Source: Trichoplax adhaerens
Lineage: Eukaryota; Animalia; Placozoa
NCBI RefSeq assembly: GCF_000150275.1
Contig: NW_002060944.1
Location: 3,786,123-3,850,122, forward strand
Length of the DNA: 64,000 nt
Direction of reading: 5' to 3'
In this document: positions 1 to 64,000 of the stretch, one piece after another
Numbering within the stretch: position 1 is the first letter of the stretch
Layout of the letters: every line of letters starts with the position of its first letter
The notes under the pieces: generated by a model
What the model was told of the DNA's origin: nothing
The model's input: the letters and a program-made list of their open reading frames with translations, nothing else
Database searches by the model: none
Program-made: the position numbers and the translations under genes

Positions 1-840
1 AACTATTGCTTCCTAGCCGATCTTGACCCAATGAAAGAACATCAAGTAAGTATTTACAAAGCTCCTTCTCAAAGGCCATTATTCACTATAATTATTATAG
101 ACTCTGCTGAATATCGTGATAGCTGATTAACCACGGGTAAACTACCGTATTAAAAAGCACTGCATTCGTATAAGAGCAAGATCGTGTTCAACTTAAGAAT
201 TTAGCCCTTGTTCTTAACCATTTTTTCAACATTCAAGACAAGAAGAAAATCTGGGGTGCATTTGTAAAGCTACTTCCACCAAGATTAATGTGAACTTTAA
301 GCTTCTTACATTTTATTAAGGTAAATAATCACATTGGCAAAGTCATCCTATCAGCTTCTCAAAGAGCCATATTAGTATTGATTTGACTGTAGGTTTTAAT
401 GGCTGATTAACTACGGTTAAAGTATTGAAAAGGCACTATATTGGATAGAATTTAAAATAGCTTTGTATTAGAGCAAGATCGTAGCATTCAACCTTAAATT
501 ATAGGTCTTACTCAAAATCATTTTACATCGTTAAAGGCAGTAAGCAAGTCTGGTGCGCATTTTTAAAACTATCTTCACCAAGATTAATGTGTACTTTAAG
601 CTTTTTGCATTTGAATAAGGTGACTAATCAACGCTAATCTATCAGAAAAGTTTATAAGTAAAATTATCCTAACAGCATCTCAAAAAAGCCATATCAATAT
701 TGATTATCATGGTGTAATGCTGGATCAAGAGCTCATCCTTTTACGTGACGATAATAATAATCATATGTAATTAACTATTAATACAGGAAGGTCAAAGTTA
801 TTCATTTGTGTTTGTCTGCTGTGAATACGATTACAAATAA
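1..840 (+). CDS. Possible last two exons (1-45, 787-840) of a gene entering from the left edge
   Basis: Open frame NYCFLADLDPMKEHQ ends at a strong donor CAA|gtaagt (46). Acceptor atacag|GAA at 787 continues in phase 0 as EGQSYSFVFVCCEYDYK* (TAA 838-840). No recognisable homology. Confidence 0.3.
55..710. repeat. Diverged ~300-bp tandem duplication (2 copies plus a partial third)
   Basis: Shared blocks ttctcaaag..gccat, gctgattaac.acgg, agagcaagatcgt and caccaagattaatgtg.actttaagctt recur at ~60-305 and ~355-605. Confidence 0.75.
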
Positions 841-1941
841 CTGTCATTACATTAATAATAGCAATTTGGATCATTCTAATTTCTTAGTGGATAGAAATGA
901 TTGATATAGGTCTACTGTATTTGAGAGCGAATTTAGAGTGAATATGACTAATTTTCAATGGAGTAAAGTAAATAAAGTTAAATATCCTTGGAACTGATTC
1001 TATCATGAAGATGAATGTTATGATCGTAAACTAAGCAGTAAGAAGTGAATTCCAAACTGTAGGTTTAATAAGTTAGATTGATTGATGATTAAAATGCAAG
1101 AGGTAGACTATAAAAATTAATCAATTTTTTTTATAATATCTTGTAAGGATGAGATTTGTTATCTAAAAAACTTAATAAGAAAGGATCAGAATTTGTCGCA
1201 CTGTCTTAGTATCAACTTCCATAAGCCGAAAGTCTAGTTGTAAATAAGGTAGCAGAAGCAGTGCATGGCTTTGCTAGGGTTACGAGTTGAAATAAAAGAA
1301 AGCTGTTTTTCTCTTAAAAAAATTTCAAATTCTGATAAGCAAATAAAGGCGATAACTTAACTAGAGAAGATACTAGCGATTAATAGGCATGATGATACTG
1401 ACGATTTAAGTAATAACTAAGGAATTTGTGGGGAAAATAGTATATAACATATGTTATATATAGATAGTGTGATAAGCTAATCGGAGATACTAACGATTAA
1501 TAAAACGCGACGATATTTGACGATTTAATAACGAAGGAAGTTGTGGAGAAAATAATATATTTAGTATGATAACCTTATCAGAGATGATGCTGTACTAGTG
1601 ATTTATAAGCATGATAATATTAATTATAATAAAAGTAATGAAGGAAATTATGAAGAAAATAATTTATATAATATGATAACCTAATCGGAGATAATACTAG
1701 CGATTAATTAGCGTAGCGATATTGATGATTTAAGTAATAGCGAAAGAAGTTGTGGAGAAAATAATGCATTTAGTATGATAACCTAATCAGAGATAAATGC
1801 TATTGATTAATAAGCGTGACAATATTTATAATTTAAGTAATGAAGTAAGTTATAGAGAGAATCATTTATACGAATATAGAATGATAACCTAATCGGACAT
1901 AGTACTAGCGATTAATAAGCGAAAAGATATTGATGATCTAA

Positions 1942-2488
1942 TGTAATGTAACTTAGTATTGTGATTGTAGACAGTTAGCCATGTTTAGTATAATGTACGG
2001 TAGATATTTATCCTAAGAGATATTTGGTAGCTATAACTATAGACTGTAGTGGTAGAGACTCTATGTTAGAGTACAGATGACTATGTACAGTAAGCTGTTG
2101 AGTTACTAATAAGGCTATAGGTAAAAATAGAACTGTAAATCATATATTAGGATATGGTTAATTCATTGTACTTTGGCTGGTGTGAATGATGTCTACGTAA
2201 GTACTGTAGTCGTATCCATATTGGATTAATGATGGTCCGCATTAGAATAGTCTTACTAAGAATAATTTAACTATGTGTAATATAAGGTAAAAGGTTGCTA
2301 TGCGGATTGCAGCTGCGAATGCTACGAAAAGTATAAAAGCATGCAACTTTAGATTATTCTGTTAGTTCGTTGTAGAAGTCTTTAGTAGTAGTATTCGGCT
2401 AGAGTAGAGCTATGTGTAGTTAATCTTTGTATAAGATTGAATAAAGCCCTTATTTTTCTAAAATTTGGAATCTCGTAATTGGTATATA
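1942..2488 (+). mobile_element. Solo LTR, family X, copy 1 (inserted in the minisatellite)
   Basis: Reverse complement of 17400-17951 and 22851-23402. Starts TGTAAT and is flanked by TCTAA (1937-1941 and 2489-2493); the terminal ~5 bp are missing. TATA-like (gtataaaag ~2332) and AATAAA (~2440) set the orientation. Confidence 0.8.
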
Positions 2489-2821
2489 TCTAAGTAATAG
2501 CGAAGAAAGTTGTGGAGAAAATAATGTATTTAGTATGATAACTTAATCAGAGATAATACTAGCGATTAATAAGCGTGACGATATTAATAATTTAAGTAAT
2601 TACGAAGAAAATTGTGGAGGAAATAATATATAGTACGATAACCTTATCGTAGATGATACTACATGGCGATATTGATAATCTAAGTAGTAGCGAAGGAAGT
2701 TGTGGAAAACATAATATATATAGTTTGATAACCTAATCGGAGATGATACTGTATGGCTATATTATTGTCTAAGTAATAGTGAAGAAAGTTGTGAAGAAAA
2801 CAATATATACAGGTATAGTAT

Positions 2822-3273
2822 TGTGATGGAGGCTTCGATATCTCGGAGGATTGAGATATAGTTGCCATTTACAATTAGTACACCAAAAGTTGTATAAAAG
2901 TTATACTTTATTTTAAGTAGTAAAGTAAGCATAGTGAGGTGGTTACGGTAGACCTGCGTGCAAGCTGTCGTGCGTAACGTGTGAAAATTAACCAGGAAAC
3001 TAACGATTTCTGAGGTGGAAAACGGCGGTATTTATAGTTTAAAGATAGAGCATATGCAGAGAATAGGATTGTAGAATTAGATACTACATATACCATAACA
3101 GGTTACAACATAGCTGATGATTATAGCAAACGGCGAGTACCGTGATAACTAAATACAGTAGCCTATATATGAATGTGAAGTAAGCGGACTGAAGATGTTT
3201 AAATATAAGAGCAATGCAACATGTCTATATTTAAGAGTAGAATATAGTTACAGTATACTCTAAATACACTACA
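2822..3273 (-). mobile_element. Solo LTR, family Y, copy 1
   Basis: TGTGAT...ACTACA termini, 5-bp TSD AGTAT (2817-2821, 3274-3278). Inverted homologue at 37264-37749. Confidence 0.85.
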
Positions 3274-3891
3274 AGTATGATAAACTAATTGGAGGTGATA
3301 CTGCGTGATAATATGAATGATTTAAGAAATCGCGAAGGAAATTAAGGAGAAATTAGTATATTCAATATAAAAACTTAATCGAAGATGATACTACGTGGCA
3401 ATATTAATGTCATAAGTAATAGCGAAGAAAGTAATATATTTATGGTTAAAGAGAAGGAATTTATGGAAAAAATAATTTATATAGTATGATAGCCTAACTG
3501 GAGATGATACTAACGAATAAAATAAGCGTGGCGATATTGATGATTCAAGTAATATCGAAAGAATTTGTAGAGAAAGTTATCTATATAGTACCGGTATGTT
3601 AACTTAATCGGAGATGATACTGCGTGACGATATTGATGATTTAAGTAATAGTGAAGGAAATTGAGCAGAAATAGCATATATAGTACAATAGCCTAATAAG
3701 ATATGATACTAGTAATTAATAACTGTGACGATATTGATGATTCAAGTAATGGCGAAGGAGGTTGTGGAGAAAATAATATATACAGTATGATAACGTAATT
3801 AGACACTATACGGTGTATCGATATTTACGAATTCAAGTAATAGCGAAGGAAGCCGTGGTAAAATAATATATACAGCATGATAGCCTAATTG

Positions 3892-4058
3892 NNNNNNNNN
3901 NNNNNNNNNNNNNNNNNNNNNNNNNNNNNNNNNNNNNNNNNNNNNNNNNNNNNNNNNNNNNNNNNNNNNNNNNNNNNNNNNNNNNNNNNNNNNNNNNNNN
4001 NNNNNNNNNNNNNNNNNNNNNNNNNNNNNNNNNNNNNNNNNNNNNNNNNNNNNNNNNN
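3892..4058. other. Assembly gap (N run) inside the minisatellite
   Basis: 167 consecutive N. Confidence 1.
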
Positions 4059-6208
4059 GAAAATAATATATTTAGTATGATAACCTAGTCGGAAATGATA
4101 GTAGGGATTATTTTAAGCTTGACGATACTGACGATTTAAGTAGTCGCGAAGGGACTTGTAAAGAAAATAACATAAATATCATGATAATCTAATTGGAGAT
4201 GATACTAGCAATTAATAAGCGTGACGACATTGATGATTCAAGTAGTAGCGAAGGAAGTTGAAGAGAAAATAATATATATCTATGCATTGTATGAGTCACA
4301 TAAACGCTTCTGTAAATTAGTGTCATGGTAAAATACAGTAGAATGGCTTTGTATTAGAAAATGAATACGAGTATGCTTAGTAATTGTGAATTAAAAGAAT
4401 TTTGTAAATTAAATTCAAAATTGAAAACCATACCTAAATATAATAGAATGGAAAAAAACTAGAAATAGAATGAGCTTGGCAATAGATAACTTATGCTGCT
4501 GTAGAGTGTACAATAATTGCGAAAACAGCAGAATCTGGCATAAATAATCAATTTATTCAATTCTGGATAACCAATCAATAATTTGAGAACAAGAAATTAT
4601 TTAATACGGGCAAATGTGAAATTATAACCCGTTAGGAATATCTGATTTTTTTAAATTATCTGCGTAGAAAATCAGTTATATGATATATTACTTGGATACC
4701 GGTACGCTAAACCAAGTAAAAACCTATTTCCGACGTGCATATTTTCAGTATCCGTTCGACTTTTCTGTTTTGTAGCGGATGCTTCATCAAATAATGCATC
4801 GAAATGACTTGATTTGTCAGATTTCAAGATATTTATATGACTGTTGACATGGTATAATAAAGGACAGGCAAAACTATTTCTAATCATAACAAACTTATTA
4901 TTGATAATGTATAAGAAAAATTTCATGGAATAGAATATTACGTTAGTTATATTATTAACAATTAGTTATCAGAATAATACGACAGACCATAACACCATGC
5001 TAATATTAATTATTAATTATTTATAGGAACACTAGTAAAGACTTTAGTTAGTACTATAAATCCACCAAAACAATAATATAGAAGTTATATTTACAGCTTA
5101 TAGATGATAAAATAAGGCATATAGCTGTAGATACAATATATAACAGTAACTTGTAAACTATAGAATGATATATTCAATAGAACATTTATTATTGACAGTA
5201 ATATATTCTTTAAATAAGTAATGAGTGGTAAGATGATAATTTATCCATGTTTTATTAATTGTAAAGTATACGCTTCCTTATATTACTATGCCATTGCAGT
5301 TAAGGATGAAACATCGAAACAGCCTTAAAATAATTTATACGGCATACCGGCTAGGCTCCGGGAAGAGACAAAGAGAGAAAAAGTACGTTAGTAGGTAGAT
5401 AATAATGAACTTTTAATCTATGAGCATACGTATACTTGACTAAAACTATTAAAGTTATTAATGGTAAATCAGCATCTATTTGAACACCCATCAATCTGTA
5501 AGAATAGGTTAAAGATTATAAAAGAAAGTGAAAATAGCTTAGCAAGAACGATATGATTAGATTACTAGCATGATATTGTTAAAATTAACTATAATAATCA
5601 ATCGCATGATAACAATAAATAGCTTTTAAGTAATTCATTCTTATAACAGTCAACAATTAAATGGATATAGAAAACATAACCCGCTTACTTTTCTAAGTCT
5701 TACAATGCATATTATTAAGGGTTCAATATCACTGTTGAACTCTAATTAGAATTATGTATTGATATAGAGGATAAGCGGATATGTGCAAGAAAGGGAGGGA
5801 GAAACAAAGTGATAAAGATATATCACAAGCAGAATAAAATAAATTAAACAGAGTAATCTCTGGCGAAAGTAATAATCGTTGAAATTCGCATATTTAATAT
5901 TATACCTCAATAGCGTAATAAAACTGAACGTTTTACTAAATTGAGTTGATTTTCATTTTTATGTCATTGCCACTTAGAATGTAAGGATGAGAAAGGAAAA
6001 ACCATTGCGTTGTATTATTTTCATGACATCAACACCTTAATAAAGTTTCGGCAAATCTTCTCCATCACTCTTAGAGCTTAAAGAATATAGTCTTAATGGC
6101 TAAAGATGGCAATTGTGTACTCATAGTGCATTCCATAATTCCACTAATTAATAATGAGTCACTGTTAATAATTTTTACTTATAAGGAGATGATCTTGCAT
6201 TATGAATA

Positions 6209-7309
6209 TTATGATAACGTAAAGTCACTTTCTTTTTCCCATGCCTTTACGACAGTATTAATGTGTGAATTATTAGCAAATGATGACGGTAGTATCGAAA
6301 CTCGATTTAAAGTAACAGTTATTCGACAACGGAGTAATTCTATAAATCCCTCACGATAATATTTGTTGGAGATTGCATAGATTAATGGATTTAGAGTTGA
6401 ATTAAGTCCTGTCAATAATTTAGTAATACGACGAATTGTAATATTTTTAAACAATCTTGGATCGTGTATTGCCATGGTGTAATAAATTTCATTCGGTAAC
6501 CAACAAATTAAGAAAACAACGGCAGCTATAAAACTCATGACTGTTACTTGTTTGCGAATAAGCGCATCACGTTGAGAACTGCGAATAATAGTATTTTTGG
6601 GGGGTTCAACTCGTACCTTTTTTCGATAGCTAGAATGAAGTATTCGACGTCCAATATCTAGATAAACAACCGCAATAAGGAGACTTGGTATAAATATACG
6701 AACGACTTGGAGCGCTGTTACAACGGCTGCTTTATCGGCGGGGTTTACCCATATAAAAAATACACATTTCGTACCATTAGGACCAGCAGTTCTATCTAGG
6801 AAATTATCCATGGCAAGCCCAATATTAGCGATCCATATTATTATGATAGTGATTAACGCTTTTCTCTTCGTACAAATTTCCTTATAAGAAAACGGCATAG
6901 CAATGGCAAACCATCGATCGACACAGATAGCTAATAATGTCCATACTGAGATAAAACCTAGCATAAAAAATAGTGCATTTGACCAAATCAAGCGACAAAA
7001 TAATTCAAGGCCAACATGAGGGATTGGATAATCGGGTATTGGTATAACAAAACCCGGTACAACAATCAGTAATATACCGCTCAGCATATCAGTAGCAGCT
7101 AAATTCAGAAACAGATATTCAGTAGCTTTTGCAGTTGGTGATTTCTTCTTGTAAAGGATGATGCAAAACATTGAATTGGATACAACTGAGACGACAGCTA
7201 TAAGTACATAAGCTGAAGAAATAATATATTGGCCAGCATTTGATACGTTATTTTCACTTTGAGTACCATTACCTAATTCAGTAGAGTTGTTGTACGAGTA
7301 TAAACTCAT
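6209..7309 (-). CDS. Intronless class A (rhodopsin-like) GPCR, orphan, 366 aa
   Basis: Seven hydrophobic helices; N-terminal N-glycosylation sites; TM2 LAATD, TM3 C...DRW, TM6 CWLP, TM7 NSTLNPLIY, helix 8 YREGF. Confidence 0.95.
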   Translation of the reverse strand: MSLYSYNNSTELGNGTQSENNVSNAGQYIISSAYVLIAVVSVVSNSMFCIILYKKKSPTAKATEYLFLNLAATDMLSGILLIVVPGFVIPIPDYPIPHVGLELFCRLIWSNALFFMLGFISVWTLLAICVDRWFAIAMPFSYKEICTKRKALITIIIIWIANIGLAMDNFLDRTAGPNGTKCVFFIWVNPADKAAVVTALQVVRIFIPSLLIAVVYLDIGRRILHSSYRKKVRVEPPKNTIIRSSQRDALIRKQVTVMSFIAAVVFLICWLPNEIYYTMAIHDPRLFKNITIRRITKLLTGLNSTLNPLIYAISNKYYREGFIELLRCRITVTLNRVSILPSSFANNSHINTVVKAWEKESDFTLS

Positions 7310-8984
7310 TATTATCTGCTATGTCTTCAATTAAAACTAGGAAGATTTCAAAAATATCATGGAAGGCAATTTATCTGATGGATCAAATCAAACAGCCATT
7401 GCGCATTTGAAATGAGAAAAAATTATTCTGCCAATACTTATTATCCTATTTTTATCGATAAGCAATAAAGTTGCAAGCATGGAAATTACCTTTTCTTTGA
7501 TAGTTTTATTTCTGATAACCTTAATTTTATTAACTTTTTACCTAGACAAAGATCAGTCGTCAATGAACTGTCTCTAGAAAAGCGATCCTACATAATCCTG
7601 CATAATCGATAAGAAATTAATATGGATGTAAGTTCAGATATCTAATTATATTTACGTGAATTATCATCTATTCACTTCTTTATTTCCCGATTGCCTAATC
7701 ATATAAATATATTAATAAAATATTGTATTAATATGATCAATTAAATATCGACTACGTCAGATATAAATAAATTATACATGTTTCTGATATTAAAATATTA
7801 AAACTAAAAGTACAATTTTATACTGATCGCTCTTATATTGTTGCCGCTATATGATTATTATTAATAATATAATTAGTAAGCGTAAATATAATTTTTACTA
7901 ATAATTTTCAACGAAAACCTTCATGATGTGTCATAAGGTAGACTATCGTTAGTTTTTTAAGTTACAAAGATATTTTTATTAACAAGTAGTTCGCTAAGAA
8001 TTAAGAATTAATTGTGCCTTAATTTACCTATCTACAGTCGTAATAAATATTTAAAATAAAGTATTAGTAAATAGTAGCTGACATGATGATGAAATAACGC
8101 ATCTAAACTATTTGTTCGTTCGTAGTAGCAATCGATCAATCGTAAACGTGTATGTCAATTAACCATCCATCATAAAAGTATTTTGTAGAAATATTATTTT
8201 TTCTGACATCCTTTTTCTTTTTAGCTTCCTCCCACTTACAGATTCATTGATATTTAAAAATAGTTTTAGATTTGTATTTAACATTAGTTATTTTATATAT
8301 CTTCTTTGTGCATTTTTGAAAAAAAATTAAAGATTGAATAAACTGTGTATTGATAGGTTAAATTATCATAAACGTTAAAAGGATTTTTTAAAATGTATGT
8401 TGCATTATTATTCAATGGTAATATTAATATCTATAGTTCGAGCATATAATTTTGGGTTACTTAGTATATAAATAAAAGATAAGTCGAAATTGCTTAATAC
8501 ATAATTGAATATTTTATTATGATTCAAAGTAATATTATGATGCAAAAAATGTTTTATTGGATCAATTCAATTAAAAATTTTATAATAGTTGCAGAATATT
8601 TACTTTACGAGGATAATTGTCGTTTAATAAAACTATACTAAGCTAGAAATTTTATTAACCGTTTTGTTCCTGCTAATATAACAGCAACATTTGAAGTTGT
8701 TAAATCATACAAAGTGTATATTATTCGAAAGCTTAGAAATAACAGAAATCAACAATAATCTGTCCATCGCATCCATTACTATGGTGTATAAGAATTAGCT
8801 AATAAGTTGATAAACAACAGAGTTGAGAATAGATCGAAGCTAACTTTTCCATTAAAGTAAATCTACCAACTAGATACCAAGATATCAAGTAGTAAATGCA
8901 TACAGCTAGAAAATATACGTATACCATTTAATGATCGAACTTTAAAATTTTACCAAAATTATGTATGTTAGCTTATCCTAAAAT

Positions 8985-9530
8985 AGCTTCGTGAAAAGGA
9001 TAACGTAAAACAAATCTCTAAATTACTTAAGTCTCCTGGATTCAGTATCCTTTAACTATCAGGCAAGAATTTAGACACCTTTACTTCTACGTTAAATGAC
9101 TAGAGAATTCCTATTTTATTCAGCTATTTGCCGAGCTTAATTATTCTTCAGCAGCAGCTATCATAAATAAGTCATCGTAAGGCTATGAAGTTTAGTTCAT
9201 ATTGAATACCTAAATTAATGCAGAAAATATTCATAATCGTAGACATGTACAGAATGATTCTATATAATTAAGCTACAGTATGTCCATTCACAGAATTAAT
9301 TATGGTATCATCTATATGTGAATATCTTCAGAATATTAATCTCAAGCGTTACAAGACATAGCACTTTCATTAATTTAGCATCAGATAATATATAAGGACC
9401 CTTACTACAGTACTGCATAATTTACTATAATAAAATAATAACAACCGTGATTCTTACTGTTATCACCATATGTAAATGTTAATTCACTAAATTTAGTTAT
9501 TTAACTCTTTACGGTAGCTCACGGCTGCAA
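8985..9530. mobile_element. Degenerate copy of LTR-like family Z
   Basis: Homologous to 50736-51168 (gcttcgtga.aaggataacgtaaaa.aaatctctaaattac...gattcagtatcc...tatgtccattcacagaat...acggtag). Termini are eroded and boundaries approximate. Confidence 0.65.
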
Positions 9531-12500
9531 AAATTGAATTAAAACTTGTAATTTTAAATATTTCATTCTAAAGAGCAAATTGAATACCGTTTCAAATTTG
9601 AAGCTTTGTTTTTAAAAATTAGTAAAGTAGATACAGTATATGCAGAAGCGATATTATTAGGGTAAGTACTAACTTTATATTACTTTACGGTATTTAATTA
9701 TTGCTCTACGATGGAATAAAATTTATCTGATAACTGCAGCATAATTATCATTAAGTAACTCTGCTTGCAATGAGCTGACACCTATCTATTTTTTATGCAA
9801 ATTAATATGGATAATAGAATATTCTGTTACATTATTCAATTACAACAAATTAATTTTACAAAGCGAAAGTAAAGTTTAGCTCGTTCTTAAAAAGCTATGG
9901 GTCTTATAGTTGAAACAGAGAAATAATGAGCTTTGGCTTTCTAGGAATAGGAGATTGTGATTAATTACGAGTTAAACGACAGATAAGATGACGCGAAAAG
10001 AATAACTGCCTACAGTCGGAGCCTTTCATTTTTTCAATGCAAGCCTAACTCTTGCAGCGCGCTCTGTAACCGATATCAACTGTCGCCGCAATAGACCAAA
10101 AATGCTTGATTTAAGACCCATAACTTATATTTATTAGATTACGCTTCATTAAGTTGTTTGCCTAAAGATATAGCTTATTAGAATAAAAATCTATAATGTG
10201 TTCATAGATCATAAATTATATAAGCCAGATGTATCGCTGCGATATCTTAATTAATGATCACAAAATTTAATAGCATTTTTTAATTTTGATAATTAAAAAA
10301 ATTAATAAAATTATATTTCGTTAAAAACCTTTAATAGACTGTAATCTCCACAAATTAGATTCTAACGCATCACCGTCTATTAGTCTAGTCCTCAACCGTT
10401 GCACTATATTGAAGTAGAAGAAGAATATTACAGATGTTTTAACCATGTAGTTTATATTATACTGGTCGACTTGTATGTTCGTATTAGAAATGTGCACTCT
10501 GTATTTTTGACTCATGTACTGTACGTATTATAATCAACTGAAATTAAGCATATCTTCATCAATCTATACTCACTGACCAATAATAATTAGTTCAATCGAT
10601 TTTTCGCTTTGATGGTAACTTCTGAAACTATAAATTTTAGATAGCAGAACGAACTAAGTATTACAGAATGTTAGTAAATACGGTGTAATATACCAAAATT
10701 GAAAATAGTAGGATGCCTTTTATACTTATACGCATAGAATTATCCCTTGATAGCAATAAGTCTAGTGAAATATTAATTAATCGAATAGAAAATATCGCAG
10801 CGCTTTATGATGAAAAGGAATCATGCCTAATACTCACAACTTAACAAAATAAAATTTCACATTGTAATACGAGAGCTCATGGCGAAATATGTCCATAAGG
10901 AATAAGTACCAAGTCTATTACTCTGTGAGTGAATTAAAATTTATATTAGTAGACAAAACAAGTCAAGATAACATCAGATCAGGCTAAAATGCAAGTAAAT
11001 TGAAAAACAGCTTAAATCATTCAACATTAAATACATAAATAGAATTAAGAGATAATACATCAAATGCAGCTACAGTAGGTTAGCAACGGTAGATTAAAAA
11101 TTAAGAATAAGCATGGTAATATTACAATCATAGCATGGTTAAATATGCTGTCTTTAGAGGCTGAATGATTATTATATTATTTGCCTTAAAGTAATAAAAA
11201 ATATGGCTTAGAAAATCATCTTATAAAGGAAATATTGATACCCGTATTATTAGTCTCAACGCTGGGCATTGATTCATGTTAAGCTGGTTAATCGAAGCTT
11301 AAGCAACGAAAGTGTCTGGTTTATTTGTAACACTAATTCTTTAAAGGATTATATTCGCAATGTTACAGTATAATTTTCGGTTACCAATGCCAATATATTA
11401 AAGGAACGAAATTCATAATTGGTAACTTTGCTACCTTCACAGACTTTGAAGTATAAAATTGTTGAACTACTTTAGACTGCTAGCTCATTTTGGTATGATT
11501 TGATGCTCTGTTCATTAATTGGCTTTCATTACAGGTTATAATATCTTGGCTAAGATGACTCCAGTTAGGCGAAGCACTGAATACCGGAAAATTAACAATC
11601 CATTATATTTAAAAATAGTTATGAGCCCTTTTCATCGATTTTTCCAAAATCTACTGTTTTAGTTAACTATAACTACACAAATATTTTATTACTCTTTAAC
11701 AAGCATGATCATACAGTGTGATCTGCTTATAATCAATCCCGTGGATTTCAGTCGCCAACTATTAAGCTTAATGAGTTTTTGGCTAGAGATGTAGATTTAC
11801 TGCCTAACTAGCATTACAATCCTTACCTTTATAATAGATTTAATATTATGAGGCTTTTAGCTGCTAATATTACAGATTTTATCCTTAATTTTCAACTAAT
11901 TATAAAAATAATTCTATATTGGTGAATATCAACCTTTTGATGTCTGTATTTACTGTACTGAGATCGAAGAAAGGTAAATTTGACATTTCCTTGCGTTAAC
12001 AGTCAATTATTAGAATAGCTAAAGCATATTATGCACTAACCTACGATTTACGCTTTAATTTTTATCATTAGATTTACGAGTATATTATGTCATGAAGAGA
12101 CTTCTATGTAGCTAATTCTATTATAAAGAGGAGAATTCTAATAATACGTTTGTGACAAATATTAATTGAGAGATAAATTTCCAGTTACATATATGACCAA
12201 TGCTAGTTCGATCAGGAGATAAAATCCAAGAAATTGGCATTAAAAGTTGGCTTTATATATAGCTTTGATTTATCTTTACTACAGATTGAATTATAACTTA
12301 AAAAAATTTCAAACGGCTTTCTGATTGATTAATAAAATCAAATAAAGACATTAAGTATCGATGAAATTGTCTATTTCCAATAGAAAATAAGAAAATAAAC
12401 ACCATTCCCAAATGATAGTACTCAACTTTACCAAGTGACGACGTTAATCACAAAGATGGCTATAGAAATAATTCCTGGCCATTGTAGGTTATTTATAAAA

Positions 12501-15171
12501 CTAACTAAAAATGCTTTTCCTAATTAACTATATCTCAGTAATCAGATAACCAAGTTGAGGCAATCGAATAAGCAAAATTAATAATAATAACTATAAGTGT
12601 AGATACAGACACCGTGAGTAATAATCAAGAAAATGGTAATAAAATTCACTCATAAATAAAACAAGCGATGATCTAACTACAAACGAATTGAAAAGACTTC
12701 CCAAATTAAATTAAATATTGATTGGAATGACTGAACCTGTAAGGTAATGTGATGAAAAGAATGGAAAAAAATCATTCTTCGAGAAAGACTTTTAGATAAA
12801 TCGAGATAGCAAAATCTCTGACCAGAAACTGTATTATTCAATATTGAATAATCGACTACATCGATGAGGAAATGATTTTGGTAAGCATGATGTGACAATC
12901 AACAAGAAATGTCAAATTTCTAAAATTAGCTACGGACGTAATGAAAATCGTAGGATATATTACTAAAAATTCTATGGCAAATAAAAATCAAGTTATGGTA
13001 CTTAAACTTAACAACAGATACTATTAAATAGCTATTTAATACGTGTTGAAAATTTCTTCAAATATACGAATAGAATGAAAGGAAGGATATTATCAAACCA
13101 GAGTGCACGACATTGATGTGATGTTAGGCAGAAAAATTTTCTACAATTTTATTTAATATCATACTCACTATTAAGAATAATTATCAGGATACTATTATAG
13201 ATTTTAGCTGGTGCTATAGATGAAATAGAGTAAGTGTCTAAACCTTTTATCACTTCATGTTGGGGATCGAAGGTATATAAGTTTATTACGAATTAGCAAA
13301 TAGTATACGGGTGAATTCTTATTTACGTTATCAATCCATTCTTGATTTAAAAAATTATCAATCGCTAATAAAAATTCTTGTTTAAATCAAGAAACTGGTA
13401 CCTATAATACATTTTGAATAAGCTATTAAGTAAACTAGCCGTAAGAGTTGAGGATTATAATATATAATATACAGGTCATTGATTTCCTGAGTACTGACAC
13501 TGCATAGAATCCGATTGTTACAGTGTTACACACTGTAATATCGAGATTAGAGCAGAAATATCTACGTTAAGATAATTTTATTGGTTTACCGTTATGTAAT
13601 TGTAACTTACTTATGGTATATTGTAGATTATCATGAAAATGTTCCATAATAGAACATATTGTAATCTGACTATTTTGCGTTAGTCATTAGATTTCTATGT
13701 TCGTAAATACTGCTATCTCCATTAGGTACCAGTACATAAATTAGCTTTTGATTCATTAGAAGATTTCAACTTTAATATTACTAACTAGGATGTCTAACTA
13801 TTGCAAAAAGAGTATATAAATGCAGTATATCGTATAATAAAGAGAGTTCTTAAGATTAGTGTTTAACGCAAAATACGAGGGGTCCAAGTCTTTGTGTTGT
13901 CTGCTAGTATAGGAAAAGTGTTCCTGATAGGGTAGGTATTACTCACTGATATGTGGTTCAGGGAATCGACTTATTGATCGTAAATTACGTTATCTTGTTC
14001 CAAAGCTATTTTGTAATAACGATTTAATTGATGCTACCTATCAGTTGCCTTCGTAAAATTTTGATCGATACCATATACATATATTTATTTCTATTACAAC
14101 GTTGAAATGAATTCTTTATTATTTGTATGTTAGCAAATCAACCAGTTTAATTATCAATTCTTTTCCTATAGGTCAAAACACACTTAAATAGAGAATGCCA
14201 TATTATGCGATGAGAAATATGGCGTGACGATTATTTGCTGAAAGGAACTATTTATTACAGTATCAAGTCGAATGGAATATTTCTATTGAAATCTAGAGTA
14301 AAAAATATTCCATAAATAGATAAGTTGTAATAATATAATTGCAATTAATCTTTATCTTTCTTGATAATATGTACCTATACTATGCATTTTAAAGTTGATT
14401 CATATATAGAGAGAGAGAGAACGAGAGAGAATTTAATACATCGAGTGTGATTAACTTGGGAAATATAATTAAGTAAATCAGAGTTAAATTGACAAAATGA
14501 TTAAATCAATATCCGCTAGAACACGTACCAATCTTTAGAAGTCCATTAAAGATTAGTGAAGAAAATTAAATTAGTCTCCGCTATAATTGTACTGTTACAC
14601 TATTCATAATCGTAATAATAATAATAATAGATTAACAATAAAATCATTTTTAAGTTGTTTATGCACATGGAAGTCTTTAAATTAACTGAGCCATCGTAAA
14701 CGTAAATTAATTTTGCCTTTATAAGTCTGTGCGGCTTATTTTTAAGGGTCGAATAAAAATTTTTAATTCCATCCGATATTAGGATAGATATATGACCGAA
14801 TTGAAGAATCTCATTAAAAAATAATGAGGATTACAGTTAACCCACTCTTTACCACGGGTTCAAACCATGACGGAAACTTATGAGTCTTTCTCGATTCATA
14901 TCTTTTCCTCTTATTGATGCAAAGGATATGAGGTAGGTGAAATCAAATCGATTAATATATTCATCAATAACTGAATAATAACTAACCAGCATGATCTTTT
15001 TAGTCATGCATAGTGGCTATAGGATCTATTTTCTATAGTAAAGAACGTCAACGATATAATAGAGTCAACCAAAAAATCTATTTTATTATCAGACTTATTT
15101 ATTGTTCAAGTACTTGTAGCCGGATAATCCTATTCTATATACCTATACCATTTCCTTAAGGAATTGCTCCT

Positions 15172-16215
15172 TCATTCAAATAGTTTAACCACATAAGTGT
15201 TATTCGTAAAGGATGATGAAGTTCTTTTCTTCTTAAGAGCTTGACAGCGGAATAATTCCAGAAATCCTTGACGATAGTATTTATTAGAGACGGCATAGAT
15301 TAATGGATTAAGCATTGAATTAAGTGCCATGAGTATTTTAGTAATACGCCGTGCAGTATGATTGGTCTGCCATTGTGGCTCATATAATGTTACGGTATAA
15401 AAAATTTCATTAGGTAACCAACAAACTAAGAAAGTTATTGCGGCTATACAACTCATGATTGTTACTTGCTTGCGAATAGTAATATCACGTTTGCAATAAT
15501 GAACGTGATTGCCACTACTACTGTTATTTCTTTCACGATGACTTGAGTAAAGTAATCGCCACCCTATATTAGCATAAATAGCAACAATTATTAAACTAGG
15601 TATAAAGATACGAATCACTTCCAGTACAGTGACTAAAATTTTCTTATCCTTTCCTTTAAAAAAGTAAGTTCTTACGCAATAAGAACCATTGGGACTAGCA
15701 GTTAAATTTAAGGCATTATCCGTTGCTAAGCCAATATTAGCAAACCATATGATTAAAATAACCATCAATGCTCGCTTTTTAGTACAAAACTCTTTATAAT
15801 AAAACGGTCTAGCAATAGCATACCAACGATCGATACATATAGCTAGTAGTGTCCATACAGAGACAAAACCTAACATAAAGAAAAAGCTATTGGAGGAGAC
15901 CAAACGACAGAATAACTCAAGTCCAAAATGAGGATATGGAAAAATAGGCTTGGGTATCACAAAACCAGGTAAAATGATCATCAATAGACCTGCCATCATG
16001 TCGGCAATAGCCAAATTTAAGAATAGATATTCTGCTGCTTTAGTGGTTGATGATTTCTTCATATATATAACGATACAAAACATGAGATTGCTAATAACTG
16101 AGAAGATAGCTATAAGGGCAAAAATGGAAGATATAACATAACTGCCAATACTGAGCTCGTTAATACTACCTTGAGAATTATTATCATTCGATTCGGAATT
16201 ATTGATTGAATCCAT
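15172..16215 (-). CDS. Intronless class A GPCR, paralogue of 6209-7309, ~347 aa from the ATG at 16215
   Basis: Seven TM helices; LAIAD, DRW, CWLPNE, NSMLNPLIY; long identical stretches with GPCR 1 (GLELFCRL, FFMLGF.SVWTLLAIC.DRW). The ORF-track start at 16236 is TTG; the first in-frame ATG is at 16215. Confidence 0.95.
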   Translation of the reverse strand: MDSINNSESNDNNSQGSINELSIGSYVISSIFALIAIFSVISNLMFCIVIYMKKSSTTKAAEYLFLNLAIADMMAGLLMIILPGFVIPKPIFPYPHFGLELFCRLVSSNSFFFMLGFVSVWTLLAICIDRWYAIARPFYYKEFCTKKRALMVILIIWFANIGLATDNALNLTASPNGSYCVRTYFFKGKDKKILVTVLEVIRIFIPSLIIVAIYANIGWRLLYSSHRERNNSSSGNHVHYCKRDITIRKQVTIMSCIAAITFLVCWLPNEIFYTVTLYEPQWQTNHTARRITKILMALNSMLNPLIYAVSNKYYRQGFLELFRCQALKKKRTSSSFTNNTYVVKLFE

Positions 16216-17399
16216 TAAATCCGTTATAGTCTTCAAAATTGAATAACACAGAAGGTAATGAAGCCAATGGATCGAAATATTACTTTTTGTCTATTTAAAC
16301 TAAAAAATACTTGAAATGATATTTCTTGAGAGGGAAAGACAAATGTGCTAGCTTGAAAAAAGACTCTTTTGAAATTTGTTTATTACTAACACGTCGAACT
16401 TCGTTAACCTTCTGTCAAATAAATTGTAAGGGATTTTTTTCAATAATGAGATGCAATTCAATTTTGAGCAATCAATACGATTAATATCGTTCAGTTAGCA
16501 TATCATTATAGATTTATATAATTTATGAAATTTCAACTGTCTATTTGCTAATTTCTATACTGTATGAATACGTTAGTAAGACATAGTAGCAACAGTAATA
16601 TATTCTATTGTAGATTAACCGCGTCATAGCTAAATAATGGAAATTTCTTATAGTTAAAGCATTAATCTACTATAAATTACTATTGTTGCATTGATGACTA
16701 TTATCAAGACTATATGACATAACAACGATGACATCAACAATCATAATTACAATTCTCATTGAAAAAATCAAATAATAGCTTACATAATATTCCATATACG
16801 GTGGCTGACCATCATTATATTCAAAGTCTGGACTTTATTACCATTTGGATATTCAATAAATTGGCACCAATTGTGCATTTATTCAATCTATCTACAATAC
16901 TATGTCGTGAAACTATACATGATAATTGAACTGCATGGAAAATTATTTATTATATTTAATCTCTTTTCTCTTTCTAACTTGTTCCTCATAGACATGTGTT
17001 GGTATTCGATAAACAGGAGTTTTAATTTAATTCTACGAGTATTTCTCAATTATTGACCTTGTCATCTATATTGCTTTCAAGGAAATTATCCGTGTAAGAA
17101 ACCGTTTACACAGTATGAATATATTATAGATATTAAAGGAAAATTTTATTGTTCAATTATGCATCGTCTTCCAACAATTATATTTAAGATTACAAGCGGT
17201 ACTTAGAGACACGTTATACATAAGATATATGTAAACAAATTATTACTTAAAAAATTGCTTACTCGTAAATAATAGTATTTGTATGCTGATATTTTGCCGG
17301 TAATAATTCGTTTTGATTACTACAATCTTTTAATCAAATTTATAGTAATTGTATTACTGAAAATACGATATAGGAAATTGTAAAATTGTAATGTACTTC

Positions 17400-17951
17400 T
17401 GTGATATATACCAATCACGAAATTCCAAATTTTAGAAAAATAAGGGCTTTATTCAATCTTATACAAAGATTAACTACACATAGCTCTACTCTAGCCGAAT
17501 ACTACTACTAAAGACTTCTACAACGAACTAACAGAATAATCTAAAGTTGCATGCTTTTATACTTTTCGTAGCATTCGCAGCTACAATCCGCATAGCAACC
17601 TTTTACCTTATTTTACACATAGTTAACTTATTCTTAGTAAGACTATTCTACTGCGGACCATCATTAATCCAATATGGATACGACTACGGTACTTACGTAG
17701 ACATCATTCACACCAGCCAAAGTACAATGAATTAACCATATCCTAATATATGATTTACAGTTCTATTTTTACCTATAGCCTTATTAGTAACTCAACAGCT
17801 TACTGTATATAGTCATCTGTACTCTAACATAGAGTCCATACCACTACAGTCTATAGTTATAGCTACCAGATATCTCTTAGGATAAACATCTACCGTACAT
17901 TATACTAAACATGGCTAACTGTCCACAATCACAATGCTAAGTTACATTACA
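17400..17951 (-). mobile_element. Solo LTR, family X, copy 2
   Basis: TGTGAT...ATTACA termini; TSD ACTTC (17395-17399, 17952-17956). The empty site gtACTTCgcttatttcaaatatttga is preserved in a local duplicate at ~18077-18102. Confidence 0.9.
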
Positions 17952-19994
17952 ACTTCGCTTATTTCAAATATTTGATATAAACAATGCATCCTAACTGAAT
18001 TCAACAGTCGCACTTAAAATTTAGGGAGGAAATAGTATTGTTGGAAATACGATATAGGAAATTGCAAAATTGCAATGTACTTCGCTTATTTCAAATATTT
18101 GACATTAAGTAGCGAAAATAATGTCATTCCAAACTCTAAGTCATACTCTATATTTATGTTAATATATGATATAACTAATGAAACTATTAAACAGTGGCAT
18201 TACTCTCTCACCGTATATTAGGTTCATTACAGTTGACTAACAGAAACAATTGATTGATAATCTTAATACATTTTTATTAAATTTGCATATTGTCAGACTG
18301 GATGACAAATGGTTGTACACTTTATTAGAATTATTATTTACAATCTATACATTTCGTTACCCTAACTTCATCAATCATCTACGCATTCAAAATTGAAGTT
18401 ATCGATTTCGGCAATAATCCGTATTCTTACTTATGATTAAAATAAATCGATACGAATATCATAATGCGATATCTTAGCCCTTAACTCTTGGCATTATATC
18501 GAAATGGAAACGAATCGTAGCCTATGTTTCAAATTAAGGTTCTAGACTATACTGACTCTCTATTTGCATTGAGATAAGGTAAAAATGAAAATTTGCTTGC
18601 CGAATTAATTAAATAATTTACACAAGTTAAATGCATCTTCATTAATATGTATTGTCACCAATTTCCATATATTCTCGTCACAAAAATTAATCGGAGAAAT
18701 TTCTGTGGTCTTCTTTATCTTGATAAACTTATCGAGATCAGTATTCCAAAATAACTATTAACTTCTTACTCAAGTTTTAGGGCAGAAACAAGTATAGACT
18801 GTCTCCTTGGCCTAAATGATAAATTATCGAACTCATTTTATTACTTCGTATATTAAGCTTAAATACTATTTCGATGTTCTTCCGCAAGATTATTTGCGCA
18901 AACCATGAAGTAACAGTGGAATCATCCGAGGCCGATAATATATTACTTTATTCAAATTTAAATTTCAACTGTTACTCCATAGAGCTAATAAATACATATG
19001 TTATATCATAAGCATGCGCTCTAATATCGGTAAAATTGGTATTAATCAATTTCTAAAATTATTTATCAGTCATATAACTTAATGAAAGTTTAACGCAAAA
19101 ATTAAAATTATGTCTAGTGTAATCTGAACGGCTTATTTTTTATATTTATATACAATCGAGTGTATAAGCTGGTATTTAACCTTGATGACAAGCTATGTCT
19201 ACTGTAAAACAACCAATGCAATAAATCTAGTTATCCCAGTGATCTAACATAGTTTTCTATCAAGTGATTTTGTGTATATTGACAACAAGCTTAAGAATAA
19301 CAACATTTAGATGCAAATATGCCAAACGATAAGAAAATTCAGAAGGGAATATCGAAATAAATTAAAAACAGTAGGGCTATCGTTAATATCTATTCACGTA
19401 GAACCATTATCGTATGTTAAAGTTACATTTGTAAAATATTAATTACAGGAACAGAAAATATTAGATGATGCTGTCGTGTGAGTAATCATAAAGGAATTTT
19501 CGATAAATACAATGTGTAGAATGAATTTTAAGTTGTATTGCAACAGATATGATAAAATATTACTAAGGAAGCGTAGCAGGGTAACTGATCTGTAATGGTT
19601 TAAAACCGTTATTATTTATAGATCTGTCAAGATGCGGTTAAATATAGGCTAACTGAAAAGGTAACTTAAAAATTTTCAAAAACAGTTGCGCCAAATAAGA
19701 ATTTCGGAGGCAATAATCTTGATAATTGATGGCTAGATTAGCAGAGCAAATTAAAATATTCTCAGAAGAAGTATATTGAAATTATACTATGATCAAATAT
19801 TCAGAGATTAGAGACGAAATGATTGCAACATTGCTTATACTGGACAAAAAATAAGGACAAAAATTTTAAAACAATTCTAGATAAAATAGAGCATGCAAAT
19901 TGAGAATTTTGCTATTCATTGGAAAATTTAAGATTAATAAATTATAGTAGTGAAAAGCGCTAGCACTAGATAGAATAAAGTAGCTAATGAAATA

Positions 19995-20205
19995 TGGTAG
20001 AATGCTGCTATGCTGATTGTAGCTGCGAATGCTACGGAGAGTATAAAAGCGGGAGGCATTAAATTATCTGATTGTTCTTTCTAGAAGTCTTTCAGTAGTT
20101 GTATTCGGCTAGAGTAGAGTTGGGCGTAGCTAGTCTTTTGTTATATTTAATACAGTTCTAATTTTCTACAACTTTGGAATTTTAGTGATTGGATTTTATC
20201 ATAAG
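19995..20205 (+). mobile_element. Degenerate fragment of LTR family X (further remnants at ~20255-20280, 20900-20950, 21350-21575)
   Basis: gctgcgaatgctacg...gtataaaagc...gtattcggctagagtagag...ttttctacaactttggaatt matches X copies. Confidence 0.65.
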
Positions 20206-22850
20206 CATATTTAATAGCTCATAGCCATAATCTGTAATTAAATACTCTATTGTGTGTTCGAGTACAGATGAACATATGCGGTAGAATGTTCAGCCAATTG
20301 TTACAAATCTCCTTTTTAACTAGAAACCGGGTCTTAAACACTATCTTCACTAGTACTCGTGTTCCCAACTAACTTAGGGACCTATCGTAGTTGAACTAAC
20401 TCTCAGCTACACAAATAAGCTACTAATGAGTAATAGGTTTAAATACTTCACTTTATTTACGTTGATCTTAGTCGTAAAATGTACTAAAGAAAAACGTAAG
20501 AATATTCTTAGCAAAAATAGTCAAAAGATCCTGCAAGTGACGAAATGGAACTGAGCAGCTAGGCTAGTGCTCGGTTTTTTATAGTCTTGGCCAACGCCGA
20601 TGGTGCATTTGTGAATATTCTTGACATAGCGACTTACACTGTACAGTATACATATCCTAGTATACACTTAAGGTGTTATCAATTAACGTTTACTGACTAA
20701 GCGTGTTAGCTCCGACACGTCAACAATATTGAACTTTCTGATACCTTGGCAATAACAAGTACTTATTAATAAACATTAATATCTAATAAGCTACTGGAGC
20801 AAACAATAATTTAAATGAGATATTTTAATTAACATAGCAATTAATATTTCGGAGCATGGCTCCTTAACACCAATATTTAGACTTAGGGTACAACGAAAAT
20901 AGTCATAGACTGTAATGAAAGATTCTACAGTATGTTAGAGTACAGATGATCATATACCTTTACATTCAATAAATTTCGATAAACGTTCAATTATACGAAA
21001 ACAAACAACTACTAACAAATTTAAAGCTTGTTTCTTTCAAAGTAGTCTCCATAGGCCTTTAAACAGGACTGCCATCTTGCTGGCCAGTTTTCGTGTGCTT
21101 TGTAATATTCATCCTTACCAACAGATTTAACTTCTTTTGTTGCCTAAGCTTAAATTTCTTCAAATATCTTTCCTTTTAAGCTTTACTTCATTTTCGGAAA
21201 CAGAAAATAATCTATTAGACTATCTTGGGAAGTACTAAATAACAAGATAAATTGTCTAATAATAATAAATTAAAATTTATCATTTCTTATTGAATACAAC
21301 AGTATAATAAGTATTGAGTCGCTATTGATGCTAGAGTTAAAAGTATATATGTAACACAAATTTTTAGGATATGGTTAGTTCATCTTATTTTGGTTGGAGG
21401 AATAATGTCGACGTCAATACTGTCGCTGTTATCAATTAGATTATATTGTAGTATTCCGCTGTAAAGTGCTGTTACTAATAATCAATATAGACATAGCATA
21501 AACACTATAAAAATCGAATTACGTTCTAATTTTTTACAAATTTAGAATTATTTCGATCGATTATATCACAAAAGTTTACTGCATTCAACATTAGCTGTAA
21601 CTACTTATCTTATGATATCTGAATATAGAATTTTACTGATCTAGCTTTACATCGACTCCATAGATTCTATCTATACTCGTATACTTATAGCCTCTTCAAA
21701 TGTCAAATATATCTAATATTTACTCTTTCAGGTTACTTTTGCTAATTATAACGTTTAGTAAGTAAAATGCTTATCTTGAATTGAGGAGCACTAATGGAAG
21801 TAGGGTACAGTCTTATCAAATTGATATTTTCTATTACATTAATCACTCGAAAGAGAAAAGAAGGCTTGCAATTCTTTATAGAGAGAACCGATGTCATGAA
21901 CTGAATTTTATTAAATGAAATAAGCGATAAATAGATAGTGTTATCAATAGTCGAAATATTAGAATATTAAAAATCATTATATACGTATAGGAGAAGATCA
22001 GATTTTTATCAGTATAGCCTCCTAGCACAAGAAACAACATTACTAATCAAACTCTAGTAAAACAGAATGTAATGGCTATTACCATTATTAAATAAATTAG
22101 TAGATTAATCGATAGTACAAATAGTCGTTTAGGGGGAGTATAAAACAAATCTTTTCGATAAATAAACGTATGCCTACACATTTCGTGAAGAATGGAATTA
22201 GGCAACTAATTTTTAGCCATTATCCTTTAAATCGATGTATGCTATACTAAATCACTTATCATGGAATGATATTAACTATGCCGCTGTACGATTTGTAATA
22301 AGTATTTCGATAGTATTTGAGTTTAATGTAAGAACATTCTCATCATCCACAACTACTGTTCGTAATTTATAAAAGAAAATGCAGCAATAGATCACTGGCA
22401 TTCGTATTCCATTCCTAGAAACTATCTAATGATGCTCTTACGACCAGTAAATGGTACCGCAGCTATTCAAAGGAAATAAACCTATTCAAGAAAGAGGGCT
22501 TTTCAGTGGTACGTACAGTATTATTAATAACGGAAATTGGGATTAGAAAAATAAATTTAAGAATCGATAAAATTGAGCACATGTGTGCAGGTGTAAACTG
22601 TCAATTGGAACTGGATGATTAATTTTTAGATGATATATTTGCTAATGATATCTATTCGGACAACTTAATTATTTAATCATAATTAAAATGTTTTCATCTA
22701 CAACAACAAAACTAGGGTAAAAGGGACCTAATAAGAATTACTTAATAACTTGTATATACTTAAAACTATAGCTTAGATGTTGACTTCCAATTTCGATAAA
22801 ACTTTATGCGTAGAAGTTTATGTTTCTCTTTAATATATATTCAATATATC

Positions 22851-23402
22851 TGTGATATATACCAATCACGAAATTCCAAATTTTAGAAAAATAAGGGCTT
22901 TATTCAATCTTATACAAAGATTAACTACACAGCTCTACTCTAGCCGAATACTACTTCTAAAGACTTCTTGAACGAACTAACAGAATAATCTAAAGTTGTA
23001 TGCTTTTGTACTTTCCATAGCATTCGCAGCTACAATCCGCATGGCAACCTTTTACCTTATTTTACACATAGTTAACTTATTCTTAGTAAGACTATTCTAC
23101 TGCGGACCATCATTAATCCAATATGGATACGACTACGGTACTTACGTAGACATTATTCACACCAGCCAAAGTACAATGAATTAACCATATCCTAATATAT
23201 ATGATTTACAGTTCTATTTTTACCTATAGCCTTATTAGTAACTCAATAGCTTACTGTATATAGTCATCTGTACTCTAACATAGAGTCTCTACCACTACAG
23301 TCAATAGTTACAGCTACCAAATATCTCTTAGGATAAATATCTACCGTGCATTATACTACACATGGCTAACTGTCCACAATCACAATACTAAGTTACATTA
23401 CA
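22851..23402 (-). mobile_element. Solo LTR, family X, copy 3
   Basis: TGTGAT...ATTACA termini; TSD ATATC (22846-22850, 23403-23407); near-identical to 17400-17951; ~150 bp downstream of the gene A stop. Confidence 0.9.
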
Positions 23403-23553
23403 ATATCGCATAATGAAAAGTTACTATGTAAGTAGTTACATGAAATAGGAAAATTTTTTAACATATTATCATGTTAATTTAAGGTCCCATAGAATGAAAA
23501 AGAATACCATTATGCGTACATAGGTGGTTCACTTTATCACATACCGAAATACT

Positions 23554-24095
23554 TTAATTTTCATATCCGGAATGCATTAAGACTGTAGTTTCATCGTCAT
23601 TATCATCATTAGTATCACTTAAATTGCTGATACTGGTATGCAGATAGCTTGGACACAAGCCATGATAGCAATTGTATATAGTATCATGTAATTCTTGCTT
23701 AAAGTTTTCTTGATCATCATCATTCCACTTTTCATCCCATGTAAGACATTCCATTTGATCAAGATTATCAGGATAATTTCGAGGGTCATTAATTAAAATA
23801 GGTAAAATAGGAATGCCACCTGTACTAATGCAATCGTCGATAATACTTTTCACGCAAGGTATAAAATGTTGACATTTCATTTCATTTCCTTCTTCGACTT
23901 GATCTTCATGCAGTAAAACTACCATTCGAAAATGTCGAATAAATTTTAAATAAATAGTAGGATGAATATCATAAGGAGCATTGTTGAACATCGTCATGAT
24001 TTGGCCATCGAAATAGCGCTTTAGCTGCGATACTATCGTTGTTGTAAGATCAACAGCAGGTTGAGTATAACAATGTCTTATAATTAAAATTTTCT
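23554..24095 (-). CDS. Gene A last exon: TIR/SEFIR-like cytoplasmic domain plus acidic tail
   Basis: Acceptor tgtag|. Translation KILIIRHCYTQPAVDLTTTIVSQLKRYFDG...YLKFIRHFRMVVLLH...IPILPILINDPRNYPDNLDQMECLTWDE...QENFKQELHDTI has an alternating beta/alpha pattern and a box-3-like end. Confidence 0.75.
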
Positions 24096-27000
24096 CTACA
24101 ATTTAAAAAAAGAGTGAAAATGAATGAATCAAGGGAAAGTTGGATCGATATTAATTTCCTAGAATTAACATATATCACTTTACAATTATGAAATATTTTA
24201 TCTAACTATTTGTGAAATACGTCAATGGAATGAGATAGTATAAATTCTTAATATAAGAATATCGATCTATTGCTTCTGTTTCAGATCAATGTTTTCTGCA
24301 GCATTAGCGGTATCTGTTACGGTTTACTAGATGATCTTTATTGTAGTTTGAAACTGTTTTATTAACTTTCATAATCTTGAGATTATTTCCAAAATTAGAA
24401 ATCAGAATTGACAAATCACACAACAATATAACAAACTTACCTTTATCGGTTTTAATTTTTGTTGCCATCATTACTTTCGTAAAATAGGAGAGCTTAGTGC
24501 GCCGATCAGGTATAAAGACAACAATCAGGACAACAATCGAAACTAAACCCGTTGAGCTTCCAAAGGTGATAATTAAAATGATCTTTATCGTACCTGAATA
24601 ACAGACAAGAAGGAGTAATTGGTATCTATATTAAAAGAGAGGCATGAATGAGGCAATAATGATTTAACGTAGGATCCATGTCGGGCTATCAATCGTCTGC
24701 CCATACTATTACAACGATTGATTTAGTCAAGCGAAAGTCCTATATAATCGATTTAAAATAACGCTTTCTAGCTACTTGAAAATTTCAATTCTATTTCATG
24801 ATAACACTAATCTATCGCTAAATATATAAGATTAGCGCTCTCTAGCCAAAACGAACGACAGTTAACTATGGATTTAAGATTATTACTCGAATGGATCGAT
24901 CAAGTTACTTTTACGGGTAATCAAAATCATGGTGGATCGGTGGCTAAAATATTGAACTTCCTCTCAATAAATTGTTCATTGGCAATTATGATTAAATAGT
25001 TCAACGGATGAGATGAACTTACTGTAGCTCGGGATTTAACTTAAGCTGTTCCATCGCTTGGACAGTATTTTATACTGCACAATATTTGTTCGAGAGCATG
25101 CCTTAATACGACATATTGCTATATGCAATATTAGTTCTAGCCTGTGATATCTTCAATGTCTTTAAATTACTATTGTAGTTAACTTTAAATTCGACATTAC
25201 CTGAACGAATTATGTTATAAACTCATTACTACTGGAGTTCAAATAGATAAAGAGACTGTAATCTAAAATTTGATTGACTGTTCTTGGTTGGCTGGTAAAA
25301 AGTAATGAATCTAATTAACGCCTGAAATTAGCATTTCCTCACAGTAATGGATTATAAGGATTATCAATAAAGTCAAAACAACGACCGCCATGACTGGCAA
25401 TAGATGATAAACAATTTCATTAAAGCATGAATGCGATAGTCGTAGGAACTGAAGTTATTCTTAGCATCAAAGTGAATTCGGTGAATAACAATCATAGTGA
25501 TCATGTTCATGTTCTTACTTGATGATTTAACAGTCCAGCTTTGATGGCCCGGCACAGTTTTACATGGATTAACTGATTGACATGAAATATTTCCAAGATC
25601 TTCACCCTCCGTTCGATAGATTGTCAAAGTGCTAACTGTGGTAGTATCATTAATGACCTTTGTCCTTTGAAATCGGAAAGGATAAGGAAGACATTGAGTT
25701 TGATTACATTTCGTCCATTGGATTTGAGGCCTTGGATTTCCTCTAGCGAAGCAAGAAAATGTAACAGAAGAATCCTTCTCTTTATCCTTTCGAGCGCTAA
25801 GAATTATACCGCTGTTAATACATTCTAGAATAGAAAAGAAGTATTCCCATCGAATTAATACTTGTGCAAGGATAGTCTTACAGTTTAATCAAGTTAGAGC
25901 ATAGTAAAGTAGCTTAATAGCACCAATCGGTGCAGAAGAGCCAATGATACTGGAGAATAACACAATTATTTGCGATTAGAAGCTGGATTTGTATAGAACT
26001 TAGCTATCACCATCAAGTAGTGACTGATAAAGACAAAAATCATCTTGACTAATGGTCATCCAATCTTATTGAACATGTGCATATTCAAAATTGGTTAGGT
26101 GAAATTGGGAAATGAAAAGCCCAACATCAAAGTGATCAAGAATCGATTATCATTAAAGTAGATTAAGACGATGATCACAGAAGGCACAAATAAATGATTT
26201 CGATACTGTTTTTATCCTCATCAAGTAGTAGCTGAAGTATTGGCTGATAAAGACACAAAATCATCATAAGTTAGGATCATCCATTTCTATTGAGCACGTA
26301 TTTAAGATTGGAAGGGTGAAATGGAAAATAAAAGCTCAAAAAATCAAAACGCTTACGAATCGAATTTTGACTGAGCTATCAAAATTAGAAGCAAACCTTA
26401 CCTTGTGCTTGCAAATTGATAGATGCTTTCATTCCTTGAATACACTGACAATGCACGCCATAGTATTCAAATTGGTATTCTCCAAGATCATCCACGGTCA
26501 CATTTTGAATTCTCAAAGTGATATTGCGCTGACAGCAACCTAGATACGGCTTTGAACTAGAATTAGAGCACGGCCAACTTGAATTAGGGCATGCAAAATT
26601 TGAACTAATCTTGGTATTGGTTCCATCGTTGATGATGATATTTTTTCTTTTAAAATAAAAGCTTGCTTGGTAGGTGCAGTCCACTCCACATTGACATCCT
26701 TGGTATTGCATGGTAAACGTTATATCGTAAGGTAAACCGAAATATGCCAATTGATGAGGTTGAGCCGGTAATAATAGTTTGCAGACATTATCTTTATTAT
26801 AAAAAAAGCAAAAGTTGATCTTAGCCAAGCCATGATTCGACTAATCCTTGGTGCTACTTGATAATAAGTCATGCCAAATGTAGGTTAATTTTTAGACAGT
26901 AATCTCAATAAGATGAAATAATTGAAACTATTCTATCCGATTTCTATCTTTATTTATGTTAAATTTAAGATAAGTCTATGTACTATCGTGGAATTATGAA

Positions 27001-30000
27001 AGATATTTTCCCTAAATGTAATAAACTGTAAATAATATCTATCCCGAAATTAACTAGAACCCAATGCAATTATTTTGCGTGATTGGAAGTCTAAATTAAA
27101 CACTTGGTTCTATTTGATGATGAATCATTTTAAATGTAAGCTAGTCTTTATATATTGATCTCAAAAAGATGAAATAATTAAAGCTCTTCTATCTGATTTC
27201 TATCTGTACTTATGCTTTAAAACTAAAACTAGTCTATGTACCATCATAGAAATATTGTCAAAGAAATTTTCATTAAATGCAGAAACAGAAAATAATGGCG
27301 ATCCTGAAAATTAACTCTAACCCAATCCAATCATGTTACATGATCGAAAGTGCAAATTTAAATACATCATCTAGTTCAAATTAACTTGTTAGAGAAATAT
27401 TTTTCTATTATAAAAGATAGAGTAATTTTCTGATGTAATTTTTGAAACTAAGAGACAGCCTTCACTGAATGAAATGATTCAATTTATTTCTAACAAATGA
27501 ATAAAATTCCCATCAATCGTAGTCAATATAAGCATTCTTACCTGAAATTTGACTGGTTGCTGTAGTTAGGCGTCGATTTCACAAATATAAAAAATAATCA
27601 AAATCGTTCATTTATTCACATGATTAAATTTAGAAATAAAAACTCTACTGGAGTTATCGCTGGTAGCTATTCCAATAGGAGCGATACGAAAAAATAGAGA
27701 GAAAAATAATTCGTCCATTATGGCAATATTACAAAGAACTCAAGTAATTTTTGGTTATACCTATCTTAATTAGCTATTTATTGAGTCATTCTACTCTAGA
27801 AATTCAATAGAAATCAGTAATAATAATATTGATATAAATCTCACTCGACTAGATACAGTTCTATACAAAAAATACTGGAAGCAATGCATTTGCTCAAGAT
27901 TTCACTAATTCCATAACTAGCGATTTTAGCCCTCGTTATAAATTTGTGTATTCTATTTCTTTACTACCATTTCACTTTGGTACAGCCTTTACTATACGAA
28001 GTTAAAATATAAGCTAATTGAAAATAATAGCTTAAAGTATTTATATATCCTTTAGATGACTATGATCTATTTACTTCAATCCGTCTTTAGTCGTCTATTT
28101 TCTACTACTTAGAAAACTTGAAATGGACTGCATGCTTTACAAGTCGAAATTCAATCACGAACACTTTGTTTTTGGAATACTTTGTTCGTAATGTGACCAA
28201 AAGAATGGCAATGATGATATTAAACATTTTTTACATAGAAAATATTTGTAGTAAATCTTCGCTCTTTTAGTCCAGTACAATTTTTGAGTATGATGAAGAG
28301 ATGCAAAGGTAATAATAAGATCAGTTATCTAGATCGGAATTGTAACCTTTATTTACACTAACTATCAGCCAAATAACTTGTTGTATAAGATTAATTTCTA
28401 TTTTGATCATTGAGAATTCCGTGATTAGATTTAGATGAGAGCAAGATCTCATAAAATCAGCCTTACCTAATGTAGATACTGATGGTCGTTGAACATTCCA
28501 AATTTTACGACTTAATAAACTTTGACATAAATTGACAGATCGGCAGGAGATATTTCCAATTTGGTTCGGATTATTTCGATCGATTTTCAGAGTAGCGACT
28601 ACGGTGGTTTCATTAATTATCTGGATATTTTGACTTGGGAATAGATGAGAACGACATTGACCATGATGACATTTTGCCCATTGGACTGACGGCCTAGGAA
28701 TTCCTTTTGCGGTACACTTGATGGTAGTAGATAAATCAGTATCATTACCCATTCGATCTGATTGCACAATACCTAAATTAATGCATTCTATTAGAAAAGA
28801 GAAGCATTTGCTCTTCAGTTTGTTCATTTATATGCATGCAATATCTTGAATAGTAGTGATGTAATCAAAACGGTATCTAGTGAAAGATCAGACGAAAGAA
28901 ATATGAAAAAATGATATATCAGAACCAATTGAAATGTACTTAAATTGTACCCTTTAATTCTAATTAATAAACACTCTCATCTTAGTAATCTCTAACTACT
29001 ATATACTTATGTCATAAATTACAAATTGCACTCATAGATTTCTATTTTAAAATCGGAAAACTATTTTAAGCCAGCTAAGTTGATGAGATATATGCTAGTT
29101 ACAATTGAAATACAGTTAAATTGGCTTCTTAAATTGCGACTAATAAATACTGTCATTTTAGTAATCTCTAATTACTATCTATTGGAGTAATAATAAATAC
29201 TACGCTCACAGATCTCTATTTTTAAATCTGAAACTATTCTAAGCCTACTTAGTCGACGAAATACATGCTGGCTACTTCCTTCCTGAATTCAATTGAAATG
29301 GAATTAAAATTGTGCTCTTAGATTGTAATTGATAAATGCTCCTATTTTAGCATTTTCGAACTACTATATACTTGTGCCATTAATTAAAAATTTCATTTAT
29401 AGATTTCTATTTTTATATCCGAAACTATTTTAAGCCTGCTCACTGGATAAGATTCATGCTAGTTACGTCCTTCCTGAAATCTCCGATTATCTATGATTAT
29501 TACAAACTTTTACAGCTGATTAAAAACACTTGTATATGTCTTCATTCTGAAAGCCTAAACGGGCTGTCAACAAAAAATAGACAAGAAGCACACTAGCATA
29601 CGTCTACTTTTATAGGTAACACTACAACATATTTTGTAAACAGTAGTAAGTAAATACCTAGTATCTACTTTTAACACAACTGTCATAAATTGTTATAAAA
29701 AATCGGCTAAAGTATCTGATTTCGAATCTCTGCAATTCTTGTCAACTTTAAAGTTGGCAAGAATACATCGCTAGTCTAGTACCTCCACTTTTTATAGGCA
29801 AGAAAATTCAGCAGCTGCATTAGCAATTATGCTTATAGACTTCTACCCTAACCGATAAATCAATTATCAACTTGTTTCATGGATGAGAATGTGCTAAACT
29901 ACTTTAATCCTGGCCATCAAACTTAAAATTTTCTCCAACTTGCAGAAAATGTTAGGCAAGTAATCAAACTTGCGACTTGTAGCCTATCTTTTTTAACACT

Positions 30001-32195
30001 GTACTATGAAATTTGCCTTTCTAAAGAAAAGGTCAGACTAAAATGGGCATGATCTACAGTAATCAATAGACTGATATAGTTAAAACTATTTCGGTTTAAA
30101 CAGATTGCACGGTAAGACATTACCCAAACATACACGGTTGCAAAATACTGTATTTTTAATCATCGCCATACAAAATAGTTGTACCTTTAGCTTGTAAATT
30201 GACAATCGCTTGCTTATACCATGAGCATCCACACGAATGACCAGCAAATCGGAAATCATATTTCCCTACAGTCTGCTTTGACATCTTTCTAATCCTTAAC
30301 GTAATATTATACAGGCAGCATCGCGAATATGCTGTTGAGCAGGACAAACCACGACTAACGATTGTGTTATTCTGACTATCGGCTACTTTATTATTTCGTA
30401 GGAAGCAAAATAACGCTGGTACCATGCACAGATCATCGCAACTAAATCCACTAAATTTCATGGTAAACGTAAGATCATAGGGAAAACCATAATAAGCGGA
30501 TTGATGTGGTTGGTAAGGTTGCAGTTGACAATATTCGCCATTATCTGCAAGAAATGATTCATTTAAGATATGTAAAAGAGCGATGAAAATAGAATAGAAA
30601 TGACCTAAAGATTGTAAAGATATCATATAGAATGACAAGGCTATCATATAGTAGCTATGTTGTATAAGCTAAATCAGTATTGAATTACAGCTAGTGTTGC
30701 TATTTCTACTTCAAGATTTGATACCATCAAAGTCTACGATACTTGAAAATTTAAATATACCTGATGGTGATCCATTTAAAGATCTCGTCGATTGTATGGC
30801 CGTTGGCAATCTACAGCGGGCTAAGTAGTTCGAAGATAGAATGTTAGTCAGTAGAGATTATAAGATAGAACTTGGTATCCATTCGATATGATGAAGTAAG
30901 AAAGAAAGTTACGCTTGCCTGGCAAGTCATTGAATTCCGTTTTGGGAATATGAGCTAGAGCTGTAGATACTTGTCCATTTTGAATTAATATTACTAATAT
31001 TTGACTAAGTAAATCAACAAATAAAGTAGAAAAAATAACCAAAAAGTCTTATACATTCGAGCATAGCATAACTACAACTATGTTATCAAAGAAGGTATGG
31101 AATAGAAGAAAGTCCAGAAAGAATACTAGGATATCGCATGTCTGACAGAGCTTAATTACATCTTGCTAAATAAATAAGAAGAGGGACTCAGAAGACATCA
31201 AAGAAAAATCGTAATGACATTGCATACTCGTAGAGGATACGACATGGCTGTTGCTAATTAATTAAATAAAGCAAGTGAAATCGCGAAGGGCTATGAAAAA
31301 ATTCAAGGAAGCCTGTAAAATTGCTATAAAGTAAATAGCACGAGACCAATTGCGATCTAGTTATTACTGCGTTGAAGTAGACGAGTAAGCATAGGAAATG
31401 GGATGAAGTTAAACAAAATTTAAAAGGATTCTAAATCATAATGCAGCATAATTGTGGCAAAATAAATGAATAAAACCTTAAACTTTCAGTTAGCCAATAT
31501 CATAGATAAAGAAATTAATCAATACAATTGAAAATGATTATTTTACATAATAAAGTTTAGCTCTGACTGCTGTTTTAAGAAACTAATCACCATAAGAAAT
31601 AGAAAGTTATCAGGACATATTACAGTTTGATATCTCATCCATGATAAAATTTAATCAGGTTAGCTATTTGAATAAACGAATAATCATACGAAATAAGATA
31701 CAATTAAGCTAAATTATAAATGTTATCCTGTACTTATGCAAGGTAAAGCTTAGTTATGACGGCCATTCAAATAGACAAATAGTCATGAAGTATAAAAAAA
31801 TCAAGCAAATTAGCAAAGGTTTTAAGATTGTATGAACGAGGGATTTACTAAAATAAGTTAGTTGGTTAAATAGGCATGAATTACCAAAGGAAAGAAAAAA
31901 CCAAGGCAAGCTTATAATCATTTGCAGGAATAGAGGATAAATTATAATAATGCTTGCATTTTAATAGGATAAGTATACACATAAAATAGGAGAAAATTAA
32001 GTAAGATTGTAGTAACATTGTAGCAAGGATGAAGGATGGTAAAGCTACTAATTAGCAAAATGAACTACCATGCAATATGTATGAAATCTGAAAAAATATT
32101 TTCAATTCAATCGATTACTGCTATAATCTTACATACATGATGATGGATATCTTAAATATCATATTACTGGTCTTGAACGGTAGAGTCGTCGCCAT
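23554..32195 (-). CDS. Gene A: predicted type I receptor SP-Ig(V-like)-Ig(I)-Ig(V-like)-Ig(I)-TM-TIR/SEFIR-like, ~766 aa
   Basis: Hand-spliced exons: 32195-32137, 31004-30913, 30820-30761, 30544-30185, 28787-28467, 27559-27542, 26791-26402, 25824-25519, 24593-24441, 24095-23554. All GT-AG, continuous frame (2301 nt). The first two exons and the 18-nt micro-exon are least certain. Confidence 0.7.
24441..24593 (-). CDS. Gene A transmembrane exon
   Basis: ttcag|...|gtaagt, 153 nt, phase 1/1; IILIITFGSSTGLVSIVVLIVVFIP followed by basic DRRTK. Confidence 0.8.
25519..25824 (-). CDS. Gene A membrane-proximal I-set Ig exon
   Basis: VTFSCFARGNPRPQIQWTK...STLTIYRTEGEDLGNISCQSVN; ctag| acceptor, |gtaaga donor, 306 nt. 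Confidence 0.85.
26402..26791 (-). CDS. Gene A third ectodomain: Cys-rich atypical V-like Ig exon
   Basis: YFGLPYDITF...NITLRIQNVTVDDLGEYQF...HCQC; 390 nt, phase 1/1. Confidence 0.8.
28467..28787 (-). CDS. Gene A second ectodomain: I-set Ig exon
   Basis: TIKCTAKGIPRPSVQWAKC...ATLKIDRNNPNQIGNISCRSVN; 321 nt; donor |gtaagg. Confidence 0.85.
28950..29480. repeat. Intronic ~180-bp tandem repeat (3 copies); similar local duplications at 25990-26370 and 26900-27380
   Basis: Recurring tagtaatctcta..tactat...agatttctatttt.aaatc.gaaactatt.taagcc block. Confidence 0.7.
30185..30544 (-). CDS. Gene A first ectodomain: Cys-rich atypical V-like Ig exon
   Basis: YYGFPYDLTF...FCFLRNN...NITLRIRKMSKQTVGKYDFRFAGHSCGC; gcag| acceptor, 360 nt. 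Confidence 0.8.
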
Positions 32196-34555
32196 GAATA
32201 TTTTGATAAAGGATTCTTCTTTCTCCGCTAATTAAATAATTCTTTAAATTCCTGGTAAAAATTTACTTATTTCAACATTTTTCTGGAAAATGATTAAAGA
32301 ACTCTACTTAATATGTTATTATTCAATGCCTGTTGGCAATATCAAATTAGCAAAAAGAAAAGACGATTTATTAGTTCACATACGAATAGAAAAACTCTAA
32401 CATAATTCACATCTCTGTAAGTAGCTGGAATGAACAATAAACATGTCCAAAATTTAATCAATAACAAGCTTACTTCTATAAATCAAAGTTAAATCCTCGA
32501 ATTCGTACATAAAATGCTAAAACTTTTTAAGTTGTTTTTACATGTGCCACAACTACTCTTGCAACATAAGAAAGCAGCTAAGTACTTATAATAAACTTTA
32601 CGTTAATCCGCAGAACTACTTCCCTAGCCTACGGTATAGCAACTGGAATCCTTGCGAAGTACTAACTCACTCAACACAATATACGATATAAAACTATCAT
32701 ATAACATAGCCTTAACCTGTATATATGCGTACTTGCAGTTGATTTATTTTTTTATTTTTATCCTAGCGTCATCAGAGATTGCCCTAATTTATATTCTGAG
32801 ACAAGTAAAAATAAACTATTAGTTATTTTATTTACTTTTCAAATTTTTTTTTAGAAATATTGTTTTAAGGAATACATTTTTTATGTAATGTTACTAGTAT
32901 CAATACTTACTGTTACTAATTATAGGCTATTACAACTATGTATCACAAAAGTTGCAGCGATAAATATAGATTCATTTACTAAAGGATTAAGGTTAACTAT
33001 GTACGTATTTTCATAGGGATTTAATTAATAAGATAAATGATTATAATATTAAAAGGTTAAAAAGATACATTATCTCATTTTAGTTAATATAAGCTAATGA
33101 CATACTTGAATAGCTTGGAAACATGAAATTAGAAAATCTACATAAACTCTTAACTTTAACAATAGAATTAGTCTTTCTTCATTATCTTCAATAACTCTCG
33201 CCTCGTAATCTTTTTTATACTTACAGTGATAGTTGATCATCAAAAGCTGTCAAATAAAATAAAACGTAGATTGGCTTATTTTTATGAGGATATTGTGATA
33301 CCCTGATGATGTAGGCAAGACGAATGAGCTAGATATGCCAAAATAGATTTACCAATTTGAATAGAATACTATACAGCTAGAGAACATCCATTTTCTATGT
33401 TTTCTTACTAAATTCCCTACTCTATTTCAAGATTTTAAACTTTTTAAAATTTTAATTGATTTCGAATAACTTACCCTAAAAATCGTTGATTTCTTCATAG
33501 GATTGAATAAGATACTAATGCAAGCATCAAGACATAGTGATGTTTATAGCTAAGGAAGATGTGATTTCTGTAAGCCCGTGATTTTCTCCCTAATTTATTA
33601 TTTTTAAATATGTTTAAATGATTACCGTTCTCACAATTACGAATTCCTTATACGTACTATTAAATAATATTCTTAATATATTATTTATCATAAGCGCAGG
33701 TTTCACAATTATATAAATTATATTTCAATTTTTGTAGATTAAAGGAATTTCTAACTCGATCTAGCAACATTTTCGTCTTCCTTTTCTCCTTATTTTCTGT
33801 TTTTTCTAGCTACTTTGTTGACATAATAGGCGTATAATGATTTCGGTAGAATTATCTTTGCTATCGTGACAATCAAATTCCATTCATTTATAATGATAGT
33901 ATTTCTTGCTTTAAGCAACTTTCTGTTGAAACGGTTTCTTCATTGGTAAAATAGTGGTCCCTTTCCCCTTTTTTCAACCGAAGGGTTTCAATCTTGGTAA
34001 ATTCAGTATGAAATTTGTATATTATTTTTCTCAGTCTTCCCCAATTTTGATTTCATTACGGCATATTAAGCTAGAACTATTATTAATAGGCTATTAATAG
34101 TTGATTCTAACTTTATGGCATGATTAAAATGGAGTGATAAAAAATTAGTATCCTGCCTTCCAAAGGATAAGGGTAAAATTTCCTTTATGATCATTAAATT
34201 CAATTATATCACTTTCTATCCCCGTCTGTTAATCTCTCCCGAAGCTATAACTTTCATTTTAAGCTGCTAAAATTGGCTTTTAGCAGCTTCTTAAAGTGGT
34301 AGAACTATGTTTAAATTACTACCATTGGCGGAGTATACTTATTTTCTATACGTTTTTGATAGATTAAGAATAAATCAATTTTAACCGGATTTAAGAGATT
34401 TTTCGTCACTTTTCCATAATCGAATGATACGGTACTGAGTGCATCTCTATTTAACAATTTACATCATCAACGATGATTACAGTCAGCCTATTTTAATTGG
34501 TTAAAAGCATTCTGTAACTAATCGTATATAAATCGTGAATTTTGCTGTAATAAGT

Positions 34556-34618
34556 AGATTGTCAGATTGTCAGATTGTCAGATAGTCAGATATCAGATTG
34601 TCAGATAGTCAGATAGTC
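34556..34618. repeat. 8-bp microsatellite (CAGATWGT)n
   Basis: agattgtcagattgtcagattgtcagatagtcagatatcagattgtcagatagtcagatagtc. Confidence 0.9.
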
Positions 34619-35414
34619 CTTGGTAGTTAGACGAACCTAACTTCTGTAATAAAGTGAAATTTGCAAAAAACTGTAGTTCTTGATTTATTGTTTTGATGAT
34701 CACTTTATCACAATTGGGTTTGCTATAATAAAAGTCCCTGTATTACAATACTGCTAAGCAGAGTAATATTGCATTAGCCACTAGAGTAGGGTGAAAAACA
34801 TAAAAATATGCCGCGATAAAGTTTAATCATTTTCTACCAGATAAAAATAACGGTGTATCTCTCTATATACTATTTCTATAGCTTGCATTAGTGATATTAT
34901 CACTACTTTCATGTCGCCGCTAACAGAGAGTGATAATTTAAACTTTCATTAAATTAGGGAAAACATCTTTTAATAGAGGTCAATCGATTGAGTAAAATTC
35001 TACTTTCAGCAAGTTGATGCATTACTTTCTACATTTGTAAAGTAGTGATATAAATCAAGCGATCTCACCGTTAAGATACTACAGTTACCATCAAATAGTT
35101 CGCGCTTAAGTTTTGCCGAGATATTTTTAATATTACTATAAATATACGAGCAAAAATTATCTATCCTCCAGTAGATTAAGACAAATAGTTATTTAAAACA
35201 CTAGATATCACTTTTAGCTTCTGTAAAATGGATATAGATTCGGTTAATATTGCTACTACTTGTATTAAAAATTAAAAGTAATTAAACTGTGTTACTATGT
35301 TATATTACATCCAAATATCGTTTGCAAATTAACTTCACAAATAGATGGTATGCTTTTTAAGCTCTAATGATAAAATCTTTATAATCTTGAGTTGAGTAAT
35401 GTACTTAAACAAAA

Positions 35415-38400
35415 TTATAGCATATGAGATTCGTCTAGTAGCGGTGATTGATCACTATCATCGACATGAAGAGCTACAGGATCCACATCAGGATTAATAT
35501 TCCTATCGGTATACATCATACTGGTGCAAAGGTAGTCATTTTTCTAGAGAGATTCCTCCAATCTTTCATAGAAGTCAGACTGATGCTTTATATCCATATT
35601 ATCAGCCCATTCTAGACACTCGATATCATTGAAAAAGTGAAAATTTTGACGACTATTAACAGAAATTGTTATAATCTTACAATTATTATCATCACATGAG
35701 TGGAAATACTGCGCAATAAACGATTGAAGCCTTAGTAGTTAGATCGATTGATATCGTCGTCTGTAAGCATTAAAATAACCAATTTAAAATACTCAATCAT
35801 ATCATGATAGACTTGTAATTCATATATCTTTCCATCACGATTACTTAATTCCTTTACTCGGTTATCAAATTGACTTTCCTCTGCAGGATTGCGTTGCCAA
35901 TACATCGTTTCGTGCTCAGTGAACGGCACTGGTATGAAACCATAAACAATTCTCTTGACTTGATTTGATATTTGGCCATAGCATACGATTAAAATATTTT
36001 CTAAGATATCAAATAAGAAATTTTACATTACTTTTATACATCTAAAATCAAATTAAACGACTGTATGTTTATTTCTTTACTAATTTTAATTGCCAATCAT
36101 TCAATTTAAAGGTTATCGGTATAGAATCATCAATAAACTATATTACAATAGCAAGTGAATGCATTATATAAATATTCTTATTAAAACTAATCTTTTATAA
36201 CCGTTCATATATTTCATTACTAAATCGATCAGCTATCCAATTTCTAAAAGCTTTGCAATTATCAATGAACTACTTTATGGCAAAAAACCAATATCAATAT
36301 CTTAATCAAAATTAAATTATACAACGATTTATCCATTTCATTACTAATTCTAATTATCGATTATCCAATTTAAAAGCTATTGACTCATCAATAAATGAAT
36401 ACATTTGTTAAGGCAGTAAAATATCGTGAAAAATTAATCACATATTAATTGAGCGCATAGACTTGATTTAGCTTATGGGTGTGAGTCCATAGTTCCATTT
36501 TTAGGTAGAGGGTTGCAGGAAGGACAAGTAATTTGGTCGTAGTGAGCTATTTACGCTAGAATCTACTATAACTGTAGTTAATTATAGTGATTATATAATG
36601 GGAATCCTAAATTTGGCCTAGCTCAGAATTATAAGAGCAAGATTTACAGACTGACGCGTATGAATTATTCGTAGGCCTTCGTATAATATGGTATGTTTCG
36701 TAAAATTGCTAATTATTGGTCAAAGATCAAATATAGATGTTTAATACAAAATCTTGCTATGTAGTAACAGTAATTCATGTTATAGAAATGCTGTAGCTAG
36801 TACGACTAGACTGGATTTTAAAGAAGTCCTGAATGAGACATTTTGGTTGAATTAGCATCTATTATTGGAAAATTTACTTTAATTATAACTCTGTATGCGA
36901 TCCTACTTATTATAATATTAAAAATCTATTGAAGACTGGTAATTTCGATCAATGAAAGCATTATTGATTTTTCTCAGTTCTTTGCGTACAATACTATTAC
37001 TGTACTTGGCAAATAGTGTTACTATACTAAGTGAAATTTAGTATTGTAGCAGCTTTGTATTAATATTCTAATAAAAATAATTAATACCACGTTATGTCTA
37101 TTTTATTGCTGATTTTGATATTTCTACAATCATTAATATATAATTTTTCAGCGATATATAAATATAATCTATCAGTCTCCTAAATCATGTTAATCTAGGA
37201 CTAATTTTTTATAATAATAGCAATTTTTCCCGTCCATTTAATTTCTAAAAACTATACAAACATTGTAGTGTATTTAGAATATGCTGTAAATATATTCTAC
37301 TCCTAAATATAGACATGTTGTATTGCTCTTATATTTAGACAGATCTACAGTCCGCTTACTCTACATTCATATATAGACTACTGTATTTAGTTATTACGGT
37401 ACTCGCTGTTTTCTACAATCATCTGCTATTTTGTAACCTATTATGGTATATGTTGTATCTAATTCCACAATCCTATGCTCTGCTTGTGCTCTATCTTTAA
37501 AACTATAAATACTGGCGATTTCTACCTCAGAGTTCGTTAGCCTCTCAGTTAGTCTTCTAGTTAGTCTCTCACAGTCTAATACTTCTACTCGTCACTCACG
37601 ACAGCTTGCACGCTGATCTACCGTAACTACCCCCCTGTACTTCACATTACTAACCTACAATAAAGCATAACTTTTATAAACCCTTTGGTGTAATAATTGT
37701 AAATGGCGACTAAATCTCAATCCACTGAGATATTGAACCCTCCATCACAAACATCAATAAAGTATTTTATGCCGATGAAGATAAGGACATACCAACATTT
37801 TAATTAATACGACTGCCAATCTACTACGTTACTAATTTCAGTTGTCTAATTTTTAAGAGCCATAGAATCATTAATAAACTCTTTTATTCAAAAATACTCC
37901 ATATCAATGCAGCAATAAAATCAATTTATACTACTTTTATCCATTTTATGGCTGATTTTAATTGCCCGTTGTCCAGTTTTTAAGAGCTATGCAACTATCA
38001 AAAACTATTTGCTGTAATAACGAATATACTAACCACGACTTGGAGCAATTTGACCTACCAACTTGACCTGCTTCTGTGTGATTCTTCTTTCATGAATAAG
38101 TAGGCTAACAAATACCAGAAGTGCTATGGCAGCAATGCCGATAGAGATACCAATCGGGATCATCACTAGAGAATTTGGTTTATCGACTATCATGGCGTTC
38201 ATAATTTGGAAACGGAAAAAACTGATATGAAAGATAACGAAATTCAGACTACCAATAATGGCAGTGAATGGCCAGTATTATTATACTATCATTAGCCAAT
38301 ACTGTTCTAATGTTTGATGTCAATTTAGAGCTCAAAATTGCTGGACTAAAAATAATTCTAAATTTTGTATGCGTGCATGAAATATTTACCCTCAGTACGG

Positions 38401-41400
38401 ATGAATTTTCATTGTACTTTCAATTTAAAATTATACATTGGTGTATACAGTACTGGAATTATTAGATTTGAACTAGAATGGATTTATAGATATTTTGTAA
38501 CTTTAAAATATCTACCAGAAATGATACTAGCTTCAATTATAAGCCCATTACATTCTTGTTAAATGATTCTGCTTTAGAACTTGCTATCAATGAGTGCAAA
38601 CTGTAAGAACGAATCGGTATTTGCGGTAGCTCGAATTTATGAATATTAGTAACATGAATTATAATTGCGTAAACCCGGTAGTGAGGATTTCTATTATACT
38701 AGAATTGATAAAGAATATTTGGGAAGAATTATCTTATTGCATAGCTTTAAATCTATCGAGATATTATCTCCAATTGATGATGATAATGAATTTCTTCGAT
38801 ATCAAGAATATAGAGAATATGTTAGTTTAATTAAGTACGACTGAAAAATAGTCACCTACGCATGATGATGTATTTGAAATCAGGTTTAAAAACCACAAAT
38901 ACACTATATGAGAATTATTCTTTCACCTACAGTATATACTTGACTAAAGCGAATAATATAACGTGCTGAAAACTTGCGTATTATGAAATTATATTTGCAC
39001 AATAATACCCAGTTATTAAAAAATCAAAGCCTTTGCATCGACTAACGACTATTTCATTACTAGTTGATGAATAATACTTGAATACAGATGATATTCTATT
39101 TCCAAATTTAGTCAATCTATTCGGCATTGAATTAGCCACATTGTTCAATTAATATCTAATTTCTCAACTAGAGTTAAAATTAATGATTGCTAATCAAGAC
39201 TACACTGCAATCAGAATATATCGGAAATGGTTTCTATTTAGAAGAAACCTAGCTTACTTAGAGGTACGGTTACTGTCATTAAATTGGACGCCACAGATTC
39301 GCATCGATTAACTGAGATACAAGAAAAATTTCCAATTTGACCAGGTTCTGTTCGATCCCTGATCAAAGTACTTCGAGTAGTAGTTTGGTTGATATACTCA
39401 TATGTAGTATTATTAGAAGGGTATAATATTATGATAATGGCCATTATAATATCTTCTTCAGACGATTTCTGGTCTTGAATTCCCCTCACTGTACACCGAA
39501 GAGTTATCTCTTTCGATGTTTCTTGCTGAGTGATATTAATTATGCCATAATTAAGACATGCTGCTTTCAATATAGAGAATGGAAAACTAAATTAGAATCG
39601 AAATAAGATAGATAATATCATAAATCCTTGATAAATCTTAAAGAGGATAATAATTTATAATGATAGTTATTCCACAAAATTAGTTGTGACTATCCCAAAC
39701 TACTAGAATACAATAGATCATTCTCAAAATTACCTAGAGCTTTTAAATCGATAAATCTTTGATTAGTCAAACCACATCCCCAAGTATGACTAGCAAATGT
39801 GAAACTGTAATTCCTACATCGCTAAAAGTAAATTTTCGAAATGCTAAGGTATAACTATAAATGCAGTAAAGATCTAGTTTAGGACACGGAGTTGGAGTAA
39901 TGAATGTATTATTTTTATCATCTACAGCGGTACTATTTTGAATAAACAAGAATTCTCCACCAAATTGGTGTGACATTTCATTTTATTGGCTTTTATTCTA
40001 AATGTAAGATTAAACGGATGGCCGATATATCCGAATTGTTGACATTCAAAGGGCAATAATTTGCAGTCTTCATCTTAACATATTTCCTGTGATAATATCT
40101 TCTTTAAGTAGCGTAAAGTATTTTAAGGTAGACGATGATAGAAGGTATAAAGGATTTCATTGAGATACAAGTTATAGGCTAACAATGATATGGTTGTTAT
40201 AGATAAGTTATTTGAGATAGCAGGAACGTAGGAACTGACTAACGAGTTAGCTTACAAAGGTATTTATAGGTTTTAGATGAGATTGAGATAATGTCTTTAT
40301 ATGTATAGTATGTCGTCTATATATCGTCATGATGTCGTACATTATGAATGTAATGCAATACAGTACTTAAACGGTATATGATAAGTATTCGTATATTGGG
40401 ATATTACTATGCTAGGCATCTTCTATATAAGATCATAATGTTACATTTCCTAGTGGAAACATAAAGATAACTCAATGTTAATAGGCCTGTCTAAGATAAT
40501 TTTTCAATTTCAAAAAGGCAACAGCAAATAGTAACTACTAATAACAGTAGAAGAAATATTCAATGGAACGAATCCATTTCATACATAATTAATTTAATCC
40601 CCTTTAAATACCAATCAAAAGGATTTATCGACGAAATAAGCTAGATCACGATAAATTTGTCTGACGATTTAACTCTATTTGCTATATAATGAAATGGTTG
40701 GAAAGTAAATATTTGATATCATCACAATATTAGAGAAGTTTCTAGCAGAATTATGTTATTCTATAGTAAAAGAATCAGCTAAAGAACTGATATTCGAGTA
40801 GATAGGATCAGAATAAATACGTATATTTCTTAATTATTACTGTTGTAAGAGTCGATCAGCAATAGTAGCTAAATACGATGGATAAAGTGATTTAAAATTA
40901 ACTAGCTAAAGAATTTGATATTCAAGTATAAAAGGTCAGATTAAAATAAAATTTATTTTGCTACTAATAGACGATAATAATTATATAATCAATAAGTTTC
41001 TCATGCATATGAAACTATTAATTCCACGAAAATCTGATATTAACTTGCTGCAAGAATCCAATATTTAAGTAGAATAGATGGATACTTTAGGTTGCAATTA
41101 TCCAAAGTGTCAGCCTCGAAATAGTAAAAATGCCTATTACATCATTTTATAATGCTGCAATAATAATTAATTACCATGTACGATAGTTGATTGATCCATA
41201 TAGTGATAGGAGTTTGATATAAGCAATATGATACACCAAATGATTATGGCAATGAAGAATAGGATTTATTCTTAAATGATGAAGAAATCATAGGAAGGAA
41301 TTAAATACAGTAAGCAGGATTAAATTTTGTTTTATTTTTAAGATATTTACCTTCAAAATGTAGTCAAATTTTGCAACGAGCTAAAATAAGATAAGAAAGA

Positions 41401-41742
41401 TAAAAAAAGATTTAGTTAATTACTGTATGAAACTGCTTTGCTAGCTCGTTTTTCTAAATTATTTACTATAAGCAGGAATCAATCTATCTAAAATACGGAT
41501 ATATGGTCAATGATAACTAAATCCTAAAAACGAGTAAATTAAGCTAATTAACTTAAGTGTTTTAAGTTAGACATATTCTTAGTGTTTACTAGGGCACAAA
41601 CGTATAAAAGAATTTTATTTTGCAGCTGTTTTAATATTATCAACTTACTTGGTATGGAAATCACTCCATGCGAAGCAATACTAGTGCATACAATCGGAGC
41701 AAGTAGAAATAGAAGGAATGAACTGATTGATCTATTTGCCAT
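35415..41742 (-). pseudogene. Gene C: disrupted Ig-Ig-TM-TIR-like paralogue (D/E subtype)
   Basis: Exons: signal 41742-41649 (MANRSISSFLLFLLAPIVCTSIA); micro-exon 41380-41351 (in-frame TGA); Ig1 40073-39734 (2 frameshifts); Ig2 39560-39258 (compensating shifts erase GNPRP..W); TM 38186-38034; TIR 36000-35415 (TAA 35732, frameshift, TAG 35544). Confidence 0.85.
37264..37749 (+). mobile_element. Solo LTR, family Y, copy 2 (in the last intron of pseudogene C)
   Basis: TGTAGT...ATCACA termini, TSD AACAT (37259-37263, 37750-37754); TATAAATA ~37504 and AATAAA ~37659. Confidence 0.85.
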
Positions 41743-43268
41743 TCAATGATCCAATTCAAGTTATTATTAGGATTAAAAGTGATTTCGACTGAAGATTGAT
41801 TCTCAAGGTGAAAAGATGCAAGTCCTGTTCTCACAAGAAAAGCATGAAATGTCTTGCTGGCACGATAGGAAAAATTAATAACGTAGACAAACTCTGGCAT
41901 TCTCAAATTCCTTATTTTATATTGATATTTATAAATTCGCACAGTAGGGGTGGGGAGAAATTAAACATAATAATTAGTAAGAATGATTAATAAATTATTT
42001 AAAATTAAACACAAGACTACTGCCTGGCAGTAATGAACTTGCAATTATTAAAATTAGTAATCCACTTCGAATTCCAGTGTAAACTAAGCTTGAAGGAAAT
42101 CACCAGTTTCATATAAACGTAATGACAAACTTGCTAAAACTACGTTAAAGAATAATAGTAAGGACGGAATTACTGCCTTAACCAAGCAATCCACCAAGAA
42201 AATATCATTTACTTAATAAAATAGGCCTTCTAAGCTGCTCTTAATTACAGATACCTTGATAGTCTTATCATACTCTAGACAAATTTAGCTTGTCATAGTT
42301 AGTAGCTTATGACACATACAGTCTTCGTTATTTTCTATAATCATTTAGTATGTGTTACGATATAGCTTTAGAAGGATAGTTTTGCTTTATGTGCACCAGG
42401 AGTTTTTGACGAGACTATTAAAGGCTGATGCCTAAAGACCATTTTTAGTGAGTTAATTAGTCGGTTATTCGACTGGTTTGTCAATTGCTATTGAATTGTC
42501 AAGAGTATAATCTTGGCTGTCAAGATTTCTTCAGCAATAAATAGTAGTAAATCTTTGACTACCTCGTCTACATCATCAGTGACGTTATAATTATACTAAT
42601 AGTATTCGGTTGTTGGAACTGAATTATGAAGGTGTTATAACCCTCGCTTGTGGTGAAGATTTTGTAAAGAAACTCTCGTGAAAGTATTTACAACTCGTTC
42701 TACATCCCCAGTATTTTCAGTCAATTTGAGTGATATATGAGAACTCGTTCTCTCGGCTGTACTCCACAGATGACTGATAAACTATTACATTTTTCTTCAC
42801 TTTACGACTCCTGAACGCTTCTTAAGCAATTACTACTTTTATTTTACAACCACATACGCTTAAAGAGATTTCTACGGTAAACGCCAGTGTTAACTGGCGT
42901 GGATATATATTTTATAAGTTACATTAGTAGATTTATTCAATTACTAAATAGATACCAGTAGGTAGATATTCTGGAAGTTGAGGTGTTGAAATACTCTTTC
43001 TCCGTCCATAATTCCATATACGGCTCGATTATAATATTACTGCCTTTCACACCTTTTAGTAAATAGTAAATTAACTTGCAACAGTTCTATATCACGATTC
43101 TGCTACTAAACAATTTACTAGTACAAGCCTAGCAAAATTAAACATGATTTTATCTAGATTATTCTCAAGTATCGATAGTTAATTACCCGGTACTGCAGTA
43201 CTGTTAACAGAAGGTTATTGCATAAATGATTATTCTTCAATGACTGTTCTTTAGTAATTGTCACGAGA

Positions 43269-43750
43269 CTATAGTAGTGGAGAACGATCATCGCCATTAT
43301 GATAGGAAGTTCTGTCAAATTGTGCTGAGTCGGTGAAATAATGTAAAGTTTCCTCTAATCTTTCATGAAATTCAATTTGTAAATTTACATTCATGTCATC
43401 AGTCCATTCTAGATATTCGATTTCATCCAGTAGATAAGAAAAATTTTGAGGACGATTCACAGAAATTGCTATGATTGCTCTCTCATCGATAATACACTTA
43501 TTGATAATACTACGCAAATAATGATTGAAATTGTGACTATCGGATCGAGTGACATTGTCGTCCATAAGTATTAATATTATCAAGTTAAAGTATTGAATCT
43601 TTTCATAATAGACTTCTAGTTCGTATGTCTTTCCATTAATATTATTGATTTCCCACGTCCGACCGTCGAATGAGATATCCTGTAAGGAATTATCGACTAA
43701 CTCGGTGACTGGACTTGGAATCGGGCCGTGACATGCAATTAGAATATTTT
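43269..43750 (-). CDS. Gene D last exon: TIR/SEFIR-like domain
   Basis: NILIACHG...YEKIQYFNLIILILMD...AIIAISVNRPQNFSYLLDEIEYLEWTDD...QIEFHERLEETL...DDRSPLL*. Confidence 0.8.
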
Positions 43751-46700
43751 CTAAAATATCAGAAAAAGAAAATTAAATCATTAATAGTTTCATTGAAAGC
43801 GATTAATACCGCTACTCTTCTATTTCAAGATTAATTATATTTTAATATTAAGTAATCTAATATTCTAAGGCTACATACATTAATCATTGATTAAATACTC
43901 ACGACGACTAGGAGTAACTTGACGGACTAATTCTTTCTTTCTTCTTACGATAGTTATTCTATAAACCGATCTGCTAATGACTGCTAGAAACACAATAGCA
44001 GCGGTAAATAAGCCAAGCAGAGCAATAGGTAAATTACTTGGTTTGTCGACTATCGTAGCATTCATAGTTTGAAAAATAGAAAAAATTAATCGAGATTAAG
44101 ATATTCTCACGAATGAAGATGGCAATAAACGACTACAATAATTATCCTACTATCAAATAAATAATTTTATATTATAGTAGATTTGGGTAAAGACTGAAAA
44201 TTACTCATTGAATAAGATTTTATAAATTTTGAATGTGCTCATGAAAATATATACGGCTATCGATGATGATTATTCGTTTTATTCGTAAATGCTATCGTTG
44301 GAGTATGCAGCACAGTGCTCAGATTGAAGGTGAGAATCAATGATTTATCCACGATTAATATTGTAAATTAGCTAAGAGAAATGATATCACACAATGATCA
44401 CTACTCATTAAATTCACGTTAAGAGATACTACTTCCTAAAGCAGTACTTTCGTCAAGAAATGATACAGCATACCGCAATAGCTTAGGATTATATATTTGT
44501 ACTGTATACGGCTAGCTACGGGTATACGCTCATGAATATAAAATAGCAAATTTTATTTTGTTGAATGTTCTTGCCATGTATCGTACTCTACTTCAGTTTC
44601 ATCGATTGCAAAATTAATTTATCTGAAGCCTGTTAATGAAAAGATCATACGATCCTTAATATCGACTATTGATCATATTCTCGTCAAGGAACTTTATATT
44701 TCTTTTAGAGTAAAACAGAATCAGAAACTAGAACTGAGGATGAATTATTTTGGGGTAATTACCCTATGCGTACTAAATTTGTTAAGCAAATGATATAATG
44801 ATTAATGATTACTTATCAGATTCTCATCGTGAAACTATCAGTGTATTAAGTAGAGCCATTTATTTCTTCAGAGTACGAAGTAATCAGATAGTAGGTAAAA
44901 TGCGTATAAAGGCACTTGTGGATTCGTGAAAGATAATATTTGCAGTAAAATGTTATCGCGAAGTTAATATTCTCCGTTGCAGGGAAACGATAAGAATTAC
45001 TGTATAGTTCAAGTAGATGATTCATTTTCTAATTTACTGAAAATAGGTTAAGGACATTCATAAATACAAATAGGATTGTTGTTAGGAACTATAAGGATAT
45101 TTAAAGAAGAATAGTAACTGCAATAAAGGTGGGATATAATCTGTCAAATTTCCTGAATAGAATTTTTCCATACTACCAGATACAGTAATTTATTTATTCA
45201 GAGTGCAAGACAATCAGTAATTTATTTATTCAGAGTGTAAGGCCATCAGATAATGGCTGTGTATAAAGTTATCCGTAGATTCATAGAAGATAATATTTAC
45301 TGTAAGTGTTATCGTACACTTAATCTGATCTGCTGTGGAGAATGATAATAATTGCGGTGTAATCTAAACGCATGATCTAATCTCCAAGTTAGTAAAATTT
45401 AGTCAAGGGCATTTGTAAATACGAATATGCTACTTTGCATCACTACGATAAAAAATAAGCAGTTGGATTGTTCACTAACGAAGGATCGATCGATCGAGAG
45501 AATTTACGACAGAATAATGTTACATCTCGCTATCTTCATTATAAATATCGTTTTATACTGGTTACAATCTTAAATTCAAAAATCTGCAATAGCCTTTGTG
45601 AATAAATCATATTTGAAAATTAATCCTTAACGTATGACGATGTATTTCAAATCCAGTTTAAAAATCTTACAACTAAGTGTTAAAAGTATAATTTCTTACA
45701 TTAATTAATATGCAAATCTAGCAGTCTAATTTATAATGGATTAACTCCTATATTCAGTTGATGAATATCACTTAAAAGCCGATTCTATTTTAACTTACAA
45801 GCTTTATCAGTCTAATTTATGCTGGATTAACCCGTTGCATTCGGTTGATTATCATTTAAAAGCTGTAACGAAACTTAGTATTGTGATTATAGACTTTTAG
45901 ACATGTTAGTAAGATGTACGGAAGCGTAACTTTCTATTTATCTTAAGACGTATTTGGTAGCTCGCTACTATAGACTTTAATGGTAGATAATCGCGGCTCT
46001 GACTACCACGAAATGAGTATAAGCTGGCAACTTTAGACTGCTCAGTTCGTTCTTCCTAGAATTCCTTCAATAGTTGTATTCGGCTAGAGTAGAGCCTTGT
46101 GTAGCTAGTCTTTGTATTAGATCTAATAAAGTTCTAATTTTCTACAACTTTGGAATTTTCATGATTGGATTTTATCACGAAAGCTTATTGTATTCTAACT
46201 TGAAAATTCTAGTCGACACAATTGATGCTGGATTAAACTTTAATAGTCGATTGAGTATCTCTTTAAAGCCGATTTTATTTTAATTTGCAAATGTAGTCAG
46301 TATAATTTGAGCTGGATTAAACCGTTGCAGTCGGTCGATTATCGCATAAAAGCCGATTCTATTTTATATTGCAAAAGCAGTCTAGTATAATTTGAACTGG
46401 ATTAAACCGTTATAGGTGGGTGATTATTGCCTGAAAATCGAATCTAGTGTAACTTGTTAAGCTAGCATGTACAATTTGGGATAGATTACATTGCTAAATT
46501 TAAGATGAATGTTACTTAAATACTGATCTTATCTAGCTTCTAAATCGAATAAATCTAAATTATGATCGATTAACCGCTTCATTCAACATATAGATTACTA
46601 GATGAAGATAATATTTACGTAGCTTGAATCAATCGTATGTACAGTATACTGGATTAACTAATATACTCAAGATGAATATTACTTGACACAGAGAATATTT

Positions 46701-48811
46701 AATTCGCAAACCCTATCAATCTTATCTGAGCTGAATTTGCCAATAAATTCAATCATTATAATATCCAATTTGGCGGCCAGAGTAAAATGACTAATACGAA
46801 TCGAAATTGTACTGCTATAACATAATATCAGAAATTAGAAGAAATCTTACCTTGAGGTGGTGCAACATTCCAGGTCGACTTGGATCGTATAAATCCGCAG
46901 AGATTTTTAGATGCACATGAAAAATTTCCAGTCTGTTCAGGTTGAGTTCGATCAAGGATTAGAGTACTACGAATAGTTTGATTGATAGTCTCAATAGTAG
47001 TATAATTTGATTTGGGTATAAAGTTTTCGATTCTGCCATGATAAGATCTTATCCAAGTGATTGTCGGTCTTGGGTTTCCACTCGCTATACATTGAAGTCC
47101 TACTTTTGGAGAGTTATCTTGCAGTGAGCTATTAACTATACCATTATTAACACATTCTAAATTCAATATAGAAATTAGAAAAAAAATGCTAGGATTAAAC
47201 TAAGGCTACCATAAGTATAAATCATTGATAAACTTTAACATTTTATTTTACAATAGCTGATAATGCAACAGATATTCAACGGTATTGGTCGGAGCTAGTA
47301 ACAAATTAATAGTACGTTTCTAGTTTTGAAATTGAACAATCATTCTTAATATTACCTCGAGCTTCTAAATCGACAAATGATTGACTTGACAATATACATC
47401 CACAGTTGTGACCAGCAAATAAAAAACTGTAATTGCCTAAATCGTTGCTAGTTAGATTTTTAAGTACCAAAGTAAAGTCATAAATACAGCAGTCATCTCT
47501 CCTAGGACAGTCTTTTCGAGTAATGACTACACTGTTATCATTATCTGCAACAACATTATTTCGAAGAAAGCAGCATTCAGCGTTAGCCACGCAGTCACCA
47601 ATCCTGCAACCTGCTGTATTAAATTTCACTCTAAATGTAAGATTGTATGGAAAATTAAAATATCCAAATTGTTGAGACTTCGAGGGTAATACTTGGCACG
47701 GGCTATCTTCAACTTAATCAGTCATAAAAAAGGAAAACAAAAATAACTCTACGTTAATAAGTCTAAGTCAATTTCTTGCCATAAAAAAGCTTTAAAATGA
47801 TAATCATTAATTATTATAGAGTGTAAAATAATACAATTGATCAATTCGACGCTGAAACTATTTTAAACTAAGAATAAAATAACAATTAAACGATTAATTA
47901 ATTAATTATCGACATGAGCCAGATCGATTAACTCATTACATGATTTAACACTATGGTAATAATTATTTAATTACTTAACAAACAACCACAGTATTTGATA
48001 AAACTGCCGTATAATCGGTGTTTAGAGCAGAGTTCATTTAGACTAGAACTGAATTATTAGCTAAAGAATTGATATCCAAGGAGAAATGACAGAAATAAAA
48101 ATAGTTTATCGTTTTCTACGACTAAAATATTATAGATAAATCAACGTAGAATCAACTCTAAACTATCTCAAAGGTGTCAGCTGACGAGCTGATCTCGCTA
48201 TACGAGAATAAATCAGGATGAATTGTTTCATAATTTATCGTGCCGTAAAATTGTATAATCGATCGTTTAATAATAAGAACTTGATATAAGTGATAAAATA
48301 GATGAAAATCTAGGAGAAGTAAGCAATTGCATTTCGATCTGGATAGTTGAAATATTCTTGAAAGAGATGATATTAAAATTAAACTAGATAAAACATGAAT
48401 TAAATTTATGATACTTACCAACAAAAGGAAAGTCTGGCATCTTACAACGTGCTAAAAAAGTTAAATTATAAAAGCTTTCAGTTATTTTCTACCGAAATAT
48501 AGGATGCTAGATACCGTCTATTAAAAGTCCTCACAATGAAGTAAAAACTAAAAAGATTGAAAACTATGGATATGTGATCAAATGTAATCTGAAATTCAAA
48601 GGTGAGTAATGAAGGAGCAAATAGAACTATGACATAATTGTAGATGTCCTTAACATCAAGTCTGGATAAAAAATTGATATTGTAGCAGTCCTGTCTTTAA
48701 TAACCTACGCGGTAAACTATTTTCTTTCTTCAGAGAAAAGTCATCACTCCCAACACAATAAAGAGCTAAATTGAAAAGTAAAATCCATGAAATGATCGAA
48801 TTTTCCGCCAT
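43269..48811 (-). CDS. Gene D: SP-Ig(V-like)-Ig(I)-TM-TIR/SEFIR-like receptor, ~475 aa
   Basis: Exons 48811-48709 (MAENSIISWILLFNLALYCVG), 48451-48419, 47712-47356, 47156-46851, 44049-43903, 43750-43269. All phase 1, GT-AG, 1428 nt open frame. Confidence 0.85.
45700..46560. repeat. ~84-bp intronic minisatellite in gene D (Ig2-TM intron)
   Basis: aaagccgattctattttaac...ggattaa...tcggttgattat units at 45776, 45859, 46265 and 46349. Confidence 0.8.
45864..46179 (+). mobile_element. Shortened, diverged solo LTR of family X
   Basis: TGTAAC...ATCACG termini, TSD AAAGC (45859-45863, 46180-46184); homology to X at both ends; absent from the paralogous gene E intron. Confidence 0.8.
46851..47156 (-). 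CDS. Gene D I-set Ig exon
   Basis: LQCIASGNPRPTITW...STLILDRTQPEQTGNFSCASKN. Confidence 0.88.
47356..47712 (-). CDS. Gene D Cys-rich V-like Ig exon
   Basis: CQVLPSKSQQFGYFNFPYNLTF...FTLVLKNLTSNDLGNYSFLFAGHNCGC. Confidence 0.85.
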
Positions 48812-50735
48812 CTAATGATTTATTTTTGGGTGATTGGGTAAATATCCAAAGTAGCTTTCCTAGAAATCTGATTTATGAATGCGATGAGATAATAATCGAA
48901 TTTTTATATATTACAGTATAGGATGGCTCGCCTAGTCTAAGGCTATAGAAAAAAGACTCAGTAGGGAAAATTAAGTAAACATACGTGGGGAGCAGAAATA
49001 TATACGAGCAATATCAATCTTGTTTTAATAAAAGCGTCTCACAAGAACTATCTTAGTCGAATTATATTTTCTAAAAGGCTTTTATTACAAGATTTTAGGA
49101 ATAGTAGAGCAATAATTAATGACAAGAATCTTGTCTAAAATCTAAAAGTATTACAAAAACCTAGTCTAAAATCTAAAGTATTCCGAGCTCAAAGTGAAGT
49201 GAAGTCTCTTCTCCTCTGTGAGCTCATCCCTGTAGTTCTTATAAATATTTCGTTAAATCCATTTATGACAACTTGATTAATCTAAAATCAGATATGAGTC
49301 ATCAAACAAAATACTTTTCTCTAATAGTACATTATTATTTTCTACAATCTAAATCATTCTACTTAAGATGTTATTACTCTTCCATGAACGTCTAGGCCCT
49401 TTCTTCGAAGGGCATCTTAACAACTACAGTGTTTCTAGCTACATAAATCTTATACCATAATTAGTCAACTGGCTACTATTAGTAATCAACAATTTCTAAT
49501 ATAGTAGTTAGCAATCATCTAATATTAGCTTCACGGTAATATCTATTCAAAGCAACCTAATTATATCAAATATAGCTATCCGTAGAATCAAATATGGGTG
49601 CACCACAACACTTGTATATAAAAGTCTACTAGATGATATCATGCTATTTAGAAGAAGACGAAACCCAGAGATATTCTAGTAGGAATTAGAAAGTTTATTT
49701 GTAGATAGTTGATTTCATCAATCAATCATGTCGTATAAAACTTATATAAATAAGAATCTGTTTAATCGTTTATTACTCATCTTAAGCAAAACCAAACTAT
49801 AAAGTGTAACCGAAGGCTATAGACCATCCTAAGTATAGAAAAGGGAACAAACCCGCTTACATGTATCACACTAAAAACAACTTCTTTCTTTCTTTTTATT
49901 ATATTATCTATTGAATTTCTCAATTTATTATTGATTTCAGGTATTATAAAATCTAATCACAGACAAGTAAAGTAGAAGATACTGGAGTGCACAGGATAGT
50001 CTTGCATTTGACTATTTTATTAGACTACTTTATTTATTAAGTATCAAAACTGAAATGACAATAATATTAATTTAAAATGGCTAGCCTATATTGATTAATA
50101 AATAGATTCTGTTATTCTTACTAAAAATATTCTGTTAATCTAAAAATTTTAACGAAGTTGCAAAATTTCCTCCGACAGTTTCGTCTGTTATACATACCAG
50201 TGTGTACTTATGTATTTCAAAAAGAATCTCAGTTACCTTTGTAGTTAAATAGTGACTTTTCAGTTAACAAAAAATCTCCTTTGACTCGATTAGTTACTGG
50301 ATTAGGGCCCAAATGATAATTTAATGGAATTTCCTCACTGTTATTTTTTGGCAGTAACTTAACATGAAGTCAAAACAAGATAAAACGAAAATAACATAGA
50401 CGATTTTATTGCATTATGATATAAAAATTTGACTAAAATAATTCGAGCATAATTCTAAGATTACCTAATCTAATCAATTCGATTGCATCAAATTATACAA
50501 TCATCAATACGTGCAGTAAGAATTTGATACGTATGAAATTTAATGCCAATCTTGCAAAGCAAGTATTTTATCACCATACCCGTTAAACTATTGCTATATT
50601 AAATACAGTCGGTATAATTTCTATCAACACTAGCTTAATTAACAATAATAATAATTAAACTAGCTTTAAGTATCTAGATTTACGTTCTAATATAGACAGA
50701 ATGCATCTTATGCTATCTAAAAGACTGTAGCACGC

Positions 50736-51168
50736 TGTCACAAACCAGCTTCGTGACAAGGATAACGTAAAATAAATCTCTAAATTACTATAGTCTCCGA
50801 GATTCAGTATCCCTACTCACAAGAATTTAGAAGCCTTTGATTCTACGTTAAACTCAACTAGACAATTGAGAACTACTTTATTCAACTATCTGGCGAGCTT
50901 ATATACCCTTCTACAGCAGCTAATATTCATGAGTCATCTTATAAAAATACTTAGGTGAGAATATCTACTAACTAATTTTTCACAGTCGGACTATAATATG
51001 TCCATTCACAGAATCATTTCAGTACACATTACAGCACAGCATTAAATTTACTGTAACACATTTACAATTAGAGTAATTTCTATTTTAAGTAACCAGTTGT
51101 AATATATTATCACTATATATTAACCAAATTTAGATAGCTATTTCTTCACGGTAGTTCGTGCCGTGACA
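50736..51168. mobile_element. Solo LTR-like element, family Z
   Basis: TGTCAC...GTGACA inverted termini, TSD CACGC/CACTC; the paralogous region near 60900 lacks it. Confidence 0.8.
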
Positions 51169-51169
51169 C

Positions 51170-51370
51170 ACTCTCATTATCATCCTTACTATTAACATTT
51201 TTATGACGGTCATTGATATCGTTGTTGTTAGTGCTAGGAGACATTAGAAACATATATAGGGTTGGCGCTACTACAATAACTTATGTATCATTGCTCGAAT
51301 GTGAATTGAAATGATACCCTATATCTGTGCGTAGATATTCGAAAGTTTCTGCTTTATCCTCTTCACTTAT
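51170..51370 (-). pseudogene. 3' relic of an F/A-type TIR exon and its 3' UTR
   Basis: Encodes EEDKAETFEYLRTDIGYHFNSHSSNDT*, homologous to the gene F end DENKVETLEHLYTDMQYHLNSYSSYDA* (shared gggttggcgctactac downstream). Confidence 0.75.
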
Positions 51371-52420
51371 GATACTTCAATTATGTTATACGACAATATA
51401 AATCGAAATATCATATGCGCAAAATGTGATATTTTCGTAAGTGTTGTAATATATTGACTGTAAAAATCGTGAATAGCCTATCCACTTTAATTTATTGACA
51501 AATTGATTTTAAAATAATAATATCCTCAGCAAAATATTGTATACTCGCTTAAAGGTGCCAAAGTCATGCGTATGAAAATTTAATACAACGCGTACTTGAG
51601 TTGTTGCTTTATTTTCGCTGCTGATTTACGATCTCATGTTGTATAATGTAATCAAACAAGATTATAGCCATATGAGACTGGTCTACAATTCTAAAATTAT
51701 CATTAGGAGTAGGCAGTGTATTAGTATAACTACTCTCCCAAATGTTCTGATACAAAATTTCTTACAATATAGTTTTGCTAATGCGTCACAAAACTTATTA
51801 CCTTGAAGTTAAGATGTACGACAAGAAAGCATGATCTCTTATAGTTTATATTGCTGTCACGGTAATAACTACTTTAAAGAATCAGATAACTGAATTTAGC
51901 CAATTCAATATTTCTACAGGTTGATTATAATAAATTATTTGCAATAGGAATCTGTAGTTGTAATTTGTTGCAGTAAATTATGTGTCGTAATATACGAGTA
52001 GGTAAGAATTCTTACGTAGAAATTACCATTAATTGATTTTAGAACTGCTAGTTGTGACTGCAATCCTGATGATAACCGTTTATGATTATAGTTTATGCTG
52101 TAAGTAATTCTGTAAATAAACATTCTGCAGTCCAATTATCTAGAATTAGTCAATAGATATCCATAGTTCGATATATTAATCTATTGATTTGGTTGCCAAA
52201 TATGATTAGAATAGTACAATGATTCATCTAAATTAACTGTTGCCATAGAGTAATTAATACTAACTAGATTACGGAGACCTTAGAAATTTAGAGATTGACG
52301 TTAATGTAACCTTTGTTACCAAGTTGTTTGATGATAATTACATATTAGTATTGTCTAAATTTTATAACTCTTAACCTTATGAAAGTTGTTACACAGTAAT
52401 TGTGCCATTATGACTTCTTT

Positions 52421-52950
52421 TTAATAATGATGGTCACGGGACTGTAGCAGTGGAGATTCATCATCATCATCTCCAAGAAAATAAACAGATTCGCCATCAT
52501 CATAAGCAGTTCTGTCGAATTGTGCTGAGTCGGTGAAATAATGTAAAGTTTCCTCTAATCTTTCATGAAATTCAATTTGTAAATTTACATTCATGTCATC
52601 AGTCCATTCTAGATATTCGATTTCATCCAGTAGATAAGAAAAATTTTGAGGACGATTCACAGAAATTGCTATGATTGCTCTCTCATCGATAATACACTTA
52701 TTGATAATACTACGCAAATAATGATTGAAATTGTGACTATCGGATCGAGTGACATTGTCGTCCATAAGTATTAATATTATCAAGTTAAAGTATTGAATCT
52801 TTTCATAATAGACTTCTAGTTCGTATGTCTTTCCATTAATATTATTGATTTCCCACATCCGACCGTCGAATGAGATATCCTGTAAGGAATTATCGACTAA
52901 CTCGGTGACTGGACTTGGAATCGGGCCGTGACATGCAATTAGAATATTTT
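52421..52950 (-). CDS. Gene E last exon: TIR/SEFIR-like domain
   Basis: Nearly identical to the gene D TIR exon; tail AYDDGESVYFLGDDDDESPLLQSRDHHY*. Confidence 0.8.
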
Positions 52951-55900
52951 CTAAAATATCAGAAAAAGAAAATTAAATCATTAATAGTTTCATTGAAAGC
53001 GATTAATACCGCTACTCTTCTATTTCAAGATTAATTATATTTTAATATTAAGTAATCTAATATTCTAAGGCTACATACATTAATCATTGATTAAATACTC
53101 ACGACGACTAGGAGTAACTTGACGGACTAATTCTTTCTTTCTTCTTACGATAGTTCTTCTATAAACCGATCTGCTAATGACTGCCAGAAACGCAATAGCA
53201 GCGATACTGGTAGATAAGCCAATCAGAATAAAAGGTAAAAAATATTTTGGTTTGTCGACTATCGTAGCATTCATAGTTTGAAAAATAGAAAAAATTAATC
53301 GAGATTAAGATATTCTCACGAATGAAGATGGCAATAAACGACTACAATAATTATCCTACTATCAAGCAAGTAATTCTATAGCACAGTAGATTTAGATGAA
53401 GACTAAAAATTGCCGTACTCATTGAATAAGAATTATAGAATTTAAATATACATGTGAAAATACGAGTATATACGCCCATCGATGACGATTATTCGTTTTA
53501 TTCGTAAATGCTATCGTTGGAGTATGCAGCACAGTGCTCAGATTGAAGGCAAAAATAGCACTTTCGTCAGAAAATGATACAGCATAATACCTTTAAGATA
53601 TCAATTATGGCCTTGAATAATCCATTTACACAAGATTAGCTACCGGTATGCGTTAACGAATATGAAATGACAAATTCTATTTTACAGCGTACTCTTGCTA
53701 CGTGTATATGCTGTACTCCAATTTCATTCTATAGCGAAATTAATTTTTTATCGTAAGCCTGTGAAAAGATCATTCAATTATAGTTATTGGTGTTGACTAT
53801 TTATATCATATTCTTTTAAAGAAATTCTTTAATTTTTTAGAGTAAAACAGGAATAGGTTTAAAGGTATCTATGGATTCGTAGAAGATAGATAATATTTAT
53901 AGTAAAATATTAATGTAAAGTTAATGTGCTCGACTACGAAGAATCATCAAAATTTAGGTTTAATTCAAGCTGATGGTCTATTCTCTTATTTAGTGAAAAT
54001 TAGTTAAGGATATATGTAAATACGAATAGGGTTGTTATTGGGAACTACAAGGAATTTTAAAGAAAAGAAGTAAATGCAATAAAGGTAGGGCATAATCTGT
54101 CGAATTGCCTAAATAGAATTCTTTCATGCTACTTTGCATTACGACGGCAAGGAATGAGTGGTTAGGTTACTCACTAACCTAGGATCGGGCGAGAGAATTT
54201 GCAATGGAATAGTATTATTACAGGATATAGAACTTAACATGAGTCGTAGAAAACTTTCTAGCTATCTTAACGCTAAATATCCTTTTATACTGGTTAAAAC
54301 TTAAATTTGAAGATCTATAATAAATAGTCTTACGTAAGTAAATCATGATTGAACTTAATCCTTTAGGTATGGCGAAGTATAACAAATCAAGGTTAAAAAT
54401 CTTATAACTGAGTATTAGAAGTACAAACTCTTCTCTGTGGTACTTGATTGAAACAAAAAATGACTTATCGAAAAGTTTCAGTATATTATTGAATGCTATC
54501 GCAAAAAGAAAAATTATGCGTGTAGTTGTAAAAAAATCAATTCCTTTTAATGAACTTCTGTCAATATCAACACGGATTGATGAATATTACATGAAAGCTG
54601 ATCATCTTTTAACTTGTATATCTAGTCTAATTTGTAAGAGATTAAGCGTTATTTTCAGGATGAATATCACTTGAAAAATGACCCTATATTAACATGCGAA
54701 TCTAGCGTAGTCTGACTTATATTGGATTAAACGCTATATTCAGTCGATAGATAGTACTTGAAAGCCGATTCTATTTTAAGTTGCAAATTTCGTCAGACTA
54801 ATTTACACTATGTTAATCCGTTACAGTCGGTTGATTATGATTATTGCTTGAAAGCCGATTCTATTCTAACTTGAAATATCCTACCAAGTACAATTGATGC
54901 TAAATTAAACTCTTATAGTCGGTTGATTATTGTTTGAGAGCCGATTCTAATTTAACTTGTAAAACTATCAAGTACAATTTACGATAGATTAAATCGCTAA
55001 ATTCAAGATGAAATATCACTTAAATATGGATCTTATTTGGTTTCTAAATGGAATCGATCTAAACTATGCTCGATCAATCGCGTCATTGAACATAAAGATT
55101 ACTAGATGTAGATAATATTTACATAGCAACTCGAATCAATCTAAAGTATACTGGATTAACTAATATACTCAAGATGAATATTACTTGAAGCAAAGAATAT
55201 TTAATTTATGAATCCTATTAACCTCATGAGAATTTGCTGATAAATTCAATCATTATAAAACCCAATTTTGTGTCCAGAGCAAAAAAATGACGATTGTGAA
55301 TCAAAGCTGTGTTGCAATAAGATAATTTAAGAAATAGAAAAAAATCTTACCAGAAGGTGGTGTAACGTTCCAAATAGAATTAGATCGTACAGATTTGCAG
55401 AGATTATTAGATTTGCATGAAAAATTTCCAGTCTGGTATGCTTGAGTTCGATCCAGGTTTAAAGTACTATGAATAGTAGTTTGACTGATAATATTAATTA
55501 CAATATGATTTGGTTTGGCTATAAAATCATCGTCTTTGCCATCATTATATCTTGTCCAGACGATTGTTGGCCTTGGGTTTCCACTAGCTGTACACTGAAG
55601 TGCTACTTTTGTAGATGATGTATCTTGCCTTGTGCTATTAATTATACCATCATTAATGCATTCTATTTACAATATAGAAATTGGAAAAACAGTACTTGAA
55701 TTAAACTAGAGCAGCCAAAACTATAAGTCATTGATAAACTTCAATACTATGATTCACAGTAGTGGATAATGTAACAGATATTCAACAGAATTGGCCGCAG
55801 CCAGTACCAAACTAATGCTACATATATAATTTTCAAATTAAATGATCATTCTTAATAGTACCTCGAGCTTTTAAATCGACGAATAATTGATTTGACAGTA

Positions 55901-57327
55901 TGCATCCACAGCTATGAGAACCGAATAAGAAACTGTAATTGCCTAAATCATTAGCCGTTAGATTTCTAAGGGCTAAAGTAAAGTTATAGATAAAGCAAAA
56001 ATTTCCTTGATTTTCCCCAGGACAAGCGTAATAGGAAATGCTCACATCTCTTTTATTATTATCTACAACAATATTATTTCGTAGAAAACAGTATTCAGAT
56101 CTTTCCTTGCATTGGTTATTACCATCTTTAAATTTCACTCTAAATGTAAGATTATACGGGAAATCAAAATATCCAAATTGTTGTGACTCGTATCCTAATA
56201 TTTGGCAATGCTTATCTTCAACGTAATCAATCATAAAGAGGAGAAAAAATAACTCCATGTTAATTAGTCTGTCCAACGCAATTTCTCGCTTAAAATGAAG
56301 CTTTAAAATGATTATCATCAATCGATGTAGAATGTAATCTAATACAATCGATCTATTCGATGCAGAATCTATTTTAAGTTAAGAGTAAAATATCGATTGA
56401 ACGATTAATTATCAATTTGGGCTAGATCGATCGATTTCTTACATGATTTAATACTATGACAATAATTATTGAATTGTTCAACTAACAAGTAAATGTGATA
56501 TTCAATAAAACTGTACTATTTTGTGTGCTTAGAGGAGAATTTATTTTAATTATAACTAAATTATTAGCTAAAGAATTGATAACCAAATAGAAATGACTGA
56601 GATTAATATAGAATATCATTTTCTACTGCTAAATTATTATAGACAACTAGTGCAATAGATAAATTAATTTAGAATTAACTCTAAACTACCTCTAAGATAT
56701 CAGCTAACGAACTGATCTCGTTATAAGAGAGTAAATCAGGATAAAAATTGTATTATAATTTATCGTGCTGTGGTAATTATATAGTCAATCGTTTAATAAT
56801 AAAAACTTGGTATAAATGATGAAGTAGATGAATATATTGTAGAAGTAAGTAATCGCAATTGGGCTAGATAGTTCAAATTTCTAGAAAAAGACTATATGGA
56901 GATTAACAAGGTAAACATAAATTGACCTTATGCTACTTACCCGTTGGAGGATTATCGGGCAACTTACAACGTGCTAAAACGATAAATGATAAAAGCTTTC
57001 AGTTGTTTGCTACCCGAATATAGGATGCCAGATATTACCTATTAAACTTTTTTGCAATGAAGTAAGACTAAACCGATCAAAAAATATCGATATGTGATCA
57101 ATTAATTATAAGCTAAATCCAAAGATGGACTAAAAACGAGTAGATAATACTTGGATAACTGTTGGTATCCGTTAAATTGAGTCTAAATGAAAAAATCGAT
57201 ATAACAGCTGTCTTATCATTAGTAACCTACGCGGTAAAGCGTTTTCTGTCTTCGGATAGAGAGCATTGCATCCAATAAGAGCTAAATTGAAAAATAAAAT
57301 CCACGATATGATTGATTCTTCCGCCAT
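52421..57327 (-). CDS. Gene E: SP-Ig(V-like)-Ig(I)-TM-TIR/SEFIR-like receptor, ~493 aa
   Basis: Exons 57327-57231 (MAEESIISWILFFNLALIGCNA), 56973-56941, 56215-55862, 55662-55351, 53258-53103, 52950-52421; 1482 nt open frame. A possible 5' UTR exon ends at ~57802 (|gtaaga). Confidence 0.85.
54560..55060. repeat. ~85-bp intronic minisatellite in gene E (paralogous to that in D)
   Basis: aaagccgattctattttaa units at ~54761, 54851 and 54938. Confidence 0.8.
55351..55662 (-). CDS. Gene E I-set Ig exon (not in the ORF track)
   Basis: ECINDGIINST...LQCTASGNPRPTIVWTR...STLNLDRTQAYQTGNFSCKSNNLC; 312 nt open. Confidence 0.88.
55862..56215 (-). CDS. Gene E Cys-rich V-like Ig exon
   Basis: CQILGYESQQFGYFDFPYNLTF...YCFLRNN...FTLALRNLTANDLGNYSFLFGSHSCGC. 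Confidence 0.85.
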
Positions 57328-57854
57328 CTAAAAATTTACTTTTGGGTAACTATTAGAGGGTCTAAAGCAGTTGCAAATAAAGAAGATGGATTAAGAACGA
57401 GTAGATAATACCCACTGAAATTTGATTTATGAATACGATATGAGTTACAATAGTGGTCAGTAGGAAATAGAAGATTAATGTAAACACGCATATAAATGAG
57501 TAAATAAACAGTAATGCAAGAGCAATATTAATCCTGTATATGAATATTCATGATGTCATGCTGTTCGTTTAGAAGAAGGCAAAATACCAAACATTCTAGT
57601 ACAAATTAAAAAATTTCGCTAAAGACAGTGAGTTTTATCAATTTTATCCCATAAGATAATAAGAAATAATTTAATCGTTTATTGCTCTTTTTAAGCATAC
57701 TTACGGTATAAAACCAAACCAAAGGGTGCAGATCATGCTAAGTATTGCTAAGGGGATCAAATCGCTTGTGAGATCTGTATTACGCCAAAATAAATTCTTA
57801 CCTTTTATGTTATATTATCTACTAATTTTCCTAACTTGTTATTGATTCCAGGTA

Positions 57855-58000
57855 TTATAAAATCGAATTACAGATCATGTAAAGACTGCAGTTAAATAAA
57901 ATCTAATCATAGATCATGTAAGGACCATAGTTAAAAGAATCTAATCGCCAGTCACTTAAAGACTGTAGTTAATTAAAATCTAACCACAGATCATGTCAAG
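57855..58000. repeat. ~40-bp tandem repeat (about 4 copies)
   Basis: aaatctaatcatagatcatgtaaagactg.agttaa units; single copy in the D paralogue (~49950). Confidence 0.75.
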
Positions 58001-61000
58001 TAGAAAATACTATAGTACACGGGATACGCGTATATTTACTTATTACACTAGAATGTTTTATCTATCAAGTTGGCTGCTAATATATTCGGTTTTTACCCAT
58101 TTAGAGGAAACTATTAAAATCGTGTTCCATGAGTAGAAATTATCGTTTTTTAAAATGAACGTTGATATTTCAGTTGATGATACCGAATTAAATGATTTAT
58201 TTACTAGGAGTAGTCAATATGCCTTATCTTATTAACACCTAAACGATAGTGTAGTAAAAGGACTAAAAGTAGAGTCCTTTGTAGTTTTTTTTGTATGTAA
58301 TTAGTATTGTTTTACTATAGAAAATACCTAGAAAGTGATAGTGTCTTTAAGTTTTACCCTGCCAAATCATCATGTCGCCATCTTTTCTTCTTCATTATTT
58401 TACAAGGTATTATATAGATTACTATAGAAGTAGCCCTATAGAGCAAATGCCTAATCTAAAGAAAGGGCGTTTGACTGTCTATTCAAATTGTAAAGAAATT
58501 TGACTTAGTAGCAAAACCCTATCCTTAGAGAAAGGGGATTTATAACATGACGATAAAGTACTGCAATGTAGTCTATACTCGTACAGTTACAGTACAATCT
58601 GACGCTAAAACATCAACTGTCAATACTCGCGAATACTAAGCGATACTAATGTCAGAAAAGTAGTCGTAGTAGTCATATAAAATTTTTTGATAAGCGATTA
58701 CTGTGATCTTCATAAAAAGCGAATTTTTCCGGATTTGTGTCCGATATAGTTTTCGGATTCTGGGACCGGTCGGGTTTGTGTCCGATATAATTTTCCTGTT
58801 TTGGAACCGGTCGGGTTTATTTTTAATTTATGTCTGAATTATAATTTTTCTGTTTTAATTTTTGGATTTTTGTTCATGAAAAATATCGTAAGAGTTGATT
58901 TTTGAGATTTGGACTTTTTGTTATGAATTTGAAACTTTGGAATTTTATGACGTGACTTGAAGTCACATTAGGAGATTTAGTGAGGAAAATAGAAAATAAG
59001 ATGGAAATTGGCAGAGGTTGTGTTGATTGTTAGGTAGTTAGAATGTTGTTTTTATGACTAAATCTTGATGTTTAAAGGTTGATTTTTAGACTTTTATAGC
59101 GTATTAATGATAGAAATTATGTTAGAAATGAAGTTTGATGTATTTTTATAGTTAGCTTGTTACTTTTATAGTGTTTTGTAAGGGAATCGTAGGGTAAATT
59201 GTGTCTGAACTTTGAATGATTTTTGTTTTCTTAAATGGTGCAAAGTAGTTTTCTAAAACGGATCTTAAGAGCGATTGGTTAGCAAATGTTCAGTTTTAAA
59301 TACCTCAGACGGCTCTACGAAGCCTATAAATGATAGTGCAATTAGAAAATTTAGAGAGAGAGTAGAAGAAGATTTTATTTGAAGAACTTGTTGAATTTAA
59401 AAGGCCTTCGGGGTCGAATTGTCGTAAGTTAAAACGTTCTTCTCTTTGAAAGGTTGTTTGGTCGTTGGCAGTTTTTAAGTCTGTCATTTATTTTAATAAT
59501 ACTTAAAGCTAAGTATTTGTGCGGTTGTTCGGTTTATACTTCTCTCCATTTTTGTTTTGAAATAAATTGTTGTTCGGTTATTTCCCCAAATTTTATTTGG
59601 TGTCAAAGTATTAGCGTTAAGTCGACCGGAGTGCAACGAAAGTAGAATCAAAGTTTGTTAAAGTTTTGTAGCTTGATCTCTACACTTTTCATTTCATTAC
59701 AATAGTAATATTAGCCTAAAAGGGCTAGCTTGTATTAATTAGTAAATAGATTCTATTTCTCTTCTTAAGAATACGCTATTAATCTAAAAGTTATAATGAA
59801 ATTGCAAAATTTCCTTAGATAATATTTTCTGTTTGCGGTATAGCCCTAAATTATCCTAAGATTACCATTGCAAGATTGTAGCGAGAATAGTTAAACTTGT
59901 ATATTGGGTTATAAGATTATCTACATGCTTATTTGTAGAAGATGATTACAGTGCATATTATTGCAATTCTATAGAGATTCGTATATTAAGATCTCAAAAT
60001 GTATATAGCTTGGGCTAAGTAAATTATTACTGTGAGATTTGTATTATCACACTTTAACTAGGAGCGTAAGTTATGAATAGATCACGCAATAGTAAATTTA
60101 AAACTGATCTTGCTACTTAGTTGGCAAGGTATGATTAACTAAGGGAAATTCCATTTTGTAACCGATTACATGTAAGTAATGAATTTTACTGTAACACTTT
60201 AGGTAGTCTGATTGCAGCTAGATAGATACTCTTCGGTAGTTGTAAGACGAAGCTAAATTTATGAAATTAAGTGAAGTTCACAAGAAACTTTAGTTCTTGT
60301 TTTATTTTTAAGAAGACACTTGATCATACTGCCATATCTACCAGTATGAGCTTACGTATTTCAATAAGGAGAATCTCAGTTAACTTTATACTTAAATAAA
60401 TACTTTTCAGTATTCGAAAATTAATCATAAAATCTCCGCTAACTTTATTAATTACTTAATTACTTTACTCAACAATGATTTACTGGAATCTCCTATTATC
60501 TTTCACTGCAACTAAACATGAATTCAAAATAAGGTTAAATGAAAACAGCTAAAATGATTTTATTGCGCTGGGGTACCAAAAATTGGTCAAAATGATTCGA
60601 GCATGACTTTAATTTTATCTAATCTATGTCCGGCAAATCTCTTTAATTATATTAAATTATACAGTCATCAATACGTACAGTAAGAATTCAAGACATTTGA
60701 AAATTAACTGCCAATCTGGCAAAGTAAGTATTTTATCTACAAAGCCGCTAAACTAAAGTACTGTTATACGAAATACCATCGGTACAATTTTCATCCAAAC
60801 TAACGTAATTAACAATAATAGCTAAACTAGCTTGAGTATCTACTTTTTATATTCTGATATCATAAACGGAGTGTATTTTACGCCTCTTTAAAAGAACGTA
60901 ACATGCTTACTTTTACCGTTACCATTAGCATTTTGATCATAGTAATTGATATTATCACTATTGCTTGTACTAGCAAACATTGGAAATACATACAGGGTTG

Positions 61001-61017
61001 GCGCTACTACGATAAAG

Positions 61018-63536
61018 TTATGCATCATAGCTCGAATATGAATTTAAATGATATTGCATATCAGTATATAGGTGTTCGAGAGTTTCTACCTTATTCTCGT
61101 CACTTCCATTACTATCGTATCAACAACATTCAAATTTTTTATCAAGAATTTCTGGATAGCTTCGAGGATTATTTATAAGAACCGACATAAACGGAAGATT
61201 GTCATTACAATCCCGGATATTTTTTAAACGTGGTCTAAAGTGTCTACATTCAGTTCTACTTCTATTATTGCAGTCTTCATAAATTAAAATTGCTAATCGA
61301 AAATGTCGAATAAGTTCAGAGTAAACAGTAGGATGTATTTTATGAGGAGTAGTACTCGACATTTCCATAATTTCGCCATCGAAACAAGTGTTTAACTGGG
61401 ATTATATCTTTTTAGCAAACTTGATGCCGTATACAGCGTGGCAATATTGTATGAATAGGACTTTATCTGTATTTTTAATTAAAGAAATAGGTAATTAGCA
61501 AGTCTATACAATAACTTAGATATATTCGATCATCTTGCAATTAATGTACACATATATATTTATCTGAAATCAAAATGTTAATATATAGTGGAATTTTATT
61601 TATGTTTACAATTATTGTAAGTGTAATAAAAATAGTAGCAATGTCTTAGAGGTAATTAGTTAAGTCCTTATAAACTTAGAAAGTATTCATCAGCTTATAG
61701 AATCAATCTAAAGCATTATTACATGATCACTCCTTGTACTCCTAATCAGATACTATCAATGTTTCTCATAACTTAAAGTATCTATCAGTAATATCAAATA
61801 ATGAATAATGATAGATACATAAATGTATGGATGCTTAACACTAAGTAAATGTTTTGAAAAGTTTATCTGTCGATCTCATAAATTAAATTAATATATGGCA
61901 CATAGTAAATAATCTTTAAGGGTTGGCAATTCTATATAGAGATTAATTTGAAGCCTTGCTATTACACGAATGAGTAAGATATAAAAGTCGATTGCAATAT
62001 TATCGTATATACATAGTTACTAATCACAAGTATTAATACATTTCATCGCATATTTCTATCATTATGATAGCTCTAGTTACGTTTAATATAGTGCCATATA
62101 TGGCAGTACTAGGGTGTTATGGATATCTGTAGCTAGAATTTGAATGTGATCCTAAAAACTTTAAATAAAGGGCTAACGGTTAGCAGCCATGGTATTTATT
62201 TCATTTCTATTAGCATCTTATAACATATATAAATATAATGTTATACACGTGTATGCTAACGCATGTATATATACAGTTTATACAGGAATACTAACTAAAG
62301 CCTTGACAAAATGTAAAAATATTGCAAATTATGAAGCAAAGATATCATGTAAAAATCTTACCTCGATCAGTTTTAATATTTGCATCAATATTTTCTTAAA
62401 GAATGAGAGTTTTGTGCATGGATGAGGTACAAATACGATAATCAGAATTACAATCGCAAGTAGACCCCCAATATTACCAAATATAATGACCAAGATGCCT
62501 GGCTTATCTTGTTAACACATATGTAAAAAGAGGAAAAGGGAAAGAGATCAATTAATGAATTATTGTAAGCAAATTATATCAGAAGATTGCTAGGTTTGCT
62601 TGATGGATGGCATTAACTAATTTATAGCATATCCTCTGTCATGATTCTACGACAGCAAAATGGCATAGAAGAGGAAAGTTTAATTGTTGAAGATAAAAAT
62701 TAAATTTGTACTTAAATTTTAAATATGGTTAAGAATAATCTTACCGTCTTCAACTATGAAGAATTGTGATCCTGAATGTTGGCAAAGATTAATCGATGCA
62801 CATAAAATATTTCCAATCTGCTCAGGTTCACTTCGATCTACTATTAAAGTACTACGAACAGTTCTTTTAGTACCATTAATAGTCTCAACTGTGATACGCC
62901 TAAAAGGAATATCTGAGCATTGGCCATTGTGACATCGTTTTCACAGTATCTTTGGCATTGGATCTCCATTAGCTATACAACTAACATATGTGGTTGTTCC
63001 TGGAGTAGGTTCTTTACTTTCGATGATACAACGATTAATACATTCTATACTCAATATGAATTATAATAATATAATCAATTTAAAATACTATAGTAATTGC
63101 ATATGAGTATTATAATCAATAAACGATCAGAGTCACTCTGAGATGAATATCACATTTCTACTATTCGAATACGATTTATAATACAACCTCAAGCTTTTAA
63201 TTAGGTAAACGCTTGCTCAGTATCGGTACATCCACAAGGTAGCAATTCGAAATGTATAATTGCCTACGTTGTTAATGGTCAGATTGTCAATGGGTAGAAT
63301 ACAATTGTAAGTAAGACATTTATTCATTGCGATCGAGCAGGAAGCATGGTTGATAATTATCTTATTTTTGTTATTGGCCAGTGTGTAATAACGAAGAAAA
63401 AAGTACATAGTATAATCCAAGCAACGGTCCGTGGAGTCGAATTTATTAAATCTTATTCGAAATGTAAGATTATCCGGAAAGCCATAGTATTCATATTGTA
63501 GTTACGGAAAAGGCAATACTTGGCAGAATTTCCTAT
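61018..63536 (-). pseudogene. Gene F: disrupted Ig-Ig-TM-TIR-like paralogue (A subtype); 5' exons not identified
   Basis: Ig1 ~63536-63188 (TAA, frameshift); Ig2 63044-62745 (TGA at the conserved Trp, 62941-62943); TM ~62507-62362 (frameshift); TIR 61466-61018 (TGA 61120) with KVLFIQYC...FDGEIM...IHPTVYSELIRHFR matching gene A. Confidence 0.85.
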
Positions 63537-64000
63537 CTTAAGAGATTAGAGAAATAGACTATGAAAAAATCAATACTCTGTTCCTGTGTAAATTTCAGTT
63601 AAAATAGCATCAATAAGAATAATCCATAGCTAGCGAATACTCTATGCATTTTCGAAGAAGAATTTATCATTAACTACGACTAGCTTTAACAACAAAATTG
63701 AAAACGGGAATAGAAAATAGTCATCAAGACTTTAACATAGAATTTATTCTGAATGATCATTGGTATATCAACTAGAGAATTGACATTAAATTTGAAAAGC
63801 AGATCAGAATGAATATATTTTATGATACGTATAATCATATATGCACTTGAGTTGAGATTTCCTGAATACGGGCAAGGCATTCTACAATAAACTAGAAAAA
63901 TATTTTCAATTATTATCTGAAGGAGGTATGCTACTCTAATTTAAAATCAATTACCATAAAGGAAATAGCAACATTTATCTATATTATCTGAGATATTATG

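What the first reader, a model, noticed from the sequence alone, without database searches (positions are those of the whole stretch)
23554..63536. Tandem array of divergent Ig-TM-TIR-like (IL-1R-architecture) receptor genes hidden across scattered ORFs
Seen: at least five co-oriented paralogues (A, pseudo-C, D, E, pseudo-F) plus a relic share one exon plan (signal peptide, 'RC[KR]xP' micro-exon, Cys-rich Ig, I-set Ig, TM, one large cytoplasmic exon) with phase-1 introns. Established: Ig+TM+TIR is the IL-1 receptor architecture, and tandem birth-and-death Ig-receptor clusters typify immune and allorecognition loci (e.g. Hydractinia Alr). Inference: the cytoplasmic exon is a highly divergent TIR/SEFIR (STIR) fold, probably below standard HMM thresholds. 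If the genome is placozoan, a group generally described as lacking canonical TLR/IL-1R, this would be an unrecognised innate-immune or self/non-self receptor family.
Basis: partly seen in the sequence, partly recalled or inferred. Interest (0 to 1): 0.92.

Follow-up and report, generated by a model that had tools for sequence, protein, structure and literature searches.

The report
Placozoan Ig receptor array, TIR-like tails
This stretch of the Trichoplax genome holds a real, transcribed cluster of fast-evolving membrane receptor genes with antibody-like outer domains and an inner domain that folds like a TIR immune-signalling domain, although no sequence method recognises it as one; placozoans were thought to lack such receptors.

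Summary
The window is Trichoplax adhaerens. On its minus strand, 23.5-63.5 kb, lies a tandem family sharing one exon plan: signal peptide, RC[KR]xP micro-exon, Cys-rich Ig-like exon, canonical Ig exon, TM exon and one cytoplasmic exon. All introns are GT-AG and phase 1. Spliced RNA contigs from four studies join all six exons of gene E. "Pseudo-C" and "A" read as one open eight-exon frame with a duplicated Cys-Ig module. The window therefore holds three intact genes (A/C, D, E) and two pseudogenes, and a further copy, G, lies just beyond its end.

My verdict is a divergent TIR-like tail at about 0.6 probability, with SEFIR unsupported. The scan reached the same reading for the neighbouring gene G (s1-733982).

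The parts
23554..31048 (-). Gene A/C (TRIADDRAFT_53319, extended; orthologue TrispH2_011471). Eight exons: 31048-30913 (leader, no in-frame ATG in this assembly), 30820-30761 (RCRLP micro-exon), 30544-30185 (Cys-rich 1), 28787-28467 (Ig 1), 26791-26402 (Cys-rich 2), 25824-25519 (Ig 2), 24593-24441 (TM), 24095-23554 (cytoplasmic domain and stop).
   Evidence: The frame is open for 755 codons, and all introns are GT-AG and phase 1. The H2 model P0012 maps to these exons at 91-100% identity. Both Ig exons hit Pfam Ig. No RNA was laid on this gene.
35547..40074 (-). The cytoplasmic exon is split over two frames (36022-35735 and 35738-35547). TM exon 38277-38032. Degenerate Ig exon 39591-39241. The Cys-rich exon is spread over three frames (40074-39717).
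   Evidence: Searches show stops and frame changes inside the matches. H2 annotates only a 188-aa fragment, TrispH2_011472 = P0010.
43269..48811 (-). Gene D (TRIADDRAFT_53320, extended), 475 aa. Exons: 48811-48709 (signal peptide), 48451-48419 (RCKMP micro-exon), 47712-47356 (Cys-rich), 47156-46851 (Ig), 44049-43903 (TM), 43750-43269 (cytoplasmic domain and stop).
   Evidence: The ORF is intact, and all introns are GT-AG and phase 1. Pfam Ig_3 E 1.9e-9. An X10 contig of 1,857 nt with the D-type TM-exon start and a divergent Ig exon indicates transcription.
52421..57327 (-). Gene E, 493 aa. Exons: 57327-57231 (signal peptide), 56973-56941 (RCKLP micro-exon, 33 nt), 56215-55862 (Cys-rich Ig-like), 55662-55351 (Ig), 53258-53103 (TM and juxtamembrane), 52950-52421 (cytoplasmic domain, acidic tail, stop).
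   Evidence: Spliced contigs in X5, X6, X10 and X14 (four studies; X14 is a labelled RNA-Seq run) join all six exons, with CT..AC ends on the + strand.
52505..52948 (-). Cytoplasmic alpha/beta domain of E (148 aa), which was the AlphaFold2 target. Elements: betaA 2-7, alphaA 12-23, betaB 31-35, low-confidence loop 38-42, alphaB 44-53, betaC 56-62, alphaC 68-87, betaD 91-97, alphaD 104-107, betaE 112-115, alphaE 121-147.
   Evidence: pLDDT 78, pTM 0.77; fold searches; language-model neighbours are TIR clusters.
43291..44330 (-). Homogenised 3' block shared by D and E (E: 52491-53549). It is 94% identical, intron included, against 70-77% for the rest of the two genes.
   Evidence: blastn; dS 0.037 in the cytoplasmic exon against 0.32-0.57 in the Ig and Cys-rich exons.
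61001..63501 (-). Pseudogene F. Cytoplasmic exon 61401-61001 has in-frame stops and has lost its 5' part. TM exon 62511-62332. Truncated Ig exon 62940-62722. Truncated Cys-rich exon 63501-63220. No signal-peptide or micro-exon was found.
   Evidence: It is 84% identical at nucleotide level to gene G beyond the window.

Best explanation
The region is a placozoan-specific tandem array of type I membrane receptor genes that evolves by birth and death. Each intact gene encodes a signal peptide and a short Cys-containing linker (RC[KR]xP). It then encodes one or two copies of a two-domain ectodomain module: an atypical, disulfide-rich V-like Ig domain followed by a canonical I-set/C2-type Ig domain. 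A single TM helix with a basic juxtamembrane stretch of about 24 residues follows, then a cytoplasmic alpha/beta domain of about 145 residues, and then an acidic tail.

Shown: the genes, their splicing (E fully, D partly), the Ig domain, the restriction of the family to this locus, the predicted flavodoxin-like fold, and the homogenisation of the signalling half of D and E while their ectodomains diverge.

Inferred: the cytoplasmic domain is a highly divergent ('cryptic') member of the TIR superfamily. Ligand binding by the variable ectodomains brings receptor chains together. The clustered TIR-like domains then recruit cytoplasmic TIR or SEFIR adaptors, since Trichoplax has MyD88-like proteins but no known transmembrane TIR receptor. 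The signal would feed the NF-kB-type pathway, in microbial sensing or in self/non-self recognition. In E, D, A and one relative the tail carries a [DE]xxxL[LIM] motif, which suggests endocytic sorting.
For: Architecture and splicing.

Ig domain: (Ig_3/I-set, E down to 8e-11). For the Cys-rich module, a profile search of PDB sequences returns only V-type Ig N-domains, weakly: CEACAM1 E 0.004, VEGFR1, nectin-2, CD2.

Family size: the cytoplasmic exon has 7 matches in the 105.6-Mb genome, all within C1413:3.808-3.853 Mb. Only 10 proteins reach E <= 1e-3 among 1.84 billion representatives.

Language-model neighbours: for E (0.81-0.87) and for P0007, which is 19% identical to E (0.78-0.79), every named neighbouring family is TIR, TIR_2 or ThsB_TIR.

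Context: the domain sits directly behind a TM helix and juxtamembrane stretch in an Ig receptor, as in IL-1R-type and sponge or cnidarian Ig-TIR receptors (PMC5094078, PMC2858798, PMC13372038).

Gap it would fill: Kamm et al. 2019 found 16 TIR proteins in Trichoplax sp. [quoted passage not shown]

Evolutionary pattern: D and E are 94% identical across the TM and cytoplasmic exons and the intron between them, against 70-77% elsewhere. dN/dS is 0.77 in the Ig exon and 0.47 in the Cys-rich exon. Two pseudogenes lie in the array.
Against: No sequence method links the domain to TIR. Pfam and PADLOC, run on every member at E <= 10, gave nothing. The family profile and three single members against PDB sequences gave no TIR. 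hhalign against a 13-row TIR_2 profile gave probability 0.2%, though that profile is narrow (Neff about 3).

The box 1, box 2 (RDxxPG) and box 3 (FW) motifs are not recognisable. The Pro at the betaB-alphaB loop is missing in D and E.

Language-model scores are below 0.9, which the tool calls 'a lead only'. The structure rests on a shallow alignment.

Ligand, partners and expression site are unknown. The homodimer prediction gave no answer.

Confidence: 0.6

Rival explanations
1. The genes and architecture are as described, but the cytoplasmic domain is a lineage-specific flavodoxin-like (Rossmann-like three-layer) domain with no common ancestry with TIR. It would signal or traffic by another mechanism, such as binding a nucleotide or cofactor, or acting as a docking module.
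Confidence: 0.3
2. The cytoplasmic domain is a SEFIR domain (IL-17 receptor / Act1 type), as the reader allowed under 'TIR/SEFIR (STIR)'.
For: SEFIR belongs to the same superfamily as TIR. Trichoplax has a SEFIR transmembrane protein and a SEFIR-Death adaptor (PMC6321704), so SEFIR partners exist.
Against: No Pfam SEFIR hit appeared at E <= 10 in any member. No SEFIR structure is in the top 50 of either VIA list or in the Foldseek list shown. No SEFIR family is among the language-model neighbours. The earlier follow-up on the neighbouring gene G also rejected SEFIR (s1-733982).
Confidence: 0.04
3. Whatever the tail's ancestry, the family may serve cell adhesion or allorecognition (self/non-self discrimination between placozoan clones) through homophilic Ig-Ig binding, rather than microbial sensing.
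For: The family shows tandem birth and death, two pseudogenes, fast ectodomain divergence (D and E 61-62% identical in protein, dN/dS 0.47-0.77) and a homogenised signalling half. This is the pattern of polymorphic recognition loci. The closest weak matches of the N-terminal module are the adhesion-type V domains of CEACAM, nectin and CD2.
Against: No population data were examined. T. adhaerens and Trichoplax sp. H2 proteins are 91-100% identical where compared, but these lineages are very close, so the comparison is uninformative. No functional data exist.
Confidence: 0.3

Closest known systems
Invertebrate Ig-TIR ('IL-1R-like') receptors: sponge AmqIgTIR1/2, cnidarian and amphioxus IL-1R-like genes
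   Same: They are type I receptors with extracellular Ig domains, one TM helix and a cytoplasmic domain of the TIR fold class. They occur as multiple lineage-specific copies. The literature takes them to have arisen repeatedly by domain shuffling (PMC2858798, PMC5094078, PMC13372038).
   Different: Those receptors carry TIR domains that Pfam recognises, and this domain is invisible to every HMM tried. The N-terminal module here is an atypical Cys-rich V-like domain. The module number is 2 or 4. No orthology is detectable.
Vertebrate IL-1 receptor family (IL-1R1, IL-1RAcP, IL-18R, ST2, SIGIRR)
   Different: The vertebrate family has three Ig domains (one in SIGIRR), conserved box 1-3 motifs, IL-1-type ligands and a co-receptor. 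None of these is shown here, and the box motifs are absent.
BCAP 'cryptic TIR' domain (PDB 5for)
   Different: BCAP is a cytosolic adaptor, not a receptor tail, and shows no sequence relationship to this family.
Flavodoxin-like domains (flavodiiron proteins, SsuE) and CheY-type receiver domains
   Different: No FMN-binding loop or phospho-acceptor pocket residues are present (reading of A4). Those are soluble prokaryote-type redox or phosphorelay modules, not tails of animal Ig receptors.

Membership tests
TIR domain (Pfam PF01582 / PF13676, STIR clan) | Significant match to a TIR-family HMM | tested here: not met
   There was no TIR, TIR_2 or ThsB hit at E <= 10 for any of 13 members in Pfam or PADLOC. 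The PF01582 and PF13676 genome scans hit other loci only.
TIR domain (Pfam PF01582 / PF13676, STIR clan) | Profile-profile similarity to TIR | tested here: inconclusive
   hhalign of A4 against A5 (one TIR_2 subfamily plus the SARM-like TIR, Neff about 3) gave probability 0.2%. HHpred against the full Pfam and PDB70 libraries could not be run.
TIR domain (Pfam PF01582 / PF13676, STIR clan) | Five-stranded parallel beta-sheet with alternating helices that superposes on solved TIR domains | tested here: met
TIR domain (Pfam PF01582 / PF13676, STIR clan) | Box 1 (F/Y-D-x-F-I-S-Y), box 2 (R-D-x-x-P-G, BB loop) and box 3 (F-W) motifs | tested here: not met
   Reading of A4. Strand A is hydrophobic and followed by His, Cys or Gly, but it has no box 1. 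A Pro lies before helix B in most members but not in D or E. Helix E keeps only a partly conserved Phe.
TIR domain (Pfam PF01582 / PF13676, STIR clan) | Catalytic Glu on helix C (NADase-type TIRs only) | tested here: inconclusive
   On helix C, most relatives and G carry Glu five residues after the most conserved Phe (Asp in P0013), while E and D have Arg and A and F have Lys. Equivalence to the catalytic Glu needs a residue-level superposition, which these tools do not give.
SEFIR domain (PF08357) | HMM match or structural match to IL-17R or Act1 SEFIR | tested here: not met
   There is no Pfam hit and no SEFIR chain in the lists.
IL-1 receptor family | Extracellular Ig domains, single TM helix and cytoplasmic TIR in one spliced product | tested here: inconclusive
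   Ig, TM and tail are joined in RNA contigs and the Ig domain meets Pfam thresholds. The tail is TIR-like by fold only.
IL-1 receptor family | Three Ig domains and sequence relationship to IL-1R family members | tested here: not met
   There are two Ig-like modules in D and E and four in A/C. The profile search of 1.84 billion proteins found only this small family.
Flavodoxin / CheY receiver | FMN-binding loop after strand 1, or acidic pocket plus conserved Thr/Ser and Lys | tested here: not met
   Reading of A4 shows no such conserved residues. There is no Pfam Flavodoxin or Response_reg hit.

The most novel reading that the evidence does not exclude
Placozoans have a transmembrane entry point to their TIR / MyD88-like / NF-kB machinery after all. 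It would be a private, rapidly diversifying family of Ig receptors whose TIR domain has diverged beyond sequence recognition. The array would work as a variable recognition locus, for microbes or for self/non-self, whose ectodomains diversify while gene conversion keeps the signalling half uniform.
Probability: 0.35. Interest if true: 0.8.

Novelty: new variant of a known kind. Interest (0 to 1): 0.62.

Why it matters
The main survey of placozoan innate immunity (Kamm et al. 2019, PMC6321704) found TIR adaptors and downstream components. It found no TLR, no IL-1R-like receptor and no membrane-anchored TIR protein, so the recognition step of the pathway was left open. These genes are annotated only as 'Ig-like domain-containing' or hypothetical proteins. 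They do not appear in that paper's supplements, and the full-text library searched does not mention them.

If the tail is a working TIR, this array would supply the missing receptor class in one of the simplest animals. It would add a fourth early-branching lineage (after sponges, cnidarians and amphioxus) in which Ig-TIR receptors arose or persisted. It would also be a natural example of a TIR visible only by structure.

Independently of the TIR question, the locus is a compact, testable model of receptor birth and death with domain-restricted gene conversion.

Tried and rejected
1. SEFIR reading: rejected, with no HMM, structural or language-model support.

2. First AlphaFold2 run on a 4-row alignment: pLDDT 37.7, unusable. 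It was replaced by the 13-row run.

3. Sequence links to TIR: Pfam and PADLOC on all members, the family profile and three single members against PDB sequences, and hhalign against a TIR_2 profile. All were negative. The control TIR profile is narrow, because two homologous-protein searches gave little: one search returned only the query's own cluster and one search returned one subfamily.

4. The search for homologous proteins with the family profile added only one protein. Its length window excludes the full-length receptors.

The source organisms and gene context of relatives P0003-P0009 and P0013 (Logan/ENA contigs) therefore remain unknown, and that they are other placozoans is only an assumption.

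6. Complex prediction, two copies of the E cytoplasmic domain: 'no answer', score 0.00. This is no evidence either way.

7. Reading 'pseudo-C' as a dead gene: rejected in favour of the N-terminal half of A.

8. Literature search for the gene identifiers: nothing found.

9. Joined spliced proteins were assembled only inside scripts, to check reading frames.

Full report
**Identity of the window.** The window is G000:C1413:3786123-3850122 of a 105.6-Mb assembly with 30% G+C. Gene models from it are TRIADDRAFT_53319 (XP_002109921) and TRIADDRAFT_53320 (XP_002109922) of Trichoplax adhaerens, with near-identical orthologues TrispH2_011471, 011472 and 011474 in Trichoplax sp. H2.

**The observation.** Stop-to-stop frames on the minus strand show a repeated set of exon-sized open frames between 23.5 and 63.5 kb. 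tblastn with the exons of E and A maps every copy. It finds none in the first 23 kb of the window or in the 10 kb before it. It does find one more full copy (G) and a Cys-rich relic within 8 kb after the window end (the coordinates printed there are 123 too low because of a slicing slip, and are corrected here).
- The canonical Ig exon passes Pfam thresholds in A, C, D and E: Ig_3/I-set, E 8e-11 to 7e-6.
- The RC[KR]xP motif occurs exactly three times, each directly behind an AG acceptor, at 56971, 48449 and 30818.

**Splicing.** One read-laying run on 52300-57400 gave contigs from four studies.
- A 1,448-nt contig of a labelled RNA-Seq run (X14) joins 57337-57231, 56973-56945, 56216-55862, 55662-55353, 53259-53103 and 52950-52542.
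- Every skipped part ends CT..AC on the + strand, which is GT..AG on the gene's strand. The same joints appear in X5, X6 and X10.
- After small boundary corrections for bases that fit on both sides, the E model has six exons and 493 codons. It has one terminal stop and phase-1 introns throughout.
- In E the acceptor used by D before the Cys-rich exon reads CG instead of AG. The RNA uses an AG six bases downstream, which removes two codons.
- An X10 contig carries the D-type start of the TM exon and 54 differences in the Ig exon, so D is transcribed too.
- D gives an intact 475-codon model with the same plan.

**'Pseudo-C' and 'A' are probably one gene.**
- C has a leader, a micro-exon, a Cys-rich exon and an Ig exon, but no TM or cytoplasmic exon.
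- A has Cys-rich, Ig, TM and cytoplasmic exons, but no leader or micro-exon within the 1.5 kb that separates it from C.
- The C Ig donor and the A Cys-rich acceptor are both phase 1. The junction restores a G|AT Asp codon, exactly as at the micro-exon to Cys-rich junctions of E and C.
- The eight exons give 755 open codons, and the H2 annotation joins them (P0012).
- Two caveats remain. No RNA was laid on this gene. Exon 1 also has no in-frame ATG in this assembly, whereas the H2 model begins with Met at the aligned position.

**Pseudogenes.**
- The copy at 35.5-40.1 kb has its cytoplasmic exon in two frames and its Cys-rich exon in three.
- F (61.0-63.5 kb) has in-frame stops in the cytoplasmic exon, has lost that exon's 5' part, and has truncated Ig and Cys-rich exons. 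It is 84% identical in DNA to G.

**The Cys-rich module.** Pfam finds nothing except one weak Ig_CD22 hit (E 0.014) in F. A profile of five copies searched against PDB sequences returns 23 weak hits (E 0.004 to 2). All are N-terminal V-type Ig domains: CEACAM1/3/6/7/8, VEGFR1, MXRA8, nectin-2 and CD2. They align on the E-F strand motif L-x-I-x-N-L-T-x-x-D-x-G-x-Y. From my own knowledge, CEACAM and CD2 N-domains lack the canonical disulfide. That fits a V-like domain in which Phe or Gln replaces the second canonical Cys and other cysteines take over.

**The cytoplasmic domain.**
- It occurs seven times in the genome, all in this locus.
- A profile of four copies found only 10 proteins at E <= 1e-3 among 1.84 billion representatives. 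Three are the Trichoplax models. Seven are short unnamed proteins from Logan/ENA contigs.
- No sequence method sees TIR or SEFIR.
- With 13 rows, AlphaFold2 gives pLDDT 78 and pTM 0.77, and four of five models agree. The order of elements is betaA-alphaA-betaB-loop-alphaB-betaC-alphaC-betaD-alphaD-betaE-alphaE.
- Foldseek puts flavodoxin-type proteins first (E about 5e-4), with SARM1 at rank 31.
- ESM-Atlas feature neighbours of E (best 0.87) and of the 19%-identical P0007 (0.79) include, among named clusters, only TIR-clan families. The tool rates such scores as leads.
- Reading the alignment shows no flavodoxin or receiver signature. It shows a TIR-like rhythm instead: a hydrophobic strand A right after the juxtamembrane stretch; a loop with Pro before helix B in most members; helix B running into a strongly hydrophobic strand C; a conserved aromatic on helix C; strand D followed by N-x-P-x-x-[YF]-P-x-x-L; and strand E ending in Trp. 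The classical boxes are absent.
- I put TIR-superfamily membership at about 0.6, an unrelated flavodoxin-like domain at about 0.3, and SEFIR at a few per cent.

**Evolution of the array.** D and E are 94% identical over 43291-44330 / 52491-53549. That block covers part of the cytoplasmic exon, the intron, the TM exon and about 280 bp upstream. Everywhere else, introns included, they are 70-77% identical. dS is 0.037 in the cytoplasmic exon against 0.32 (Ig) and 0.57 (Cys-rich), and ectodomain dN/dS is 0.47-0.77. This sharp boundary indicates recent gene conversion or unequal exchange confined to the signalling half. It agrees with scan note s1-794348.

**Comparison with the known.**
- Ig-TIR receptors exist in vertebrates, amphioxus, cnidarians and sponges, and are thought to have arisen more than once (PMC2858798, PMC5094078, PMC13372038).
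- For placozoans, Kamm et al. 2019 reported 16 TIR proteins but no TLR and no TIR protein with a TM segment (PMC6321704).
- The present genes are not in that paper's supplements or anywhere in the searchable literature.
- The family is therefore best filed as a new, cryptic variant of the Ig-TIR receptor kind, with membership of the TIR superfamily still to be proven.
- The earlier follow-up on the neighbouring gene G (s1-733982) reached the same reading. Here it was re-derived on other paralogues, which is not independent evidence for the homology.

**Limits.**
- The homodimer prediction returned no answer.
- Joined spliced proteins were built only in scripts for frame checks and were not sent to any search or fold tool.

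Noticed in passing
window:6209-7309 (-) and window:15172-16236 (-): Two intronless paralogous rhodopsin-family GPCR genes (366 and 354 aa; Pfam 7tm_1, E 3e-33 and 1e-37) lie upstream of the array on the same strand.
   Followed up: partly
window:43291-44330 vs window:52491-53549: There is a sharp-edged 94%-identical block between D and E, covering the TM exon, an intron and most of the cytoplasmic exon, in genes that are otherwise 70-77% identical. This looks like gene conversion restricted to the signalling half.
   Followed up: yes
window:56215-56222 (E) vs window:47712-47714 (D): E has lost the ancestral acceptor before the Cys-rich exon (CG where D has AG). The RNA uses an AG six bases downstream, which drops two codons.
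   Followed up: yes
window:56941-56945 and window:55351-55353: All four RNA data sets differ from the assembly at the last bases of E's micro-exon (three letters, changing Thr to Val) and at one base at the end of the Ig exon (synonymous). This is either a polymorphism or an assembly error (tables 5 and 5c).
   Followed up: partly
window:30913-31048 (-): The leader exon of A/C has no in-frame ATG in this assembly, although the Trichoplax sp. H2 model starts with Met at the aligned position. The true start, or a further 5' exon, is unresolved.
   Followed up: partly
C-terminal tails: window:52424-52480 (E), 43272-43300 (D), 23557-23600 (A): Acidic tails end in a [DE]xxxL[LIM] motif (DESPLL, DRSPLL, ETTVLM; also DTVPLL in relative P0003). 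The motif resembles acidic-dileucine endocytic sorting signals. This is inference from reading.
   Followed up: no
L035:~7930-8180 (about 7.8-8.05 kb beyond the window end): An isolated Cys-rich-exon relic lies upstream of gene G, with no matching Ig, TM or tail exon nearby (coordinates corrected by +123).
   Followed up: no
L015:415-2409 (+) = C1413:2448213-2450207: A single-exon 664-aa ORF carries a TIR_2 domain and SAM domains (a SARM1-like set; a source names it ADP-ribosyl cyclase). It is the only PF01582 hit in the genome scan.
   Followed up: partly
window:3892-4058: Assembly gap of 167 N.
   Followed up: no
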